Shown: positions 1 through 64,000, numbered from the stretch's first letter. The stretch is 64,000 nt of DNA from Candidatus Aminicenantes bacterium (GCA_963702005.1 OY969696.1:32001-96000); one strand, 5' to 3'. Program-made: numbers and translations. Notes: generated from the letters alone by a model not told the origin.

Positions 1-130
1 AGGAGGCCGAAAAGAGGAGATACTCGTTATCCCGGTCGATCGCGGCCAGCTCGAAAAGGAGATTCCGGTAATAGACGCCGACCCCGGTCTCTTCCTTGAG
101 GAACGGCCTCAGGTCAAAGCCGAAACGCAT
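1..130 (-). CDS. Glycosyltransferase family 4 (GT-B) protein, N-terminal part only (runs off the window)
   Basis: Manual translation from the ATG at 130: MRFGFDLRPFLKEETGVGVYYRNLLFELAAIDRDNEYLLF, a typical GT4 N-terminus (D..P....TGVG.Y..NL). Confidence 0.75.
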   Translation of the reverse strand, partial: MRFGFDLRPFLKEETGVGVYYRNLLFELAAIDRDNEYLLFSAS

Positions 131-229
131 GCGTCAACTGTAAGGCCTCCCCCCCTAAATTGTCAACCGGCCGGCCTTGCTTTTTCCGACCGGACGATGA
201 TATCATCCCCGGAAGTGGAGGCCGACAAC

Positions 230-1459
230 ATGCCCTCATTCGACCGTATTATCAAGCGCATTGATTCCTTCCGTGACGAAATGATCGACTGCCAGATCAA
301 GCTCTGCGCCATCCCGGCCATCGCCCCCCAGAGCGGGGGGGAGGGGGAAGCCCGCAAGGCCGATTATCTCCTCGGATTCCTGAAGGCGAACGGCTGGAGC
401 GACATCCAGCTCATCAAGGCGCCCGACCTCGAGACCCCGGCCGGCTATCGGCCCAATATCATCGCCTTTTTTAAAGGCCGGAGCTCGGCCCGGACGATCT
501 GGGTCATGACCCACATGGACGTCGTCCCGCCCGGCGAGCAGTCCCTGTGGAAGGGCGACCCCTACAAGGCTTGGGTCGAAGGCGGCAAGATCTTCGGCCG
601 CGGCGTCGAGGACAACCAGCAGGATTTGGTCGCCTCGCTCTTCGCCGTCAAAGCCTTCCAGGCCGAGAGCCTGCTGCCGAGTTACGACATCGGGATCGCC
701 CTGGTCGCCGATGAAGAGACGGGAAGCGCCAAGGGGATCGACTACGTCCTTCAGAACAGCAACACCTTCCGCAAGGACGACCTGATCATCGTCCCCGACG
801 CCGGAAACGAGGACGGGACCCTGATCGAAGTCGCCGAGAAGAGCATCCTCTGGCTCAAGTTCAAGACCGAGGGCAAGCAGGCCCACGGCTCGACGCCGGA
901 GAAGGGGATCAACAGCTTCAAGGCCGCCTCCTACCTGATCACCAAGCTCGACAAGCTCTACGGGTTCTACGCGAAACCCGACCGCCTGTTTGATCCGCCC
1001 ATCTCGACCTTCGAGCCGACCAAGAAAGACGCCAACGTCCCCAACATCAACACGATCCCGGGCGAGGACGTTTTCTACATGGACAGCCGGATTCTGCCCA
1101 GCTACGACGTCGAGGCCGTCATCAAAAAGATCCGGGCTACGGCCGACCGGATCGAGAAGCAGTTCAAGGTCAGAATCGAGATCGAAGAGAAGCAGAAGGC
1201 GTCGGCCGCGCCGCCGACATCGGCCAAGGCCCCCGTCGTCCTGGCCCTCAAGAAGGCCGTCAAGGACATCTACGGCAAGGACGCCCGGGCCAAGGGCATC
1301 GGCGGCGGGACGGTCGCGGCCGTCTTCCGGCGGGCCGGGTTCAAGGCCGCCTGCTGGTCGCGGGTCGACGAGACGGCCCACCAGCCCAACGAATACTGCA
1401 AGATCGACAACATGCTGGGCGACGCCAAGGTCTTCGCCCACGTCTTCCTCCAAGACTGA
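230..1459 (+). CDS. M20/DapE-ArgE family metallo-hydrolase
   Basis: HMDVVP, GRGVEDN, DEETGS, HGS and AHQPNEY motifs; GGAGG RBS ahead of the ATG at 230 (track start 197). Confidence 0.9.
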   Translation: MPSFDRIIKRIDSFRDEMIDCQIKLCAIPAIAPQSGGEGEARKADYLLGFLKANGWSDIQLIKAPDLETPAGYRPNIIAFFKGRSSARTIWVMTHMDVVPPGEQSLWKGDPYKAWVEGGKIFGRGVEDNQQDLVASLFAVKAFQAESLLPSYDIGIALVADEETGSAKGIDYVLQNSNTFRKDDLIIVPDAGNEDGTLIEVAEKSILWLKFKTEGKQAHGSTPEKGINSFKAASYLITKLDKLYGFYAKPDRLFDPPISTFEPTKKDANVPNINTIPGEDVFYMDSRILPSYDVEAVIKKIRATADRIEKQFKVRIEIEEKQKASAAPPTSAKAPVVLALKKAVKDIYGKDARAKGIGGGTVAAVFRRAGFKAACWSRVDETAHQPNEYCKIDNMLGDAKVFAHVFLQD

Positions 1460-1541
1460 AGCAAGGCCCGGACCCGATCCGGATCAAGGTTGTTCGTCCC
1501 GCCCGGTCCGGCGGCCGGATTTAAGCGCAGGGGGTGCTCCG

Positions 1542-1862
1542 ATGAAGGACTCTATATTAATCCTGACGACGGTCCCCGACGAGGACAAAGGCCGGGCGAT
1601 TGCGGCCCGGCTCGTCGAGTCGAGACTCGCGGCCTGCGTCACCGTTTCGGCCGCCGCCCGGTCGTATTATTGGTGGGAAGGGAAGATCAACGAGGCCGGC
1701 GAATACGTCCTCTTTATAAAAACGAAAGCCTCGTTGTTCAAGAAACTGGAGGCCGCCCTCAAGGCCGTCCATCCTTACACGATCCCCGAGATCATCGCCC
1801 TTCCGATCGTCGAGGGCTCGAGGGCTTATCTGGACTGGATCGCCAAAGAGACCGAGGATTAA
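1542..1862 (+). CDS. cutA: Divalent-cation tolerance protein CutA
   Basis: C-terminal part of track ORF 990..1862: LVESRLAACV, SYYWWEGKI, HPYTIPEIIALPI. Confidence 0.92.
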   Translation: MKDSILILTTVPDEDKGRAIAARLVESRLAACVTVSAAARSYYWWEGKINEAGEYVLFIKTKASLFKKLEAALKAVHPYTIPEIIALPIVEGSRAYLDWIAKETED

Positions 1863-2815
1863 GGGCGCATCCGCTGGGCGCGCTGGGCGACCCTGATCGT
1901 GGCGATGTGGACGGCGACCGTGTCCTCGATGTTCGAGGCGTAGCCGCCGGCCAGGACGACGGCGAGAGGGATGCCCCGCTCGCGGGCGCCCTCGATGACG
2001 ACCCGGTCCCGTTCCTTCAGCCCATCCATGGTCAACCTGAGGCCGCCCAACTGGTCGCCCTCGTAGGGATCGGCCCCGGCCAAGTAGACGACCAGGCCGG
2101 GGTTGAATTCCTGATAAAGCTCGGGGAGACGGGCCCTGAGCTCGCGGAGATAGACCTCATCCCCGTCTCCGGCCCACAGGCCGACATCGACCGTGCTCTC
2201 CGGCTTCTCGGCCGGATAGATATCCATCTGGTGGATCGAGAAGGTCAGGACGTCTTTCCGCCCCGCAAAGATGAAGGCCGTCCCGTTCCCCTGATGGAGG
2301 TCGCAGTCTACAATCATGACGCGTCCGATTTTCCCCTCTCGGAGGACCGTCTCGACGGCGACGGCCACGTCGTTGAGGACGCAGAATCCCTCGCCGTGCT
2401 CCGGGAAGGCGTGGTGAAATCCGCCTCCGATGTGAACGGACAACCCCATCGCCAAAGCCGTCCGGGCGGCCAGGACGGTCCCCCCGACCTGGAGCAGGGC
2501 GAACTTGAGGAGGGCGGGCGAGTAGGGTAGCTCCAGGATCGATATATCATCCTTGGAGAGCGTTCCCGTCGCCAGCTTCTTCAGGTATTTCGGCGAATGG
2601 ACGAGGAGGATGTCCTCCTCGGAGGCCGGCTCGGGCGGGAGGAAATGCTCCTTCCTCGCGCCCTGCAGGAGGAGCTTCTCGTAGATCATCCGGTACTTGC
2701 GGACCGGGAAGACGTGCTTCCCGATGTCGAGCATCCAGTACTCGTTGCTGTAGACGAACTTGTAGGGGAAGCGCTTCCCGAGCAGAAGCCGCAGAAGATC
2801 CAGGGCCTGGGTCAT
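1859..2815 (-). CDS. Zn-dependent histone deacetylase family protein (AcuC/HDAC11-like)
   Basis: GGGFHHA, GFCVLND, DCDLHQGNG, GADP and GGY motifs. Confidence 0.9.
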   Translation of the reverse strand: MTQALDLLRLLLGKRFPYKFVYSNEYWMLDIGKHVFPVRKYRMIYEKLLLQGARKEHFLPPEPASEEDILLVHSPKYLKKLATGTLSKDDISILELPYSPALLKFALLQVGGTVLAARTALAMGLSVHIGGGFHHAFPEHGEGFCVLNDVAVAVETVLREGKIGRVMIVDCDLHQGNGTAFIFAGRKDVLTFSIHQMDIYPAEKPESTVDVGLWAGDGDEVYLRELRARLPELYQEFNPGLVVYLAGADPYEGDQLGGLRLTMDGLKERDRVVIEGARERGIPLAVVLAGGYASNIEDTVAVHIATIRVAQRAQRMRP

Positions 2816-2882
2816 GAAGGGGTAACGATAACATAAAAGCGGCGGAGGGGGAAAGGGGCGGGGCCCAGCGTCGGCGAACGGG

Positions 2883-3749
2883 TCAAGCCAGGGCGAACGG
2901 GTCGGGGAGGCTGTCGGGAGGGATTTCGAGGCGCACGGGGTTTTCGATGAGGTCGGTCAGAAGCGCGATCGTGTTCGCGTAATAGACCCCGTCGGTGATG
3001 CGCTCGTCGAGAGTGATGTTCATATCCAGGACGTCCTGGACCTCGAGATCGCCGCGCTCGTTGACGACCGGCTCCTTCTTTCGCTTGCCGACGACGATGA
3101 AGAAGACCGCGTTCCCCCACTCGTACATGTGGTGGAGAACCGCGTCGAGACCGATGCTGCCCAGGTTGGCCAGAAAGACGCCCGTGTACAGGGCATCCCC
3201 CTTGACGAACGAGGCGGGCAGCCATCCGAAATAGTCGGCCGTCCTTACCCCCCAGAAAGCCAAGCGGGCCAGGCAGCGCGGCAGCTTGGCGACGATATCG
3301 GCCGTCCCCTCGTCCCTGGAGGATTTATTCGCTCTGGTTTCCCGCACGACGGCGGCCACCCGATCGGCCACGTCGGCGGCCGTCGACCGGGGATCGAAGC
3401 TGATCTTGACGGTCGTCTCGCCCGCGTCCTCGGTCAGCTCCCGCTTGACGACGAACGACAGGTCGATCGTCCGCCGCTGGTAGATACGGCGCCCGGCGAC
3501 GAAGCGATTGGCCTCGGGCCGCAGGGCCAGCGTCCTCACGCTGGCCGCCAGGATGACCTGGAACAGCGAAATCTTGTTCTCCCGCCCGGCGTTCGTCCTC
3601 TCCAGCCAGGCCAGCGTGTTGCGGAGCCTCAAGCGCCGCGAGTAGTAGATCATGGACTCGATCCGCGTCCTCATCAGGTAGGGGAACATCTTGCGAAAAC
3701 CGGGGAGCTTCCTGAGCCGAACGCCGTCGCATCGATCGCCTATAGCCAT
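2883..3749 (-). CDS. 2-oxoacid dehydrogenase E2 catalytic-domain-like protein with no lipoyl domain
   Basis: P..NRF, NLGSIG and TLDERITDG (canonical E2 motif is DHRxxDG). Confidence 0.75.
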   Translation of the reverse strand: MAIGDRCDGVRLRKLPGFRKMFPYLMRTRIESMIYYSRRLRLRNTLAWLERTNAGRENKISLFQVILAASVRTLALRPEANRFVAGRRIYQRRTIDLSFVVKRELTEDAGETTVKISFDPRSTAADVADRVAAVVRETRANKSSRDEGTADIVAKLPRCLARLAFWGVRTADYFGWLPASFVKGDALYTGVFLANLGSIGLDAVLHHMYEWGNAVFFIVVGKRKKEPVVNERGDLEVQDVLDMNITLDERITDGVYYANTIALLTDLIENPVRLEIPPDSLPDPFALA

Positions 3750-3854
3750 GGCGCCTCCCTGGCGGGAAATCTACCGCTTTGCGGCTCGGGTGTCAATCGA
3801 AAAGAAAGCCGGGCAGGAGGAGACCCGGCCGGTTCCCCGGATCGAGCGATACGG

Positions 3855-5207
3855 CTACAATTCACGGACGATCAATTCTTGAACGCCCAAACCGAGAAGC
3901 CGCTTGTCGGCGGCCAACCCCAGCTCAGCCGGCGACTTGGGTTTCTTTACTCGAAAGGCAATATGCAATAAACATTTCTCATCGCTTTTCCGCAGCAGTC
4001 TCACAGGGATAACGGCCCCTTTTTGCTGGATTTTTCCGTTCCGAAATATCCAGCGATCGATGAGCCAGCCGTTGATGATTATCTCGATCTCCTGCCGCGG
4101 ATTTTTCTCGTTGACCAGAGCTTTCGCCATGCCGGTTAACACAAGGTCCTTTTTCGGGACGGGGGCTACGGCAAGGACGATATCCGCCTCATAGCCCAAA
4201 GCCCAAGACCCCCAGGGGGCGGCCGTCGACCACCAACGGCTCTTGAATCGACCGGCATTTCCCGAATCCGTGAACGACAGGACCGATCCCAGCGCATACG
4301 CGGGCGCCGGCAGAGCCAGATAATCCCGATGCTTAAGGGGCGTGACCGCATAGCCGTAGTCTTCGAGCTTATTCAAGGTCCCTTCGATTCGAGTCCTGAC
4401 ATCCGGCGGAGCCGATGCATAGTCCGCGGCTCTCGCGATCTCGATCAGGATGGGCGGATTGCGGTTGGCGGCGATGGTTCGGCGCGCCCCGTCAAGAACC
4501 GCGTCCTCAAAGCCCTCCACGTCGATTTTGATGAACGACACGCCGGGGATATTGAAACTGTCAAGCGTCCGGAGCTCGACGCGATCGCCCCCCGTGCCGA
4601 TCCCGACAGTCGCCTCGATGCCGTTGATGGGCCTGTCCATTTCAACAATCCGGACATCCCCGCCCAGCGCGAACCTTAGGGGGATGACGTTGCTGATCCG
4701 ATTCTCGATCAGGTTGAAGATCAGTTCCCGAAAAACCTTTTTTTGGGGCTCAAAAGCGAAGACGCGGCCTTGCCGGCCGACGAGCTTGGCCATGGCCAGC
4801 GTATGCGTTCCGATATAGGCCCCGGCGTCGATGACGGCCGATCCGGGCTTGATCGACTCAGCCATTAACTCGATAAAATCCTCCTCCCAGACCTGGCCCT
4901 TGGACACGACCTGTTTGATGCCGTCAAGGCGCTCTTCCTTCTCGACGAAAAAGGAAAAGCCGTTTTTCGTCGGACAAAGATTGTAGCGATCGCGGGGGAA
5001 GCTCTTAAGATAAACCAGAAGTTCCTTATGATCATCCAGCAGGAACGGTCTGGCTGCATCCGCGGCGAGGAATTCTCTAAGGCGGCTGTCCGTGGAGACA
5101 TCCTGGGTGGCGTTTCGGCAGGAGACGGCCAGGCAGATAAAGCCCGTAATCAAGATCCGCGTCGCGCGAACGTACCTGGTCAAAGTCGCGGAATCGATCT
5201 CCTTCAT
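3855..5207 (-). CDS. FkbM family SAM-dependent methyltransferase with N-terminal hydrophobic segment and extra C-terminal domain
   Basis: IDAGAYIG, FAFEP and IKIDVEGFE motifs. Confidence 0.85.
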   Translation of the reverse strand: MKEIDSATLTRYVRATRILITGFICLAVSCRNATQDVSTDSRLREFLAADAARPFLLDDHKELLVYLKSFPRDRYNLCPTKNGFSFFVEKEERLDGIKQVVSKGQVWEEDFIELMAESIKPGSAVIDAGAYIGTHTLAMAKLVGRQGRVFAFEPQKKVFRELIFNLIENRISNVIPLRFALGGDVRIVEMDRPINGIEATVGIGTGGDRVELRTLDSFNIPGVSFIKIDVEGFEDAVLDGARRTIAANRNPPILIEIARAADYASAPPDVRTRIEGTLNKLEDYGYAVTPLKHRDYLALPAPAYALGSVLSFTDSGNAGRFKSRWWSTAAPWGSWALGYEADIVLAVAPVPKKDLVLTGMAKALVNEKNPRQEIEIIINGWLIDRWIFRNGKIQQKGAVIPVRLLRKSDEKCLLHIAFRVKKPKSPAELGLAADKRLLGLGVQELIVREL

Positions 5208-5242
5208 TACAGCCGAATGATATCCCCGCCCCCGATAGAACC

Positions 5243-7132
5243 TCAGTCCCCCGGCTTGCTTTTATAGATGCCCGCCCCTTCGGTTCCGGCGTAAAGCGTC
5301 GCCGGATCCTTGGGATCGAAGGCCAGGCTGTAAACGATGACGTGGGGGCAGAGCCCTCCGCCGAAATAGGACCAGTTCGCGCCGCCGTCCTTGCTGCGAT
5401 AAACTCCGAGGTCCGAGACGCCGGCGTAAAGGTCCTGGGGGTTATTCGGATTGATCGCGAAAGCGTCAACGTAGCGGCAGCTGGGGATTCCGTTATTGAT
5501 CCCAGTCCAGCTGGCGCCGTGGTTCACGCTCTTGTAGACTCCGGAGCCGCCGGTCCCGGCGTACATCACGCCGTTCGGGTCGATCGTCAGGTTATAGACG
5601 TAGTAGTTCGACAGCCCGGCGGGCGTCCAGGTTGTTCCCGTCGTCGTGCCCCGATAAACGCCCCCCAACGTATAGGCATAGACCGCTCCAGGAGTCGAGG
5701 GATCGAACACGAGCCCGCCCGGATTTTTGGTCTTGAGGCCGATACAGGTCCAACTCTTGCCTTCGTCTGCGCTCCGGTAGATCCCCTTATCCCAGAGGGC
5801 GACGAAGATCCTGTTATTCTGGATGGGGTCGATGACTATGTCGCAGATGACCCCCCCGAGGTCAGGAACGAGCTCTGTCCAGGTCCGGCCGGCATCCGCG
5901 CTCCGACAGACGCCGCGGATCGCCGTGTAAATGATGAGAGGGTTCTTGGGATGGACGGCGACGGTCCTAATCTCGCCCACTCTCCAGCCGGTGGGGACGA
6001 TGGACGTCCAACTCGTGCCGCCGCCCGTCCCTTTATACAAGCCCGGGCTGCAGGCCGCGTAAAGGGTTCCGGCCGTTTGACCGTCGAAGGCGATCTCCAT
6101 AATGTTCAGGGCGTTCAATCCCTTCTGCGCGGCCGTCCAGTTGGCGCCTCCATTTCTGCTCCTGAAGATGCCGTCCGCTCTCGTCCCGGCATAGACCGTG
6201 GTGGACACCGACCGGGCTACGGCGATTTTATCGACTTCGAGGCCGGTCAAGCCCGTGTTCATGGCCGACCAGGTCGCGCCGCCGTCCGTGCTTTTATAGG
6301 CGCCCATGCCGTAGCTTCCCACATAGAGAACGCCGGGCTTCTTGGAGTCGAGCGCCAGGGCCACAACCTGGACCATATCCCCGACATGGATCGCGGTCCA
6401 TGTCGCGCCGCCATCCGCGCTCTTCCAGAGTCCATTGGCGACGAAATAGAGAATCTTGGAATTGAAGGGATCGATTTCGAATTCTTGGCCCCACTCGCTT
6501 CGGCCCGCGGTGGCCCAAGTCGCGCCCCCGTTCGTGCTTTTGTAGAGTCCTGCGCCGCCGGCGCCGGCGTACATGATCTTAGGATGGGAGGGATCGATCG
6601 CAAGCTGCCAGATGTCCTTGTAGGACAGGTCGTTGCTCATCCAGGTCCAGGTCGCCCCGCCGTTCGTGGTTTTATAAATCCCGTGGCCGCCCGATCCGGC
6701 GAAAATGGTTTGGGGGGAAGTGGGATGGATGGCGACGGACAGGACGGTCCGCTGGGCGAGCAGCGTCCCCGAGACAGACGCCCAGGTCGCTCCGCCGTTC
6801 GTGCTCCGGTAGATCCCCTGGTCGGTCCCCGCATAAACCGTTCCCGGGCTGCTCCGGCTGAACGCAAGGCTGCGGATGCGGGGATAAACGACGCTCCGGC
6901 CGACGGGCTGCCAGGATCTGCCGCCGTTCGTCGTCCTGTAGATGCCGCCGTAGTACATTCCGCAGAGGACCGTGTCCGCATTGGTAGGATGGACCGCCAA
7001 GGCATTGATCGTTCCCCCCGCAGGGCCGACCGCTTTCCAGGCCGGGGCCCGGTCCGCGGTCCCTCCGGCGGCGGAAAGGACAAGGACTAAAGCCGGCACC
7101 GCGAATGAACGATTGAGACATCTGGATTTCAC
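5243..7132 (-). CDS. Secreted BNR/Asp-box repeat beta-propeller protein (YCF48/VPS10-like), paralog 1
   Basis: Signal peptide; many S/T-x-D/N-GG-x-T/S-W Asp boxes; GTG start after GAGGAGGGA. Confidence 0.85.
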   Translation of the reverse strand: MKSRCLNRSFAVPALVLVLSAAGGTADRAPAWKAVGPAGGTINALAVHPTNADTVLCGMYYGGIYRTTNGGRSWQPVGRSVVYPRIRSLAFSRSSPGTVYAGTDQGIYRSTNGGATWASVSGTLLAQRTVLSVAIHPTSPQTIFAGSGGHGIYKTTNGGATWTWMSNDLSYKDIWQLAIDPSHPKIMYAGAGGAGLYKSTNGGATWATAGRSEWGQEFEIDPFNSKILYFVANGLWKSADGGATWTAIHVGDMVQVVALALDSKKPGVLYVGSYGMGAYKSTDGGATWSAMNTGLTGLEVDKIAVARSVSTTVYAGTRADGIFRSRNGGANWTAAQKGLNALNIMEIAFDGQTAGTLYAACSPGLYKGTGGGTSWTSIVPTGWRVGEIRTVAVHPKNPLIIYTAIRGVCRSADAGRTWTELVPDLGGVICDIVIDPIQNNRIFVALWDKGIYRSADEGKSWTCIGLKTKNPGGLVFDPSTPGAVYAYTLGGVYRGTTTGTTWTPAGLSNYYVYNLTIDPNGVMYAGTGGSGVYKSVNHGASWTGINNGIPSCRYVDAFAINPNNPQDLYAGVSDLGVYRSKDGGANWSYFGGGLCPHVIVYSLAFDPKDPATLYAGTEGAGIYKSKPGD

Positions 7133-7448
7133 GTATCCCTCCTCGGGTCCAAGATTCCGGAGGAAAAGTACCCCACGTCTTTCAAATTACTATATCCCCA
7201 CCCTCGAATAAATGTCAACGCCGCAGGAGTTGAAATTTCCGGGAGGTTCAATGACGATGAGGTCGGCAAGACAGCATTCCGCCTGGCCGGCCCCCGGGGC
7301 GCGATAAACCGCCGGACGGAAGGGAAGTCCAATCGGGGTGGCGAAGGGGGCGGAGAGAGCCGGCCCGCGCTTTTTGCGGGCGGACGAAGAGGCCTTCCTT
7401 CCGGGATTTTCCGTCCCAAGAAAAGAATCGTCGGCGCCGGGTCCGGCC

Positions 7449-9332
7449 TCAGCTCCCCGGTATGACCTTATAGATGCCCGCCCCTTGAGTTCCCGCGTAA
7501 AGTGTCGCCGAATCCTTGGGGTCGAAGACCAGGCTGAAGACCATGACCTGAGGACAGAGTCCCCCGCCGAAATAGGTCCAGCTCGCGCCCCCGTCCTTGC
7601 TCCTATAGACTCCGAGGTTCGATACGTCCGCGTAGAGGTCCTGGGTGTTCTTGGGATTGACGGCGAAGGCATCGATGTAACGGCAGCTGGGGATTCCCAC
7701 GTTAGCCTCCGTCCAGTGGGCGCCGTGGTCCGTGCTTTTAAAGACCCCGGAGCCGCCGGTCCCGGCGTACATCACGCCGTTCGGGTCGATTGTCAGGTTA
7801 TAGACGTTGTAAGTCTTCAACCCGGCGGACGTCCAGGTCGTTCCCGTCGCGGTGCCCCGGTAGACGCCGTCCACCGTGGCCGCATAGATCGTGCCCGGCG
7901 ACGAAGGATCGAACACGACCCGCCCCGGGCTTTTAGTCTTGAGGCCGATATTGGTCCAACTTCCGCCTCCGTTGGCGCTCCGGTAGATCCCCTTATCCCA
8001 GACGGCGACGAAGATCCTGTCGTTCTGGACGGGGTCGATGGCCATGTCGACGATACTCATGAAATCCAGCCCGACGGCCTTCCAGGTCTGGCCGCCGTCG
8101 GTGCTCTTGTGGACTCCGATTGACCCGAAGGCCACATAAACTGTGAGATGATTTTTAGGATGGACGGCCACGGCCCGAACCTCCCCGCCTCTGCCGTTGG
8201 GCGGCGTGATGTTCTTCCAGCTCGAGCCGCCGTTCGTGCCCTTATACACGCCCGGGCTGCAGGCCGCGTAGAGGATCCCGGCCGTTTGACCGTCGAAGGC
8301 GATCTCCTTGATGTCCAGGGCGTTCAACCCCTTCCCCGCGGCCGTCCAGTTAGCGCCTCCGTCTCTGCTCCTGAAGGTGCCGTCCACGAGCGTCCCGGCA
8401 TAGATCGTGGTGGACACCGATCGGGCTGCGGCGATTTTCCGGACTTCGAGGCCGGTCAATCCCGCGTTTGTGGCCATCCAGGTCGCGCCGCCGTCCGTGC
8501 TCTTATAGACGCCCATGTCGTAGGTTCCCGCATAGAGAACGCCGGACAGCTTGGGGTCGAGCGCCAGGGCCATAACCATAGAACCGACACTGATCGCTGT
8601 CCAGGTCGCGCCGCCGTCCGCGCTCTTCCAGAAGCCATCGGCGACGAGATAAAGAATCTTGGAATTTAAGGGATCGATCGCGAACTCATAGGTAAAGCCG
8701 GCCTTTCCCGTAAAGGTCCAGGTCGCGCCGCCGTTCGTGCTCTTGTAAAGACCCTCGCTGCCGACACCGGCGTACATGATCTTGGGATGGGAGGGATCGA
8801 TTACGAGTTGCCAGATGTCCTTGTAGGACAGGTCGTTGCTCATCCAGGTCCAGGTCACGCCGCCGTTTGTCGTTTTATAGATGCCGTGGCCGCTGGACCC
8901 CGCAAACACGGTGTTGGCCGAGGATGGATGGACGGCCGCGGACAGGATCGCCCGTTGGGCAAGCAGCGATCCGTTGGCGGGCGCCCAGCCCGTTCCGGCG
9001 TTCGTGCTCTTGTAAATTCCGTTGGAGGTCCCGGCATAGATCGTTCCCGGGCTGGTCCGACTGGTCGCGAAGCAACGGATCTCGGGATAGACGATGGTCC
9101 GGCCGACGGGCTGCCAGGATCCGCCTCCGGTCGTCGTCCTGAAGATGCCTCCGGCGGTGCCGCAGAAGACCGTGTTTGCATTGGCGGGATGAATCGCGAT
9201 GGCATTAATCCTTCCGCCCGGAGGGCCGATCGCCTTCCAGGCGGACGCCCGGTCCGGAGCCAATCCGGCGGCTGAAGAAATAAAAGCCAACGACGGCAAC
9301 ACCATAGATAAAACGAGGATTCTCAATTTCAT
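7449..9332 (-). CDS. Secreted BNR/Asp-box repeat beta-propeller protein, paralog 2
   Basis: Same architecture as 5243..7132 with long identical blocks (e.g. TWTWMSNDLSYKDIWQL); ATG at 9332 after GAGGAGGGA. Confidence 0.85.
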   Translation of the reverse strand: MKLRILVLSMVLPSLAFISSAAGLAPDRASAWKAIGPPGGRINAIAIHPANANTVFCGTAGGIFRTTTGGGSWQPVGRTIVYPEIRCFATSRTSPGTIYAGTSNGIYKSTNAGTGWAPANGSLLAQRAILSAAVHPSSANTVFAGSSGHGIYKTTNGGVTWTWMSNDLSYKDIWQLVIDPSHPKIMYAGVGSEGLYKSTNGGATWTFTGKAGFTYEFAIDPLNSKILYLVADGFWKSADGGATWTAISVGSMVMALALDPKLSGVLYAGTYDMGVYKSTDGGATWMATNAGLTGLEVRKIAAARSVSTTIYAGTLVDGTFRSRDGGANWTAAGKGLNALDIKEIAFDGQTAGILYAACSPGVYKGTNGGSSWKNITPPNGRGGEVRAVAVHPKNHLTVYVAFGSIGVHKSTDGGQTWKAVGLDFMSIVDMAIDPVQNDRIFVAVWDKGIYRSANGGGSWTNIGLKTKSPGRVVFDPSSPGTIYAATVDGVYRGTATGTTWTSAGLKTYNVYNLTIDPNGVMYAGTGGSGVFKSTDHGAHWTEANVGIPSCRYIDAFAVNPKNTQDLYADVSNLGVYRSKDGGASWTYFGGGLCPQVMVFSLVFDPKDSATLYAGTQGAGIYKVIPGS

Positions 9333-9474
9333 GCGTCCCTCCTCAATCCTCAAGGCATTTCTTCACTGCGGCGGCACGCTGACTCCGGTTCAATAAAGAC
9401 TCAGCGGCCTCTCTGCTGAGACGACTATACGGTGGCATCCTGATCGCTGTCAAGAATGAAAATCCGCTACAACC

Positions 9475-9504
9475 TTGACGGTATATTAACCATTTTATTA
9501 TAAT
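9475..9504 (+). promoter_or_regulatory. sigma70-type promoter of the AT-rich orphan gene
   Basis: TTGACG-18 nt-TATAAT, followed by a GGGGAGG RBS. Confidence 0.55.
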
Positions 9505-9526
9505 TTATAATAAGGGGAGGTTCAAA

Positions 9527-9835
9527 ATGGAAGCAAAAATCATCAACTGTTATCTCTGCAACGAACAAGCACAACGAGAGGAATATTTTGATAAAACAAG
9601 AATCGTAAGGATAAATTGCCCAAAATGTAAAAAGTATTTGCTGACTCAGGAAGCTTTATATTTTTACTTTGAAAGAAAAGATGGAAAAATTATATTAGAT
9701 AAAATTGATAAGAAGAAGTTGTCGGATTACGTAATAGAACGCTATAATCCAGAGAAGAACGAAGCCATTCCCATTAATATTAGAATAATCGAGGCAGTAA
9801 CGGGGAAACGGTCAATCCATTCGGAGTATGAATAA
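9527..9835 (+). CDS. AT-rich hypothetical protein with a CxxC...CxxC zinc ribbon
   Basis: Strong RBS; CYLC and CPKC; base composition sharply different from the flanks. Confidence 0.7.
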   Translation: MEAKIINCYLCNEQAQREEYFDKTRIVRINCPKCKKYLLTQEALYFYFERKDGKIILDKIDKKKLSDYVIERYNPEKNEAIPINIRIIEAVTGKRSIHSEYE

Positions 9836-9856
9836 AACCGACGCTTCTCTCGCTGT

Positions 9857-12658
9857 CTACAAGCGCTTGCGGGAGGCTTTTTTCGCGGATTTCTTCGCGC
9901 CCCTTCTTGCCGGCGCCGCCTTCTTCGCGGGCTTTGGGGTTCCCGACGGCGGATTCGCAAGGGCCGCGCGGGCCGCGGCCAGGCGCGCGATCGGCACCCG
10001 GAAGGGCGAGCAGCTGACGTAGTTCAGGCCGATCAGGTGGCAGAACTCGACGCTCGACGGCTCGCCGCCGTGCTCGCCGCAGATGCCGATCTTGAGCGTC
10101 GGCCGCGTCTTGCGCCCTCTCTCCACGGCCGTCCGCATGAGCTGGCCCACGCCGTCCCGGTCGATGACCTCGAACGGGTCCTTGGCGTAGATTTCTTTCG
10201 CAACGTAGGGAATCAGGAAGCGGCCGGCGTCGTCGCGGCTGACGCCGAGGGTCGTCTGGGTCAGGTCGTTCGTCCCGAAGCTGAAGAACTCGGCCACGGC
10301 CGCGATCTCGTCGGCCGTGATGGCCCCGCGCGGGATCTCGATCATCGTCCCGACCAGGTACTTGAACTGGACGCCCTGCTCCTTCATGACGGCTTCGGCC
10401 GTCCGGCGGACGATCTTCTCCTGGTCGGCCAGTTCCTTGACGTGGCCGACCAACGGAATCATGACTTCGGGCTCGACCTCGATCCCTTTCTTTTTCGTCT
10501 GGGCGGCGGCTTCGAAGATGGCCCGGGCCTGCATCTCGGTAATCTCGGGATAGATGATGCCCAGGCGGCAGCCGCGGAAGCCCAGCATCGGGTTGAATTC
10601 GTGGAGGGAGTCGACGCGTTCGCGGACCTTCTCGTAAGCGATGCCCATCTCGGCCGCCAGCGCCCGCTGTTCCTTCTCCTCGTGGGGGAGGAACTCATGG
10701 AGGGGCGGGTCGATCGTCCGGATGGTGACCGGGCGGCCGTCCATGACTTCGAAGATGCCGGTGAAATCCTTCCGTTGGAGCGGCAGGAGCTTGGCCAGGG
10801 CGGCTTTGCGCTCGTCGAGAGTATCGGCCAGGATCATCTCCCGCATCGGGCCGATCTTGCCCTCGCCGAAGAACATGTGCTCGGTCCGGCACAGGCCGAT
10901 CCCCTGCGCGCCGAAGGCCACGGCGTTGGCCGACTGATCGGGCTGGTCGGCGTTGGTCCGGATCTTGAGCGTCCGGAATTGATCCGCCCAGGTCATGACC
11001 TTGGCGAAGGTCCGGTAAACAGGGGCCTTGGCCGGGTCGAGCGTCTTCTCGATCAGAACCTGAAGGACTTCCGAAGGTCGGGTATTGATCTTGCCCTCGA
11101 TGACCTGGCCGGTCGTCCCGTCGATCGAGACCCAGTCGCCTTCCTTGACGGTTTTGCCCTTCACGGCCATCACGCGCCGGACGTAGTCGATGATCAGGTC
11201 GCCGCACCCGGCAACGCAAACTTTCCCCATCTGACGGGCGACCAGGGCCGCATGCGAGGTCATGCCGCCGCGGGCGGTCAGGATCCCCTCGGCCGCGTTC
11301 ATCCCCTTGATGTCCTCGGGCGAGGTCTCGATCCGGGTCAAGATGACCTTCTCGCCCCGCTTCGCCCAGGCCTCGGCGTCGACCGAGTTGAACACGATCC
11401 GGCCGGTGGCGGCGCCCGGGCCGGCGTTGAGGCCCTTGGCCAGGAGGCGTCCGGACTTGACGGCGCCCTCCTTCTCGGCGGGGTCGAAGATCGGCCGGAG
11501 GAGCTGGTTGAGCTGGTCGGGCTCGATGCGGGCCAGGGCCTCTTTCTCCGTGATGAGTCTCTCCTCCACCATGTCGACGGCGATCTTGATCGCGGCGAAG
11601 GCGGTCCGCTTGCCGACCCGGCACTGGAGCATGTACAGCATGCCCTGCTGGATGGTGAATTCGATGTCCATCATGTCCCGGAAGTGCTTCTCCAGAATGT
11701 GCCGGATCCTCTCGAGCCGGGCATGGGCCTTGGGGTCGTCCGTGCGGAGGTCGGAGATCGGGAGCGGCGTCCGGATGCCGGCCACGACGTCCTCGCCCTG
11801 GGCGTTCATCAGATACTCGCCGTAGAAGGTGTTCTCGCCGGTGGCCGCGTCGCGGGTGAAGGCGACCCCGGTGCCGGAGTCGTTCCCCATGTTGCCGAAC
11901 ACCATCAGCTGGACGTTGACGGCCGTGCCCCAGGAATCGGGGATGTCGTAGAGCTTCCTATAGGCGACGGCCCGCTCGTTGTCCCAAGAGCCGAAGACCG
12001 CCCCGATCGCGCCCCAGAGCTGTTTCATCGGATCTTCGGGGAATTCGTGGCCGGTCGTCTCCTTGATGGCGGCCTTAAAGCGGACGACGAGGTCCTTGAG
12101 GTCGTCGGCAGTCAGGTCGGTGTCGTTCTTGAGGCCGCGCTCGATCTTCTTACGCTCGATGATGGCCTCGAACGGGTCGATGTCGTCCTTGTGGACCGGC
12201 TTCAAGCCGAGCACGACGTCGCCGTACATCTGGACGAACCGGCGGTAGGAGTCGTAGACGAACCGCGCGGTCCCGGTCTTGGCGACGAGGGCCGCGGCCG
12301 TCGTCTCGTTCAGCCCCAGGTTCAGGATCGTGTCCATCATGCCCGGCATCGAGGCCCGGGCGCCGGAGCGGACGGAAACAAGGAGGGGGTTCTTGGGATC
12401 GCCGAAGCCCTGCCCGGCCGCTTTCTCCAGCTTCTTCAAGTTCTTCGCGACCTCCCGCCTGACGGCCTCCGGAATCTTCTTCTTGCTCTTATAGAAAAGG
12501 CTGCAACCTTCGGTCGAAACCGTGAATCCGGGGGGAACGGAAAGACCGATCCCGGCCATCTCGGCCAGGTTGGCGCCCTTGCCGCCCAACAGGGCCTTCA
12601 TGTCTTTATTGCCTTCGGCCTTGCCGGCGCCGAAGAAGTACACGTATTTTTTAGCCAT
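9857..12658 (-). CDS. ppdK: Pyruvate, phosphate dikinase
   Basis: [41 protein letters not shown] (phospho-His), GICGEHGG. Confidence 0.97.
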
Positions 12659-12735
12659 GATAGAAGCTCCTAAGTGAGGATAAACTAAGTGAGTTTACCC
12701 GGAAGTCGGATAAAATGCAAGCGCGCCCATGACCC

Positions 12736-13464
12736 CTATCGGCGGCGGAGCTTGATGCGGAGGAGCTCCCCGAGCATCCCGGCCGCGCCCCGGACGATGC
12801 GGACCCGGCTCGGGGCGGAATGCCGCCAGACGATCGGAACCTGGCCGATTCGGTATCCGGACTCGCGGCATAAATAAAGGACTTCGGCGTCGAAGGCGAA
12901 TCCGGGAGTCCGGAGGCGGGAGAAAAGGTCCAGGGCGGCAGCCCGCCGAAAGAGCTTGAACCCGCACTGAGTGTCTGGGATGCCCCGGAGGAGAAGGAGG
13001 CGGACGAACAGGTTGAAGGTTTTTCCCATAAGCTCCCGGACGGGGTTCTGGCGGACCTGAATATCGGAACCGGGAAGGGCCCGGGAGCCGATGACGACGT
13101 CGCAGCCTTCCTCGATCCTCGGCCAAAATTTGGCGATCTCCTCGATCGGGGTCGAGAGGTCCGCGTCCGTGAACAGGACGAAGGCTCCGCGGGCCGCGAG
13201 AACTCCCTCCCTGACCGAGAAGCCTTTCCCCCGGTTGACGGATCGCCTCAGAACCCGGGCGCCGGGCGTCCCGAGGAGGGCGTCCTCGGCCTGGAGCGCG
13301 GTCCGGTCCCGGCTGCCGTCGTCGACGACGACGATCTCGCTCGTATAAGCCTGGCCTTCGAGATATTCCCTTACTCGGGCCAGGGTCGGGCCGATCCGGC
13401 CCTCCTCGTTATAGGCGGGGACGACGACGGAAAGATAAATTTTGCCGCTCGTCGAGGTTGTCAT
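12736..13464 (-). CDS. Family 2 glycosyltransferase (polyprenol-phosphate glycosyltransferase-like)
   Basis: SVVVPAYNE, VDDGSRD, DADLS and DTQCGFKLF motifs. Confidence 0.9.
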   Translation of the reverse strand: MTTSTSGKIYLSVVVPAYNEEGRIGPTLARVREYLEGQAYTSEIVVVDDGSRDRTALQAEDALLGTPGARVLRRSVNRGKGFSVREGVLAARGAFVLFTDADLSTPIEEIAKFWPRIEEGCDVVIGSRALPGSDIQVRQNPVRELMGKTFNLFVRLLLLRGIPDTQCGFKLFRRAAALDLFSRLRTPGFAFDAEVLYLCRESGYRIGQVPIVWRHSAPSRVRIVRGAAGMLGELLRIKLRRR

Positions 13465-13596
13465 GGGCGGTTGCGCTCAAGCGTTCGCGGGTATTATATA
13501 ATATTTTATTCAACTCATCCCTAACGGAAGATTGACATTAACTTTTCCGTTCAGGGATAATTGGAGCCGAGGGACGAAAGACAAAAGGAGCCTAAG

Positions 13597-14016
13597 ATGA
13601 AAAAAATCTATTTCGCCGCGATCGCATGTATCCTGATCGGCGGGCTTGTCTCCTGCGCCGCCAGCCACTCCTCGGCCGCCATGAATTATTACCACGGGAA
13701 AACGGTCCCGGCCGAGTACTTCCGGGTCGTCCGCCATACCGCGACCGAGATTGAGTTCGAGGTCCGGGTCAAGTTCCGCCAGGATCATCTCTACCATCTC
13801 GTCCTGGACGGCAACACGCCGCTGGCCGAGGGATGGTTTCCCACGACCAAAGGCGAGGAGCCGTCTTACACCGTGGTCCTTAAAGCCAAGCCCGGAGTCG
13901 AGTTCGTTTCGGGCAAGCCCTACCGGCTCTGCATCGGAGATCAGAATCCCGAACTCGTCAGCGTCCATTCCACGAACTACAACTGCACGGCCGATTACGA
14001 GTTCAAGCTGGATTAG
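13597..14016 (+). CDS. Hypothetical lipoprotein
   Basis: MKKIYFAAIACILIGGLVS-C lipobox-like signal; AAGGAG RBS; TTGACA-18-GATAAT promoter at 13532-13561. Confidence 0.7.
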   Translation: MKKIYFAAIACILIGGLVSCAASHSSAAMNYYHGKTVPAEYFRVVRHTATEIEFEVRVKFRQDHLYHLVLDGNTPLAEGWFPTTKGEEPSYTVVLKAKPGVEFVSGKPYRLCIGDQNPELVSVHSTNYNCTADYEFKLD

Positions 14017-14428
14017 GCTTTCCCGCGTTCGACAGCCAGACCGTTAGAGACATAAATAGCAGGGCCGCGTCCTGAAGGATGAGCCCCAGGTCGGCTTTCC
14101 GGCTTAGGCTCCCGAAGCAGCCGCAGTCGACGTCGATCCCCCGGGCGATGGTCACCGCGACCAGGATGATGAACCCCGCCAGCATCAAGGATAGAAGGAG
14201 TGCGTTCGTCCTCCGCCAGAGTCCGACGATGAGGAGAACTCCCGCCGTAAGCTCGAGCCAGGGCAGGACGACCGCGACCCAGAAGGCGATCGTGTTGCCG
14301 ACGACCCGGTAGTTGGCGATATTCTGGGCGAAGCCGAGCGGGTCCCGGATTTTAAGAACGGCCGACCAGACGAATATGCCGCCCACGATAAGGCGGAAAA
14401 TACAAAGGACCGCCTTATTCCGGATCAC
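14003..14428 (-). CDS. MauE/DoxX family membrane protein
   Basis: Four hydrophobic segments; LPWLE; GIDVDCGCFG motif. Confidence 0.88.
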   Translation of the reverse strand: MIRNKAVLCIFRLIVGGIFVWSAVLKIRDPLGFAQNIANYRVVGNTIAFWVAVVLPWLELTAGVLLIVGLWRRTNALLLSLMLAGFIILVAVTIARGIDVDCGCFGSLSRKADLGLILQDAALLFMSLTVWLSNAGKPNPA

Positions 14429-14912
14429 TTCCCACCTCGACCGGGAAGCCGGCCGTCAGCCATTCCGCCCAGCCGCCCTGGAAAATTTTGATGGCCGTGA
14501 ATCCGGCCTCATGTAGGATGCGCGCTAAAAGGATGCTCGTCTGGCAGTCCCCCCCGTTGCAGTAGACGACCAAAGGATGGTTTGGGGCGATTCCCAGCGC
14601 CCCGGGCGTGGCCAGGGCTGCGTTCTCCTCCGCCTTTTTGAGCGGGACGCTCTTCGCGCCGGGGACGTGGCCCTCTCCGTATTCATCGCGGGGACGGCTG
14701 TCGACGAACAGGGCGGCCCCGCTTTGGAACAAGTCCCCGGCCTCGGCTAAACCGATGAAGGTGACCCCCGGCGTTCCCGCCGGAAGAATCAGGCTTTCGG
14801 CGAAATCCCCCCTCAGCTCGCGCCGGATCAATCCCAAGTTGAAGAGGACGGCCGGGAGGAGGGCTATCGAGACGATCGCGGAGAGCTCTTTAGCGGTCTT
14901 TCTCCAATCCAC
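14415..14912 (-). CDS. Membrane-anchored rhodanese-like domain protein
   Basis: VDSRP..Y..GHVPGA, VVYCNGGDC and GGWAEW motifs. Confidence 0.88.
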   Translation of the reverse strand: MDWRKTAKELSAIVSIALLPAVLFNLGLIRRELRGDFAESLILPAGTPGVTFIGLAEAGDLFQSGAALFVDSRPRDEYGEGHVPGAKSVPLKKAEENAALATPGALGIAPNHPLVVYCNGGDCQTSILLARILHEAGFTAIKIFQGGWAEWLTAGFPVEVGSDPE

Positions 14913-14918
14913 GGTCCG

Positions 14919-16115
14919 TCAAGGATGAAGGGTCTTGTACTTCTCCAGCCCGGCCCGGAAGGCCACGACGGCCTTCTTGAGGTCCTCTTCTTTAAGGACG
15001 TAGGCGATGCGCATCTCGTCCCGCCCCTTGCCCGGCGTCGTGTAGAAACCTTCGGCGGGGGCGACCATGACGGTCTGGTTCTCGTGGCTGAAGTCGGTCA
15101 GCATCCAGATCACGAAGTGCTCGACGTCCTTGACCGGGATCTTGACGATCATGTAGAAGGCGCCCTGCGGCTTGTAGAGGGAGACGCCCGGAATCGCCTT
15201 GAGCCCCTCGTAGAGGACGTCCCGCCGCCGCTGGTACTCGACCCGGACCGGGTCGAAATATTTAAGCCCCATCTTGTAGGCGGCGATGGCGGCCCTCTGC
15301 TCGACCGAGGGCGGGCAGAGCCGGGCTTGGGCGAACTTGAGGGCGGCCTGGTAAATGTCCTTGCTCCGCGTAATCAGGGCCCCGATCCGCGCCCCGCAGC
15401 AGGAAAACCTCTTGGAGATGCTGTCGACGACGATCGTCCGGTCCTCGACCTCCTTGTACTCGAGGATGCTCTTATGGATGAGCCCGTCATAGACGAGCTC
15501 CTTGTAAACCTCGTCTCCGATCAAATACAAGCCGTGCTTCTTGACCAGGCGGACGACTCGCTCGAGCTCCTCGGCCGTGTAGACGGTCCCGGTCGGGTTG
15601 TTGGGCGAGCAGATGAGGATGGCCCGCGTCCTTTTCGTGATCTTGGCTTCGATCTCTTTCTCCGAGGGCAGCCGGAACCCGTCCTCGCCGCGCAGGGTCA
15701 GCGGAACGAGCTTGACGTTCGCGAAGTAGGCGTAGCCGTTGTAATTCGTGTAGAAGGGCTCGAAGACGATGATCTCATCGCCCGGGTCGGCCACGACATT
15801 GAAGGCGAACAAGATGGCTTCCGAACCGCCCGTCGTGATCAGGATGTTGTCGGGGACGAGCCGAATGCCGTAGTCGGCGAAATAGTCGCACATGGCCGTA
15901 TGGAGTTCCTTGAACCCTTGAGCCGGCCCGTAGCTCAGGACGGGATCTTTAAAGGAGCGGAAGGCTTCGAAGACGGGCTGGGGGGTCGGGACATCGGGGT
16001 CGCCGATGTTGAGAAAATAGATGTGAACGCCCTTGGCCAGGGCCTGATCGGCGTAGGGCTTGAGCTTACGGATCGGGGACGCCTGGATCATTTGCCCGCG
16101 GAGGGAGATATTCAT
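14919..16115 (-). CDS. Class I/II PLP-dependent aminotransferase (aspartate aminotransferase-like)
   Basis: NIGDPD, PNNPTG, DEVY and SISKRFS..GARIG motifs; GGAGG RBS ahead of the ATG at 16115. Confidence 0.92.
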   Translation of the reverse strand: MNISLRGQMIQASPIRKLKPYADQALAKGVHIYFLNIGDPDVPTPQPVFEAFRSFKDPVLSYGPAQGFKELHTAMCDYFADYGIRLVPDNILITTGGSEAILFAFNVVADPGDEIIVFEPFYTNYNGYAYFANVKLVPLTLRGEDGFRLPSEKEIEAKITKRTRAILICSPNNPTGTVYTAEELERVVRLVKKHGLYLIGDEVYKELVYDGLIHKSILEYKEVEDRTIVVDSISKRFSCCGARIGALITRSKDIYQAALKFAQARLCPPSVEQRAAIAAYKMGLKYFDPVRVEYQRRRDVLYEGLKAIPGVSLYKPQGAFYMIVKIPVKDVEHFVIWMLTDFSHENQTVMVAPAEGFYTTPGKGRDEMRIAYVLKEEDLKKAVVAFRAGLEKYKTLHP

Positions 16116-16339
16116 GGATGAGGCCTCCTGTTCCGAATAAGGCGAGAGTTGATTATGTGCCAAATTCCGCCGGGATGTCAACGGCCATTCCCGGCCATTC
16201 CGAACCCGTCCGGTTTTGTATTTAAATTATTATCAATTACTTAAGTTTATGTTGGGACCTCGGATCCGCGCTCTTCGAATAAGGGTTGCCAAGCGTCCCC
16301 CTTTTTTGTTATGTTCTGTCGCGGCAAGGCAACGCTGCC

Positions 16340-17137
16340 ATGTTCAAAGACTCGGAGCCCAGGATCGTCGGCAAGGAAAGCTGGGGGGATTACTTTCTCC
16401 TGACCTTCGACTCCCCGGCCGTATCGGCCCTGGCCCGGCCCGGCCAGTTCCTGATGATCAAGGTCGCTGACGAACCTTATCCCTTGCTGCGCCGCCCGCT
16501 CGGGATCCACTCCCGGAAGGATAGAACCCTCGGCGTCTTTTTCAAAGTCGCCGGCGTCGGGACCGCGCTCCTCGCCCGCAAAAAGCCGGGCGAGACGCTC
16601 GATATCCTCGGCCCGCTCGGCAAGGGATTCAGCGTCGATCCCTGCCTGGCAGGGAAGCCGGTTATCGCCGTCGGCGGCGGCCGCGGCATCGCGCCCCTCT
16701 ACTTCCTGGCCTGGGAGCTCCGGGCCCTGGGCGCTTCGGTAAAAATCCTCTACGGCGGCCGGACCAAGGACGACGTCCCGCTCGCCGCGCGCCTCCGCGA
16801 CGAGGCCTTCGACCTCATCGTGACGACCGACGACGGGACCGTGGGACGTAAGGGATTCGTAACGGCCGCCCTGGAGGAGGAGGCTGGGAAATCCGCGCCG
16901 ACCATGATCTTCGCCTGCGGCCCCGACCCGATGCTCGAGGCCGTCGCCCGGCTCGCCCGCGCCCGGACCCTGTCCGCCGAGCTCTCGCTCGAGAGCCGGA
17001 TGGGCTGCGGTTTCGGGGCCTGCTGGGGCTGCGTCCAGAGGGTCCGCGTCGAGGGCAAGCCGGAATGGGTCAAGATCTGCGAGGACGGCCCGGTCTTCCC
17101 GGCCGAGTCCGTCGTTTGGGAGAAGGAGTCGCCATGA
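16340..17137 (+). CDS. pyrK: Dihydroorotate dehydrogenase electron transfer subunit
   Basis: PGQF, LRRP, GPLGKGF, ACGP and CGFGACWGC...C [2Fe-2S] motifs. Confidence 0.92.
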   Translation: MFKDSEPRIVGKESWGDYFLLTFDSPAVSALARPGQFLMIKVADEPYPLLRRPLGIHSRKDRTLGVFFKVAGVGTALLARKKPGETLDILGPLGKGFSVDPCLAGKPVIAVGGGRGIAPLYFLAWELRALGASVKILYGGRTKDDVPLAARLRDEAFDLIVTTDDGTVGRKGFVTAALEEEAGKSAPTMIFACGPDPMLEAVARLARARTLSAELSLESRMGCGFGACWGCVQRVRVEGKPEWVKICEDGPVFPAESVVWEKESP

Positions 17138-18045
17138 GCGACCTCTCGATCGACCTCGGCTTCCTCAAGCTCAAGAATCCGATCCTGGCCGCGAGCGGGA
17201 CCTTTGGCTACGGGCTTGAGTTCGAGCCCTTCCTCGACCTCAACCGGCTGGGCGGATTTGTCGTCAAGGGCCTCCACTACGGACCGCGCGAGGGCAATCC
17301 GCCGCCCCGCCTGGTCGAGACGGCGGCCGGGGTTATCAACGCCATCGGACTCCAGGGAATCGGGGTCGAGGCTTTCGCCGACAAGGTCCTCCCCAAGCTT
17401 CAGACCCTGAAGACGGCCGTCATCGTCAATGTCTGCGGCGGCTCCGACGAGGAGTACGTCCGTGTCGTGGAGTTCCTCAACGCCCGGGAGGGGATCGCCG
17501 CCTACGAGCTCAATATCTCCTGCCCCAACGTCAAAAAGGACGGGGCCTGCCCCGCCACCAGCCCCGAAAGCACCCGGGCCATCGTCCGCAAGGTCAAGCG
17601 GGCGAGCCGCCGCCCCGTCATCACCAAGCTCTCCCCCAACGTGACCGATATCGTCGAGATCGCCCTGGCCGCCCAGGAGGCGGGGACGGACGCCGTGGCC
17701 CTGGTCAACACCTTCCTGGCCATGGCCATCGACATCGAGACGCGGCGCCCCAAGCTCGGGAACGTCATGGGCGGACTGAGCGGGCCCGCCATCAAGCCGA
17801 TCGCCCTCCGGATGGTCTGCCAGGTCGCCTCGCGGGTCAAGGTTCCGGTCATCGGGATGGGAGGGATTTGGTCGGGCGCGGACGTCCTCGAATTCATGAT
17901 CGCCGGCGCCCGCGCCGTCCAGGTCGGGACGGCCAACCTGGTCGATCCCGACGCCTGCCTCCGCATCCTGGGCGAGGTCGAGGACATCTGCCGCGGGAAA
18001 GGCATCGAGCGGCTGGAAGACGTCGTCGGGACCGTCAAAATATAG
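17134..18045 (+). CDS. pyrD: Dihydroorotate dehydrogenase B catalytic subunit
   Basis: ASGTFGYG, NAIGLQ, ELNISCPN, KLSPN and GGLSGPAIKP motifs; ATGA overlap with pyrK. Confidence 0.95.
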   Translation: MSDLSIDLGFLKLKNPILAASGTFGYGLEFEPFLDLNRLGGFVVKGLHYGPREGNPPPRLVETAAGVINAIGLQGIGVEAFADKVLPKLQTLKTAVIVNVCGGSDEEYVRVVEFLNAREGIAAYELNISCPNVKKDGACPATSPESTRAIVRKVKRASRRPVITKLSPNVTDIVEIALAAQEAGTDAVALVNTFLAMAIDIETRRPKLGNVMGGLSGPAIKPIALRMVCQVASRVKVPVIGMGGIWSGADVLEFMIAGARAVQVGTANLVDPDACLRILGEVEDICRGKGIERLEDVVGTVKI

Positions 18046-18076
18046 AAGGGCCGTTCTCATCGGGAAAGGAAGAGCC

Positions 18077-18808
18077 ATGACTCAAGTCCCTGCCGCGGAG
18101 CGCGTCATCATCGCCCTCGACGTCAAGAACAAGGACGAAGGGCTGACCCTGGTCCGGACGCTCGAGAGCGCCGTCCTGTTTAAGGTCGGGCTCCAGCTCT
18201 ACACGGCCGAGGGCCCGGTTTTGCTCAAAGACATCCAGGGGCTGGGGAAGAAGGTCTTCCTCGACCTCAAGCTCCACGACATCCCCAACACGGTCGCCGA
18301 GGCCGTCCGGTCCGGGCTGAGGCTTGGGGCGTGGATGATGACCATTCATACCTCGGGCGGAAGGGAGATGATGGCCGAAGCCGCTAAAGCCGCGGCCGAC
18401 GAGGCCGCGAAAACAGGAAAGCCCAAGCCGTTGCTGCTGGGCGTCACGGTCCTGACCAGCCTCAGGGACGCGGAGCTTCAAGAGGTCGGGTTCGCGGGGA
18501 AAGTCATGGACCAGGTTGTAAGGCTGGCCGCGCTGGCCAAGGCGGCCGGCTTGGATGGAGTCGTTTGCTCGCCCCTGGAGATCGAGGCCGTCCGCCGGGA
18601 GTTCGGGACGAGTCTCCTGATCGTGACCCCGGGCATCCGGCCGGCCGGCGCGGACGTTCACGATCAGAAACGGATCATGACGCCCGCTCGGGCGGTCGCG
18701 TTGGGGGCGGACTACCTGGTCATCGGACGGCCGATCACGGCCTCCCCCTCGCCGGACAAGGCGTTCCGCGATATCGCGGCCGAGATTACAGCCCCGGCCG
18801 GAAGATGA
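18077..18808 (+). CDS. pyrF: Orotidine-5'-phosphate decarboxylase
   Basis: FLDLKLHDIPNTV, VTVLTS, TPGIR and VIGRPI motifs. Confidence 0.96.
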   Translation: MTQVPAAERVIIALDVKNKDEGLTLVRTLESAVLFKVGLQLYTAEGPVLLKDIQGLGKKVFLDLKLHDIPNTVAEAVRSGLRLGAWMMTIHTSGGREMMAEAAKAAADEAAKTGKPKPLLLGVTVLTSLRDAELQEVGFAGKVMDQVVRLAALAKAAGLDGVVCSPLEIEAVRREFGTSLLIVTPGIRPAGADVHDQKRIMTPARAVALGADYLVIGRPITASPSPDKAFRDIAAEITAPAGR

Positions 18809-19373
18809 AGATGGCGCCGATGATGAGGTTGACGACGAAGGACAGGACGATCACGACGACGATGCTGACGACGAGGTAGATCATGACCTTGTCCTTGGGC
18901 GTATCCATCAGGGGCGTCGCGAAGCCCAAGTAGAGAACGTAGAGCCCGTAGAGGCTGGCCAGGATGACTAGAATGCCGAGCGCCGGAATGATGTACAGGA
19001 CGCCGGCGACCCACATCGGTGTCATGCTGTAGATGGCCAGCTTCATGGCGTTGTTCATGTTCTGGGTCGAGCCGAAGCTGGGCGCCAGGGCGTTGATGAT
19101 GAACCCGAACAGGTAGACCGAGACCAGCGAGAAGACATAGAAGACCACGGCCCGGGCGAGGGAGGTCCCCAGCCCGAACCGAAACATGCCGTAAAAGGGG
19201 ATTCGCATCCCGATCAAGCCGAACCCGATGAACTGGGCGATGGCCGGGATGGCGGCGAGGAGAACGGCGTAGGAGGTGAAAAGCTGGGCGACCGTGGTCG
19301 ATTCGCCTTTGATCTTGACCCATTCTTCCTTGGGCTTAAGCAGAATGGCCTGTGCTCTCGATACTAATTCCAT
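18786..19373 (-). CDS. Yip1 family (DUF1282-like) membrane protein
   Basis: ILLKPKEEW N-terminus; several TM helices; YSMTP.W. Confidence 0.8.
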   Translation of the reverse strand: MELVSRAQAILLKPKEEWVKIKGESTTVAQLFTSYAVLLAAIPAIAQFIGFGLIGMRIPFYGMFRFGLGTSLARAVVFYVFSLVSVYLFGFIINALAPSFGSTQNMNNAMKLAIYSMTPMWVAGVLYIIPALGILVILASLYGLYVLYLGFATPLMDTPKDKVMIYLVVSIVVVIVLSFVVNLIIGAIFIFRPGL

Positions 19374-19428
19374 TCCTTCCTCCTTTGGGATAATTTCAAG
19401 GCCTTTATACCTTTTTTGGACGGACCCT

Positions 19429-19500
19429 GTCAATCCCTCGACCCCAAGCCATATGGCGCGGGTCGTTCAGGGTGACCCTGAGCTTCGGCGAACGGGTCAA
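19429..19500. repeat. REP/MITE-like palindromic unit, family A (GTCAA-CCCTCGAC...CCCTGAGC..CGGCGAACGG-GTCAA)
   Basis: Related units at 19782-19932 and 23599-23657; a terminal fragment at 2873-2886. Confidence 0.65.
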
Positions 19501-19557
19501 CTGGAAACGGCCCCCGGGTCCGTCAACCATTCATCGCTCGCCCTCGCAAAAGGACAG

Positions 19558-19633
19558 TGGAGGCGCGGGCCGGACTCGAACCGGCGAATCGAGGTTTTGC
19601 AGACCTCTCCCTTAGCCACTTGGGTACCGCGCC
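19558..19633 (-). tRNA. tRNA-Cys (GCA)
   Basis: Reverse complement GGCGCGGTACCCAAGTGGCTAAGGGAGAGGTCT-GCA-AAACCTC...GGTTCGAGTCC...CCA forms a cloverleaf. Confidence 0.95.
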
Positions 19634-19651
19634 TTATTCATGACGGAAAGC

Positions 19652-19726
19652 TGGAGCGGGCGATGGGACTTGAACCCACGACCTTCTGCATGGCAAGCAG
19701 ACGTTCTACCACTGAACTACGCCCGC
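19652..19726 (-). tRNA. tRNA-Gly (GCC)
   Basis: Reverse complement GCGGGCGTAGTTCAGTGGTAGAACGTCTGCTT-GCC-ATGCAGA...GGTTCAAGTCC...CCA. Confidence 0.95.
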
Positions 19727-19757
19727 TCTCGATGAAACCTCATCCGAATACCGGCTT

Positions 19758-19786
19758 AAGCTAACAAAAACGGCCCATCCTGTCAA
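19758..19786 (-). promoter_or_regulatory. sigma70 promoter of the tRNA-Gly/Cys operon
   Basis: TTGACA-17 nt-TAGCTT on the minus strand. Confidence 0.55.
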
Positions 19787-19932
19787 CCCCTCGACCCCCG
19801 GCTATCAGCGGGGGCTTGTATAGGGGTAACCCTGAGCCTCGGCGAATGGGTCAACCCCTCGACACCCATACTAAGCCGGAAACGGCTTAGTATGAGGACT
19901 GCAAGGCTGGGTGGCCTCGGCGAACGGGTCAA
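19782..19932. repeat. Two tandem family A REP/MITE-like units sharing GTCAA junctions; the second carries a CATACTAAGCCG-N4-CGGCTTAGTATG hairpin
   Basis: GTCAA at 19782, 19850 and 19928; 19850-19908 nearly identical to 23599-23657. Confidence 0.7.
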
Positions 19933-19968
19933 GGCCGCGGACGGGCGAGGGCGGGACTTTCGCTTCGG

Positions 19969-20790
19969 CTATTTCGCCGCCGGGCCTTCCCTGGTTTGAA
20001 CTTCGGTCCCGAGGCGGAGGACATCCTTCGCGGACAGGACCTTCAGGGTGGCCGTGGTCGGGCCGGCGTCGATGACGACCAGGTTGGCGATGGCCTGGCG
20101 GGGAACATCCCCCTGGACGCGGCGGAAGGCGACAAGCTGCCGGCCGACCGTGACGCCGTTCTCGGTCCCCAAGTTGATGAGGACCCAATACCCGGTCGCG
20201 GCTTGTTCCAGCGTGTCGATGAGGTAAATGACTCGGCCGCTGACGCCCTCGCCCTCGGCCGGGGCCGGCTCGTAGCCCTGATCCTGGCCCTGCAGGATGG
20301 CCCCTTCCGAGAAGGGGACCAGGTAATAGCCGACCATGACCTGCCCGCAGGATTTTTCGAGACGGACGGTCGCCCGGGTCTCATCGACGGCGACGACCCG
20401 CGCCCGGCCCCGCTTGAGGCCGATCGCTCCCAGGTTGGCGCCTGAGACGGGATCGACGACATCGGAACCGACTTCCACGATCAGGAACAGCTGATCGACC
20501 GCGACCCCGCCCTTCGACCCCCGGTTGATGAAACACAGGTCGGCGTCGGTCAGCAGGACCTTCTCCTCGCCATGCTCGGCCGCAAGAATCTTGATTTCGG
20601 GACGCGTGCGGCCAAGGAGGAAGAACGAACAGTAGAGGTCCGCGTTGCCGAGGAGCTTGAAAGTCTTATGCTCGCGCTTCGCTTTCTCGATCGGGCTTTC
20701 CTGCGCGGATACGATCGGGACCGACAAAGCCAGGACCAGAATCGCCGCCGTCAGGCTCAGGACTGAACAGAGGGCTGTCCTTTTTTTCAT
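19969..20790 (-). CDS. Exported hypothetical protein (resembles the C-terminal beta domains of LysM/TsaP- or FlgT-like proteins)
   Basis: Signal peptide; ADLYCSFF; two internally similar IN.G...GV..G/D beta repeats. Confidence 0.55.
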   Translation of the reverse strand: MKKRTALCSVLSLTAAILVLALSVPIVSAQESPIEKAKREHKTFKLLGNADLYCSFFLLGRTRPEIKILAAEHGEEKVLLTDADLCFINRGSKGGVAVDQLFLIVEVGSDVVDPVSGANLGAIGLKRGRARVVAVDETRATVRLEKSCGQVMVGYYLVPFSEGAILQGQDQGYEPAPAEGEGVSGRVIYLIDTLEQAATGYWVLINLGTENGVTVGRQLVAFRRVQGDVPRQAIANLVVIDAGPTTATLKVLSAKDVLRLGTEVQTREGPAAK

Positions 20791-20884
20791 GGTCTTACCT
20801 CTTTCGCGGATTCAGCGTTTATCACCTTTGAAGTCATTATAGTTTTGTCTCCGCGCCCGTGTCAAGAAAATCAAAGACAAGATT

Positions 20885-21035
20885 AGGGTCAAACCTGCAT
20901 TTTGCGCTTCAGATCAAGGAATTCAGGGGACACACGACTTAATTCAAATCCAAGTTTCAATAAATACGCTTAGTCTGGAATTAAGTCGTGTGTCCCCAGA
21001 ATTCCGGTTTGTCCCCTGAATTCCGGTTTGACCCT
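20885..21035. repeat. Nested inverted-repeat element, family B (GGGGACACACGACTTAATTC pair) inside an outer AGGGTCAAACC/GGTTTGACCCT pair
   Basis: Inner arms 20918-20945 and 20978-21005 around a 32-nt spacer; the same arms recur at 23751-23841. Confidence 0.75.
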
Positions 21036-21077
21036 GCTTGATGGGATTCTGTACAATAGCCGGAGAAAGCAGGGTTC

Positions 21078-22148
21078 ATGTCAGAAAAGCGCCGGAAGAC
21101 GGTCGTCGGCCTCCTCTTCGGGGGGCGGTCCGCCGAGCACGAAGTCTCCCTGAAGTCCGCCGCGGCCGTCTTCGAGCACCTCGACCCGCGGCGATTCAAG
21201 GTCGTTTCGATCTTCATCGCCCGGGACGGCCGCTGGGGGCGGGTCGAATCCCCTTCCGCGCCGCCTTCCCGGCTCAAGGCCGCCCGCTCGTTCCTGCCCT
21301 GGGCCAATAGGGCCATTCCGGCCGCCTTCAAGGCCGACATTTACTTCCCCATCCTCCACGGCCCCTATGGAGAGGATGGAACGGTCCAGGGCCTCCTCGA
21401 AATGGCCGACGTCCCCTACGTCGGGGCGGGCGTGCTGGCTTCGGCTGTCGGCATGGACAAGGCCGTCATGAAGACCCTGTTTGCCGCGCGGGGCTTGCCG
21501 ATCGTAAACCATATCGTGCTTATGGAAATGGAATGGCGAATGTCACCCGAAGCGGTCCTCGGCCGAATCCGGGACGGCTTCCGGCTCCCCTTGTTCGTCA
21601 AGCCCGGCAACCTAGGGTCGAGCGTCGGCATCAGCAAGGTCAAGGATTGGGGCGGGACCGGGAAAGCCCTCGAAGCGGCCTTCGCCTACGACCGGAAGAT
21701 CATCGTCGAGCAGGGCGTCCGGGGTCGCGAACTCGAATGCAGCGTCTTGGGCAACGACGAGCCGCGGGCGTCGCTTCCGGGCGAGCTCGTCCCCCACCGG
21801 GAGTTTTACGACTACGACGACAAATACGTCGACGGCCGGACCGAATTCAAGGTGCCGGCTCCCCTCGCGCCTCAGCTGACCGAGGAGGTGCGCCGACTCT
21901 CCGTCGAGGCCTTCCGGGCCGTGGACTGCGCCGGCCTGGCCCGGGTCGACCTCTTCCTGGAGGACGGCACGAACCGCCTGTACGTCAACGAGATCAACAC
22001 GATTCCGGGATTCACTACGATCAGCATGTATCCGCGGCTCTGGGAGGCAACCGGCCTCCCCTTCGCGGCCCTGGTCGAGGAGCTTATCCGGCTCGGCCTC
22101 GAACGGCATCGCGCCAAGAAACGGCGGGTCGACAGGCGCTCGCCATGA
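21078..22148 (+). CDS. ddl: D-alanine--D-alanine ligase
   Basis: GGRSAEHEVS, LHGPYGEDG, GSSVG, FYDY..KY and NEINTIPG motifs. Confidence 0.96.
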   Translation: MSEKRRKTVVGLLFGGRSAEHEVSLKSAAAVFEHLDPRRFKVVSIFIARDGRWGRVESPSAPPSRLKAARSFLPWANRAIPAAFKADIYFPILHGPYGEDGTVQGLLEMADVPYVGAGVLASAVGMDKAVMKTLFAARGLPIVNHIVLMEMEWRMSPEAVLGRIRDGFRLPLFVKPGNLGSSVGISKVKDWGGTGKALEAAFAYDRKIIVEQGVRGRELECSVLGNDEPRASLPGELVPHREFYDYDDKYVDGRTEFKVPAPLAPQLTEEVRRLSVEAFRAVDCAGLARVDLFLEDGTNRLYVNEINTIPGFTTISMYPRLWEATGLPFAALVEELIRLGLERHRAKKRRVDRRSP

Positions 22149-22573
22149 GGACCCTCGGCGTCGACTACGGCGACCGGACGCTGGGCCTGGCCATGACCGA
22201 CCCGATGGGCATCGCGGCCCACCCCTTCGCCAGCTACCGGCTCAAGGCCAAGGACGAGGACAACCGCCGCTATTTCCGGGAACTGGTCGAGCACTACCAG
22301 ATCGCCGAAATCGTCATCGGCATTCCGCTGCGTATGGACGGAAGCTCGGGGACGCGCGCCGAGAAGACGCGGGAGTTCGCCGTCTGGCTCGAGGAGACCG
22401 CCGGTCGTCCCATTATCTTTTGGGACGAGCGGCTGACGACGCGGGAAGCCCTGGCCGTCCTCCGCCGCCAGAACGTCCGGAGCGAGTCCCAGAAGGGCCT
22501 CAAAGACCAGGTCGCGGCCGCCATCATCCTGTCCGCCTACATCGAGAGCAAGCGCGCTTCCCATGATCCGTAG
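22145..22573 (+). CDS. ruvX: YqgF/RuvX pre-16S rRNA nuclease (Holliday junction resolvase-like)
   Basis: C-terminal part of track ORF 21533..22573: LGVDYG...GLA, G.P..MDG, WDERLTT, D..AA..IL. Confidence 0.92.
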   Translation: MRTLGVDYGDRTLGLAMTDPMGIAAHPFASYRLKAKDEDNRRYFRELVEHYQIAEIVIGIPLRMDGSSGTRAEKTREFAVWLEETAGRPIIFWDERLTTREALAVLRRQNVRSESQKGLKDQVAAAIILSAYIESKRASHDP

Positions 22574-23573
22574 AGCCCTGGCCGTCCTCTTGCTGTTCGC
22601 CCAGGCCGCCGTCTTCTTCGCCGCCGTCTGGGTCATCCGCGGCCTCTACGCTCCGCTCCGCCTCCGGTCCGATCCGATCCTGTTCGAGGTTTCGAAGGGA
22701 AACGGGGTCGGGGCCGTGGCTTTTCGGCTCAAGAAGGAAGGCTTCGTCGAGCGGACGGGGCCGCTTCTCGCCGCCTACAGGATTTTCTTCGCTCCGCGCC
22801 GGATCAAAGCCGGCGAATACAGCTGGAAAGCGCCCCTCACCGTAAAACGCGCGCTCCTGGACATGGTCGAGGGCAAGGTCCATCTCCGCTCCTTCACGGT
22901 TCCCGAAGGATTGACCGCCCGGGAAACGGCCGCCATGCTCGAAGCCCAAGGATCGTGGAGGGCCGCCGAATTCCTGAGCGCGGCCCGCGACGTCTCGCTC
23001 ATCGCCGACTTGGACCCGAAGGCCCGGAGCCTCGAAGGATACCTCTATCCCGAAACCTACTTCTATCCGAAAGGCTCGGAAGCCCCCGAGATCGTGAAGG
23101 CCATGGTCGAAAGGTTCAGGTCCGTCTTCGACGCCGGCTTCCAGGCTCGGACCCGGCGCCTGGGGATGACGGTCCGGGAAGCGGTGACTCTGGCGTCCCT
23201 GATCGAGAAAGAAACCTCGCTCCCGGCCGAGAAACGGCTCGTCTCGGCCGTCTTCCAGAACCGGCTCCGGATCGGGATGAAGCTTGACTGCGACCCGACC
23301 ATCATCTACGCCCTCAAGGAGGAGGGGCGCTTCACGGGGAACCTCCGGCGCCGCGATTTGGAGTCGCCCGGCCCTTACAACAGTTACCTCCGCCCGGGGC
23401 TGCCGCCCGGCCCGATCTGCAACCCGGGCCGCGACTCGCTCGAGGCCGCCCTCGACCCGGCCGATGTTCGCTTTCTCTACTTCGTGTCCCGGAACGACGG
23501 CAGCCACGTCTTCAGCGCGTCCTTCCGCGACCACCAGAGCGCCGTTCGCAAGTATCAACCCATCCGCCGCTAA
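22563..23573 (+). CDS. mltG: Endolytic transglycosylase MltG (YceG)
   Basis: TVPEG, LEGYLYPETY, LASLIEKE, NRL..GM.L..DPT and GLPPGPI motifs. Confidence 0.93.
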   Translation: MIRRALAVLLLFAQAAVFFAAVWVIRGLYAPLRLRSDPILFEVSKGNGVGAVAFRLKKEGFVERTGPLLAAYRIFFAPRRIKAGEYSWKAPLTVKRALLDMVEGKVHLRSFTVPEGLTARETAAMLEAQGSWRAAEFLSAARDVSLIADLDPKARSLEGYLYPETYFYPKGSEAPEIVKAMVERFRSVFDAGFQARTRRLGMTVREAVTLASLIEKETSLPAEKRLVSAVFQNRLRIGMKLDCDPTIIYALKEEGRFTGNLRRRDLESPGPYNSYLRPGLPPGPICNPGRDSLEAALDPADVRFLYFVSRNDGSHVFSASFRDHQSAVRKYQPIRR

Positions 23574-23598
23574 GCGCGGCTCCATATCAGCCGCTGAA

Positions 23599-23880
23599 GT
23601 CAACCCCTCGACACCCATACTAAGCCGTTTTCGGCTTAGTATGAGTGCTGCAAGGCTGCTCCCCGGCCGAAGCTCCACGGACTAATGCTCATTGGAGCGC
23701 CAGTACTCATGAACCGGAAACGGTTCATGAGTACATGAATGCCTAGAGCGTGGAATTCGGGGGACACACGACTTAATTCGTCGCGAGACATGAAAAGATT
23801 AACTCCACTCGGGAATTAAGTCGTGTGTCCCCCGAATTCCAACTATCAAACGTCCGTGGAATCCCGCGAAGGGGATTGAA
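23599..23880. repeat. Composite stack of nested palindromic elements (family A, an IS200/IS605-end-like hairpin, an ACTCATGAACCG hairpin, family B 29-bp perfect IR)
   Basis: Each sub-block recurs elsewhere in the window (19850, 20918, 43593, 44358-44483). Confidence 0.75.
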
Positions 23881-24012
23881 ATCATTACTCGAAAACCTTG
23901 AAAAAAAGCCGGGAATTCTGTTAAGATGTTGCTTTGCCGATAGACATCCTGGGATTGCGAGAGAGAGGACGATCCGCAGATGCCTAAAGGTGAGCAGAAT
24001 AGAGGAGGAAAT

Positions 24013-25086
24013 ATGAAAACGAGATACGGAATCGCGGCAGTCCTGATCGTGGCGTTCGTCCTCGTCGTCATCGGAACGAACGGGCTCTTCGCCCAGGACA
24101 AAGGCAAAGCCCAGCCCGAACAGCAGCGGGTCTATATCCCCAAGCAGGTCAAGGCCGTCCTTCAGGAAGGCTTGCTGACCCGGCAGGGCCGTCAGGATAT
24201 CCCTTTCAGCTTTGCCCGGCATCTGTACCTTCCGGCCCGGGACAGCCTCCACAACATCATCTATTTTAAAGTTAAGAACGCGGACCTGAACTACGCGCCC
24301 ACCGCCGTCGTCCCGGCCGCTCCCACCGCGCCCGAACAGGCCCAGCCGGCGGCCGCGCCCGCTTCTCTCGAGGCCAAATTCAACGTCTTCCTGTGGTTCT
24401 CGACGCTCGCCGAGGACGGGATGCTCCAGACCATCAAGGAAGTCTATGTCCCGGCCACGATCGAGACGCCCGCCGAGGGCTATGACCCCGAGAAGGTCGA
24501 ATCCTATTCGTTCGGCTACCCGCTGCCGGCCGGACGTTACTTGCTGGCCATGGCCGTCACCTCGCAGGATCTGTCCAAGATCGGGACCGGCTATTTCGAG
24601 TTCGCGACGCCGAACCCGGCGGGCCTGGCCGGCCAGATCGACACGACCCCGATCTTCTTCGCCAAGTCCTTCGACCAGATGCAGGCTCCGGAAACCCGGA
24701 CCGAGATCCACAAGGATTATTTCACCTACTCGATCCTCAAGCTGGAGCCCAAAACGGAGAACGTCTTCGCCCAGGGCGAGAACCTGGACATCTTTTTCTT
24801 CATCTTCGGCCTCAAGCTCAACGACCAGCAGAAATACGACCTCCTGATCAGCTACGAGGTTAGAAAGGGCGAAGAGACGGCCATCCGCTATGAGGATCAG
24901 CCTTCCGTCTCCCCGCTCGTCTCCCAGCCGCTGCCCTTGAAGCAGACCGTCCTCATCAAGTCCGATAAGGGCGAGACCAAGGAAGAGCGGGATCTCGGAG
25001 TCGGGCTCTACACGCTTGCCATCAAGATCACGGACAAGGTCTCGGGAGTGACGGCCGAAAAGAAGGTCGATTTCGAAATCAAGTAA
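24013..25086 (+). CDS. Exported hypothetical protein resembling the beta-sandwich regions of the neighbouring GWxTD proteins (no GWxTD motif)
   Basis: Signal peptide; GGAGG RBS; LPAGRY.L and G.Y.L.I.ITD Ig-like strands similar to those in the GWxTD genes. Confidence 0.6.
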   Translation: MKTRYGIAAVLIVAFVLVVIGTNGLFAQDKGKAQPEQQRVYIPKQVKAVLQEGLLTRQGRQDIPFSFARHLYLPARDSLHNIIYFKVKNADLNYAPTAVVPAAPTAPEQAQPAAAPASLEAKFNVFLWFSTLAEDGMLQTIKEVYVPATIETPAEGYDPEKVESYSFGYPLPAGRYLLAMAVTSQDLSKIGTGYFEFATPNPAGLAGQIDTTPIFFAKSFDQMQAPETRTEIHKDYFTYSILKLEPKTENVFAQGENLDIFFFIFGLKLNDQQKYDLLISYEVRKGEETAIRYEDQPSVSPLVSQPLPLKQTVLIKSDKGETKEERDLGVGLYTLAIKITDKVSGVTAEKKVDFEIK

Positions 25087-25121
25087 TCCTTGACGAGCGG
25101 GAAAATATCCCGAATCGCTCG

Positions 25122-27206
25122 TCAGGGACGTTTCTCGATCTCCGCCGCTAGCTTCCGGACCTCCGGCTGGGAAGGATTGAGCTTCAGGGAGGCTTTGAAC
25201 GCCTCGAGGGCCTTGGCCTTCTGACCCGTTTTCTGGTAGCAGGAGCCGAGCGCGTTCAGGAGTTGCGTATCGCTGTTGTAGATCCGGTTCCCGGCCAGTA
25301 AGCTTTCGATGGCCTCGGGATAGAGCCCTTTTTCCATCTGGGCCGTCCCGCGCAGCCGCCAGTAATCGAAAGCCTTCTGGGGATCGTCCTTGATCCGCTC
25401 CACGAGCTCGAGGGCCTTGTCGTACTTCCGGACCTTGACCAGGAACTGGGCGTACCAGAGGGCGCCGTTCTTGTAATCCGGGTTCATCGCAAAAGCCCGG
25501 TCGTAGTGGGCTTCGGCCTTGTCGTCGACGCCAGCCTTGTCGTACTGACGGGCCAGCATGTAGAAATAGAGGAATTGGTTGGCGAGGGGGACGGCCTTCG
25601 AGTTCGAGACCGGATGACCCATGGCCTTCTCGGCCGTGACGATGAAGTTCGCCGAGGCCTCGTCGAGGACCGTTCCCGCCCCGTCGACCCAAGTCAGGGT
25701 CAGCTTGTAATAATCGGGCTCGAGCTCGCCAGCCGAGATGGACTGACTGAGGCCGAGCATCCGGCTCGGCTGGTAACTCTGGAGCCGGACGATATAGGAC
25801 TTCTGGACGGGATTCTTCTCGCGCAGCCCCTGGACGCCGACCCGGACCTCGCCGGCGCGCAGTCCCTCGTCGAACCGGGACAGGTTGAATAGAAAGGTGA
25901 CCGGGTCGGCCGCGGCGTAAGTGTTCCGGGGGTCGACGGCGAGCTTGCTGTCCAAGACCTTAAAGGGCAGCTGGATGTCGCGCGGGTAAGTTTCGACCCG
26001 GTAGCCGAGGTAGGGGCCGAAAATATGAGGCGCGGCCGGTTCGCCGGGCACGTCGATGTCCCTCTCGACGACCGAGAACTCCTTGCCGACCGCGTTCTGG
26101 AGGAGGATCGACATCTTGTAGCGCCCTTCCGCGGCCGGGAAACAATCCTCGATGGCCAGGCCGTTGGCCTGGATCCGGGGAAGTTCCTCCTCCTTGAAAT
26201 AGAGGGTGTAATCCCGGTTGTACTGGAAGAGGATCGTCTCCCCCTGGCGGAGGCTGACGTCGAGCCGGAAGGCGCAATAGTAGCGCTCCTTGGGGTTGTA
26301 GTAGTCGAGCGAGACGGTCTTGGGAACGACCGAGAAGTGAACGAAGGAAAGCCCGATCAGGGGATCGGGGATGATGTCGACGGCCGCGTCGCTTTCGATG
26401 TAGTTCGTCAGATACTCCGTGCTGACGATGCCTTTATAGTTCAGGAAGTGGGTCGCGTAGGATGTGTTGATGTCTTTCTGGGGCGACTGGAGGATGTCGG
26501 CTATCAGGATGCTGTTCCGGGGCGAGGGCGAATAATCGGGATTGTATTCGCCCGGAATGTAGGAAATGGACAGGTCGGCCAGGGTCGGCTCCATCTCCTT
26601 GATCTTTTCGTAAAGCTCGAGGTAGTCCGTGGGATCGACGTCGCGCTTGTTGACGAGAAGGCTGGCCGGGCCGTCGGCGACCGGGTCGTAGAGCTTGTAC
26701 TCGCCGACCCCGCCCCGCTGGAAGAAGAGCAGGACGAAGAGGGACGGGAGTTCCTTCGCGGGATCGCCGTAATAGGACCAGCCCTCGCAGGGGACGATAT
26801 GGGCCGAGACCTCGAAGCGCTCGATCGAGACCGGCGGTCCGAGGATGATATAAATACGGCCCCGGTCTGTCCGCCAGCCCTCCCGGACCGTGCTCCGCCC
26901 GTAGATTTTATTGGCGTAGGCGAAACGCTTGAGGTGCTCATCCTTGTACTCGTTCTCGGGCGTCCCCGGGGTCGGGTCCCGCTGCCTCCAGAAAGCTTCG
27001 ATATAAGAATCCCGGTCCCGGTCCGTCTGGAGGGCCAGGAAGACCTCCTTTTCCTTGGGGGTGATGATGTAGGTGACGAGCTTGAGCCAATCCCGGTATG
27101 TCTCGCCGAGGCCGGCCTCGATGGATTTGGCGGCCTTGTCGCCCGAGGCGAACAGCGACGCCGCCAACAGGCTTCCGCAGACGAGAGAGACGATTTTCTT
27201 GTTCAT
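25122..27206 (-). CDS. GWxTD domain protein with C-terminal TPRs
   Basis: Signal peptide; FWRQRDPTPGTPENE...GWRTDRGRIYIILGPP; TPR helices at the C-terminus. Confidence 0.88.
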   Translation of the reverse strand: MNKKIVSLVCGSLLAASLFASGDKAAKSIEAGLGETYRDWLKLVTYIITPKEKEVFLALQTDRDRDSYIEAFWRQRDPTPGTPENEYKDEHLKRFAYANKIYGRSTVREGWRTDRGRIYIILGPPVSIERFEVSAHIVPCEGWSYYGDPAKELPSLFVLLFFQRGGVGEYKLYDPVADGPASLLVNKRDVDPTDYLELYEKIKEMEPTLADLSISYIPGEYNPDYSPSPRNSILIADILQSPQKDINTSYATHFLNYKGIVSTEYLTNYIESDAAVDIIPDPLIGLSFVHFSVVPKTVSLDYYNPKERYYCAFRLDVSLRQGETILFQYNRDYTLYFKEEELPRIQANGLAIEDCFPAAEGRYKMSILLQNAVGKEFSVVERDIDVPGEPAAPHIFGPYLGYRVETYPRDIQLPFKVLDSKLAVDPRNTYAAADPVTFLFNLSRFDEGLRAGEVRVGVQGLREKNPVQKSYIVRLQSYQPSRMLGLSQSISAGELEPDYYKLTLTWVDGAGTVLDEASANFIVTAEKAMGHPVSNSKAVPLANQFLYFYMLARQYDKAGVDDKAEAHYDRAFAMNPDYKNGALWYAQFLVKVRKYDKALELVERIKDDPQKAFDYWRLRGTAQMEKGLYPEAIESLLAGNRIYNSDTQLLNALGSCYQKTGQKAKALEAFKASLKLNPSQPEVRKLAAEIEKRP

Positions 27207-27248
27207 GGCAGCAACCTCGCTCCGCTGGGATGGGACCCGCCCCGCGGT

Positions 27249-28178
27249 CTATCTCACCTTGATTTCGAAGATCTTGCGGATCTTGCCCGAGGCGCCCTCT
27301 TCGCCCCGGATGATGACGTCGCAGTAGTAGGAACCGGCCGCGAGCTCGACCGGAAAGCTGAAGGTCAGGGCCTTGCTCCGGACCAGCTCCTCCTGGGACA
27401 GGGAGAGGGATTGGCTCTTCTGGAATTTGTTCTTCCAGTTCCCCTCGGCCTGGTACAGGAAGAATTCGAAGGCCAGGCTCGCGTTGAGGCGGCCGGCCTC
27501 GTCCTTGAAGCTCAGCGTGTTGGCGGGGAGGGTCACGACCAGGCTTCGGGACGCCGCGTCGTAGGTCAGCTTGAAATCGACGTATCTCTTGCGGAAGACG
27601 TCGTTCCCCGTCGCGGCCTGGCCGAGTTTGACGATCTCCATGGCCTCGAAGAAATCCCCTTCATAGCGGCGGATCCGGTACTCGCCGGTTCCGCTCTCGT
27701 CGGCGAATTCGATCCCCAGATTGTAGTTGTAGTAGGCCCACCAGATGATCGACCCCCGGACGTCCTCCTCTCCATGGCTGAAGAATTCCTCGAACTTGTC
27801 GGGCGGGCCCATGTAAATATAGATTCGGCCCCTGTCCGTCTTCCAGCCCGGCCGGCCCTCCTTGAAGTGCTTGTTGGCGTATTCGATCCGGCGGTCGAAC
27901 TCGTCCTTGAACTCGTTGGCCGCAGTATCCGGGTCGGGATCGCGCTTGTCCCAGAAGTCTCGGATGAACTCTTTCCGGGCTTCGGCGTCCGGCAGCTGGC
28001 TGAAAATCTTCTGCTCCTCCCCTGTCATGATCAGCCGGGCCGTTTCGTAGAAGGCTTGGCTCTCGGGGTCGAGGGCGACCTTGGGTGTCGAGGCGCAACC
28101 GGGCCAGAAAGCCAGCGCAACGCCGAGCAGGACACCCGTTCCCCAAAAGGATAAAGACGCGCGTTTGATGGGATTCAT
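27249..28178 (-). CDS. GWxTD domain lipoprotein
   Basis: Hydrophobic stretch ending in PG-C; FWDKRDPDP...NE, GWKTDRGRIYIYMGPP. Confidence 0.85.
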   Translation of the reverse strand: MNPIKRASLSFWGTGVLLGVALAFWPGCASTPKVALDPESQAFYETARLIMTGEEQKIFSQLPDAEARKEFIRDFWDKRDPDPDTAANEFKDEFDRRIEYANKHFKEGRPGWKTDRGRIYIYMGPPDKFEEFFSHGEEDVRGSIIWWAYYNYNLGIEFADESGTGEYRIRRYEGDFFEAMEIVKLGQAATGNDVFRKRYVDFKLTYDAASRSLVVTLPANTLSFKDEAGRLNASLAFEFFLYQAEGNWKNKFQKSQSLSLSQEELVRSKALTFSFPVELAAGSYYCDVIIRGEEGASGKIRKIFEIKVR

Positions 28179-28201
28179 GGGTCTTGCCGCCTCGCCCCTG
28201 G

Positions 28202-29125
28202 TTATTTCTTCTTCAGGGTGTCGAGGAAGCCCCGGACCTGGCCGGCCCGCTCCGACTCGGTGTCGATCGTCAGGTAGCGCTCGAAGGCCGCGATGGCCTC
28301 GGCGTTATTGCCCAGGGCCAGGTTGGACAGTCCCGTGTAGTAGATGGCGTCCGTGAATTCCTTCTGGATCTCGACGGCCCGCTTGTAGTAGCGGAGGGCG
28401 TCCTCGAACTTGGAGGAGTTGTAGAAACTCGTCCCGATGTTGTAGAGGACGATCGGGTCCTCGATCTTGTCGAACTGGATCTTCCCGTACCACTCGAGGG
28501 CCTTGTCGGCCAGGCCCCGGTTGGCATAGCTGTTACCGACCAGGAGCATGGCGTCGTAATTCTGGGGGTACTTGTCCAGGACTTTGAGGTAGTACTCCTC
28601 GGCCTTGGCATAGTCTTCCCGGGCGAAGTAGCAGTTGCCGATGTTTCTGTAGATGAGGGTGGCGTCGGGCGACTTGGCCAGGATTTCGTTGTAGACGGCC
28701 TCGGCCCCGGCGTAGTCCTTGGCTTCGAAGAGCTGGTTGCCCTTGGTCAGGAGCTCCTTGACTTCATCGGTGATGACCATGCCCACGACCTTGGCCAAAG
28801 CGACCTTGATCTCGGCGTTCCGGCCGTACTCCACGACGTCGGCGCTGATCTTCTTGGGTATGAACCCGATTTTCTCGAAATCGATGTTCCAGCCGCCGCC
28901 CCGGATCCAGGCGGCGACCCATTTCCCGTCCTTGTCGGAGAGGACCTCGAACCCGCTCTGACCCCTCAGGGAGAAGAGCTTGACCTTGACGCCGTCGAGG
29001 GGAGCACCCGCCTCGTCGTAAACGTAGCCGACGACGCGGCCTTTCCCCTTGTATTCTTGAGCGGCCGACAAGCCGCCGGCAAGGAAGAACAGGGTCGCGA
29101 ACAGGGCCGTCTTTCTCGTCATCAT
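28202..29125 (-). CDS. Exported carboxypeptidase-regulatory-like domain + TPR protein
   Basis: Signal peptide; G.V.DE.G.PL.GV.V.L...D..G.W; TPR repeats. Confidence 0.82.
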   Translation of the reverse strand: MMTRKTALFATLFFLAGGLSAAQEYKGKGRVVGYVYDEAGAPLDGVKVKLFSLRGQSGFEVLSDKDGKWVAAWIRGGGWNIDFEKIGFIPKKISADVVEYGRNAEIKVALAKVVGMVITDEVKELLTKGNQLFEAKDYAGAEAVYNEILAKSPDATLIYRNIGNCYFAREDYAKAEEYYLKVLDKYPQNYDAMLLVGNSYANRGLADKALEWYGKIQFDKIEDPIVLYNIGTSFYNSSKFEDALRYYKRAVEIQKEFTDAIYYTGLSNLALGNNAEAIAAFERYLTIDTESERAGQVRGFLDTLKKK

Positions 29126-29199
29126 CGCGCACCTCCGAACTTGAGCTCGAGCCCTCCTCGTCCTTCCGTTAAGGGCTTCATTTTAGCATTCCGCCCGGC

Positions 29200-29268
29200 A
29201 AAAAAAAAGGCCCCGCCCGTCCCGCACCGTCCCGAAAGGGACGGGACGGTGCGGGACGAACGGGCCTT
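29200..29268 (-). terminator. Long GC hairpin plus U-tract terminator after the first TonB-dependent receptor
   Basis: GGCCC...CGTCCCGCACCGTCCC/GGGACGGTGCGGGACG...GGGCC stem; A-run on + reads as a U-tract on -. Confidence 0.7.
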
Positions 29269-29291
29269 GAGTTTCTGCGTGTGCTCTCTGC

Positions 29292-32200
29292 TTAGAACGT
29301 GAACCGGACGCCGACCCGAAGGACTCTCGGGTTGAGAATTTCGTTCAGGGAGTAGTTGTAGGGATAGGGGACGAAATAGTTCTGGCTGGAGTCGGGGTAG
29401 ATGTAGTACGTTCCGTAGAACTTCTGGTAGCGGCGGTTCACGATGGCGCTGTTGAGGAGGTTGAAGAGGTCGCCCATGATGTAGATCCGGCCGGTCTCGC
29501 CGAGCCTGATCATCTTCTCGATGCGGAGCGTGAAGTTGTAGAAGGTGGGCAGCCGATTGCTGCCGAACGGGTTCATCATCAGGCTCGCGCTGCGGCTTCT
29601 CGGGTTGGGCAGGCGGTAGTCGACCAGGGCGAAGTACTCGGTGATGACCCAGCCTTCTCTGGCCTGGAAGGTCATGGCGACGTCGACGTCGTAGGGGAGC
29701 TGGATGAGGCCGCCGATCTTGGCCATCCAGCGGGCGTAGGTGTACTGATTGATCTTGCCCGAGGCGCCGCCGATGTAGGCCGACTGGGGATAGCCGTCAT
29801 AGGCCCAAACGTTGGTCGGGTCAAGATAGCCGTTGCTGCCGAAGTGCTGGGCCTGCCTCTGCCAGGTGAAGTTGGCGTTAAGCATCCACTTGTTGGAGAG
29901 CCGCTTGTTGAGCAGGAGGTCGACGCCCCAATAATCCGTGTTGAAGTCGGGCCGCGACTGGATTTGGGTATAGGGCGAATAGGCGGAGCCCGCGACGGAC
30001 ATGTAATACCACTCGTGGTTCTTGGCGTCTTTCGTGTCGCCTATGCCGGGGATATCGTCGGGCGGCTTGCCGGCCGGGACGTACCAGTTCTTGTTCTGGA
30101 TTTCGCTGATGGTTGTCGCGTCGCCGAAGTACTTGAGGGTCCAGGAGTTCTTGTCGTACTTCCGGTAGGTTCCGACCAGGGACACGCTGAAGTCGGCCAG
30201 GATTTCGCGCTCCAGGGTCAGCATGACTTCGGAGGTCCGGGTCGAGCCGGAGCCCTTGGCCGTGCTCTGGTAGGGAGCGGTCAGCTTGGTGGGATTCTGA
30301 TAATCGTAGCCCCCCCAGTGCCAGCCGGCTTCTCGGTTCCAGTTGCCGGTGAAGTTCCCGGCGTCATCGTAGATCCGGTAGGGAGCCATCGTATCGACGT
30401 TGGTCCAGTACAGCTCCGTGAAATTCATCTTGCCGTCGTTGTTGGTGTCCCACCAGTAGGTGAAGAACCAGCCGTCGGCGCCGCCCGGCCGCCATCTGTC
30501 GGCCAGGCCGACGCCCATGAAGTCGCCGTACTGGGACAGGGACAGCTTGGCGATGGTCTTGCCGTCGCCGCTCACGTCCCAGGTCAGACCGAGGCGGGGC
30601 GACCAGACGGTCCAGTTGTAGGCGCTGCCGTCGAAGTACTTGGCTTCGGTCTTGGGAATGTCGATCCCGGGCATGGCCTGGTCGAGCTTGTCCATGGTCG
30701 CCGTGTCGGCCAGCTGCTGCCAGGCGCCGCCCTTATCGACCGCGTAGACCTTGAACGGATTGATCATGGGCTTCTGCATATCCCAGCGCAGGCCGAGCAG
30801 CAGGTTGAAGCGGCCGAAGCTGACCGTATCGCTCAAGTAGCCGGCCAAGGCGCCGACGTGGAGGTCGGAATAGTAGCCCCGGTAGAAGGTCACGTCATAG
30901 AAGTTGCTCATGGACGGGACGTCGGGAAGGCCGTCGCCGTCGAAATCGACCGTCGGGTAGTTGATGTTTCGGGTCAGGATGACGTTCCCGGACCAGACGG
31001 ACTCGGTGTAGGCGTTCCGGTCGGCGTACTCGAATCCGGCCTTAATGTCGTGGCTGGCCCCGAACAGGTTATCGTTGAAATAGTTGACCAGGGCGTTGTA
31101 CTGGTAGGCGGGCCGCTCGACGTAGTAACGCTGGGCCTGGGAGCCGTAGTAGCGCTGGGCGGTGGCGTCCCAGATCACGAGCTGGTCGAAGGCGAGGTCC
31201 GTCATCGGGGTCAGCGAGAACCCGGCGTCGGAGTAGGCGTACTTCAGGGAGACGAAGAAGTTGTCCCCGAACATGTGCTCGTCCTGGAGCTTGACGATGG
31301 GCGAGCCGAAGTGGAATCGGCCCTGTTGGTAGAGGCCTTCGGGGTTTTCGGCCGAGGTCGATCGGCCGAATTTCTTCTTGCCGCCGACGTGGATGAAGGC
31401 CTCGAACCGGTTCTCGGGAATGATCTGGAGGTTCAGCTTGGCGGCGTAGTTCTCGAGCAAGGTGTCGTCCTTGGTCGTATAGACGGTCGTGGTCTTGATG
31501 TCCTGAATCCCGTAGGAGCCCCAGAACCAGGCCTTGTCCTTGAGGAGCGGCAGGCCGATATTAAAGCCGTAATCCTTGTTGTTGTTGATCTTGTTGATGC
31601 CCAGGGCGCCTTCCTGCTTGAACTCGTCCTTGAAGTTGTCGGCCTGGAACTTGGAATCGACCATGTAGAAGCGGCCGCCGAAGGTGACCTTGTTGCCGCC
31701 GCGGCGTGTCACCATGTTGAGGGCGACGCCGCCCGTCTGGACGGTGACATCCGCGCCGCCGACCACGATATTCATCTCCTCGAAGGCGTCGAAGTCGTAG
31801 TAGCTGGGGGAGGCGCCGATGGCGGCCGGGTCGGTGATGACGATGCCGTCCATGGCCCAGACGTTGTTGTCGTAGGTGCTCGCGCCGCGGGCGACGTAGT
31901 TGGACTGCTGCCCGGACTCGGCGCCGCCGACGTTTTCACGGTCGACGATGACCGAGGGCGCCATCTGAAGGATGACCCAGGGGTCGCGGGCGGTCGGCAG
32001 CAACTGCAGGACTTCCTGGGTGACGTTGGCGCCGACGGCCGTCTTTTTGATGTCGACCATCGGGCTGACGGCCGTAACCGTGATCTGCTCCTCGAGAGCG
32101 CCCATCTCTAGGGCCAGGGTCAGGTTGGTGTTGCCGCCGACGACGATGATGATCTCTTCCTCGGTCCGGGTCTTGAATCCCGTCAGCTCGGCCTTCAGGG

Positions 32201-32423
32201 CGTAATCCTTGGCCGGGGGCAGGGACAGGAACCGGAAAATGCCTTCTGCTGAAGAAACCGTCGTCATCGGAGCCGTCAGGCTCCCGGTCAAGGTCACCGT
32301 GACGCCGGGAAGGGCGTTGCCTTCCGGGTCAACGACCTTGCCGTAGATGTTGCCGGTTCTCTGCTGGGCAAAAGCGGAGACGGCCAGTAACAGCACGCAC
32401 AGGGTGATTAATGTCTTTCTCAC
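29292..32423 (-). CDS. TonB-dependent receptor-like outer-membrane barrel (Oar-like) with N-terminal carboxypeptidase-regulatory-like domain
   Basis: Signal peptide; G.V.D..G.ALPGVTV; plug DG...D and GG..N.VT..G.N; WSPRLG..WD; terminal Phe. Confidence 0.9.
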   Translation of the reverse strand: MRKTLITLCVLLLAVSAFAQQRTGNIYGKVVDPEGNALPGVTVTLTGSLTAPMTTVSSAEGIFRFLSLPPAKDYALKAELTGFKTRTEEEIIIVVGGNTNLTLALEMGALEEQITVTAVSPMVDIKKTAVGANVTQEVLQLLPTARDPWVILQMAPSVIVDRENVGGAESGQQSNYVARGASTYDNNVWAMDGIVITDPAAIGASPSYYDFDAFEEMNIVVGGADVTVQTGGVALNMVTRRGGNKVTFGGRFYMVDSKFQADNFKDEFKQEGALGINKINNNKDYGFNIGLPLLKDKAWFWGSYGIQDIKTTTVYTTKDDTLLENYAAKLNLQIIPENRFEAFIHVGGKKKFGRSTSAENPEGLYQQGRFHFGSPIVKLQDEHMFGDNFFVSLKYAYSDAGFSLTPMTDLAFDQLVIWDATAQRYYGSQAQRYYVERPAYQYNALVNYFNDNLFGASHDIKAGFEYADRNAYTESVWSGNVILTRNINYPTVDFDGDGLPDVPSMSNFYDVTFYRGYYSDLHVGALAGYLSDTVSFGRFNLLLGLRWDMQKPMINPFKVYAVDKGGAWQQLADTATMDKLDQAMPGIDIPKTEAKYFDGSAYNWTVWSPRLGLTWDVSGDGKTIAKLSLSQYGDFMGVGLADRWRPGGADGWFFTYWWDTNNDGKMNFTELYWTNVDTMAPYRIYDDAGNFTGNWNREAGWHWGGYDYQNPTKLTAPYQSTAKGSGSTRTSEVMLTLEREILADFSVSLVGTYRKYDKNSWTLKYFGDATTISEIQNKNWYVPAGKPPDDIPGIGDTKDAKNHEWYYMSVAGSAYSPYTQIQSRPDFNTDYWGVDLLLNKRLSNKWMLNANFTWQRQAQHFGSNGYLDPTNVWAYDGYPQSAYIGGASGKINQYTYARWMAKIGGLIQLPYDVDVAMTFQAREGWVITEYFALVDYRLPNPRSRSASLMMNPFGSNRLPTFYNFTLRIEKMIRLGETGRIYIMGDLFNLLNSAIVNRRYQKFYGTYYIYPDSSQNYFVPYPYNYSLNEILNPRVLRVGVRFTF

Positions 32424-32457
32424 TCAATACCTCCTTTTTTAAACCCCTCCTCAAACG

Positions 32458-33387
32458 CTATTTCTTGAGATACTCCAGGAGCTGCTTGGCCAAGGGCGCT
32501 TTTTCGTGGTTGGGCGCCAGGGTCAGGAATTTCTCCAGGCTGGCCACGGCCTCGGGGACCTTATTTTGTCCGATATAGATCGTGCCGATTTGGTAATAGG
32601 CGTCCGCGTAATCGGGCTTGAGCTCGGTCGTCTTTAAAAAATGGGAGAGCGCTTCATCAGTCTGGCCGGTGTTGATCAGGCAAGCGCCCAAATTGAAATG
32701 GGCGTCGGGATCCTCGGGGCTGAGGGCGACCGCCTTCTCGTAGTAAGCCTTGGCCTCCTCGAACGAGCCGGCCTTCCCCAGGGCTTCCCCCAACTCCTTG
32801 TTGGAGCTGTAGCTTTCGGGGTTGAGCTCGACGGCCTTGCGGAACGACGCCAGCGCGTCGTCCATCTTCCCGAGCTTCTTATGGGCCAGGCCGAGGTTTA
32901 AGAAGTAGCCCCAATTGACGGCGCTGAGCTTGATGGCCTCCTGGAAGGTCGCGACCGCCTCATCGTATTTATTCTCTTCATAGAGCTTGTTCCCTTTGAG
33001 AAAGAGCCGGTCGGCGTCTGAAACGGCCTTCTCGAGAATCTCCGCCCCTTTTTCGAGCCTGACATCGAGTTTCGCGACGTCGGCGATCTGAACGTGAACC
33101 TCCGCGGACTTGGGCAGGAAGCCTTCTTTCTTGAAGCTGATCTGGTAGTATCCCGGCATCATCCCGATCTGGATGAACTTGCCCGCGGCGTCCGTCGTCA
33201 GCTCATAGTGCATGGACGTCGTCCTCTGGGACACGACCGTGACGGCGACCTTGGCCAGCGGCGTCCCGGCGCTGTCCGTGACAATGCCTTCGAGACGGCC
33301 CTGAAACTGCGGCCAGGCCGACCCGGGCCAAGCCAAAACGACGGCGACGACAAGGGCGAGGACGTATCCGGAGCATTTTATCTTCAT
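32458..33387 (-). CDS. Exported carboxypeptidase-regulatory-like domain + TPR protein
   Basis: Signal peptide after an AAGGAG RBS (alternative coupled start at 33411); multiple TPRs. Confidence 0.82.
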   Translation of the reverse strand: MKIKCSGYVLALVVAVVLAWPGSAWPQFQGRLEGIVTDSAGTPLAKVAVTVVSQRTTSMHYELTTDAAGKFIQIGMMPGYYQISFKKEGFLPKSAEVHVQIADVAKLDVRLEKGAEILEKAVSDADRLFLKGNKLYEENKYDEAVATFQEAIKLSAVNWGYFLNLGLAHKKLGKMDDALASFRKAVELNPESYSSNKELGEALGKAGSFEEAKAYYEKAVALSPEDPDAHFNLGACLINTGQTDEALSHFLKTTELKPDYADAYYQIGTIYIGQNKVPEAVASLEKFLTLAPNHEKAPLAKQLLEYLKK

Positions 33388-33407
33388 AGGAGTCTCCTTC
33401 CGTGTAT

Positions 33408-35447
33408 TCATGGTTCCTTCCGGGCCCGCGCCAGGAGCGCCCGAGCGGCCGGCTGGCCGGGGACAAGGCTCAGGGACTTCTCGAGGAGGGGGATCGCCTT
33501 TTCGGGCCGGCCCAGCTCGATCTGGCATTCGGCGGCCAGGTTCAGGACGCCGACCTCGGTCGCCCCTTCCATGAGCTTCTCCAGGTAGCCGAGCGCCGAG
33601 GCCCAGTCCTTGAGGCCGGCCAGGTCGAGGGCCATGACCTTGGCGGCTTCGCGGTCGCCGCGCGCCTCATAAAGGGGGTTCGCCGCCGCGAGCGAATCGC
33701 GGAAGCGGTTCAGGGCGAAAAGCGTCTTGGCGAACAGAAGCCTCGTCTCGGGACTGTCCTTGAGAGCGAGCGCCCGCTCGAGGAGAGGAGTCGCTTGGTC
33801 GTAGCGGCGCATCATGAAATGCTGGGTGGCTAAAACGGTCAGCCCGTCCGGGTCGGGGAAAGCGTCGCGGACCTTGGCCAAGGTCCAAGGGATGACGGCA
33901 ACCGGCTGGGCCAGAAGGATGAAAGGCGCCTTGGCGCCGAGGACGGTCCGGCCGCCCCCGTCCGAGACGGAGGCCCGGACTTCGTAGTAGCCGGGCTTGA
34001 GTCCGGCAAGATTGAAACGCGCCGTGCCCAGCCCGCCGTCGGGACCCAGCACGTCCTTAAGGACCTTCGGGTCGGCCGCCGCGGCGACTTGTCCATCGAG
34101 CGTATAGATCCCGAACCCGATCGTGTGTCCGGCCAGCCCCTCCAGGCCGACGCCTTGGAGGAAGCAGACCATGGTTTCCTGGGGGGTGAACTCGTCCCGG
34201 GCGCTGACGGCGAACTGAAGGCCGTTGAAGGCGAAAGGCTTGAGCCTGGTCCGTTCGGCGTCCGGGACCGGCTCCTGGCCGTGGCTGAGGAGGAGGTCGC
34301 CGAGCCGCGGACCGGGCCCGCCTGGAACGACGACCCTTGCCTCGACCGAGGTGAAGTCGCGGCCCGTTTTGTTCTTGAGGAGGAGGCTGATCTTGAAGGT
34401 CCCCTCGACGACCGGGAGGACGTCCTGGAAAGCGAAGCGGCGGCGCTCATGGCTCCGGTACTGCTCCTCGTTGAGGCGGAGCGGGATCTCTTCCTGGGCT
34501 TGGTAAACGAGGTTCCCGTCCGGGTCCTCGAGCCTCAGGAAAAGCTCGAACTGGGCCAGGTAAACGCCGCCGCGGAGTTCGAAGTTGATCCGCTCCGGCT
34601 CGAGCGTCCAGTGGAGATAAGCCTGGCCGTTCGTCCGGAACAGCCGGACCTTGAAGTCGCTCCCCAGGAAGCGGTCGGAATATTCGGTCTCGACGAAATC
34701 CTTGAAATCGAGGTAGGAGCGGGCGTAGGTGTCGGAAAATTTCTTGTCCTTGAGCTCCTTGATGCCGGCGATGACCGCTTCCGAGGACAGCGAGGACAAG
34801 CCGTAATTCTTCTCGCCCGCGATATAGCTCGTCGCGGCGCTCGAAAGTTCCGCCGAGACTTTCTTGATGATCGCGATGGCATTCGTTCGCTGAAGGGACT
34901 GGCCGTAGAGCGAGGGGACGACGAGCTTCTCGGGCCCCTCGACGCCGGGATAATAGAGCCGGTAATCCCCGATGCCCTCGGGCTGGTAGAAAATGAGGTA
35001 GAAGTAGTCCGGGAGCCCGTAGCGCTCCTCGCCTTTGTAAAACCAGAGCTCCAGGGGCCAGACCTCGGACTGGGTCGCGAAGCGCTGCCGCTCGAGGGGC
35101 GGGCCGAGCAGCAGGTAAAAATAGCCGCGCTCGGTCTGGTGGCCCTTCTTGTGGGAGCCGATCCCGAAGTTCCGGTCGGCGAAGTCGACCCGGACCATGT
35201 ATTCCTTGGTGAACTCGTTTTCGGGCGTGTCGGGAAAGGGATCGCGCTGTTTCCAGAAGAAACGTATGAACTTATCGCGGTCCGCGTCCGTCTTGAGCTG
35301 GAGGAAGATCTCCCGCTCGGTCGAAGTCAGGATGGGATCGACCATCGCGAGCCAATCCCTGTAAACCGTCGGCAGCTCGTCCTTGGCCGCCAGGCCGGAG
35401 AGAGCGGCCGCGAGGATAAGGACGATGACGGGAAGACGTCTTCTCAC
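33408..35447 (-). CDS. GWxTD-family protein with degenerate motif (GHQTERG) and C-terminal TPRs
   Basis: Signal peptide; FWKQRDPFPDTPENE; collinear with 25122..27206. Confidence 0.85.
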   Translation of the reverse strand: MRRRLPVIVLILAAALSGLAAKDELPTVYRDWLAMVDPILTSTEREIFLQLKTDADRDKFIRFFWKQRDPFPDTPENEFTKEYMVRVDFADRNFGIGSHKKGHQTERGYFYLLLGPPLERQRFATQSEVWPLELWFYKGEERYGLPDYFYLIFYQPEGIGDYRLYYPGVEGPEKLVVPSLYGQSLQRTNAIAIIKKVSAELSSAATSYIAGEKNYGLSSLSSEAVIAGIKELKDKKFSDTYARSYLDFKDFVETEYSDRFLGSDFKVRLFRTNGQAYLHWTLEPERINFELRGGVYLAQFELFLRLEDPDGNLVYQAQEEIPLRLNEEQYRSHERRRFAFQDVLPVVEGTFKISLLLKNKTGRDFTSVEARVVVPGGPGPRLGDLLLSHGQEPVPDAERTRLKPFAFNGLQFAVSARDEFTPQETMVCFLQGVGLEGLAGHTIGFGIYTLDGQVAAAADPKVLKDVLGPDGGLGTARFNLAGLKPGYYEVRASVSDGGGRTVLGAKAPFILLAQPVAVIPWTLAKVRDAFPDPDGLTVLATQHFMMRRYDQATPLLERALALKDSPETRLLFAKTLFALNRFRDSLAAANPLYEARGDREAAKVMALDLAGLKDWASALGYLEKLMEGATEVGVLNLAAECQIELGRPEKAIPLLEKSLSLVPGQPAARALLARARKEP

Positions 35448-35641
35448 TGCGAACTCCTCAATATCTACTAATTATCACAAGCGGCCTTTCGTTTCAACGA
35501 AAGGCGGAGTGGATTTGGCGTGGACGCCTTGAATTCAATTAAATGAATGGCTTTATACGATATTTTGAATTTTCGTCAATTTTATTTACAGCTTGACCAT
35601 ATAATTAATTTATTATTAATAATTTACAAATAGAGGCGGCT

Positions 35642-35657
35642 TGGCATAAAGATTGCT
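35642..35657 (+). promoter_or_regulatory. sigma54 (-24/-12) promoter of the second TonB-dependent receptor
   Basis: TGGCAT-AAAGA-TTGCT against consensus TGGCAC-N5-TTGCW; AT-rich IHF-like tract upstream. Confidence 0.7.
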
Positions 35658-35774
35658 ATAGTAAATCTTTGGAGAAATATCTTTAATGAGCAAGGAGGTG
35701 AGAATCCAGAGTAGCCAGGCTAAAGGTTGGAGAGACAGAAAGACAACCAATAAGAAGAAGAAAAGGAGGAAGAT

Positions 35775-38510
35775 TTGAAAGCGAAAGCATTGATCGGTAT
35801 CATCGCCCTGCTTCTCGTCCTTTCGCCCGTCGCCTTCGCCCAGTCCCGCGACACCGGCGCCATCACCGGCAAAGTCGCGGATGAGGAAGGCAACGCGCTG
35901 CCGGGCGTCAACGTAACGCTGACCAGCCCCAACCTGATGGGCGCGCGGGCGACCGTCAGCGACGCGACCGGGGTTTTCCGCTTCCCGGCCCTGCCCCCCG
36001 GCGAGTACGGCCTGAAGGCCGAGCTTCAGGGCTTCGGCACAACGGTCCGCGAGAACATCCGGGTGACGACGACGACGACCCTCAACGTCGACCTGACCAT
36101 GAAGCCCGCGGCCGTGGCCGAGGAAATCACGGTCGTGGCCCAGTCGCCCACGGTCGACGTCAAGTCGACCGAGACCGCTTCCGTGACCCTCAGCAACGAA
36201 ATCCTGAGGAACATCCCCTATAACCAGTTCACCTCCAATATCGTCAACCTCGCCCCCGGCGTCACGGAAAACGTCGCCTATGGCGCCTCCGAGAGCACGG
36301 GGATCGCCTACACGATGGACGGCGTCAACGTCGCCGACCCCGAAGCCGGATCGGCCTGGGTCTTCATGGACCACAACTCCATCGAAGAGGCCAAGGTCAT
36401 GGGAATCGGCCTCCCGGCCGAATACGGGAACTTCACGGGCGTCATCTTCAACCTGGTCACGAAGTCCGGCGGAAACGAGTTCTCCGGGCACTTCGAGTTC
36501 GACTTCCAGGGAAAAAAGACGGACAACCCCAAGGGCCTCTGGCAGACCGACAACAACCAAGCTTATCTCCATGACTTCCCCGATTTGACCTCCCCCCTGA
36601 GCAAGCTCCTTGATGTCGGCGCCCACCTGGGCGGCCCGATCATGAAGGACAAGCTCTGGTTCTACGTCGGCACCCAGTACTACAGGAGCCAGAACTATCC
36701 GGCCGGCTTCCCCGAGGCTGTCGACTACAAGCAGCCGCGCTTGTTCACCAAGATCACCTCCCAGCTCACGCCCTCGTTGAACCTCACCGTATCGCTCGAG
36801 ATCGACACCTACGTCGGGAAGAACCGCGGCGCGGATGCGACCGTATCGCCCGAGGCGACCGTAACCCAGGATTCGCCCGAGATCGTCGGCAACTTCAGCC
36901 TGACCAAGATCCTCAGCCCGAAGACTTTCTTCGACCTCAAGGGCGCCTTCTTCACCGGTTACTACTACCTCGACCCCGAAGTCGGCAGGAACATCTACTC
37001 CCACTTCAGCATTGACGAGAACAGGCTCCGCGACAGCTCCGGCTACTTCGGCTACTACGACCGGAGCCGCTTCCAGGTCAATGGGTCCATCTCCCATTAC
37101 ACCGAGAATTTCATCACGGGCGCCCACGACTTCAAGTTCGGCGTCGAGGCCGAGTACTCCAAGGTCCGGGACCGCTACGGCTACACGGGGAAGGGCGGAC
37201 CGCTGGGCAACGCCGTCAAGTACCAGGACTACTACGGCCAGCCCTACCTGGCCTACCAGTACGAAGGGTACGACACGAACACCCGCTACGCCCGCGTCGA
37301 GGCCTTCGCCCAGGACTCCTGGCAGGTCACGAGCCGGCTCAACATCAACGTCGGCTTCCGCTTCGGCCAGAACTGGGGCTTCATCAAGAATGTAGACGGG
37401 GCCAAGTATAAGACCTTCCGCATCGCGCCGCGGATCGGGCTCACCTTCGACCTCTTCGGCGACAAATCGACCATCCTCAAGGCCCATTACGGCCAGTTCA
37501 CCGAGGCCATGCTCTCTTCCTACCTCGACCGCCTCAACCCCGACTCGGCCTACAAGGACTACGTCGGCTACTACTGGACCGGAACCGGCTGGGAGGAGAT
37601 GTTCCGCACCGTCCATCAGTCCCTCTACAAGATGGACCCGGACATCAAGCACCCCTACATGGATCAGGTCACGGCCGGCTTCGAGCGTGAGCTCTTCCGA
37701 GACGCGTCCCTCGGCGTGACCTTCATCTACCGCAAGTGGAACAACATCATCGGCCCCGTCGACCGCGCCGCCCAGTACAACCTGGTCGACGTCTATTCGG
37801 CCGCCCTGAATAAAACCTTCCAGATCTACGAGCGGACCGAGGACACCGTCGACACCCACGACTACCTCCTGACCAACATCAAGAAGGGAGGCTATATCCT
37901 GGAAAACCCCTACCGGAAGTACACGGGGATCGAGGTCCTCTTCAACAAGCGGTTCTCGAACCGGTGGCAGCTGCTGGCCTCTTACGTCTACGGCCGGGCG
38001 ACCGGAACCACGGACAACGGGTTCGCCGACGACATCGGTTGGGGCGGCAACGTGTTCGACCCCAACTTCTGGATCAACTCCGACGGGAATTCGACCTTCG
38101 ACCCGACCCACATGCTCAAGCTCCAGGGGACCTACATCCTGCCCTTCGACATCAGCTTCAACGCCTACTTCCGGCTCATCACCGGCGAGGCCTGGACGAC
38201 CCGCGTCCGGACCCGCACCCTCAACCAGGGCCGTGTGACCTTCTTCGCCGAGAAACGGGGATCCAACCACTACCCGGCCGAGAAGATCCTCGATGTCCGC
38301 CTCGAGAAAATCTTCACCCTCGCCTCCAGGTATAAGCTGGGCCTGATGGTCGACGTCTTTAACGTCTTCAACACTGACACGATCAACTCCTGGGGTACGC
38401 GGATCGGCTACGACTGGAACCAGGGCGACTATCCCTCCACTAACGGGCACGAGCTCTACGGAATCGTCCAGCCGCGCCAGGCGAGAGTCGGCATCCGGGT
38501 CATCTTCTAA
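35775..38510 (+). CDS. TonB-dependent receptor-like outer-membrane barrel (Oar-like)
   Basis: TTG start after AGGAGG; signal peptide; PAEYG..TG...N.VTKSGGN; APRIG; terminal Phe. Confidence 0.9.
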   Translation: MKAKALIGIIALLLVLSPVAFAQSRDTGAITGKVADEEGNALPGVNVTLTSPNLMGARATVSDATGVFRFPALPPGEYGLKAELQGFGTTVRENIRVTTTTTLNVDLTMKPAAVAEEITVVAQSPTVDVKSTETASVTLSNEILRNIPYNQFTSNIVNLAPGVTENVAYGASESTGIAYTMDGVNVADPEAGSAWVFMDHNSIEEAKVMGIGLPAEYGNFTGVIFNLVTKSGGNEFSGHFEFDFQGKKTDNPKGLWQTDNNQAYLHDFPDLTSPLSKLLDVGAHLGGPIMKDKLWFYVGTQYYRSQNYPAGFPEAVDYKQPRLFTKITSQLTPSLNLTVSLEIDTYVGKNRGADATVSPEATVTQDSPEIVGNFSLTKILSPKTFFDLKGAFFTGYYYLDPEVGRNIYSHFSIDENRLRDSSGYFGYYDRSRFQVNGSISHYTENFITGAHDFKFGVEAEYSKVRDRYGYTGKGGPLGNAVKYQDYYGQPYLAYQYEGYDTNTRYARVEAFAQDSWQVTSRLNINVGFRFGQNWGFIKNVDGAKYKTFRIAPRIGLTFDLFGDKSTILKAHYGQFTEAMLSSYLDRLNPDSAYKDYVGYYWTGTGWEEMFRTVHQSLYKMDPDIKHPYMDQVTAGFERELFRDASLGVTFIYRKWNNIIGPVDRAAQYNLVDVYSAALNKTFQIYERTEDTVDTHDYLLTNIKKGGYILENPYRKYTGIEVLFNKRFSNRWQLLASYVYGRATGTTDNGFADDIGWGGNVFDPNFWINSDGNSTFDPTHMLKLQGTYILPFDISFNAYFRLITGEAWTTRVRTRTLNQGRVTFFAEKRGSNHYPAEKILDVRLEKIFTLASRYKLGLMVDVFNVFNTDTINSWGTRIGYDWNQGDYPSTNGHELYGIVQPRQARVGIRVIF

Positions 38511-38534
38511 AGTTCCAACTCGAGCTGAAGCTCA

Positions 38535-38584
38535 CCCCGTCCTCCGCCATCCCGTAAGGGATGGGAGAGGACGGGGCTTTTTTT
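38535..38584 (+). terminator. Rho-independent terminator
   Basis: CCCCGTCCTC..CCATCCC-GTAA-GGGATGG..GAGGACGGGG followed by a T-run. Confidence 0.8.
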
Positions 38585-38615
38585 CCCCCGACTTTTTGTT
38601 AAAATTAAGCACGTT

Positions 38616-40928
38616 ATGAAGAAAAAAGGGGTCGTGCTCGGAGCAGCGGTCGCCGTCCTCGCCGCGGGAGCGTTCCTCCTCATTCGCCTTCGGCCGGCGT
38701 CCTTCCGGCGGCTGGCCGGGGACGCGACCTACAACGTCGTCCTAATCACCGTCGACACGCTCCGGGCCGACCGGGTCGGCTGCTACGGCTTCAGCCAGGG
38801 CGAAACGCCGACCATGGACCTGTTCGCGGCCCGCGGCGTCAGGTTCGAGCGCTGCACGTCGCAGACGCCGCTGACCCTGCCCTCCCACACCACCATCATG
38901 ACCGGCACCTTCCCCCCTTTCCACGGCGTCCGCGACAACGGGGGCTTCATCGTCCCGCCCGAGCTCACGACCATGGCCGAGCTCTTCAAGGGGCGGGGCT
39001 ATACGACGGCCGCCTTCGTCGGCGCCTACGTCCTCGACTCCAAGTGGGGCCTGAACCAGGGCTTCGATTACTATTTCGACCAGTTCGACCTGAGCCGGTT
39101 CGAAAAGATCTCCCTGGCCAACGTCCAGCGGCCGGGGGGAGAGGTCATGGACGAAGCCCTCCGCTGGCTCGAGACCAAGAAGGACGCTCCCTTCTTCGCC
39201 TGGATTCATCTCTACGATCCTCACACGCCCTACGAACCGCCCTCTCCCTATAAAGAAAAGTACGCCAAGCATCCCTACCTGGGGGAGATCGCCTACGCCG
39301 ATTCCCAGCTCGGCCGTCTCTGGTCGTTCCTGGGCGACAAGGGTCTCCGGGACCGGACCTATCTCGTCTTCGCCTCCGACCACGGCGAAAGCCTGGGCGA
39401 GCACCAGGAAGCGACCCACGGTTTTTTCGTCTATCAAGCGGCGATCCACGTCCCGCTCATTTTCGTGACGCCTTTCCCCCGGCTCCAGGGCGTCGTCTCG
39501 CCGGCCGTAGTCTCCCTCGCCGACGTCCTTCCGACCGTCTGCGAGATGGCCGGCTTCGTACCACCGCCCCAGGTCCAAGGCCAAAGCCTCGTCCCCTTTT
39601 TCATCAGGCCGGCCCGCAGGTCGGAGCGTCTCGCCTACTCCGAAACGTTTTATCCCCGCTTCCACTACGGCTGGTCCGAGCTCCAGAGCGTCCAGGACGG
39701 CCGCTACAAGCTCATTCTCTCCCCCGAGCCCGAGCTCTATGACCTGGCCCAGGATCCGGCCGAGGCCACGAACATTATCGAGAAGGAACGACCCGTCTTC
39801 CTGGCCCTCAACGACCGGGCTTCCGCCTTCACGGCCGCGGCCGCCCGGAACGGCTTCGAGCTCGACATCCGCAAGATCGACGAGGAGACCCGGACCAGGC
39901 TCGCCGCGCTCGGCTACCTCGGATCCTTCTCCGATCCGGCCAAGCTCAAGGGGAAACGGCTGGCCAGCCCGCGCGACAAGATCGGGATCTTCAACGAGCT
40001 GTCCCGGGCCCGCGAGACGGGCCTTCAGGGCGACGCCCGGGCGGCGATCGGGATCATCCAGCGGATCATCGCCGAAGACCCCGAAATCACCGACGCCTAT
40101 TTCTCGCTGGGGAACATCCACTTTCGGCTCGGCGAGTACGACGAGGCCATCCGGGCCTTCCGCCAGGCCTTGGAGAAGAAGCCGGACGACGCCTTCACCG
40201 TCATCAATATCGCCAATTCCTACCTGGCCATGGGCCGCTTCGCCGAGGCCGAGCGCTTCGTCCTGGATTATTTCAAGACGGGATTCGGGGACTCCCAGCT
40301 CTACTTCCTGCTCGGGAACATGAATTTTCTCCGGAAAAATTACGACGCCGCCATCCCCTACCTCGAGAAGTGCCTGTCCCTCAATTCCGAGTCCGCCTCC
40401 TCCCACAGCACGCTGGCCGCTATTTATATCATCAAAGACGACCTGGGCCGGGCCCAGGAGCACCTCGACGCCGCCCGCCGACTCAACCCGCGCTTGAGCG
40501 GCCTCTACTACAACCAGGCTCAACTCCTCGAGAAGCGGGGAGAAGTCGGCGCGGCCATCGCCGCCTATCAAGAGGAGCTTCTTTACTCCCCCAAGCACTT
40601 CAAATCCCTCTATAACTTGACCCGTCTCTTCCGCCAGACGGGGGAGGAGGGCCGGGAATTCGACGCCCTGCGCCGCTGCATCGAGATCGACCCCGGTTTT
40701 CCGCTCTCCTACTTCTACCTGGCCCGGATCTACCTCAATCGGCGCGAGAACTATGAAGAGGCCGTCTCGCTGGTTCAAAAGGGAATCAGCCTCAAGCCCG
40801 ATTCCCTGGATCTGCCTCTGGCCTATTTTCTATTGGCCGACCTCTATAACAGGCTCGGGAAGGATTCGCTGTCCCGCGAATACGCGCGAAAGGGCCAGGA
40901 GCTGTCTTCAAGGAAAGCCCAGGAATAG
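38616..40928 (+). CDS. Membrane-anchored sulfatase-like (alkaline phosphatase superfamily) hydrolase/transferase with C-terminal TPRs
   Basis: NVVLITVDTLRAD, TLPSH (in place of CxPxR), DPH and SDHGE motifs; TPR array. Confidence 0.88.
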   Translation: MKKKGVVLGAAVAVLAAGAFLLIRLRPASFRRLAGDATYNVVLITVDTLRADRVGCYGFSQGETPTMDLFAARGVRFERCTSQTPLTLPSHTTIMTGTFPPFHGVRDNGGFIVPPELTTMAELFKGRGYTTAAFVGAYVLDSKWGLNQGFDYYFDQFDLSRFEKISLANVQRPGGEVMDEALRWLETKKDAPFFAWIHLYDPHTPYEPPSPYKEKYAKHPYLGEIAYADSQLGRLWSFLGDKGLRDRTYLVFASDHGESLGEHQEATHGFFVYQAAIHVPLIFVTPFPRLQGVVSPAVVSLADVLPTVCEMAGFVPPPQVQGQSLVPFFIRPARRSERLAYSETFYPRFHYGWSELQSVQDGRYKLILSPEPELYDLAQDPAEATNIIEKERPVFLALNDRASAFTAAAARNGFELDIRKIDEETRTRLAALGYLGSFSDPAKLKGKRLASPRDKIGIFNELSRARETGLQGDARAAIGIIQRIIAEDPEITDAYFSLGNIHFRLGEYDEAIRAFRQALEKKPDDAFTVINIANSYLAMGRFAEAERFVLDYFKTGFGDSQLYFLLGNMNFLRKNYDAAIPYLEKCLSLNSESASSHSTLAAIYIIKDDLGRAQEHLDAARRLNPRLSGLYYNQAQLLEKRGEVGAAIAAYQEELLYSPKHFKSLYNLTRLFRQTGEEGREFDALRRCIEIDPGFPLSYFYLARIYLNRRENYEEAVSLVQKGISLKPDSLDLPLAYFLLADLYNRLGKDSLSREYARKGQELSSRKAQE

Positions 40929-41017
40929 CCGGCCCAAAATCCAAATATTTGCAGTTATCCAAAATAATGGCATCGCCGGGCCGCTATCTCCCTGCCGGAT
41001 TCTTCTTATTTATTTAT

Positions 41018-41069
41018 TATCAAAGATTTACTAAATTCTTCGGGGTCCTGCTTTTGGCACGGATATTGC
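41018..41069 (+). promoter_or_regulatory. IHF site plus sigma54 promoter with no obvious downstream gene
   Basis: TATCAA-AGAT-TTA (WATCAANNNNTTR) at 41018-41030; TGGCAC-GGATA-TTGC at 41055-41069. Confidence 0.7.
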
Positions 41070-41180
41070 CATTAAATAAGCGCCGTGTTTACGGTTAGGG
41101 AAAAAGAGGAAACTAAGTGAAGGGCAAACTCGAAGAAACTGGAGGTGAGAATCACTCGGCCGGCAGCTGAACTTTCCGGA

Positions 41181-42161
41181 TCAAGACAGACCGAGCGACT
41201 CGAGGAGCTTGCGGATCTCGGCCGCGTTGGACGCGTCGGGCGCGAGTTCGAGATAGGTCTTTAAAGAGAGTTTAGCATTTTCGATATCCCCCGTGCGGAG
41301 ACGCGAGAACCCGAGCTTGAGCCAGGGATCGGGCCAGTTCGGCTTTATCCGGGTCGTCAACGTGTAATAAGAGACGGCTTCGTCGAACATTCCGTTGGAA
41401 AAATAAATCTCTCCGATGCCGAAGGGCAGGCTCGCGTATTTCGGATAGAGGGCGAGCGCCTTCTCGAATTCGGCACGGGCCGTCGCCGGGTCGCCCCTTC
41501 TTAGGGCGATCTCGCCCGTAGCGGCAAGCGTCTTGGTCGCCAGCGCATCCCCGTTCATGTCGGGGTTCGTCTCCCGGACCTTGTCGAGGACCAAGCCGTA
41601 CTCTTCGAGGGCTTTATCGTATTCGCCCATCTCCTTGTAGCAGTTGCCGATGTTGAAATGGACCTGGAAATGGTTGGGGTGCTTGTCCAGGAATTGTCGG
41701 TAGAGACTAAGGGCTTCGTTGCAGTTCTTATCCTCGAACAGCCGATTTCCCCTCTCGATGAGCCCAAGATCCTCCTCGGCGTCCGGCCCTTTGGGCTGAG
41801 CCTTTCTCAGGACCGATTTCACAGCCGCGTTCCTGCCGATCTGGCTGACGTAGGTTTCCTCGATTCTCGGCCTGTAGCCCTCGAGGGTCAGGATGATCTT
41901 CCAGACGCCGCTCCCCAAGCCCAGGATGCCCCACTTCCCTTTCCGGTCCGTAACGACTTCCCGGAGCGTTTCGGATTCGATGTGCAGCAGGGCGACCCTT
42001 ACGCCGGGGAGCGGGTTTCCGGCCTCGTCCCTGACCTCGCCCGTCAGCCGGACGTTCCCCATCCCTTCCTGAACCAGCGCGCTCGACCCGGCCAGGGACC
42101 CGGCCAGACAAACCGCGGCTAAAATTTTAAGGGCGCCCTGGATCATTCCGCGTCCGTCCAT
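41181..42161 (-). CDS. Exported carboxypeptidase-regulatory-like domain + TPR protein
   Basis: G.V.DEAG.PL.GV.V.L...TD.KG.W; TPRs; paralog of 28202..29125. Confidence 0.82.
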   Translation of the reverse strand: MDGRGMIQGALKILAAVCLAGSLAGSSALVQEGMGNVRLTGEVRDEAGNPLPGVRVALLHIESETLREVVTDRKGKWGILGLGSGVWKIILTLEGYRPRIEETYVSQIGRNAAVKSVLRKAQPKGPDAEEDLGLIERGNRLFEDKNCNEALSLYRQFLDKHPNHFQVHFNIGNCYKEMGEYDKALEEYGLVLDKVRETNPDMNGDALATKTLAATGEIALRRGDPATARAEFEKALALYPKYASLPFGIGEIYFSNGMFDEAVSYYTLTTRIKPNWPDPWLKLGFSRLRTGDIENAKLSLKTYLELAPDASNAAEIRKLLESLGLS

Positions 42162-42278
42162 CCTTCCTTATAATCCGAGCGACAAATCGCTTATTAAGTC
42201 TACTCGGTTCGAACTCCGCTTTCAACTCGCGGTCCTTGCAATATCGACCGTCTTTAGATAAACTTGAAATCTCTACAT

Positions 42279-43574
42279 ATGAAATTCGTAGCCGACCTTC
42301 ACATTCATTCGAAATTTTCGCGGGCGACCTCCCGCGACATGACCCTCGACCAACTCGCCTGCTGGGCCGCCGCCAAGGGGATCTCGCTCCTGGCCACCGG
42401 CGACTTCACCCATCCCGAATGGCTGTTCCTGATGAAGGCCAAGCTCGAGTCGACCGGTAACGGATTCTTCCGTCTCAAGAACCTGACCCCGCCCGAGGAC
42501 CCCCAGCTCCAACCGTTCGCGGCCGCGGCCCGCGACATCCGCTTCCTCCTTTCGACCGAGATAAGCTTCATCTATTCCAAAAAGGGCAAGGTCCGCAAGA
42601 TCCATCTCCTGTTGTTCGCGCCCGACTTCGAGTCGGTCGACAAGATCAACGCCCGGCTGGGCGCCGTCGGCAACCTGCGCTCGGACGGCCGGCCCATCCT
42701 GGGCATGGACGTCAAGCCTTTCGTCAAGATCGTCAGCGACCTCTGCCCGGCGGCCGTCGTCGTCCCCTGCCACATCTGGACGCCCTGGTTCTCCCTGTTC
42801 GGCGCCAACTCGGGTTTCGACACCATCGAGGACTGTTTCGAGGAGATGACGCCGCAGTTGTTCGCCATGGAAACCGGCCTCTCCTCGGACCCGGCCATGA
42901 ACTGGCGGCTGTCGGCCCTCGACCGCTACGTCCTCATCTCGAATTCGGACGCCCACTCGCCGTCCCGGATCGGCCGCGAGTCCAACGTCTTCGACACGGA
43001 TTTCAGCTACAAGGGTCTCGTCGACGCTCTCCGCTCCAAAGACCCCGCCAAGTTCCTGTATACGGTCGAGTTTTTTCCGGAGGAGGGCAAGTACCACTAC
43101 GACGGGCACCGCAAGTGCGGCGTCGTCCTGGCCCCCCGGGAGTCCCTCCAGCAGCGGGACCTCTGTCCCCGCTGCGGAAAGAAGCTGACGATCGGAGTCG
43201 CCCACCGCGTCGAGGAGCTGGCCGATCGGGAGGCGGGCGTCCGGCCGCCCGGCCGGATACCCTTCAAGAACATCGTCCCCCTCAACGAGATCATCGCCGA
43301 AGCCCTGGGCAAGTCGGCCGATTGCCGGAGCGTCTGGGACGTCTATTTCCGGTTCCTGCGCGAGTTCGGGGACGAGCATCGGATCCTGGCCGAAGTCCCG
43401 GCCGACGAGCTCCGGCGTCTCCAGCCGGACGCGGTCGGCCTGGGCGTCGAACGGATGCGGCAGGGGCGCGTCCGAATCCGCCCCGGCCACGACGGCGAGT
43501 ACGGGCGGATCGATGTTCTGAGCGAGGACTCCGGCGGCGACGAGGCCTCCGACGGCCAGCTCAGCCTGTTCTGA
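42279..43574 (+). CDS. Endonuclease Q family (PHP-domain) DNA repair protein
   Basis: ADLHIHSKFSRATS, TGDFTHP, HIWTPWFS, ETGLSSD, SNSDAHS, GKYH.DGHR.C and CPRC motifs. Confidence 0.88.
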   Translation: MKFVADLHIHSKFSRATSRDMTLDQLACWAAAKGISLLATGDFTHPEWLFLMKAKLESTGNGFFRLKNLTPPEDPQLQPFAAAARDIRFLLSTEISFIYSKKGKVRKIHLLLFAPDFESVDKINARLGAVGNLRSDGRPILGMDVKPFVKIVSDLCPAAVVVPCHIWTPWFSLFGANSGFDTIEDCFEEMTPQLFAMETGLSSDPAMNWRLSALDRYVLISNSDAHSPSRIGRESNVFDTDFSYKGLVDALRSKDPAKFLYTVEFFPEEGKYHYDGHRKCGVVLAPRESLQQRDLCPRCGKKLTIGVAHRVEELADREAGVRPPGRIPFKNIVPLNEIIAEALGKSADCRSVWDVYFRFLREFGDEHRILAEVPADELRRLQPDAVGLGVERMRQGRVRIRPGHDGEYGRIDVLSEDSGGDEASDGQLSLF

Positions 43575-43592
43575 GCCCCAGGCGTTTCGCTT

Positions 43593-43627
43593 GTACTCAT
43601 GGAGCCGTACTAACGGCCCATGAGTGC
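43593..43627. repeat. ACTCATG...CATGAGT hairpin, related to 23703-23734
   Basis: GTACTCATGGAGCCG-N-CGGCCCATGAGTGC. Confidence 0.45.
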
Positions 43628-43638
43628 GCCCCCCTAAG

Positions 43639-43667
43639 TTGACAACCCGGGGAGGGGATCGTATATT
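43639..43667 (+). promoter_or_regulatory. sigma70 promoter
   Basis: TTGACA-17 nt-TATATT. Confidence 0.65.
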
Positions 43668-43696
43668 AGGACTGACCCCGATAAGGAGAACGGACG

Positions 43697-44182
43697 ATGG
43701 AAATCGAGATGAAGATCAAGGGCCTCGTCGTGGACCCCATCTCCAAGATGCCCATCGTCGTCCTCGAAGACCCCGCCGGCGACCGGATCCTCCCGATCTG
43801 GATCGGCGTCTTCGAGGCCAACGCGATCGCCCTGACCATCGAGAACATCCCCACCCCCCGTCCGATGACCCACGACCTCATGAAAAATTTCCTGAACAAG
43901 CTCGAAATCGACCTGGAGAAGATCGTCGTCAGCGACGTCCGCAACAACACCTTCTATGCCCTCCTCCACTGCCGCCACAAGGACGCCCGCCTCGTCATCG
44001 ACTCGCGGCCTTCCGACGCGATCGCCCTCGCCCTCCGCATGAAATCCCCGATCTTCGTCGAGGAAGACGTCGTCGAGAAGGCCCAGAGCCTCAAGCTCGA
44101 CGAAAACCTGGAAAGCTCGGAGCGGCTCAAGAAATGGCTCGAAGGCCTCAAAGCCGAGGACTTCGGCAAATATAAAATGTAG
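43697..44182 (+). CDS. Bifunctional nuclease family protein (DUF151)
   Basis: LPIWIG.FEA.AI, RPMTHDL and DSRPSDAIALA motifs. Confidence 0.92.
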   Translation: MEIEMKIKGLVVDPISKMPIVVLEDPAGDRILPIWIGVFEANAIALTIENIPTPRPMTHDLMKNFLNKLEIDLEKIVVSDVRNNTFYALLHCRHKDARLVIDSRPSDAIALALRMKSPIFVEEDVVEKAQSLKLDENLESSERLKKWLEGLKAEDFGKYKM

Positions 44183-44357
44183 GACCGCCGCTAGTTGCGC
44201 GTCCCCCCAATATCGTGCACTCATGAAGGGACTCCCCTGAACGCGCAACCGCCGGGGAGTTTGAGGGGGGCGGAGTGGCCCCCCTCAGGGGTTCAGCGGA
44301 GCGCCGAAGGGGGAGCTTGACTCCCCCTTGGAAGTGCCCCGGCCCTGCGAAATCACT

Positions 44358-44483
44358 GAAGCTCCACGGACTCACGTCCGTGGGACCTACTCTTTGCAGG
44401 CGTTGGAGCGCCTGTCCCCGAAGCGGGGAATTCGCTATTCCTCCACGGACTAACGTCTGTGGAATCCCGCGAAGGGGATTGAA
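44358..44483. mobile_element. Miniature non-autonomous IS200/IS605-like (PATE-type) element
   Basis: Two copies of the hairpin CCACGGAC-N4-GTC(C/T)GTGG (44363 and 44443); its ends recur at 23669 and 23850-23880; no ORF. Confidence 0.55.
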
Positions 44484-44506
44484 TAAGAAACGTATGGGAC
44501 GGGGCA

Positions 44507-46897
44507 CTAGGTCCGGAGGCGGAAGAGCAGGTAGAGTCCGGCCAGGCTGAAGATGAGGTTGGGACCCCAGGCCGCCAGGAAGGGCGGCAGGATGGCGACA
44601 TAGCCCAGGCTCCTGAAGACGCCGATCGCCCCCCAGAAGACCATGGCGATGACGATGCTCGTCCCGATGCCGACCAGCGTCCCCCGCTTCCCCATCGTGA
44701 AGGCGAAGGGCAGGCCGAGCAAGGTCATGACCAGACAGACGAACGGGAAAGCGACCTTGGCGGCCAGGTCGACCTTGAAGCGGCCGACTTCGAAATCGAG
44801 GTCGGCGATCTCCCGGATGTAAGCGCGCAGCTCCCGGGCGTTCATCTGGGACGGCTCCTTCCACTCCTTGAGGAAGAAAGCCTCGTCCTCGACGCCGCTC
44901 AGGGTCGCCTCGCGCTTCTCGACGTAGCCGACCGACCGCTCGTCGGAGAAATCCCGCTCCCAGCTCTTGGAGAGGTAGAGCGTTCCCTGCTTGAGGACGG
45001 CCTTATCGGCGCTCGTCCGTTTGGCCAGTGTCCAGCGGGCCAGGTCGAGGTCGTAGACGGACAGGCCGCTGAAGACCGCGGAGCGGGGGTCAAAATAAGC
45101 GAAGTGGTAGATGCGGCTCTTGGACCGCCCCAGGACCCAGCGCCGGCTGACCGAGCCGACATTCTGGACCGGCGCGTCCGTGATCCGGTTCCAGATCTCC
45201 TCGGCCTTCCTGTTGGCGGGGGGAAGGAGCCGCTCCTGGACGAAGAGCGAGGCGACGCCCAGCAAGACGGCCAGGACGACGACCGGGACGACCAGCCGAT
45301 AGACGCTGATCCCGCAGGCCTTCATGGCGGTGACCTCGTTGAACTTGGTCAGGAATCCGATCGTCAGCAGCGCGGTCGTCAAGGCCGCGATCGGCAGGAC
45401 GTAGGTCGTGAATTCGGGCGTCTTCATGATCATGAATTGAAACAGGAGGCTGAGCGGCTTCCGGTTCTCGTAGATTTTGTCGATCCGCTCGAAGAAGGTC
45501 ACGATGAACGAGATGAGGAGCAGGCTCAGAAAGACGAGGGCCAGGATACCCGTATACTTGCGCATGACGTAGCGGTCGAGGATATTGGGGAAGGCCAGGG
45601 ACCGCCGCCGCCGGAGCCTCGGTTCGCGCTCGGCCTCCCGGCCGGCCTTCCGCGCCGAAAGCCTGAGAAGCGCGCCGCGCCCGCGCGGAAGCAGGCTGCG
45701 TTCCCGAAGGGCCAGGACGAACAGGACGGCGGCGGCCAAGGCCAGCAGGATATCCGGACCCCACATCCCCAGCCAGGGCGCCACCCGTCCGTCCATGGCC
45801 ATTTTCTCGCCGGCCGTGATCAGGACGTAGTAAATCAGGATGACGGCCAGGCTGATCGTGAAGCCCGAGCTCCGGCCTCCCTTCCGGGACGAGACGCCCA
45901 GGGGCAGGCTCAGAAAACAGAAGATGACGCAGACGAAGGGCAGGGCGAACTTCTTGTGGACCTCGACCAGGTGCGACCTGCGTTCCCGGCTCCGGCTCTC
46001 GAGACGGAAGGCGATCTCCTTGAGCTTGTCCGCGGACTTCGCTTGAGGGCTCCGCTCCAGGGCCAGCCGTTCGGCCCTGAGCGCCGCGCTGTCCTTGTCG
46101 ATGACACGGAGGTCCTTGAAGAGCTCGCCGATGTCCTTCTCCCGGACCCGCTTCGTGCTCGAGATCGCCCCGAAAAAGCTTTCGACGTCGATCTCCTCCT
46201 CCCAGCGTTCGAAGGAGGTCAGGCTGTACTTCTCGGGCGTCCCGGGCGAGTAGGAATGGACGGTACCGTCGAAGAGCTCGAGGGTCGCCCGTTTCCGTTC
46301 GGGGTAGAAATTGAGCCGTCCCCGGTGCGCCAGGATGATCTTGGGCTCCTCGGGAACGGCCAGGGACTGGACGAAGACGTGTTCCCAGTCCTTGCCGGGA
46401 GCGATGTTCTGGACGAACAGGACCAAGCGCGGGAACCGCTCGTTGAACTCTCGGGGGTTGATGGCGACCTGGACCTTGGACAAGACTTGACCGGTCAGCG
46501 TCTGAACCCATTTGTAGTTGGCCCAGGGCGCCACGTAAAGGGCAAGGACCGAGGTCAGCAGCCAGCCGGCCGCCGCGAACAAGAGGAGGGGGCGCAGGAG
46601 GCGGACATAGCTGATCCCCAGCGTTTTAAAAGCCGTGACCTCGAGGTCGCTGGAGAGCCGGCTCAGCCCGGCCAGGGCGCCCATCAGGACGGCCATCGGC
46701 AGCGTGAAGGCCAGGATCGAGGGGATGATATAGGCGAGGATCTCGGCGACCGTCCGGAAGCCGACGCCGTGGGTGATGAACAGCTCCGCCAGGAGAAGGA
46801 TCTGGTTCATGAGGAGGACGAAGGTGTAGACGAGCAGCCCGAGACCGAAGGGGGGCGCGACTTCTTTGAGGATGTAGCGGTCGAAGAGCTTGAACAT
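44507..46897 (-). CDS. LPS export ABC permease, LptF-LptG fusion
   Basis: Two tandem YjgP/YjgQ units, each starting L(F)DRY and containing E.TA.K..GIS and a PW/PF..AW.P-like motif. Confidence 0.9.
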   Translation of the reverse strand: MFKLFDRYILKEVAPPFGLGLLVYTFVLLMNQILLLAELFITHGVGFRTVAEILAYIIPSILAFTLPMAVLMGALAGLSRLSSDLEVTAFKTLGISYVRLLRPLLLFAAAGWLLTSVLALYVAPWANYKWVQTLTGQVLSKVQVAINPREFNERFPRLVLFVQNIAPGKDWEHVFVQSLAVPEEPKIILAHRGRLNFYPERKRATLELFDGTVHSYSPGTPEKYSLTSFERWEEEIDVESFFGAISSTKRVREKDIGELFKDLRVIDKDSAALRAERLALERSPQAKSADKLKEIAFRLESRSRERRSHLVEVHKKFALPFVCVIFCFLSLPLGVSSRKGGRSSGFTISLAVILIYYVLITAGEKMAMDGRVAPWLGMWGPDILLALAAAVLFVLALRERSLLPRGRGALLRLSARKAGREAEREPRLRRRRSLAFPNILDRYVMRKYTGILALVFLSLLLISFIVTFFERIDKIYENRKPLSLLFQFMIMKTPEFTTYVLPIAALTTALLTIGFLTKFNEVTAMKACGISVYRLVVPVVVLAVLLGVASLFVQERLLPPANRKAEEIWNRITDAPVQNVGSVSRRWVLGRSKSRIYHFAYFDPRSAVFSGLSVYDLDLARWTLAKRTSADKAVLKQGTLYLSKSWERDFSDERSVGYVEKREATLSGVEDEAFFLKEWKEPSQMNARELRAYIREIADLDFEVGRFKVDLAAKVAFPFVCLVMTLLGLPFAFTMGKRGTLVGIGTSIVIAMVFWGAIGVFRSLGYVAILPPFLAAWGPNLIFSLAGLYLLFRLRT

Positions 46898-46928
46898 TCG
46901 TCCCACTATAGCACAGAAGCAGCCGCCG

Positions 46929-46962
46929 AAAAAAGAAAGGCCCCGGCGCGGGCCCGGGGCCT
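46929..46962 (-). terminator. Terminator after groEL
   Basis: AGGCCCCGG-N-CCGGGGCCT stem with an A-run on +. Confidence 0.65.
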
Positions 46963-46997
46963 GGAAAGACGCTAAAAACGAGCTGAGCCGGGAGGCC

Positions 46998-48641
<1,644 letters not shown>

Positions 48642-48929
48642 TCAGGAAAGCTTGGCCAGGATTTCGTCTTCGCGGAGGATGATGTGCTCGACGCCGTCGA
48701 TGGTCACTTCGGTGCCGCTGTACTTCCCGATCAGGACCCGGTCTCCCTTCTTGACTTCAAGGGGAACGACCTTGCCCTCATCGTTGACGCGGCCCTTGCC
48801 CGCCTCGATGACTTCGGCCTCCTGGGGCTTTTCCTTAGCGGTATCGGGGATGATGATACCGCCCCGTTTGACCTCTTTTTCTTCCAAACGCTTCAGAAGA
48901 ACTCTGTCATACAGTGGAAGAACCTTCAT
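48642..48929 (-). CDS. groS: Co-chaperonin GroES
   Basis: [19 protein letters not shown] and KYSGTEV motifs. Confidence 0.97.
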
Positions 48930-48948
48930 GAATATCTCCTTTTTCATT

Positions 48949-48975
48949 TTAGCAGTCTATTAGAAAGAGTGCTAA
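48949..48975. promoter_or_regulatory. CIRCE element (HrcA operator) 1
   Basis: TTAGCAGTC-N9-GAGTGCTAA, one mismatch to TTAGCACTC-N9-GAGTGCTAA. Confidence 0.88.
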
Positions 48976-49003
48976 ATATAGGCTATGAAGCCCGATTTGT
49001 CAA
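48975..49003 (-). promoter_or_regulatory. sigma70 promoter of groESL
   Basis: TTGACA-17 nt-TATATT on the minus strand. Confidence 0.75.
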
Positions 49004-49021
49004 GTGGTTTTGTTGATTGTT

Positions 49022-49048
49022 TTAGCAGACTTGAGCGCGGACTGCTAA
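49022..49048. promoter_or_regulatory. CIRCE-like element 2
   Basis: TTAGCAGAC-N9-GACTGCTAA. Confidence 0.65.
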
Positions 49049-49278
49049 ATTTTCTTGATCCGGAGGACTTTGATCCGGTTGTGCAGGGTGTTTCGATGGA
49101 CGCCCAGGGCCTTGGCGACCTTAGTGATGTTCCCCTTGTGCTTCTTGAGGGCGGCTTCCAGGCAGACCTTTTCGAACTCCTTGAGGGCGTCCTCCAGCGC
49201 GATCTCTTTATCGACGAGGTCCTTGCTGAGGTTCTCCATCTTCTGATGGAGGGTCAGGTCGCTAATCTTTTTGTCCAT
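49045..49278 (-). CDS. Small Fis-type HTH DNA-binding protein
   Basis: FEK..LEAAL....GN.TK.AK.LGVHRNTL. Confidence 0.85.
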   Translation of the reverse strand: MDKKISDLTLHQKMENLSKDLVDKEIALEDALKEFEKVCLEAALKKHKGNITKVAKALGVHRNTLHNRIKVLRIKKI

Positions 49279-49798
49279 GGTCTTCCGCGCTTTCTTTGAT
49301 GGCGAGATAGGTCTCCTTGAACTTCGCCTTGAGTTCCGCCGGGATGAGGAGGATAGCGGTCCGGGCGACTTGGTAGGATATCGGCGCCAGCTGCGACTCC
49401 TTGACCCCCCCACGGTCGATGGGAAAGACGACGAGAGCCAGGACGCAAACCACGCAGATGAGGACGCCCTTGACGAATCCCAGAAATCCGCCCAGGACGT
49501 GATCCATGAAATGGAGGGGCCCCTTCATGAGCTTCGAGATCAGGGCCCCGAGTGCCCATCCTAAGAACAGCACGACAAGGAACACGAACAGAAATCCGAT
49601 AAGGTTGGCCCAAAGCGGACTCGAGATGACGATCTGGACGACCCGGGCGAACGTCCGGTAGTATTGACTGGCCAGGATGAGGCCGCCGATCGCGGCCGCG
49701 ATCCCGACGAGCGACCGGACAAAGCCCTTGATCAGGCCCGCTATGACGGTCGCCAGAAGGATGACGATAAGGACGATGTCGAGCCAATTAACTCCCAT
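49262..49798 (-). CDS. cvpA: CvpA family membrane protein
   Basis: NWLD.......G...GF and D..LG..LG..KG motifs; four TM segments. Confidence 0.88.
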   Translation of the reverse strand: MGVNWLDIVLIVILLATVIAGLIKGFVRSLVGIAAAIGGLILASQYYRTFARVVQIVISSPLWANLIGFLFVFLVVLFLGWALGALISKLMKGPLHFMDHVLGGFLGFVKGVLICVVCVLALVVFPIDRGGVKESQLAPISYQVARTAILLIPAELKAKFKETYLAIKESAEDHGQKD

Positions 49799-50695
49799 CT
49801 ACCCCCTCCTCCTTTTTTGCAGCTCTTCGATCATCCAATACTGTCCATCGGAGAGCGAGCCGAACGTGACGTTCGGCTTGATCCTTCCGTGAAAATCCGA
49901 CCCGGCCGTGGGGACGAGGTCGAGCGTCCGGGCCAGCTCCTTGTAGAACAGGACCTGCTCCCGGTTGTGGTAGGACGTGTAGACTTCGATCCCGGCCAAG
50001 CCGCGCTCTTTGAGGGCGACCAGGTCCTCCCGGGTCGTGTTCTGGAAATAGGCGCCGGGGTGGCTGAGGACGCCCACCCCGCCCAGCGCGGGCACCGCGT
50101 CGAGGACTTCGACGAGAGGAACGTGCCTTTTAGGGACATAGGCCGGCATCCCCTCGGCGAAATAATCCCGGTAGAAGAGATAGGGACCGAACTCCCGGTT
50201 CTCCTCGTTTAAATAATATTTAAGGGCGGGCGGCGCCGCGCCGTTCCCGGCCGCCTTGTCGAGCAGGATCTGGGCGATCTTGACGCCCAAGGGCGGAGTG
50301 CCGTCCGTGGCGCGGATGACCTCGGTCCAGTCGATCTCGAACCCGAGCTCCCGGAGCTTCCCGACTCGTTCCCGGGCTTCCTCGAGCCGGGCCGTCGTGA
50401 CGCGGGCCGACAGCTCGGCCACGGTCCGGCCCTGCCAGCCCACGAATGGGACCAAGAGGTGGAATTCCCGCTGATCCTCGCCGAAGAGGGTCGTTAACTC
50501 GATGCTGGGGACGACCTCGACGCCCTCGACCCGGCCCGCCTCCAAGGCCTCCGGATAGGCGGCGACCGTGTCGTGATCGGCGATCGCGATGGCCCGCATC
50601 CCGCTCGCCCGGGCCATCCGGACCAGCTCGGCCGGCGCGAAATCGCCGTCGCAGCTCCGGTTGGAGTGGATGTGGAGGTCGACCGTTCCCGGCAT
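49799..50695 (-). CDS. PHP domain phosphoesterase (TrpH/YciV-like)
   Basis: DLHIHS..SCDG, ADHD, HP and GSDFHG motifs. Confidence 0.88.
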   Translation of the reverse strand: MPGTVDLHIHSNRSCDGDFAPAELVRMARASGMRAIAIADHDTVAAYPEALEAGRVEGVEVVPSIELTTLFGEDQREFHLLVPFVGWQGRTVAELSARVTTARLEEARERVGKLRELGFEIDWTEVIRATDGTPPLGVKIAQILLDKAAGNGAAPPALKYYLNEENREFGPYLFYRDYFAEGMPAYVPKRHVPLVEVLDAVPALGGVGVLSHPGAYFQNTTREDLVALKERGLAGIEVYTSYHNREQVLFYKELARTLDLVPTAGSDFHGRIKPNVTFGSLSDGQYWMIEELQKRRRG

Positions 50696-51585
50696 TAGAG
50701 CTCGTTTCGGTCCGTCAGCCGCTTGTAGATATCGAGATAACGCTTGGCCGTCTGCCGGATAATCGCGGCCGGCAGGGGCGGCGGCGGAGTCGTCTTGTCC
50801 CAGGGCGTGCTTTCCAGATAGTCGCGGACGAATTGTTTGTCCAGGCTGGGCTGGCCCCGGCCGGGGGCATAGGTCTCGAGCGGCCAGAATCGGGAGGAGT
50901 CCGGGGTGAAGATCTCGTCGATAAGGATGAGCTCCTCGCCGTCGAGGCCGAACTCGAACTTGGTGTCGGCGATGATGATGCCTTTGTTGAGGGCATGGAG
51001 GAGAGCTTTATGGTAAAGCTCGAGGCTGACCTTCCGGATCTTTTGGGCCAGGGCGCTCCCGACCCGCTTCTCCATCTCCCGGAAAGAGATGTTCTCGTCG
51101 TGGCCGGCCTCGGCTTTGGTCGAAGGCGTGAAGATGGGCTCCGGAAGCTGGTCCGACTCGACGAGGCCTTTGGCCAGCTTGATGCCGCAGACCTTTCCGC
51201 CGGTCTTGTATTCTTTCCAGCCCGACCCGGCCAGGTAGCCGCGGACGACGCACTCGATCGGGACGACCGAGGTCTTGCGGACGAGCATGGACCTCTTGTC
51301 GAGGAGGCGGCGGAATTTTTTGATGGCGATCGGGAACGCCTCGACATCGGCCGTCACCAAATGGTTGGCGCAGACGAGAGCCGTCGTCTCGAACCAGAAC
51401 TTGGAAAGCTGGGTCAGGACCTTCCCCTTGCCCGGGATGAGCGAAGGCAGGATGAAGTCGAAGGCGGAGATGCGGTCCGTCGCCACAATCAGGAGCTCGT
51501 CCCCGAGATCGTAGACGTCGCGGACCTTGCCCTTCTTGTGGAGCGGAACGCCCGGAAGAGAAATGTCGGCCAGCGGCTTTTCCAT
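50695..51585 (-). CDS. purC: SAICAR synthetase
   Basis: GKVRDVY, TDRISAFD, ECVVRGYL.GSG, ADTKFEFG and TPDSSRFW motifs. Confidence 0.96.
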   Translation of the reverse strand: MEKPLADISLPGVPLHKKGKVRDVYDLGDELLIVATDRISAFDFILPSLIPGKGKVLTQLSKFWFETTALVCANHLVTADVEAFPIAIKKFRRLLDKRSMLVRKTSVVPIECVVRGYLAGSGWKEYKTGGKVCGIKLAKGLVESDQLPEPIFTPSTKAEAGHDENISFREMEKRVGSALAQKIRKVSLELYHKALLHALNKGIIIADTKFEFGLDGEELILIDEIFTPDSSRFWPLETYAPGRGQPSLDKQFVRDYLESTPWDKTTPPPPLPAAIIRQTAKRYLDIYKRLTDRNEL

Positions 51586-51653
51586 AATGAGTAAGAATAA
51601 AGAAAATAAAGGGAAAAAGCAACTCAACCACTCATGCAAGCGCATTGCGATCT

Positions 51654-52376
51654 TTAAGATCGAGCGATGCCGATGAAGCTCGCCATCCGGGAATTTTTAT
51701 CCCGATCGCGGCGGAAGGAGAGGAGGCCCGGCTCGCAGTGCGTGCAGGACGCGACCGAGACGATATTCGCTTCCGGGACGCCGGCCGCCCGCAGCGAAGC
51801 GACGTTGGCCGCGCGCAGGGCGAAGAGATAACGGCCTCGGCCCGGACCGAGCTCCCGGAACAAGGAACCGGGAAATCGTTCCCGGGCGAATGCGGAGCGG
51901 ACGTCGTCTCCGACTTCGTAGCAGTCTCCGCCGATGCAGGGCCCGAGGGCGGCCAGGAGGCCGTCCGGCGTCGCCCCGTACCGCCCGGCGAGAATCTCGA
52001 GCGTCCTCGCCAGGATCCGGCGCAGCGTTCCGCGCCAGCCGCAGTGGACGGCCGCGACGACGCGCCTCGCCTCGTCGACGAGAAGGACGGGAAGGCAATC
52101 GGCCGTCTTCACGACCAGGAGGACGAGGGGCAGGGCGGTGACCAGGGCGTCGCCGGACAGCTTGGTCGCGGCCGCCTTCTCGACGTTGCCGGCGTCGATG
52201 ACATGAACGATATCGGAGTGAATCTGCTTGAGGACGACCGCGCGGAATCCGTCCCGGTCGGACAGGGTTTTAACGTCTTTGGGGGTCCAAGCGGCCGTCC
52301 CGAACCCGTGGACGAGCCCGGGAACGCGGTCGAGCCGCGGAACCGTCAAGTAGGGGGTGCCGTTGTTCGAGAGCAT
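51654..52376 (-). CDS. pgeF: Peptidoglycan editing factor PgeF / YfiH-like protein
   Basis: QIHS, GDAL.T, TADCLP, HCGWRG, GP.I..CYEVG and CT.C....SFRR motifs. Confidence 0.88.
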   Translation of the reverse strand: MLSNNGTPYLTVPRLDRVPGLVHGFGTAAWTPKDVKTLSDRDGFRAVVLKQIHSDIVHVIDAGNVEKAAATKLSGDALVTALPLVLLVVKTADCLPVLLVDEARRVVAAVHCGWRGTLRRILARTLEILAGRYGATPDGLLAALGPCIGGDCYEVGDDVRSAFARERFPGSLFRELGPGRGRYLFALRAANVASLRAAGVPEANIVSVASCTHCEPGLLSFRRDRDKNSRMASFIGIARS

Positions 52377-52427
52377 CTTCTTTCTTATACAGGGAGAGTC
52401 CTACCGTTTGCAACACCCGGGGCCGCC

Positions 52428-52456
52428 TTGACAAAGGGGGCGGCTTCGGGTATAAA
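52428..52456 (+). promoter_or_regulatory. sigma70 promoter of rpsU
   Basis: TTGACA-17 nt-TATAAA. Confidence 0.75.
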
Positions 52457-52489
52457 ATACGACTCTTGCCGACAAGGAGGTGAGTCCGT

Positions 52490-52696
52490 TTGGCATTTAT
52501 CGTCATTGACGAAGGCGAATCCTTAGAAAGCGCCCTCAAGCGGTTCAAGAGGAAGGTCCAGCAGGAAGCCATCATCAAGGAGATCAAGAGACATTCCGTC
52601 TACTTCAAACCCGGCGAACGACGCCGGATGAAAGCCGCCCAGGCGCGCAAGAGGATGCGCCGTCGCATCAAGCGCGAACGCGATTTCGAGTACTGA
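52490..52696 (+). CDS. rpsU: 30S ribosomal protein S21
   Basis: TTG start after AAGGAGGTG; ESLESALKRFKRKV...Y.KP. Confidence 0.93.
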   Translation: MAFIVIDEGESLESALKRFKRKVQQEAIIKEIKRHSVYFKPGERRRMKAAQARKRMRRRIKRERDFEY

Positions 52697-52757
52697 GCCC
52701 GGACATCAGCCTTTTGAGTCGGAATCCTCGGTCGATCGGGATTCATTGGCCGCCGTC

Positions 52758-53666
52758 ATGACAACCGCTCAGCGAGAGGACTGCTCCGGTCCGCGGGCGG
52801 CCGCCCTGCCTCGCAAGCCTTCCTGGCTCAAAATCGAAAGGCCCACGCGGCGGACCTTTTTTGTCGTCGCCGACCTCCTGGGCCGCCACGGCCTGGAGAC
52901 GATCTGCAGCAACGCCCGCTGTCCCAACGCCGCGGAATGCTGGTCGGAGGGGACGGCGACCTTCCTGATCCTGGGACGAACCTGCACCCGGAGCTGCGCC
53001 TTCTGCGCGGTCGCCAAGGGCGTCCCGGCCCCGCCGCGGCCCGAGGAGCCGGCGGCGCTGGCCTCGGCCGTCCGGGCCCTCGGCTTGCGCTACGTCGTCA
53101 TCACTTCGGTGACCCGGGACGACCTCGCCGACGGAGGGGCCGGCCATTTCAGCGCTTCCGTCCGAGCCGTCAAGGCCGCGGAGGAGGGGCTAAAGGTCGA
53201 GGTCCTCATTCCCGATTTCGGCGGCGACGCCCGTGCCCTGCGAACGGTCATCGAATCCGGGCCCGATGTCGTCAATCATAACCTCGAAACGACCGAGGCC
53301 GTCTATCCCAAGATCGGCCGGCCCACCGCGAACTACACCCGCTCGCTCGAAGTCCTAACCCGGGCCAAGGCCTTTGGCGCAACGACGAAGTCCGGCCTCA
53401 TGGTCGGGCTGGGCGAGACACGGGACGATCTCGTCCGCGCCTTCCGCGATCTCAGGACGGCCGGATGCGACCTCCTCACGGTCGGCCAGTACCTTCAGCC
53501 CGCCCGGGGGGCTTTGCCCGTCGTCCGTTACTATGACCCGGCCGAGTTCGCTGAGCTTAAAAGCCTCGCCCTGGGCTTGGGCTTCAAGGGCGCCGTCGCC
53601 GGCCCGCTCGTCCGGAGCTCCTATCACGCCCAACGGCTGTCCGACGCTTCGGGCCAAAGGAATTGA
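52758..53666 (+). CDS. lipA: Lipoyl synthase
   Basis: CxxxxCPNxxEC, CTRSCAFC, VITSVTRDDL, KSG.M.GLGE, GQYLQP and VRSSY motifs. Confidence 0.95.
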   Translation: MTTAQREDCSGPRAAALPRKPSWLKIERPTRRTFFVVADLLGRHGLETICSNARCPNAAECWSEGTATFLILGRTCTRSCAFCAVAKGVPAPPRPEEPAALASAVRALGLRYVVITSVTRDDLADGGAGHFSASVRAVKAAEEGLKVEVLIPDFGGDARALRTVIESGPDVVNHNLETTEAVYPKIGRPTANYTRSLEVLTRAKAFGATTKSGLMVGLGETRDDLVRAFRDLRTAGCDLLTVGQYLQPARGALPVVRYYDPAEFAELKSLALGLGFKGAVAGPLVRSSYHAQRLSDASGQRN

Positions 53667-53670
53667 TTCC

Positions 53671-54411
53671 ATGCGCTATCTCATCTTCACCGACACCCAC
53701 GGCAACCTCGAGGCCCTGATGGCCCTCCTCAAGTTCGTCCCCAAGAAGCGGATCGACCATTACCTATTCCTGGGCGATCTGGTCGGCTACGAAGCTTCTC
53801 CCAACGACGTCATCCAGCGAATCCACGACCTGAAGCCGATCACCCTGATCCGCGGCAATCACGACAAGGCCGTCTGCAACCTGGAATCGATCCAGACCTT
53901 CAACCCGATCGCGGCCTCGGCCATCCTCTGGACCAAGAAACACCTGTCCAAGCGCAGCCAGCTGATCCTGGGGCATCTCAAGAAAGGCCCCCTCATCGTC
54001 CACGACTCGATCACGATCTGCCACGGCGCGCCCTTCGACGAGGATTATTATATCTTCGGCGAGTTCGACGCGGCCGAGGCCTTCGATCACATCAAGACCC
54101 AAGTCTGCTTCTTCGGCCACACCCACTTCCCCTTCGTCTACACGGAACGGGACCATCAGGTCGAGGGCACCTTCCTCGAAGGCGACCACAACGAGGTCAA
54201 GCTCGAGAAGGGCGTCCGCTATCTCATCAACCCGGGCTCGGTCGGCCAGCCCCGCGACCGAAATCCAAGGGCGGCCTGCGCCATTTATGACACCGAAACG
54301 CGGACGATCAAATTCTACCGGCTCGAGTACGAGATCGCCGAAGCCCAGAAAAAGATCCTCGACAACAACCTTCCCGCGGCGCTGGCCGAGCGCCTCTCTC
54401 AGGGAATCTGA
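53671..54411 (+). CDS. Calcineurin-like metallophosphoesterase
   Basis: D.HGN, GDLVGY, GNHD, GHTH and NPGSVGQPRD motifs. Confidence 0.9.
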   Translation: MRYLIFTDTHGNLEALMALLKFVPKKRIDHYLFLGDLVGYEASPNDVIQRIHDLKPITLIRGNHDKAVCNLESIQTFNPIAASAILWTKKHLSKRSQLILGHLKKGPLIVHDSITICHGAPFDEDYYIFGEFDAAEAFDHIKTQVCFFGHTHFPFVYTERDHQVEGTFLEGDHNEVKLEKGVRYLINPGSVGQPRDRNPRAACAIYDTETRTIKFYRLEYEIAEAQKKILDNNLPAALAERLSQGI

Positions 54412-54426
54412 GGAACGATCCCGCCC

Positions 54427-55272
54427 TCACGGCCGGGGGTTGGCGTAACAGTATAGGCAGCTGTGGGGACAGGACTGCGTGTAGCTCCCGATATCGACCG
54501 ACTCCGTGCACCCGCAGTCGGCCCGCTGAGTTCGGTCCTTCTTGACCGAGGCGGGGTCGCCAGCGGGATGGAGCTCGCGGAGAAGACGGCCGTCGATGCA
54601 GGCGGAGGCTTCGAGGCCGGGAACGTCGGCCAGGAACCGCTGGCTGCAGATGTAAAGACGCAACCCCAGCGACGCGGCCAGCGAGGCCATCCGGGCGGCC
54701 GCCTCCCGCTTCTCCTCGCGGGAAGGGTCCTGGAAGGCGAGTCCGGCCCGCTCGAACCTCCTGACGGCTTTACTATAGCGCTGGGCGAAGCTTATCCTGA
54801 TATCCCTGACGCCGAGCGCCGCCGCGCGGCGGACCGCCCTCTCGAAAAAGGGAAGGTTCGTCCGGACGGCCCCCGCTTCCTTCCAATGGACGATGGGGTC
54901 GAAGCGAAGGGAGATCCGCTCGGGCCGGCCCGCGATCCGGATGAGGGCGTCGAGCTGTCCGAGCGCTTCCTCCGGGGCGGGGACGCCGGGCTCGAGGGCC
55001 GTCCCGCCCAATCCCGTGACGGTGAAATGGAGATAGACCTGATCGTACTTGGCGAAAGCGCTCCTCAGCCCGTGCCTGTCGCCGATCAGGTTCGTAAAGT
55101 CCTTGGACCAGAGGACGACGCTGTGGACGGCTGACGGCGACAGGTCGGCCTCGAGCACTCTGCGCGAGGGACCGACGACCTCGGCTCGTTCGGTCCGCAG
55201 GGCCCCGGACAGCCATTCCGGGAAGAAGGCGACCAGGTCGGTCCGGCGCGACGCGCTGATGACGGTTTTCAT
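54427..55272 (-). CDS. DUF1848 family protein (radical-SAM-like C-terminal Cys cluster)
   Basis: ISASRRTD, WSK, RFDP and QR..CGC..S.DIG.Y..C.H.C.YCYAN motifs. Confidence 0.88.
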   Translation of the reverse strand: MKTVISASRRTDLVAFFPEWLSGALRTERAEVVGPSRRVLEADLSPSAVHSVVLWSKDFTNLIGDRHGLRSAFAKYDQVYLHFTVTGLGGTALEPGVPAPEEALGQLDALIRIAGRPERISLRFDPIVHWKEAGAVRTNLPFFERAVRRAAALGVRDIRISFAQRYSKAVRRFERAGLAFQDPSREEKREAAARMASLAASLGLRLYICSQRFLADVPGLEASACIDGRLLRELHPAGDPASVKKDRTQRADCGCTESVDIGSYTQSCPHSCLYCYANPRP

Positions 55273-55417
55273 GCCCGTCTCCATTGTACGAGATTCGTAT
55301 GGACCGCCTCAACAACGCCATTTCTCCCAGCAAAAGCCGGCGCTGCGCCGGGACGGGTCCTGTCGCGCTCTCCCGGTCGTTTCACGCCCGGGCGAATCAT
55401 GATAAGATAAGCGGGTC

Positions 55418-56218
55418 ATGAGCGCGGTCCTGCGGGCGGAAAGTCTCCTCAAGGTCTACAACCGGCGCCGGGTCGTCGACGGCGTCACGATCGAGCTTCG
55501 GGCCGGCGAAATCATCGGGCTGCTGGGACGGAACGGAGCCGGAAAGACCACGACCTTCCAGATCATGGTCGGCCTCGTTAAGCCCGAGGCCGGTTCCATC
55601 CGGCTCGACGGCCGCGACATCTCCCGCGTCCCGACCTACCTCCGGGCCCGGCTCGGCGTGACCTACCTCCCCCAGGAGGGATCGGTTTTCCTCAAGGCCT
55701 CGGTCCGGGACAACCTCCGGCTCGGCCTCGAGCTCTCCCCTTATTCCAAACACGATCAGGAGGCGATCGCCTCCCGGCTCCTCGAAGAGATGGGCCTGGA
55801 CGCGCTGGCCGGCCAATCCGCCCACAGCCTCTCGGGCGGCGAGCGGAGGAGGCTCGAGATCTGCCGGGCCCTGATCCTCAACCCCAAATTCCTTCTCCTC
55901 GACGAGCCGTTCACCGGCATCGACCCCCTGACCATCCTCGAGCTCCAGAAGATCCTGCGCGGCCTCAAGGCCAAGGGGATCGGCATGGTCCTCTCCGACC
56001 ACAATGTCCGCGACACCTTCCGGATCGTGGACAGGGCTTATATCATCGACGAGGGCCGGATCCTGGTTGAAGGACCTCCCGACGCGGTCGCCTCCGACGA
56101 AACGGCGCGCGCCAGCTTTCTGGGGAAGGGATTCAAGTGGGAGCCGGGTCGAGAGGCGGCCTATTCCTCGGAGAACGCGAACAGGCGGTCCCCGAACGTC
56201 TCGCCCAGGAAGAAGTAA
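55418..56218 (+). CDS. lptB: LPS export ABC ATPase
   Basis: GRNGAGKTT, YLPQE, LSGGERRRLEI, LDEPF.G.DP and DHNVR motifs. Confidence 0.92.
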   Translation: MSAVLRAESLLKVYNRRRVVDGVTIELRAGEIIGLLGRNGAGKTTTFQIMVGLVKPEAGSIRLDGRDISRVPTYLRARLGVTYLPQEGSVFLKASVRDNLRLGLELSPYSKHDQEAIASRLLEEMGLDALAGQSAHSLSGGERRRLEICRALILNPKFLLLDEPFTGIDPLTILELQKILRGLKAKGIGMVLSDHNVRDTFRIVDRAYIIDEGRILVEGPPDAVASDETARASFLGKGFKWEPGREAAYSSENANRRSPNVSPRKK

Positions 56219-57336
56219 AACAGGGCCCAGTACGAGACGAGCAGGACAAGGTAGAAAAGGCCGACCGAAAGGGCGGCCGCCCCGACCAACCTAAAAAGAG
56301 AAACTTCCATCGACCGCGCGGCCAGCCAGACGGCGAGCCCCCAGAAGACGGCGATAAAGACGAGGTCGAAGACCTTGGCTTTGAGCCGGATCTTGAACCG
56401 GGAGGACGGCCGTAGAACCCGGTCGCGGGCAGGCTCCGGCGGCACTGAAAACGGGCGTTCCTCCGCCTCTTCGCCGAACGGTTCGGCCCGCTCCTCGTCC
56501 CGCTCTTCTCGGCGCCCTTCCTCGCGCTCATCGAACTCGGTCATGGCCCTTCCCTCCTCGCCGAACGGAAGCGGTTTCTGCGTCAAAGTTTCCGGGATCC
56601 CGATTCCCGACGGCGAGGTCGGCGGGGCCTCCGCGGACTCCGCTGCCGGCCGCCCCGACTCCGAGGCGAACGGAGGCCTCGCATCCTCGTCCCCGGCGGG
56701 CTTTTTGATGCGCTCGGCCCAGGGCGGGAAAGCCTTGGAGTCCGAGGTCTCCGGCTTGGCTTTTTGGGCTTCGGCCTCCCGCTCGTCTTTGAACGAGGCA
56801 AGGAAACTTTCGAACTTCTCCTTGCCGAGCTCGGCCGTGGGCATGAAGCGGTCGAGCTCCTTGGTCCTGAAGGTCAGGTCGTCGCTTTTGGCGGTCTTGG
56901 GCTCTTCGCTTGTTTCTTGTTTAACCATGGTATCCGAGGTCTGCTCGGTCCGCAGAGGGGCGGGGATCTCCTTGGATTCACCGGAGCGGCCGGAATCTTC
57001 CTCCCCGCCGCCCGGCCCGGCGTCCGGCGCTTGCTCCGCGCCGCCCAGCGATCCGAGAATGATCTCGGCTTCCTTTTCTTCGTCCCCGCCTTCTTCCTCG
57101 ACGAAAGCCGCCTCCTCGATCCCCTTCTCGTCCGGCGCGCTCTCTTTAACGTCCTCGTCCTCGGCCGCCGTCTTGGCCTCGGGCTCTTCTTCACCGCCGT
57201 CGACGATCCGGTCGCCCGGGATGTCCTCCTCGACGGCGTCGTCATCGGGGAAAAGAAGCTGGGTTCCGCAGTTCTGACAGTATAGATCCTTCTCGTCGAT
57301 GATGGCCCGGCAGTAAGGACACCTCTTAATGGCCAT
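56161..57336 (-). CDS. Zinc-ribbon + long acidic linker + RDD-like membrane domain protein
   Basis: CPYC...CQNCG; E/P/A-rich linker; RL.A..FD and G.T.G motifs with two TM segments. Confidence 0.72.
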   Translation of the reverse strand: MAIKRCPYCRAIIDEKDLYCQNCGTQLLFPDDDAVEEDIPGDRIVDGGEEEPEAKTAAEDEDVKESAPDEKGIEEAAFVEEEGGDEEKEAEIILGSLGGAEQAPDAGPGGGEEDSGRSGESKEIPAPLRTEQTSDTMVKQETSEEPKTAKSDDLTFRTKELDRFMPTAELGKEKFESFLASFKDEREAEAQKAKPETSDSKAFPPWAERIKKPAGDEDARPPFASESGRPAAESAEAPPTSPSGIGIPETLTQKPLPFGEEGRAMTEFDEREEGRREERDEERAEPFGEEAEERPFSVPPEPARDRVLRPSSRFKIRLKAKVFDLVFIAVFWGLAVWLAARSMEVSLFRLVGAAALSVGLFYLVLLVSYWALFYFFLGETFGDRLFAFSEE

Positions 57337-57416
57337 TAATGTATTTATATGAGGAAATCGCCCCGATGTCAATTCGCCGCCGGGACCCGAGCCTGCCCCG
57401 CCGTTTCCCGGGGAAA

Positions 57417-57445
57417 TTGACAGAGGCCCTAAAAATGTCCACAAT
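57417..57445 (+). promoter_or_regulatory. sigma70 promoter of tRNA-Val
   Basis: TTGACA-17 nt-CACAAT. Confidence 0.6.
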
Positions 57446-57456
57446 AAGGGCCGGCT

Positions 57457-57531
57457 GGGCGATTAACTCAGGGGTAGAGTACTACCTTCACACGGTAGGA
57501 GTCACAGGTTCAAATCCTGTATCGCCCACCA
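57457..57531 (+). tRNA. tRNA-Val (CAC)
   Basis: GGGCGATTAACTCAGGGGTAGAGTACTACCTT-CAC-ACGGTAGGAGTCACAGGTTCAAATCCTGTATCGCCCACCA. Confidence 0.95.
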
Positions 57532-58645
57532 CTTTATTATCAACGACTTGCGCGATCGCGCGTCCCGGCAAAATGGCAGGTGTGCCCAAAACTGTGCCCA
57601 AACTCGGGCCGGGTAGCTGGCCGACGACGCCGTGAAGATGCTTGTCGCTCAGGTGGGAATAGATCTCCGTCGTCTTGATGGACTTATGGCCCAGGAGCTG
57701 CTGGACCGCCCGGATATTTCCTGTCCGCATGACCAGGAAACTGGCAAACGTGTGCCGCCAAGTGTGGAGATTGGCGTCCCGGATGCCCAGCCTGTTCAGA
57801 TGATGGCGAAAACGGGCCTCAAGCGAGTGAATTTTGATTTTTTTGCCATCAGCCTTGGTAAAAACCCAGTTCGATCTTCTCTTCTTGTTCAGGAGCATGA
57901 AAGAGACTGCATCATGGAGTGGGATAATCCGTTCCTCGTTCCCTTTGGGCTTCCAGAAGTCCTTTGGCCGGACAGTAAGTCTATGCGCTATAAGATCAAC
58001 GTCGCTCCATTCGAGATTGACCAGCTCTCCGATACGCATGCCCGTATAGAGGAGCGTAAGATAGATTTCCCCTACCCAATTATCGCCGCAGGTATCGAGG
58101 ATTAGGCCCACTTCGGCTTCGCTGAAGAAACGCGGATTCTTTTTCGCCGTGCTCAAGAGCTTGACCCTCCGGGCCGGGCTTTCCTTAAGGAAACCAAGCT
58201 CCACCGCCCGGTTGAAAAACCGCTTTATTCCCTTGAGCTCCGTGTTCACGGTCGAACGGGCAACCTGGCTTCCCTTGCGCGACGGGGACGGCGCCTTGAG
58301 CCGGGAGGCTACATAGCCGTCGACCATGGCCATGTCCACGTCCCGGAGGCATTTTACGTTATGCTTCTCGGAAAGGTATTTTACGAAATGGTTGAGCGCG
58401 ATCGTATAATTGTGGGCGGTCTTCGCAGCCTGCCGGGCCCGGACGTATTCGAGGAACTCTTTCTGGAATAGGCCCAGCGGGATTTTCTGTCCGGAGACTA
58501 GCTCGTTGCGGGAGATCTTGTAAAGAATTTCTCCGTAGGCGTCCTCCGCCTGCTTCTTTTCCCTGCCGAGGCTGCGCCGGACCCGCTGGCCGGACTGGTA
58601 GAAGGTGATATACCAAAGCTTGCCTCGTCTGTATAACTTGGCCAT
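57488..58645 (-). CDS. Tyrosine recombinase/integrase
   Basis: N-terminal arm-binding-like WY.......R..SLG; TGMRIGEL, HTWRHTFAS, LLGH and T..Y catalytic motifs. Confidence 0.94.
   Translation of the reverse strand: MAKLYRRGKLWYITFYQSGQRVRRSLGREKKQAEDAYGEILYKISRNELVSGQKIPLGLFQKEFLEYVRARQAAKTAHNYTIALNHFVKYLSEKHNVKCLRDVDMAMVDGYVASRLKAPSPSRKGSQVARSTVNTELKGIKRFFNRAVELGFLKESPARRVKLLSTAKKNPRFFSEAEVGLILDTCGDNWVGEIYLTLLYTGMRIGELVNLEWSDVDLIAHRLTVRPKDFWKPKGNEERIIPLHDAVSFMLLNKKRRSNWVFTKADGKKIKIHSLEARFRHHLNRLGIRDANLHTWRHTFASFLVMRTGNIRAVQQLLGHKSIKTTEIYSHLSDKHLHGVVGQLPGPSLGTVLGTPAILPGRAIAQVVDNKVVGDTGFEPVTPTV
57538..57602 (+). promoter_or_regulatory. att-arm features: IHF site and tandem arm-type repeats
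   Basis: TATCAA-CGAC-TTG at 57538-57550; TGTGCCCAAA at 57581 and 57593. Confidence 0.65.
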
Positions 58646-58646
58646 T

Positions 58647-58868
58647 TTAGCTTTTCTCCCGGATCTCCCGGAGGATGCCTTCCACTCTTGATATGATAAG
58701 GCCGCGCTCTTTTAGTTTCAACCAACGCTCGACTTCGCTCTCCCTGAAGCGCAGGAGGCCGTTGACCTTGACGAAGGGGATGAGGCCCTTCGAGGTCCAT
58801 GAGTAGAGCGTGGATTTCTCGATGCCGAGCGCCTGGCAAATCTCCCCGGGAGAAAGCAGTTTGTTCAT
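58647..58868 (-). CDS. Excisionase-like HTH protein
   Basis: LL...E....LGI.KSTLY.W...G.IP..K.....RF; directly upstream of the integrase. Confidence 0.88.
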   Translation of the reverse strand: MNKLLSPGEICQALGIEKSTLYSWTSKGLIPFVKVNGLLRFRESEVERWLKLKERGLIISRVEGILREIREKS

Positions 58869-58925
58869 TTCACGTCTTTAGCGGTCATCATAAGCTCCGT
58901 TATGATGACCTTTTCCTGTTTTCCC

Positions 58926-59222
58926 TTAATCCTCTCCCCCTGATTTCCTTCCCTTCCCGTTCCCGTTTCCGCCTGCGTTCGACCTGCCGTTTCCTTCCAT
59001 CCTGAGCCCTATTTTCTTCGGGCAGAGCGATGAAAGCACGATATGCCCGCTGTCCGTCACGATGATGCTTCTCGTCGGCTTCCCGCAGGTTGCGTCTATG
59101 GCCTGGTTCTTTTCCTTCGCTTCCTTTACCATCCGCTTGACTGGAGCTGAGTTCGGGTTCACGACCGCGACGACCCTGCGAGTAGCGACGATGTTCTCGT
59201 ATCCCACGCTTAGGGCGTTCAT
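58926..59222 (-). CDS. RemA/DUF370 family protein
   Basis: VG..N.V...RVVAVV.P.SAPVKRM..EA......IDAT.G..TRSIIVTDS.H.VLS, the RemA family pattern. Confidence 0.85.
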   Translation of the reverse strand: MNALSVGYENIVATRRVVAVVNPNSAPVKRMVKEAKEKNQAIDATCGKPTRSIIVTDSGHIVLSSLCPKKIGLRMEGNGRSNAGGNGNGKGRKSGGED

Positions 59223-59475
59223 GCGTTCATCCTCCTTTCAATCGCTTTTTCGAATCGGGATTCATTTTGGCCTCCTTATTCTTTCCTGTGTTCTCATTTA
59301 TTCGAATTCATTCAATACAAATCGCTTTCGCGCGATTTCGCCGATTAACAAATCGGCTCCAAATATTTCTCGCGCCTGCTCGCGAGATCTCCCGGATGCG
59401 AGTCGCAGGTCGCGAGCTCGGGCCGTCTGGCTGTCGGCCCCACTGGGATAAAAAAACAGGCTTCCAAAGCGGTTT

Positions 59476-59793
59476 TTAATCACTGATTTCCCCTGGCTCT
59501 TTGTCTTTTTGCTGGTCGCTGAAGCGTTGCTGATAGCGTCTGATTCTGTGCTCCTGGCTTTCGAGCACGTGTTCCTGAACCCTGAGCTCTCTGGCGAGGG
59601 ATTCTCTGGCTTCCCTGAGCCTGGCGATGTAGTCGTCGCGGACGGCGAGCGAGCTCCGCAGGATGGCGACGTCCTTTTTGAGCTCGTCCTCGATGGACGG
59701 GTAGGCTGGCGCCAGGGCGAGGGAGAAGCCTCCTCCCAGGCCTGCGCCAGGGCCATCGGCCCTCCCCAGGTTCCCATGATAGGAGGCGCTCAT
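59476..59793 (-). CDS. Hypothetical coiled-coil protein
   Basis: AAGGAGGTG RBS; ATGA coupling to the upstream ORF; heptad-like C-terminal half. Confidence 0.6.
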   Translation of the reverse strand: MSASYHGNLGRADGPGAGLGGGFSLALAPAYPSIEDELKKDVAILRSSLAVRDDYIARLREARESLARELRVQEHVLESQEHRIRRYQQRFSDQQKDKEPGEISD

Positions 59794-59969
59794 GTTTTCA
59801 CCTCCTTATCGCTTTTTGCGGCATCCGCCGCATGGAGCGACCTGCCGTTCGCCAGAATCCATGTGGCAGTCGCCCCGAGAATCTGCTGGCGGATGCTCAC
59901 GCCAGTCGCAGCCCGTATCGCCACGAGCTCGGCGAGAAACTCGGGAGGGATGACGAGAGCGTAGGTCAT
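59790..59969 (-). CDS. Small putative ribbon-helix-helix DNA-binding protein (59 aa, not in the ORF track)
   Basis: MTYALVIPPEFLAELVAIRAATGVSIRQQILGA...; GAGGAGG RBS; ATGA overlap. Confidence 0.55.
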   Translation of the reverse strand: MTYALVIPPEFLAELVAIRAATGVSIRQQILGATATWILANGRSLHAADAAKSDKEVKT

Positions 59970-59981
59970 GTTCTCGCCTCC

Positions 59982-60257
59982 TCAATACTCCCAGGTCCTA
60001 CGCTGAAAACAGGCGACGCACGAGACTATGGGCTTTCTGGTTTTCTTGCCGCACGAACTGCACTCAAGCGGCCTGGCGATTCGCTTCCAGTTGCGCTGTT
60101 CCGCGTCCGTGTCTATGCCCATGTGACCCAAGTCGTATTTCCCGACGAAAGGCCCAAACGCCCACGGGTCCTTCTTCACCTCCTTACGGTTTTGGACGGT
60201 TCCCTTGCCCGAAGGCTTCGAGGACCTCCCGCGCTTTTCGCTTTTTATCGCTGTCAT
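59982..60257 (-). CDS. Small basic protein with a C-terminal CxxC...CxxC zinc finger
   Basis: AGGAGG RBS ahead of the ATG at 60257; CSSC...CVAC. Confidence 0.6.
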   Translation of the reverse strand: MTAIKSEKRGRSSKPSGKGTVQNRKEVKKDPWAFGPFVGKYDLGHMGIDTDAEQRNWKRIARPLECSSCGKKTRKPIVSCVACFQRRTWEY

Positions 60258-60462
60258 GTCTACCGACCTCCTTTTGTTTCGCCAGGGGTGCGGGCGGCTT
60301 ATCTCTGTTGGAGCCTTTCGGTTGCTCGGTCGGAGACCGAAACAGAGAATATGCCGCCACGGTGGCGAATCTGGAAAGAGGAGGTCGGACTGCGAGTCGC
60401 AGAGCGCAAGCGGGCGGGAGCCTGAGGGCCTGCCGCGCCAGACGGACGCGCAGAAAGCGCCC

Positions 60463-60972
60463 TCAATATCCATCCTCATCCTCCTCATCTTCTGGCGGCC
60501 GTTCGTCGTCGTCCTCTTCTTCTTCGAGGTCGTAATCTACATTAAGGGAAGAGCGCGCTTTCCTCTTTTCAAACTCCTCGGCGAGCCGAGCCATCTCCGC
60601 TTTATCGCGCTCGAAGTCTGCGGCGAATTCCGCGTTAAGCCGCTTGGTTTCCTGGATGCGCTCGAACGTCTCGGGGTCGTAGTTCTCAGGGTGGTCTTCC
60701 CACATACCATCGTAATAGCCCCGCGATTCTAGGTCTTTGAATTCGTGCCAACAACGGCGGATCTGATCGAGCGGGCTCCAAACCGCATATTTCGGGCAGC
60801 GCAAGCAATTCTCAAAACTTATTGTCGCTCCCGCCTCGGGGCAGTCGGCGCTGCCCGGGTAAAAAAGCCGCCGCGCTCCCAGGCCCGTATTGAGCGCACT
60901 CCCAACGTTCGCAGCAGGGCGTTTCCTCACAAGGCCTAGGCGGTTGTAGAAAGGATTCCTGGAGAACCTCAT
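60463..60972 (-). CDS. Hypothetical Cys-containing protein with an acidic tail
   Basis: ATGA-coupled; CP...C..C.....C; D/E-rich C-terminus. Confidence 0.55.
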   Translation of the reverse strand: MRFSRNPFYNRLGLVRKRPAANVGSALNTGLGARRLFYPGSADCPEAGATISFENCLRCPKYAVWSPLDQIRRCWHEFKDLESRGYYDGMWEDHPENYDPETFERIQETKRLNAEFAADFERDKAEMARLAEEFEKRKARSSLNVDYDLEEEEDDDERPPEDEEDEDGY

Positions 60973-62072
60973 ACGAACTCCCTCATGAGCCTGAATTCGA
61001 CGCGGTGCTGGAGCGTCCAGTCGAGCGCGCGGTAGACCAGGTCCATGTTCTCGTTCTGGTGCTTCGCATTCGCCGAAACCACGACGACGCGCACGAAGCC
61101 AGCCTGAAGGTCGCGCAGGACGTTCTCGACGACGTGAGGATTGGGCTCGGTCTCGATTTCGTAGGCCGTCGCTCCGTCCGCTCCGACGACCGCGACGTCC
61201 GCAGACTTGCCGCCCATGAAATGCTCGACGAGAGCGCTCTCCCCGCGCTCCGCCAGCTTCCGCGCAAGCAGGTTCTGCGCGATGACGTGGGCGGCCGCTC
61301 CCTTCCCCGGAAGCCGGACGTCCTCCGGCTTGACACCGAGATATTCGGCCGCCTTCTCCTTGAGAAGAACGAAGGTCGAGGGGCTTCCCTTCTTCCCGAA
61401 GTTAAACGGGACAAGCTCGACCAGGCCGAGCAATGCCATCTCACCGATGAGCTTCCTGCCGTATTTGGCGTCGATGCCGGCTTCTTCGTAGCATTGCGTC
61501 AGCGTTTTGAACCGCTCGGGCAGGATGGCCCTGAGCAGGTCATTCCACGCTCGTCTGGGCTTGAGCTCCACGTGCTCTCGCGTCACGCTTTGCACGTCAA
61601 GCCCGTTGACCAGGTCGACGGAGCCTGCGTCCGATTCCGCCTGGAGCGGAACGAAAGGCAGCGCGTCGAGCGCGGGTTTCATCTTCTGCCGAATGAAGTC
61701 TTCGCTCACGCGCTCCAGCGGGAAGTCGAGCGTCCGGATGAGATAGGGCCTGTCGAGCTCGCTTGAGTAGACGACCGCCGTCCGTTTCGGCAGCTCCGCG
61801 AGCATTGCTTTCTGCTCAGGGAAGAGATTGCACGTCTCCGCTATCGTTTTCATGCATGACGGATTGGGCAGCTTGAAGATGATTATAGTTTCCGTGTTTC
61901 CCGGGAGCGGTTTCGGCTGGAGCGAGATGAGCTGGTCTATGTGCGTTATGGAGCCTCCGTATTTTCTGATTTCCCTGATCAGGCGGAGTATCATCGGCTC
62001 CCTGAGGTCAGAGCGGTTCTTGAGACCCTCGTAGCAGTAGCGATGGACCTCTTCGATGACCAGGATTCTCAT
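60969..62072 (-). CDS. HerA/VirB4-like ATPase C-terminal half (Walker B) followed by putative winged-helix and PD-(D/E)xK-like domains
   Basis: ILVIEEVH, REIRKYG, DQ and N..T.IIF motifs; H....L...L, ADV and YEIE. Confidence 0.7.
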   Translation of the reverse strand: MRILVIEEVHRYCYEGLKNRSDLREPMILRLIREIRKYGGSITHIDQLISLQPKPLPGNTETIIIFKLPNPSCMKTIAETCNLFPEQKAMLAELPKRTAVVYSSELDRPYLIRTLDFPLERVSEDFIRQKMKPALDALPFVPLQAESDAGSVDLVNGLDVQSVTREHVELKPRRAWNDLLRAILPERFKTLTQCYEEAGIDAKYGRKLIGEMALLGLVELVPFNFGKKGSPSTFVLLKEKAAEYLGVKPEDVRLPGKGAAAHVIAQNLLARKLAERGESALVEHFMGGKSADVAVVGADGATAYEIETEPNPHVVENVLRDLQAGFVRVVVVSANAKHQNENMDLVYRALDWTLQHRVEFRLMREFV

Positions 62073-62989
62073 TCCGCATCCCTCGCGCCCGGATTGAACA
62101 TAAGATAGGCTTCAAGCCACTGAAGCAGAAAGCCAACGTAGAAATTGTTGACCATGTCGTCGGGAATGCGGCCTATACGGAGCGCTGAGGATCGCTTGAC
62201 CAGGACCTCTTCGAGCGGGTGCCCTTCCATGCACTTGAGCGCGTCAGCTATGTAGCTCTTCATAAGGGCTTCGGACCTGTTCAGCAGCGATTCTATGAAT
62301 TGCGCTCGCCTGCTGTTCGCCCTGTAGGATTTCTTCAGTATCGCGTTGTATAAGTCGCTGAACGAAGGACAGGGCCTGTTCCTGTCCAGGTTTTCGAGGA
62401 TGGAGCTCAGCTCGTTGCAGGCGCCGTCTCTGAGAAACATGGTCTCCCTGACCAGGCTTACGAGCGCGCCCCGCCAGAAGGCGCGCTCTACCCCCCGCGG
62501 CGGCTGAAGGAAGTTTATTTTCAGGTCCTTCGGGTCGATGACCAGAAAAACGTCCGTCGGGAAGAACTGGGCAAGGTCCAGATACTCATCGGCGCGGTCG
62601 AATATCAGAACCTTGTGTCCGTTCTCTATGAGCGCCCTGACGGCCATTTTTGCGGCGCAGGTCTTGCCCGACCCCGTCGCCCCATAAATGCCGACGTGCT
62701 TTTCCCTGAAAACGCCGAACGGCAGGCAGAAGAGCTCGTCCCCTTTTGCGCCGACTATGCGGCCCAGCGGAATGCCAGCGAGCTGCTTGTCCTTCTCCGA
62801 GAGCCTGCCGAACGCCGGCGGGTCGGCGAGCGAATGGCCCTCCATCTTCAGGAGCCGCTGGAAGTGGCGGAGATACGTCTCGGTCAGCGCCGGGTTCCTG
62901 GCCACCTTCTCAAGGCAGGACAGAATTTCGGGTCGCTCCGGGCCGAGGATCTCGGCGAGGTATGCGAGCTCCTGGAAGGCATAGTTCAT
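62069..62989 (-). CDS. HerA/DUF87-like ATPase N-terminal half (Walker A)
   Basis: HVGIYGATGSGKT, VLIFD...EY and IN.L.PP motifs. Confidence 0.78.
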   Translation of the reverse strand: MNYAFQELAYLAEILGPERPEILSCLEKVARNPALTETYLRHFQRLLKMEGHSLADPPAFGRLSEKDKQLAGIPLGRIVGAKGDELFCLPFGVFREKHVGIYGATGSGKTCAAKMAVRALIENGHKVLIFDRADEYLDLAQFFPTDVFLVIDPKDLKINFLQPPRGVERAFWRGALVSLVRETMFLRDGACNELSSILENLDRNRPCPSFSDLYNAILKKSYRANSRRAQFIESLLNRSEALMKSYIADALKCMEGHPLEEVLVKRSSALRIGRIPDDMVNNFYVGFLLQWLEAYLMFNPGARDAE

Positions 62990-62998
62990 GCCGACGCC

Positions 62999-63244
62999 TC
63001 ATCGTTTCGGCGCTATCCTGTCCAGGAAGCCGACGAGCGCGGGCGCGATGACCGCCGCGCCAATGAGCGCGAACATGAGAAACATCGTCCTGTCTACGCC
63101 GCCATAGCGCGCTAGCGAGATGCCGAAGGCGAGCCCTACGCCCGCTCCTGCAGCGAGCGCGAAGAGCGTACGAAAGTTGCGAGTCGCCCACCTCGCCAGC
63201 CTGACCAGCAGTGCGAGCGCAATCTCGACCATGGCATAAATCAT
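62999..63244 (-). CDS. Small membrane protein (2-3 TM)
   Basis: GGAGG RBS; ATGA coupling; hydrophobic helices. Confidence 0.6.
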   Translation of the reverse strand: MIYAMVEIALALLVRLARWATRNFRTLFALAAGAGVGLAFGISLARYGGVDRTMFLMFALIGAAVIAPALVGFLDRIAPKR

Positions 63245-63618
63245 TTCTGCCTCCCGAGCGCGGTCCGTATCACGCCTCCGAGCCCGCAGGCCCGGCAAAT
63301 CCTAACGCCCTGCTTCAGCAGGCTTTCCCTGGAGCAGGCGGGGCAGCACACCCGCCTGCAGGCATTGCAGAGAAATTTCCCTTCCTTTGCACAGGCGTCG
63401 CAAATGGTGAAGGAGCCGCACACGCTGCAGAGCGCGCCCGTCTCGCCCGCGTGGCCGCAGGAGTTCACTCCCTTCTCGACCTTCGTCGTCCTGTGTATCG
63501 TCCCTTCCGCGTCCACGGCCTCAACGTATAGAATCTTCTTCGACGCGCCCGTGCGCGAGACGCGCCTGCCAAGCCGTTCTATCGTCGTTTTGATTTCTGT
63601 TGGACTTATGCCCCGCAT
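63241..63618 (-). CDS. Cys-rich multi-zinc-finger protein
   Basis: CGH, CSVC, CDAC, CNAC, CCPAC and CRAC. Confidence 0.7.
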   Translation of the reverse strand: MRGISPTEIKTTIERLGRRVSRTGASKKILYVEAVDAEGTIHRTTKVEKGVNSCGHAGETGALCSVCGSFTICDACAKEGKFLCNACRRVCCPACSRESLLKQGVRICRACGLGGVIRTALGRQK

Positions 63619-63793
63619 TCCCTTCTCCTTTATCCTTCTTTATCTTTTCGGAAGCACATCGCATATGTAGTGCAGGACCAGGACCATGACGAAGATCCCT
63701 CCGGCAAGGATTAAGTAAAACCAGAGCACTGCGAGCGCCTCAAACCAGTCCCTTCCTCGCCTCCGCCACCACCTTCCTATGCCGGCCGCCGCA

Positions 63794-64000
63794 CTAGCGG
63801 CCGGCGCTGCGAAAAAAGTAAGCCCCGACAGCGAGCCACATCAAGCAATCCACGATGCCGCCGTGGGGCTTGAGCGAGCGAGCGGCGACGATGCAAATTC
63901 CGAGCGCGAAAGCGAGCCTCAGCGCCACCCTGAGCATGCGCATCATGGCTTCTGCAAGCCTATCAAGCGAGAAGGCCCGGAAGTCCGGTCTTCTCTTCGG
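63794..64000 (-). CDS. Small membrane protein, probably partial
   Basis: Manual translation ...MMRMLRVALRLAFALGICIVAARSLKPHGGIVDCLMWLAVGAYFFRSAGR*. Confidence 0.45.
   Translation of the reverse strand, partial: PKRRPDFRAFSLDRLAEAMMRMLRVALRLAFALGICIVAARSLKPHGGIVDCLMWLAVGAYFFRSAGR

Follow-up and report, generated by a model that had tools for sequence, protein, structure and literature searches.

The window analysed here is a 64,000-nucleotide stretch of a Candidatus Aminicenantes genome (GCA_963702005.1 OY969696.1:32001-96000), and its positions 24013-42161 hold ten adjacent envelope genes, g1 to g10 (Table 1). Pfam and NCBIfam family searches returned the domain composition that an initial annotation had proposed: three GWxTD proteins, one partner outside that family, three CarboxypepD_reg + TPR proteins, two Oar-type barrels and one sulfatase-fold + TPR enzyme. 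That annotation had also given every protein an export signal or anchor, and by inspection a hydrophobic signal-like or anchor segment is present at all ten N-termini. Six genes form the single minus-strand run it described, from g7 to g2, with gaps of 20-166 nt, and the intergenic gaps of the locus leave no space for extra genes. Among the ten proteins, SusD, glycoside hydrolase, TonB/ExbBD, STN, sigma-factor and anti-sigma families are absent (E <= 0.01), so it was right to call this neither a SusCD polysaccharide utilisation locus nor a Fec-type locus.

Table 1. Genes of the locus, in positions of the window
Gene	Position	Strand	Features
g1	24013-25086 (alternative start 23980)	+	exported, signal-like N-terminus; no Pfam/NCBIfam family; convergent with g2
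g2	25122-27206	-	GW-L; GWxTD TIGR04514 107.7 bits, TPR families
g3	27249-28178	-	GW-S lipoprotein; GWxTD TIGR04514 109.2 bits
g4	28202-29125	-	exported CarboxypepD_reg + TPR; PF13620 E 1.8e-7, 31.9 bits; many TPR families
g5	29292-32423	-	Oar-type barrel; CarboxypepD_reg, Plug, OMP_b-brl_4
g6	32458-33411 (longest ORF to 33528)	-	exported CarboxypepD_reg + TPR; PF13620 52.8 bits
g7	33408-35447	-	second GW-L; TIGR04514 91.7 bits, TPR
g8	35775-38510	+	second Oar-type barrel, divergent from g7; PF13620 66.2 bits, OMP_b-brl_4 121.7 bits
g9	38616-40928	+	N-terminally anchored sulfatase-fold enzyme, C-terminal TPR array; PF00884 150.4 bits
g10	41181-42161	-	third exported CarboxypepD_reg + TPR; PF13620 42.7 bits; convergent with g9

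Protein families of the locus

All three GWxTD proteins (TIGR04514 / PF20094) score far above the TIGR04514 cut-off of 28 bits, and they come in a long form (GW-L; g2 and g7, which share 30% identity over their full length) and a short lipoprotein form (GW-S; g3). An AlphaFold2 model of g2 (pLDDT 90.0) predicts a signal peptide, a GWxTD alpha/beta domain, two beta-sandwich domains and a C-terminal TPR part, the last of which resembles solved TPR proteins in its modelled structure (Z 18-21). For g3, the model (pLDDT 87.5) suggests a GWxTD domain followed by a single FN3/Ig-like beta-sandwich, matched by FN3-like domains with Z up to 9.5, and in an alignment of 52 GW-S proteins at least 90% keep the Cys after the signal segment. 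Neither the conserved residues nor the fold of GWxTD indicates a known ligand. Among the best 150 matches, 17 representatives are at least 560 aa long: ten of these are Peptidase_M56 proteins of the BlaR1 type that contain two GWxTD domains each, and one of the ten also carries TonB_C; a further two are GW-L proteins fused to an extra GWxTD domain.

The GWxTD model gave no match to g1, which is not a member of that family. It belongs to an Aminicenantes-only family without a Pfam domain: its nearest protein-atlas clusters lie in Aminicenantota and none has a Pfam family. Of 80 related loci, 6 hold a g1 homolog, which in four cases lies convergent and directly after a g2-type GW-L gene. The nearest named atlas cluster to g1 is GWxTD, at 0.79, which is a lead only.

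Among the CarboxypepD_reg + TPR proteins, g4 falls slightly below the 32.3-bit cut-off of PF13620 and is 55% identical to a paralog in a sister cassette (genome position 1019589), and g10 shares 33-35% identity with cassette paralogs at genome positions 984592, 2650722 and 3551716. The longest ORF of g6, from 33528, overlaps g7; two internal starts, 33411 and 33387, lie ahead of a signal-like segment, and one of them is probably the true start. In none of eight cases did the CarboxypepD_reg domain of a TPR protein find its best match in the N-terminal extension of the neighbouring barrel.

Both barrels have the PF13620 N-terminal extension (57.8 bits for g5; cut-off 32.3) and end in Phe (...VRFTF in g5, ...IRVIF in g8). 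Plug matches g5 at 25.5 bits (cut-off 23.9) and OMP_b-brl_4 at 29.8 bits, marginally below its cut-off of 30; g8 has no Plug match at E <= 0.01. A profile of 15 barrel paralogs matches solved TonB-dependent receptors over plug and barrel with E 4.4e-18 to 1e-7, e.g., 6ofr (4.4e-18), 5fr8 (2.1e-14) and 4zgv (1.5e-12) over positions 131-719. On these matches, the barrels have the plug and large barrel of the Oar subclass.

The enzyme g9 has the sulfatase fold of the alkaline-phosphatase superfamily (PF00884 cut-off, 25 bits), and solved S1 sulfatases match it with E down to 4.7e-32 (C-terminal half). Phosphodiest (PF01663) matches residues 41-109, and TPR families were also found. It lacks the C/S-x-P-x-R formylglycine motif of S1 sulfatases; at what should, going by the family signature, be the equivalent position, its nucleophile motif reads T-L-P-S-H. 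This motif occurs in g9 and 8/10 genome paralogs, the remaining two having T-L-T-S-H and T-A-A-S-H, and the paralogs preserve the motif along with the metal-ligand blocks. Together with the block D-T-x-R-A-D, T-L-P-S-H resembles the Thr motifs of nucleotide pyrophosphatase/phosphodiesterases and phospho-group transferases of the alkaline-phosphatase superfamily, whereas the overall best family for g9 is the sulfatase family. We know of no described architecture that joins a single N-terminal anchor to a TPR array of about 300 residues.

Recurrence of the cassette

The initial annotation treated the ten genes as one machine, and here the result differs: a modular envelope cassette, centred on an Oar-type TonB-dependent outer-membrane barrel, is repeated two or three times in tandem at this locus. 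The ten genes are not one machine because their parts occur separately. For example, g2-g5 plus g1 is found by itself in another genome (L036), in the same ddl-yceG context, and the g8-g9 pair has its own paralogous copy elsewhere in this genome, where a g8 paralog (position 1085455, 62% identity) adjoins a g9 paralog (position 1083047, 68% identity). The accessory parts of the cassette are GW-L, GW-S, a CarboxypepD_reg + TPR protein and the membrane-anchored sulfatase-fold + TPR enzyme with T-L-P-S-H. They span the envelope from inner to outer membrane: the anchored enzyme, soluble GW-L and CarboxypepD_reg-TPR proteins, the GW-S lipoprotein, and finally the barrel with its plug. Most of these helper proteins have never been studied.

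Cassettes of this type recur across this bacterium and its relatives. In the 4.31-Mb genome, the four families comprise 46 genes (8 to 15 each), 40 of which fall in 11 mixed clusters. Within 6 kb of an Oar-type gene lie 11/13 GWxTD, 8/8 CarboxypepD_reg-TPR and 7/10 sulfatase-TPR genes, while random placement gave means of 0.43-0.74 (0.74 for GWxTD) and none of 20,000 shuffles equalled the observed values. Among 80 GW-L-anchored loci from other Aminicenantes genomes, 43 have an Oar-type gene, 34 a CarboxypepD_reg-TPR gene, 32 a sulfatase-TPR gene, 35 a GW-S gene and 60 at least one of these; of the 37 that span 18 kb or more, 28 have an Oar-type gene and 30 have any partner. Oar-type density is 34.8 per Mb in the related GW-L loci vs 3.5 per Mb in this genome. 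Other genomes keep the gene order at protein identities of 35-56%, and in Mantel tests on seven cassettes the parts co-diverge: GW-L with CarboxypepD_reg-TPR (r = 0.68, 22/5040 permutations), Oar with CarboxypepD_reg-TPR (r = 0.57, 142/5040) and GW-L with Oar (r = 0.44, 285/5040).

These data bear on whether chance alone brings together envelope families that are abundant and paralogous but share no function. All four families are multi-copy here and TPR proteins are common, as such an explanation would need. However, 0/20,000 random placements reached the observed proximity for six of seven family pairs and 11/20,000 did so for the seventh (sulfatase-TPR within 6 kb of GWxTD), and the retained gene order, the co-divergence and the natural GW-L + GWxTD fusions also speak against it. 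Because of the genome clusters, the 6-kb shuffles and the 28/37 related loci with an Oar-type gene, we exclude chance clustering, whose remaining probability we consider negligible. The functional link between the families that the initial annotation proposed thus holds, with the combination seen at 11 loci of this genome and 60/80 related loci, and the synteny comparison it called for, run in Aminicenantes, found the families together in other genomes.

Outside this class, the link between GWxTD and Oar-type genes is weaker and not obligate. In a genome from another class of the phylum (G172), 5/8 GWxTD sites among the matches listed are at most 2.1 kb from one of about 14 Oar-type genes, and 8/20 loci from other classes have an Oar-type gene. 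Acidobacteriota genomes that carry one or two GWxTD genes supplied 16 loci, and an Oar-type gene is absent within 20 kb of every one. Instead, these low-copy genes follow tatC (three loci Pfam-verified) or adjoin a CarboxypepD_reg protein of about 580 aa ending ...AFNF (three loci Pfam-verified), neighbours that hint at a more basic envelope role. Conversely, 13/20 genomes with no GWxTD match among the matches listed have PF25183 matches, so Oar-type barrels exist without GWxTD.

Possible functions

The most likely reading, to which we give about an even chance, is that the cassettes are TonB-powered uptake modules, each serving a particular macromolecular nutrient. It is favoured by the gene content of paralogous loci: peptidases, glycoside hydrolases, symporters and ROK/LacI regulators. 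In this genome such loci include peptidases M55, M28, M61 and M20, GH116, MFS transporters, and ROK and LacI regulators; loci in other genomes include M14, Amidohydro_3, GH9, GH20, GH116, ROK and GntR, with an SSF symporter placed between barrel and GW-L. Lone GW-L loci are surrounded by sugar and peptide catabolism genes. The profile matches of the barrels to solved TonB-dependent receptors, the presence of TonB_C and ExbB genes elsewhere in the genome, and the M56 and TonB_C proteins that link GWxTD, as a periplasmic module, to Ton-type systems also favour this reading. The nutrients could be peptides, glycans or phosphorylated polymers. GWxTD proteins might bind either the cargo or the barrel on its periplasmic side, TPR arrays would keep the cassette parts together, and the putative Thr-nucleophile enzyme may act within the periplasm to process phosphoester-type groups carried by the cargo.

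Against uptake, a family search of the ten genes turned up neither catabolic enzymes nor inner-membrane transporters or regulators, the flanking catabolic genes differ between loci, and many flanking genes are housekeeping. Also counting against it are the Oar-type barrels without GWxTD, the Oar-less low-copy GWxTD loci and the lack of a ligand hint for GWxTD. Moreover, the single characterised Oar protein is needed for protein secretion rather than uptake (PMC6434023). One could propose that the barrels move proteins outward, as Oar does with the protease PopC in Myxococcus xanthus, and that the GWxTD, TPR and sulfatase-fold proteins are cargo, chaperones or modifiers of surface proteins. PopC secretion requires an Oar with the same PF13620 extension (PMC6434023), every cassette protein is exported, a GW-S lipoprotein with an Ig-like domain could be surface-displayed, and the lack of catabolic genes in these cassettes would fit. 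But the company that paralogous cassettes keep (symporters, glycoside hydrolases, peptidases and sugar-type regulators), the lack of a conserved candidate secreted cargo in the cassette, and the fact that the solved proteins related to the barrel profile act in import make outward transport improbable.

Alternatively, the GWxTD and CarboxypepD_reg-TPR proteins may handle no cargo and instead have an adaptor or signalling role in the periplasm, linking CarboxypepD_reg barrels with Ton-type energisers, with regulators or with the assembly and maintenance of barrels, in a family that expanded along with the barrels. GWxTD occupies the periplasmic sensor position in the BlaR1-type M56 transducers described above, and single-copy GWxTD genes sit in housekeeping contexts, beside tatC or the CarboxypepD_reg barrel-like protein. 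In the preprint PMC10350073, the periplasmic Ton-related proteins TonB1, 7, 10 and 11 of Bacteroides thetaiotaomicron likewise carry M56 or CarboxypepD_reg-type Ig (CarbopepD_reg_2) domains, and are themselves described as uncharacterised; the ten proteins of our locus differ in having neither M56 nor TonB_C domains. Such coupling is a possibility that we rate as rather unlikely: many Oar-type barrels have no GWxTD neighbour, the 0/8 result for the CarboxypepD_reg domains does not fit, and the sulfatase-fold enzyme is left unexplained.

If uptake is the true function, the cassette fills the role of SusD-type and other accessory proteins of Bacteroidota loci with unrelated proteins. Much is shared with SusC/SusD loci. 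Both have a TonB-dependent barrel whose N-terminal extension is Ig-like and of the CarboxypepD_reg type, both are present as numerous paralogous loci in a genome, and both encode a lipoprotein and accessory proteins with helical repeats next to the barrel; some cassette loci also contain hydrolases, inner-membrane transporters and sugar-type regulators. However, the ten proteins include no SusD-type Pfam family (E <= 0.01), 24013-42161 holds no carbohydrate-active enzyme (GH116, GH9 and GH20 occur in some paralogous or orthologous loci), the accessories are GWxTD, CarboxypepD_reg-TPR and sulfatase-fold-TPR proteins, and the extension fits PF13620 better than PF13715. Bacteroides thetaiotaomicron, used as a control genome, gave no GWxTD match.

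Myxococcus xanthus Oar shares the PF13620 extension, plug and large barrel (PMC6434023), whereas a term search of that paper found no GWxTD, CarboxypepD_reg-TPR or sulfatase-TPR partners. It also sits beside its own Ton genes, while those of the Aminicenantes genome (nine TonB_C and three ExbB matches) lie elsewhere in the genome.

The cassette in this genome

The ten envelope genes of the cluster (g1-g10) were re-found with the domains that the initial annotation had given them, and family searches agree. By inspection of the sequences, each of the ten proteins has an N-terminal segment that looks like a signal or an anchor. GWxTD proteins (TIGR04514/PF20094) occur in long (GW-L) and short (GW-S) forms, and we use "cassette" for an Oar-type TonB-dependent barrel gene with accessory GW-L, GW-S, CarboxypepD_reg-TPR and sulfatase-TPR genes. 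The following table lists the genes together with other features of the window and genome.

Genes of the cluster and further features (coordinates are those of the window unless marked otherwise)
Feature	Coordinates	Strand	Description
Paralogous pair	5243-7132; 7449-9353	-	Adjacent Sortilin-Vps10/BNR-repeat proteins, ~630 aa each
Left flank			ddl, ruvX, yceG (housekeeping)
g1			No family
g2, g7			GWxTD proteins (GW-L), ~690 aa, C-terminal TPR
g3			GWxTD protein (GW-S), 309 aa
g4, g6, g10			CarboxypepD_reg+TPR, ~310-330 aa
g5, g8			Barrels with CarboxypepD_reg N-terminal extension
g9			Sulfatase-fold protein+TPR
Right flank			ORF without assignment, fused LptF/LptG gene, GroEL (described as housekeeping)
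436 aa ORF	42264-43574	+	No Pfam match at 1e-5; PHP-like motif at start, ...DLHIHSKFSRATS
799 aa ORF	44507-46906	-	Single ORF, two LptF_LptG stretches (PF03739, 508 bits)
Integrase	57488-58645	-	Phage-type, then ORFs including a HerA-like DUF87 protein
Second interval of this stretch	60969-62989	-	
L011	genome 308387-317175		Retains only barrel, ROK and a 368 aa GW-S gene
Transposase fragment	genome 985976-986431 (L001:15976-16431)		Mutator family, directly after the cassette at 979386-985584
Paralogs of g2, g4, g5	genome 1,016,541-1,024,784		Closest paralogs; 48.5%, 55%, 35% identity
Paralogs of g8, g9	genome 1,083,047-1,088,220		Closest paralogs, a pair; 62% and 68% identity
678 aa ORF	genome 2179509-2180546		Three tandem TonB_C domains
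TPR-only protein, ~320 aa	L048:15063-16013; L055:13228-14193; L064:13104-14072		Inside cassettes of other genomes

A search of the genome's 12,547 six-frame ORFs (90 aa or longer) with the ten proteins gave 13 GWxTD, 15 Oar-type, 8 CarboxypepD_reg-TPR and 10 sulfatase-fold-TPR genes. Forty of these 46 fall into 11 clusters, each with members of two or more families, and six are solitary; for 12 of the 15 barrels, the cluster includes one or more partner genes. An Oar-type gene lies within 6 kb of 11/13 GWxTD genes (random mean 0.74), 8/8 CarboxypepD_reg-TPR genes (0.43) and 7/10 sulfatase-TPR genes (0.59). None of 20,000 random shuffles reached the observed number for any of the three partner families, and it is barely credible that the families cluster by chance. 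The cassette is very probably a functional unit.

The unit is not the ten-part machine that the initial annotation had proposed, as paralog relations divide the cluster into separate modules: g2, g4 and g5 have their closest paralogs in one cluster, g8 and g9 in another. A locus from another genome (L036) reads ddl-yceG-g1-like-[GW-L, GW-S, CarboxypepD_reg-TPR, Oar-type], which is the left half of the cluster with the right half absent. A g1 homolog is found in 6 of 80 related loci, and in four it lies convergent with, and directly after, a g2-type GW-L gene; comparison of g1 with the GW-L profile gave no evidence of homology (hhalign probability 0.95%, E 0.057, 36 columns).

A pairwise comparison of seven cassettes from this genome shows correlated distances among the parts, which fits duplication of whole cassettes: r = 0.68 for GW-L and CarboxypepD_reg-TPR (reached by 22/5040 permutations), 0.57 for Oar and CarboxypepD_reg-TPR (142/5040) and 0.44 for GW-L and Oar (285/5040), in a test that is weak with seven related cassettes. 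The CarboxypepD_reg domain of the TPR proteins was closest to the N-terminal extension of the neighbouring barrel in 0/8 cases.

Conservation and limits of the link in the phylum

GWxTD genes are present in 41/41 genomes of the same order (4-16 matches each) and in 117/151 sampled genomes of the phylum (114/148 without three unpublished genomes, G063, G088 and G186, each of which has a match), and the domain was found in 0/14 control genomes. The initial annotation had put forward a synteny check of GWxTD neighbourhoods in Acidobacteriota, Bacteroidota and related phyla. Within Aminicenantes this came out in favour of a conserved set: partners recur in 60 of 80 loci from other genomes, each centred on a GW-L gene (32-56% identity to g2) and searched with profiles of this genome's paralogs, the contig scan for GWxTD relatives covering Aminicenantes-type records only. 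Oar-type genes are found in 43 of these loci, GW-S in 35, CarboxypepD_reg-TPR in 34 and sulfatase-TPR in 32; where the locus is at least 18 kb (37 loci), 28 have an Oar-type gene and 30 have any partner. Oar-type density is 34.8 per Mb in GW-L loci versus 3.5 per Mb across this genome.

Two gene orders recur. One is GW-L, GW-S (one or two copies), CarboxypepD_reg-TPR, usually with a convergent barrel; the other is (sulfatase-TPR, CarboxypepD_reg-TPR,) barrel, sulfatase-TPR, GW-L. The TPR-only protein may be one more optional component of the cassette: in L055 and L064 it separates GW-S from CarboxypepD_reg-TPR, and in L048 it immediately follows CarboxypepD_reg-TPR. Many Aminicenantes genomes also have a conserved block of AcrB-type pump, baeRF_family10 and radical SAM/B12 genes beside one cassette type (L045, L046, L050, L052, L055, L064; some parts were not seen in some loci), and L011 is the matching locus in this genome.

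No Oar-type gene occurs in the 20 kb fetched for 16 loci of other Acidobacteriota families, from genomes that have one or two GWxTD genes each. In some of these, the GWxTD gene of ~550-600 aa directly follows tatC, a placement verified by Pfam in L099, L101 and L104 (the scan leaves out similarly sized ORFs in L097, L103 and L106). In L099 and L104 this single-copy gene closes the block gidA-parA-parB-AIRS-(tatA)-tatC-GWxTD (for L101, tatC alone is Pfam-verified), which is an origin-proximal housekeeping context. Elsewhere, the GWxTD gene adjoins a ~580 aa protein with an N-terminal CarboxypepD_reg domain (Pfam-verified in L105, L108 and L112, weak profile matches in L107, L110 and L111), and the L108 protein has a barrel-like C-terminus (...GLAFNF).

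The link to barrels returns in multi-copy genomes of other classes, with an Oar-type gene in 8/20 fetched loci. In G172 (3.4 Mb), 5/8 listed GWxTD sites are within 2.1 kb of one of ~14 Oar-type genes, and in G182, ~5-6 of 12 sites are within 6.5 kb of one of ~45. Conversely, 13/20 listed GWxTD-negative genomes have PF25183 matches (E <= 1e-40), i.e., Oar-type genes. Given the Oar-free GWxTD loci, the GWxTD-free Oar genomes and the return of the link in multi-copy genomes, GWxTD proteins are frequent but not obligate partners of Oar-type barrels; the feature shared across classes is a GWxTD neighbour bearing a CarboxypepD_reg domain.

Anatomy and candidate function of the parts

The AlphaFold2 model of g2 (mean pLDDT 90.0) consists of an alpha/beta GWxTD domain (~35-255), two beta-sandwiches (~270-390 and 395-525) and a TPR array (540-692) matching solved TPR proteins at Z 18-21. 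That of g3 (pLDDT 87.5) has the GWxTD domain and one FN3/Ig-like sandwich (best match Z 9.5, rmsd 2.3, 91 residues aligned). In an alignment of 52 GW-S proteins, at least 90% keep a Cys after the signal segment, so these are probably lipoproteins. With the whole models as queries, the TPR and FN3-like parts took up the Foldseek and VIA-align lists, and there was no listed match to the GWxTD fold; transglutaminase, factor XIII and protein 4.2 matches (TM ~0.12, rmsd >15) are a lead only. We found no solved sequence relative of the domain, and a protein-atlas search of named clusters, PF20094 excluded, gave nothing usable for it. Most of its invariant positions are occupied by aromatic residues, Arg, Asp, Glu or Asn, and none by Cys, His or Ser. 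A complex prediction for GW-L 22-694 with GW-S 29-309 scored under the mark, which weighs neither way on binding.

The GWxTD family has 12,867 representatives (50% identity clusters) at E <= 0.001 among 1.84 billion. The best 150 include 17 proteins of at least 560 aa. Ten of these belong to the BlaR1-type Peptidase_M56 membrane proteins and have a pair of GWxTD domains in a periplasmic position (one also has TonB_C); two others are GW-L proteins with an additional, fused GWxTD domain.

The profile built from the 15 barrels finds both plug and barrel in solved TonB-dependent receptors, among them 6ofr (4.4e-18), 5fr8 (2.1e-14) and the ferredoxin receptor 4zgv (1.5e-12 over positions 131-719), and its N-terminus matches carboxypeptidase D/M regulatory domains; single-sequence phmmer searches with g5 and g8 gave no match among PDB sequences. 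TonB_C and ExbB genes are found elsewhere in the genome, so their absence from the cluster says little.

The sulfatase-fold protein g9 has T-L-P-S-H at the position where S1 sulfatases carry their C/S-x-P-x-R signature. Because the displayed alignments of g9 to the PDB reached only its TPR part, this motif comes from our own alignment. TLPSH is kept in 8/10 paralogs, the D-T-x-R-A-D and D-H-G-E...H-G blocks are conserved, and PF01663 (phosphodiesterase) matches residues 41-109. From the motif, its conservation and the PF01663 match, we infer that g9 is a Thr-nucleophile phospho-enzyme and not a sulfatase. Annotation of TLPSH sulfatase-fold enzymes in many genomes as sulfatases is probably wrong.

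Neighbouring genes give clues to function. At paralogous loci of this genome, a Peptidase_M55 gene is directly upstream of cassette genes on the same strand, M28, M61 and M20 peptidases and two NPP-type phosphodiesterases are found, MFS, GH116 and ROK genes are interleaved with cassette genes at 1.74 Mb, and one GW-L gene has a LacI-type regulator directly upstream and a glutaminase-A-like hydrolase downstream. Among 105 of 170 ORFs flanking cassettes in other genomes, we found M14 (2), Amidohydro_3 (2), GH9 (2), GH20, GH116, ROK (2), GntR, M61 and M48, along with many housekeeping genes. In two loci of other genomes, barrel and GW-L are separated by an SSF symporter, and seven lone-GW-L loci have catabolic genes for sugars and peptides (GH130, alpha-L-fucosidase, 3-keto-disaccharide hydrolase, gamma-glutamyltranspeptidase, MFS). 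PMC10350073 describes TonB homologs of B. thetaiotaomicron that carry M56 or CarbopepD_reg_2 domains. Together, these homologs, the neighbouring genes and the M56/TonB_C fusions indicate that the GWxTD and CarboxypepD_reg modules are periplasmic and connected with Ton-type transport.

Building on the observed gene linkage, domain content and predicted locations, we infer binding, transport direction and substrate as follows. Each cassette would be a TonB-powered uptake module whose barrel lets in a macromolecular nutrient. The GW-S lipoprotein and soluble GW-L would bind the cargo or the barrel's periplasmic face, the CarboxypepD_reg-TPR protein and the TPR arrays would bridge the parts, and the anchored Thr-nucleophile enzyme would remove or transfer phosphoester-type groups. 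We give this mechanism an even chance. Export has a precedent by analogy in Oar/PopC (PMC6434023) and is unlikely here; an adaptor or signalling role that handles no cargo is a minority reading, rather improbable.

A broader reading is that GWxTD proteins are an unrecognised, phylum-wide class of periplasmic partners for CarboxypepD_reg-bearing barrels, joined in Aminicenantes through TPR arrays with CarboxypepD_reg-TPR proteins and an inner-membrane-anchored Thr-nucleophile phospho-enzyme. This is tentative, and we hold it doubtful. If true, it would make the cassette a new kind of trans-envelope machine: either a SusCD counterpart that Acidobacteriota have put together from unrelated proteins, or a novel system for translocation across the outer membrane.

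Soils, sediments and wetlands harbour abundant Acidobacteriota, Aminicenantes among them. To our knowledge they have no SusD-type systems, so their polymer uptake is poorly understood. Annotation exists for the families themselves, and accessory proteins encoded at TonB-dependent loci are a familiar arrangement. We did not find this accessory set and its conserved cassette in the literature searched on Acidobacteria/Aminicenantes TonB-dependent systems (supplements and subscription journals lay outside the search), and the word "GWxTD" is absent from the full text of 8.4 million papers and preprints. The GWxTD family is now tied, locus after locus, to one TonB-dependent barrel subclass and two further uncharacterised protein types, which gives it a testable functional context and singles out defined sets of proteins on which pull-downs, structures and substrate-induction work can focus.

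Setting of the cluster in the window

The window is bases 32001-96000 of one 4,309,361-base contig, and G+C across the cluster (0.58-0.63) matches the rest of the window. Scans of 23500-42800 found promoters (6 versus 4.0 expected) and terminators (18 versus 20.1 expected) at chance level. The stretch was found in DNA runs of wetland and sediment metagenomes only, with no RNA run among those listed.

To the right of the cluster, the 436 aa ORF may resemble endonuclease Q, and the 799 aa ORF appears to encode LptF and LptG fused as one permease for lipopolysaccharide export. G+C drops to 0.56 at 58-60 kb, and the integrase/DUF87 stretch could represent a mobile or defence island near the window's right end.
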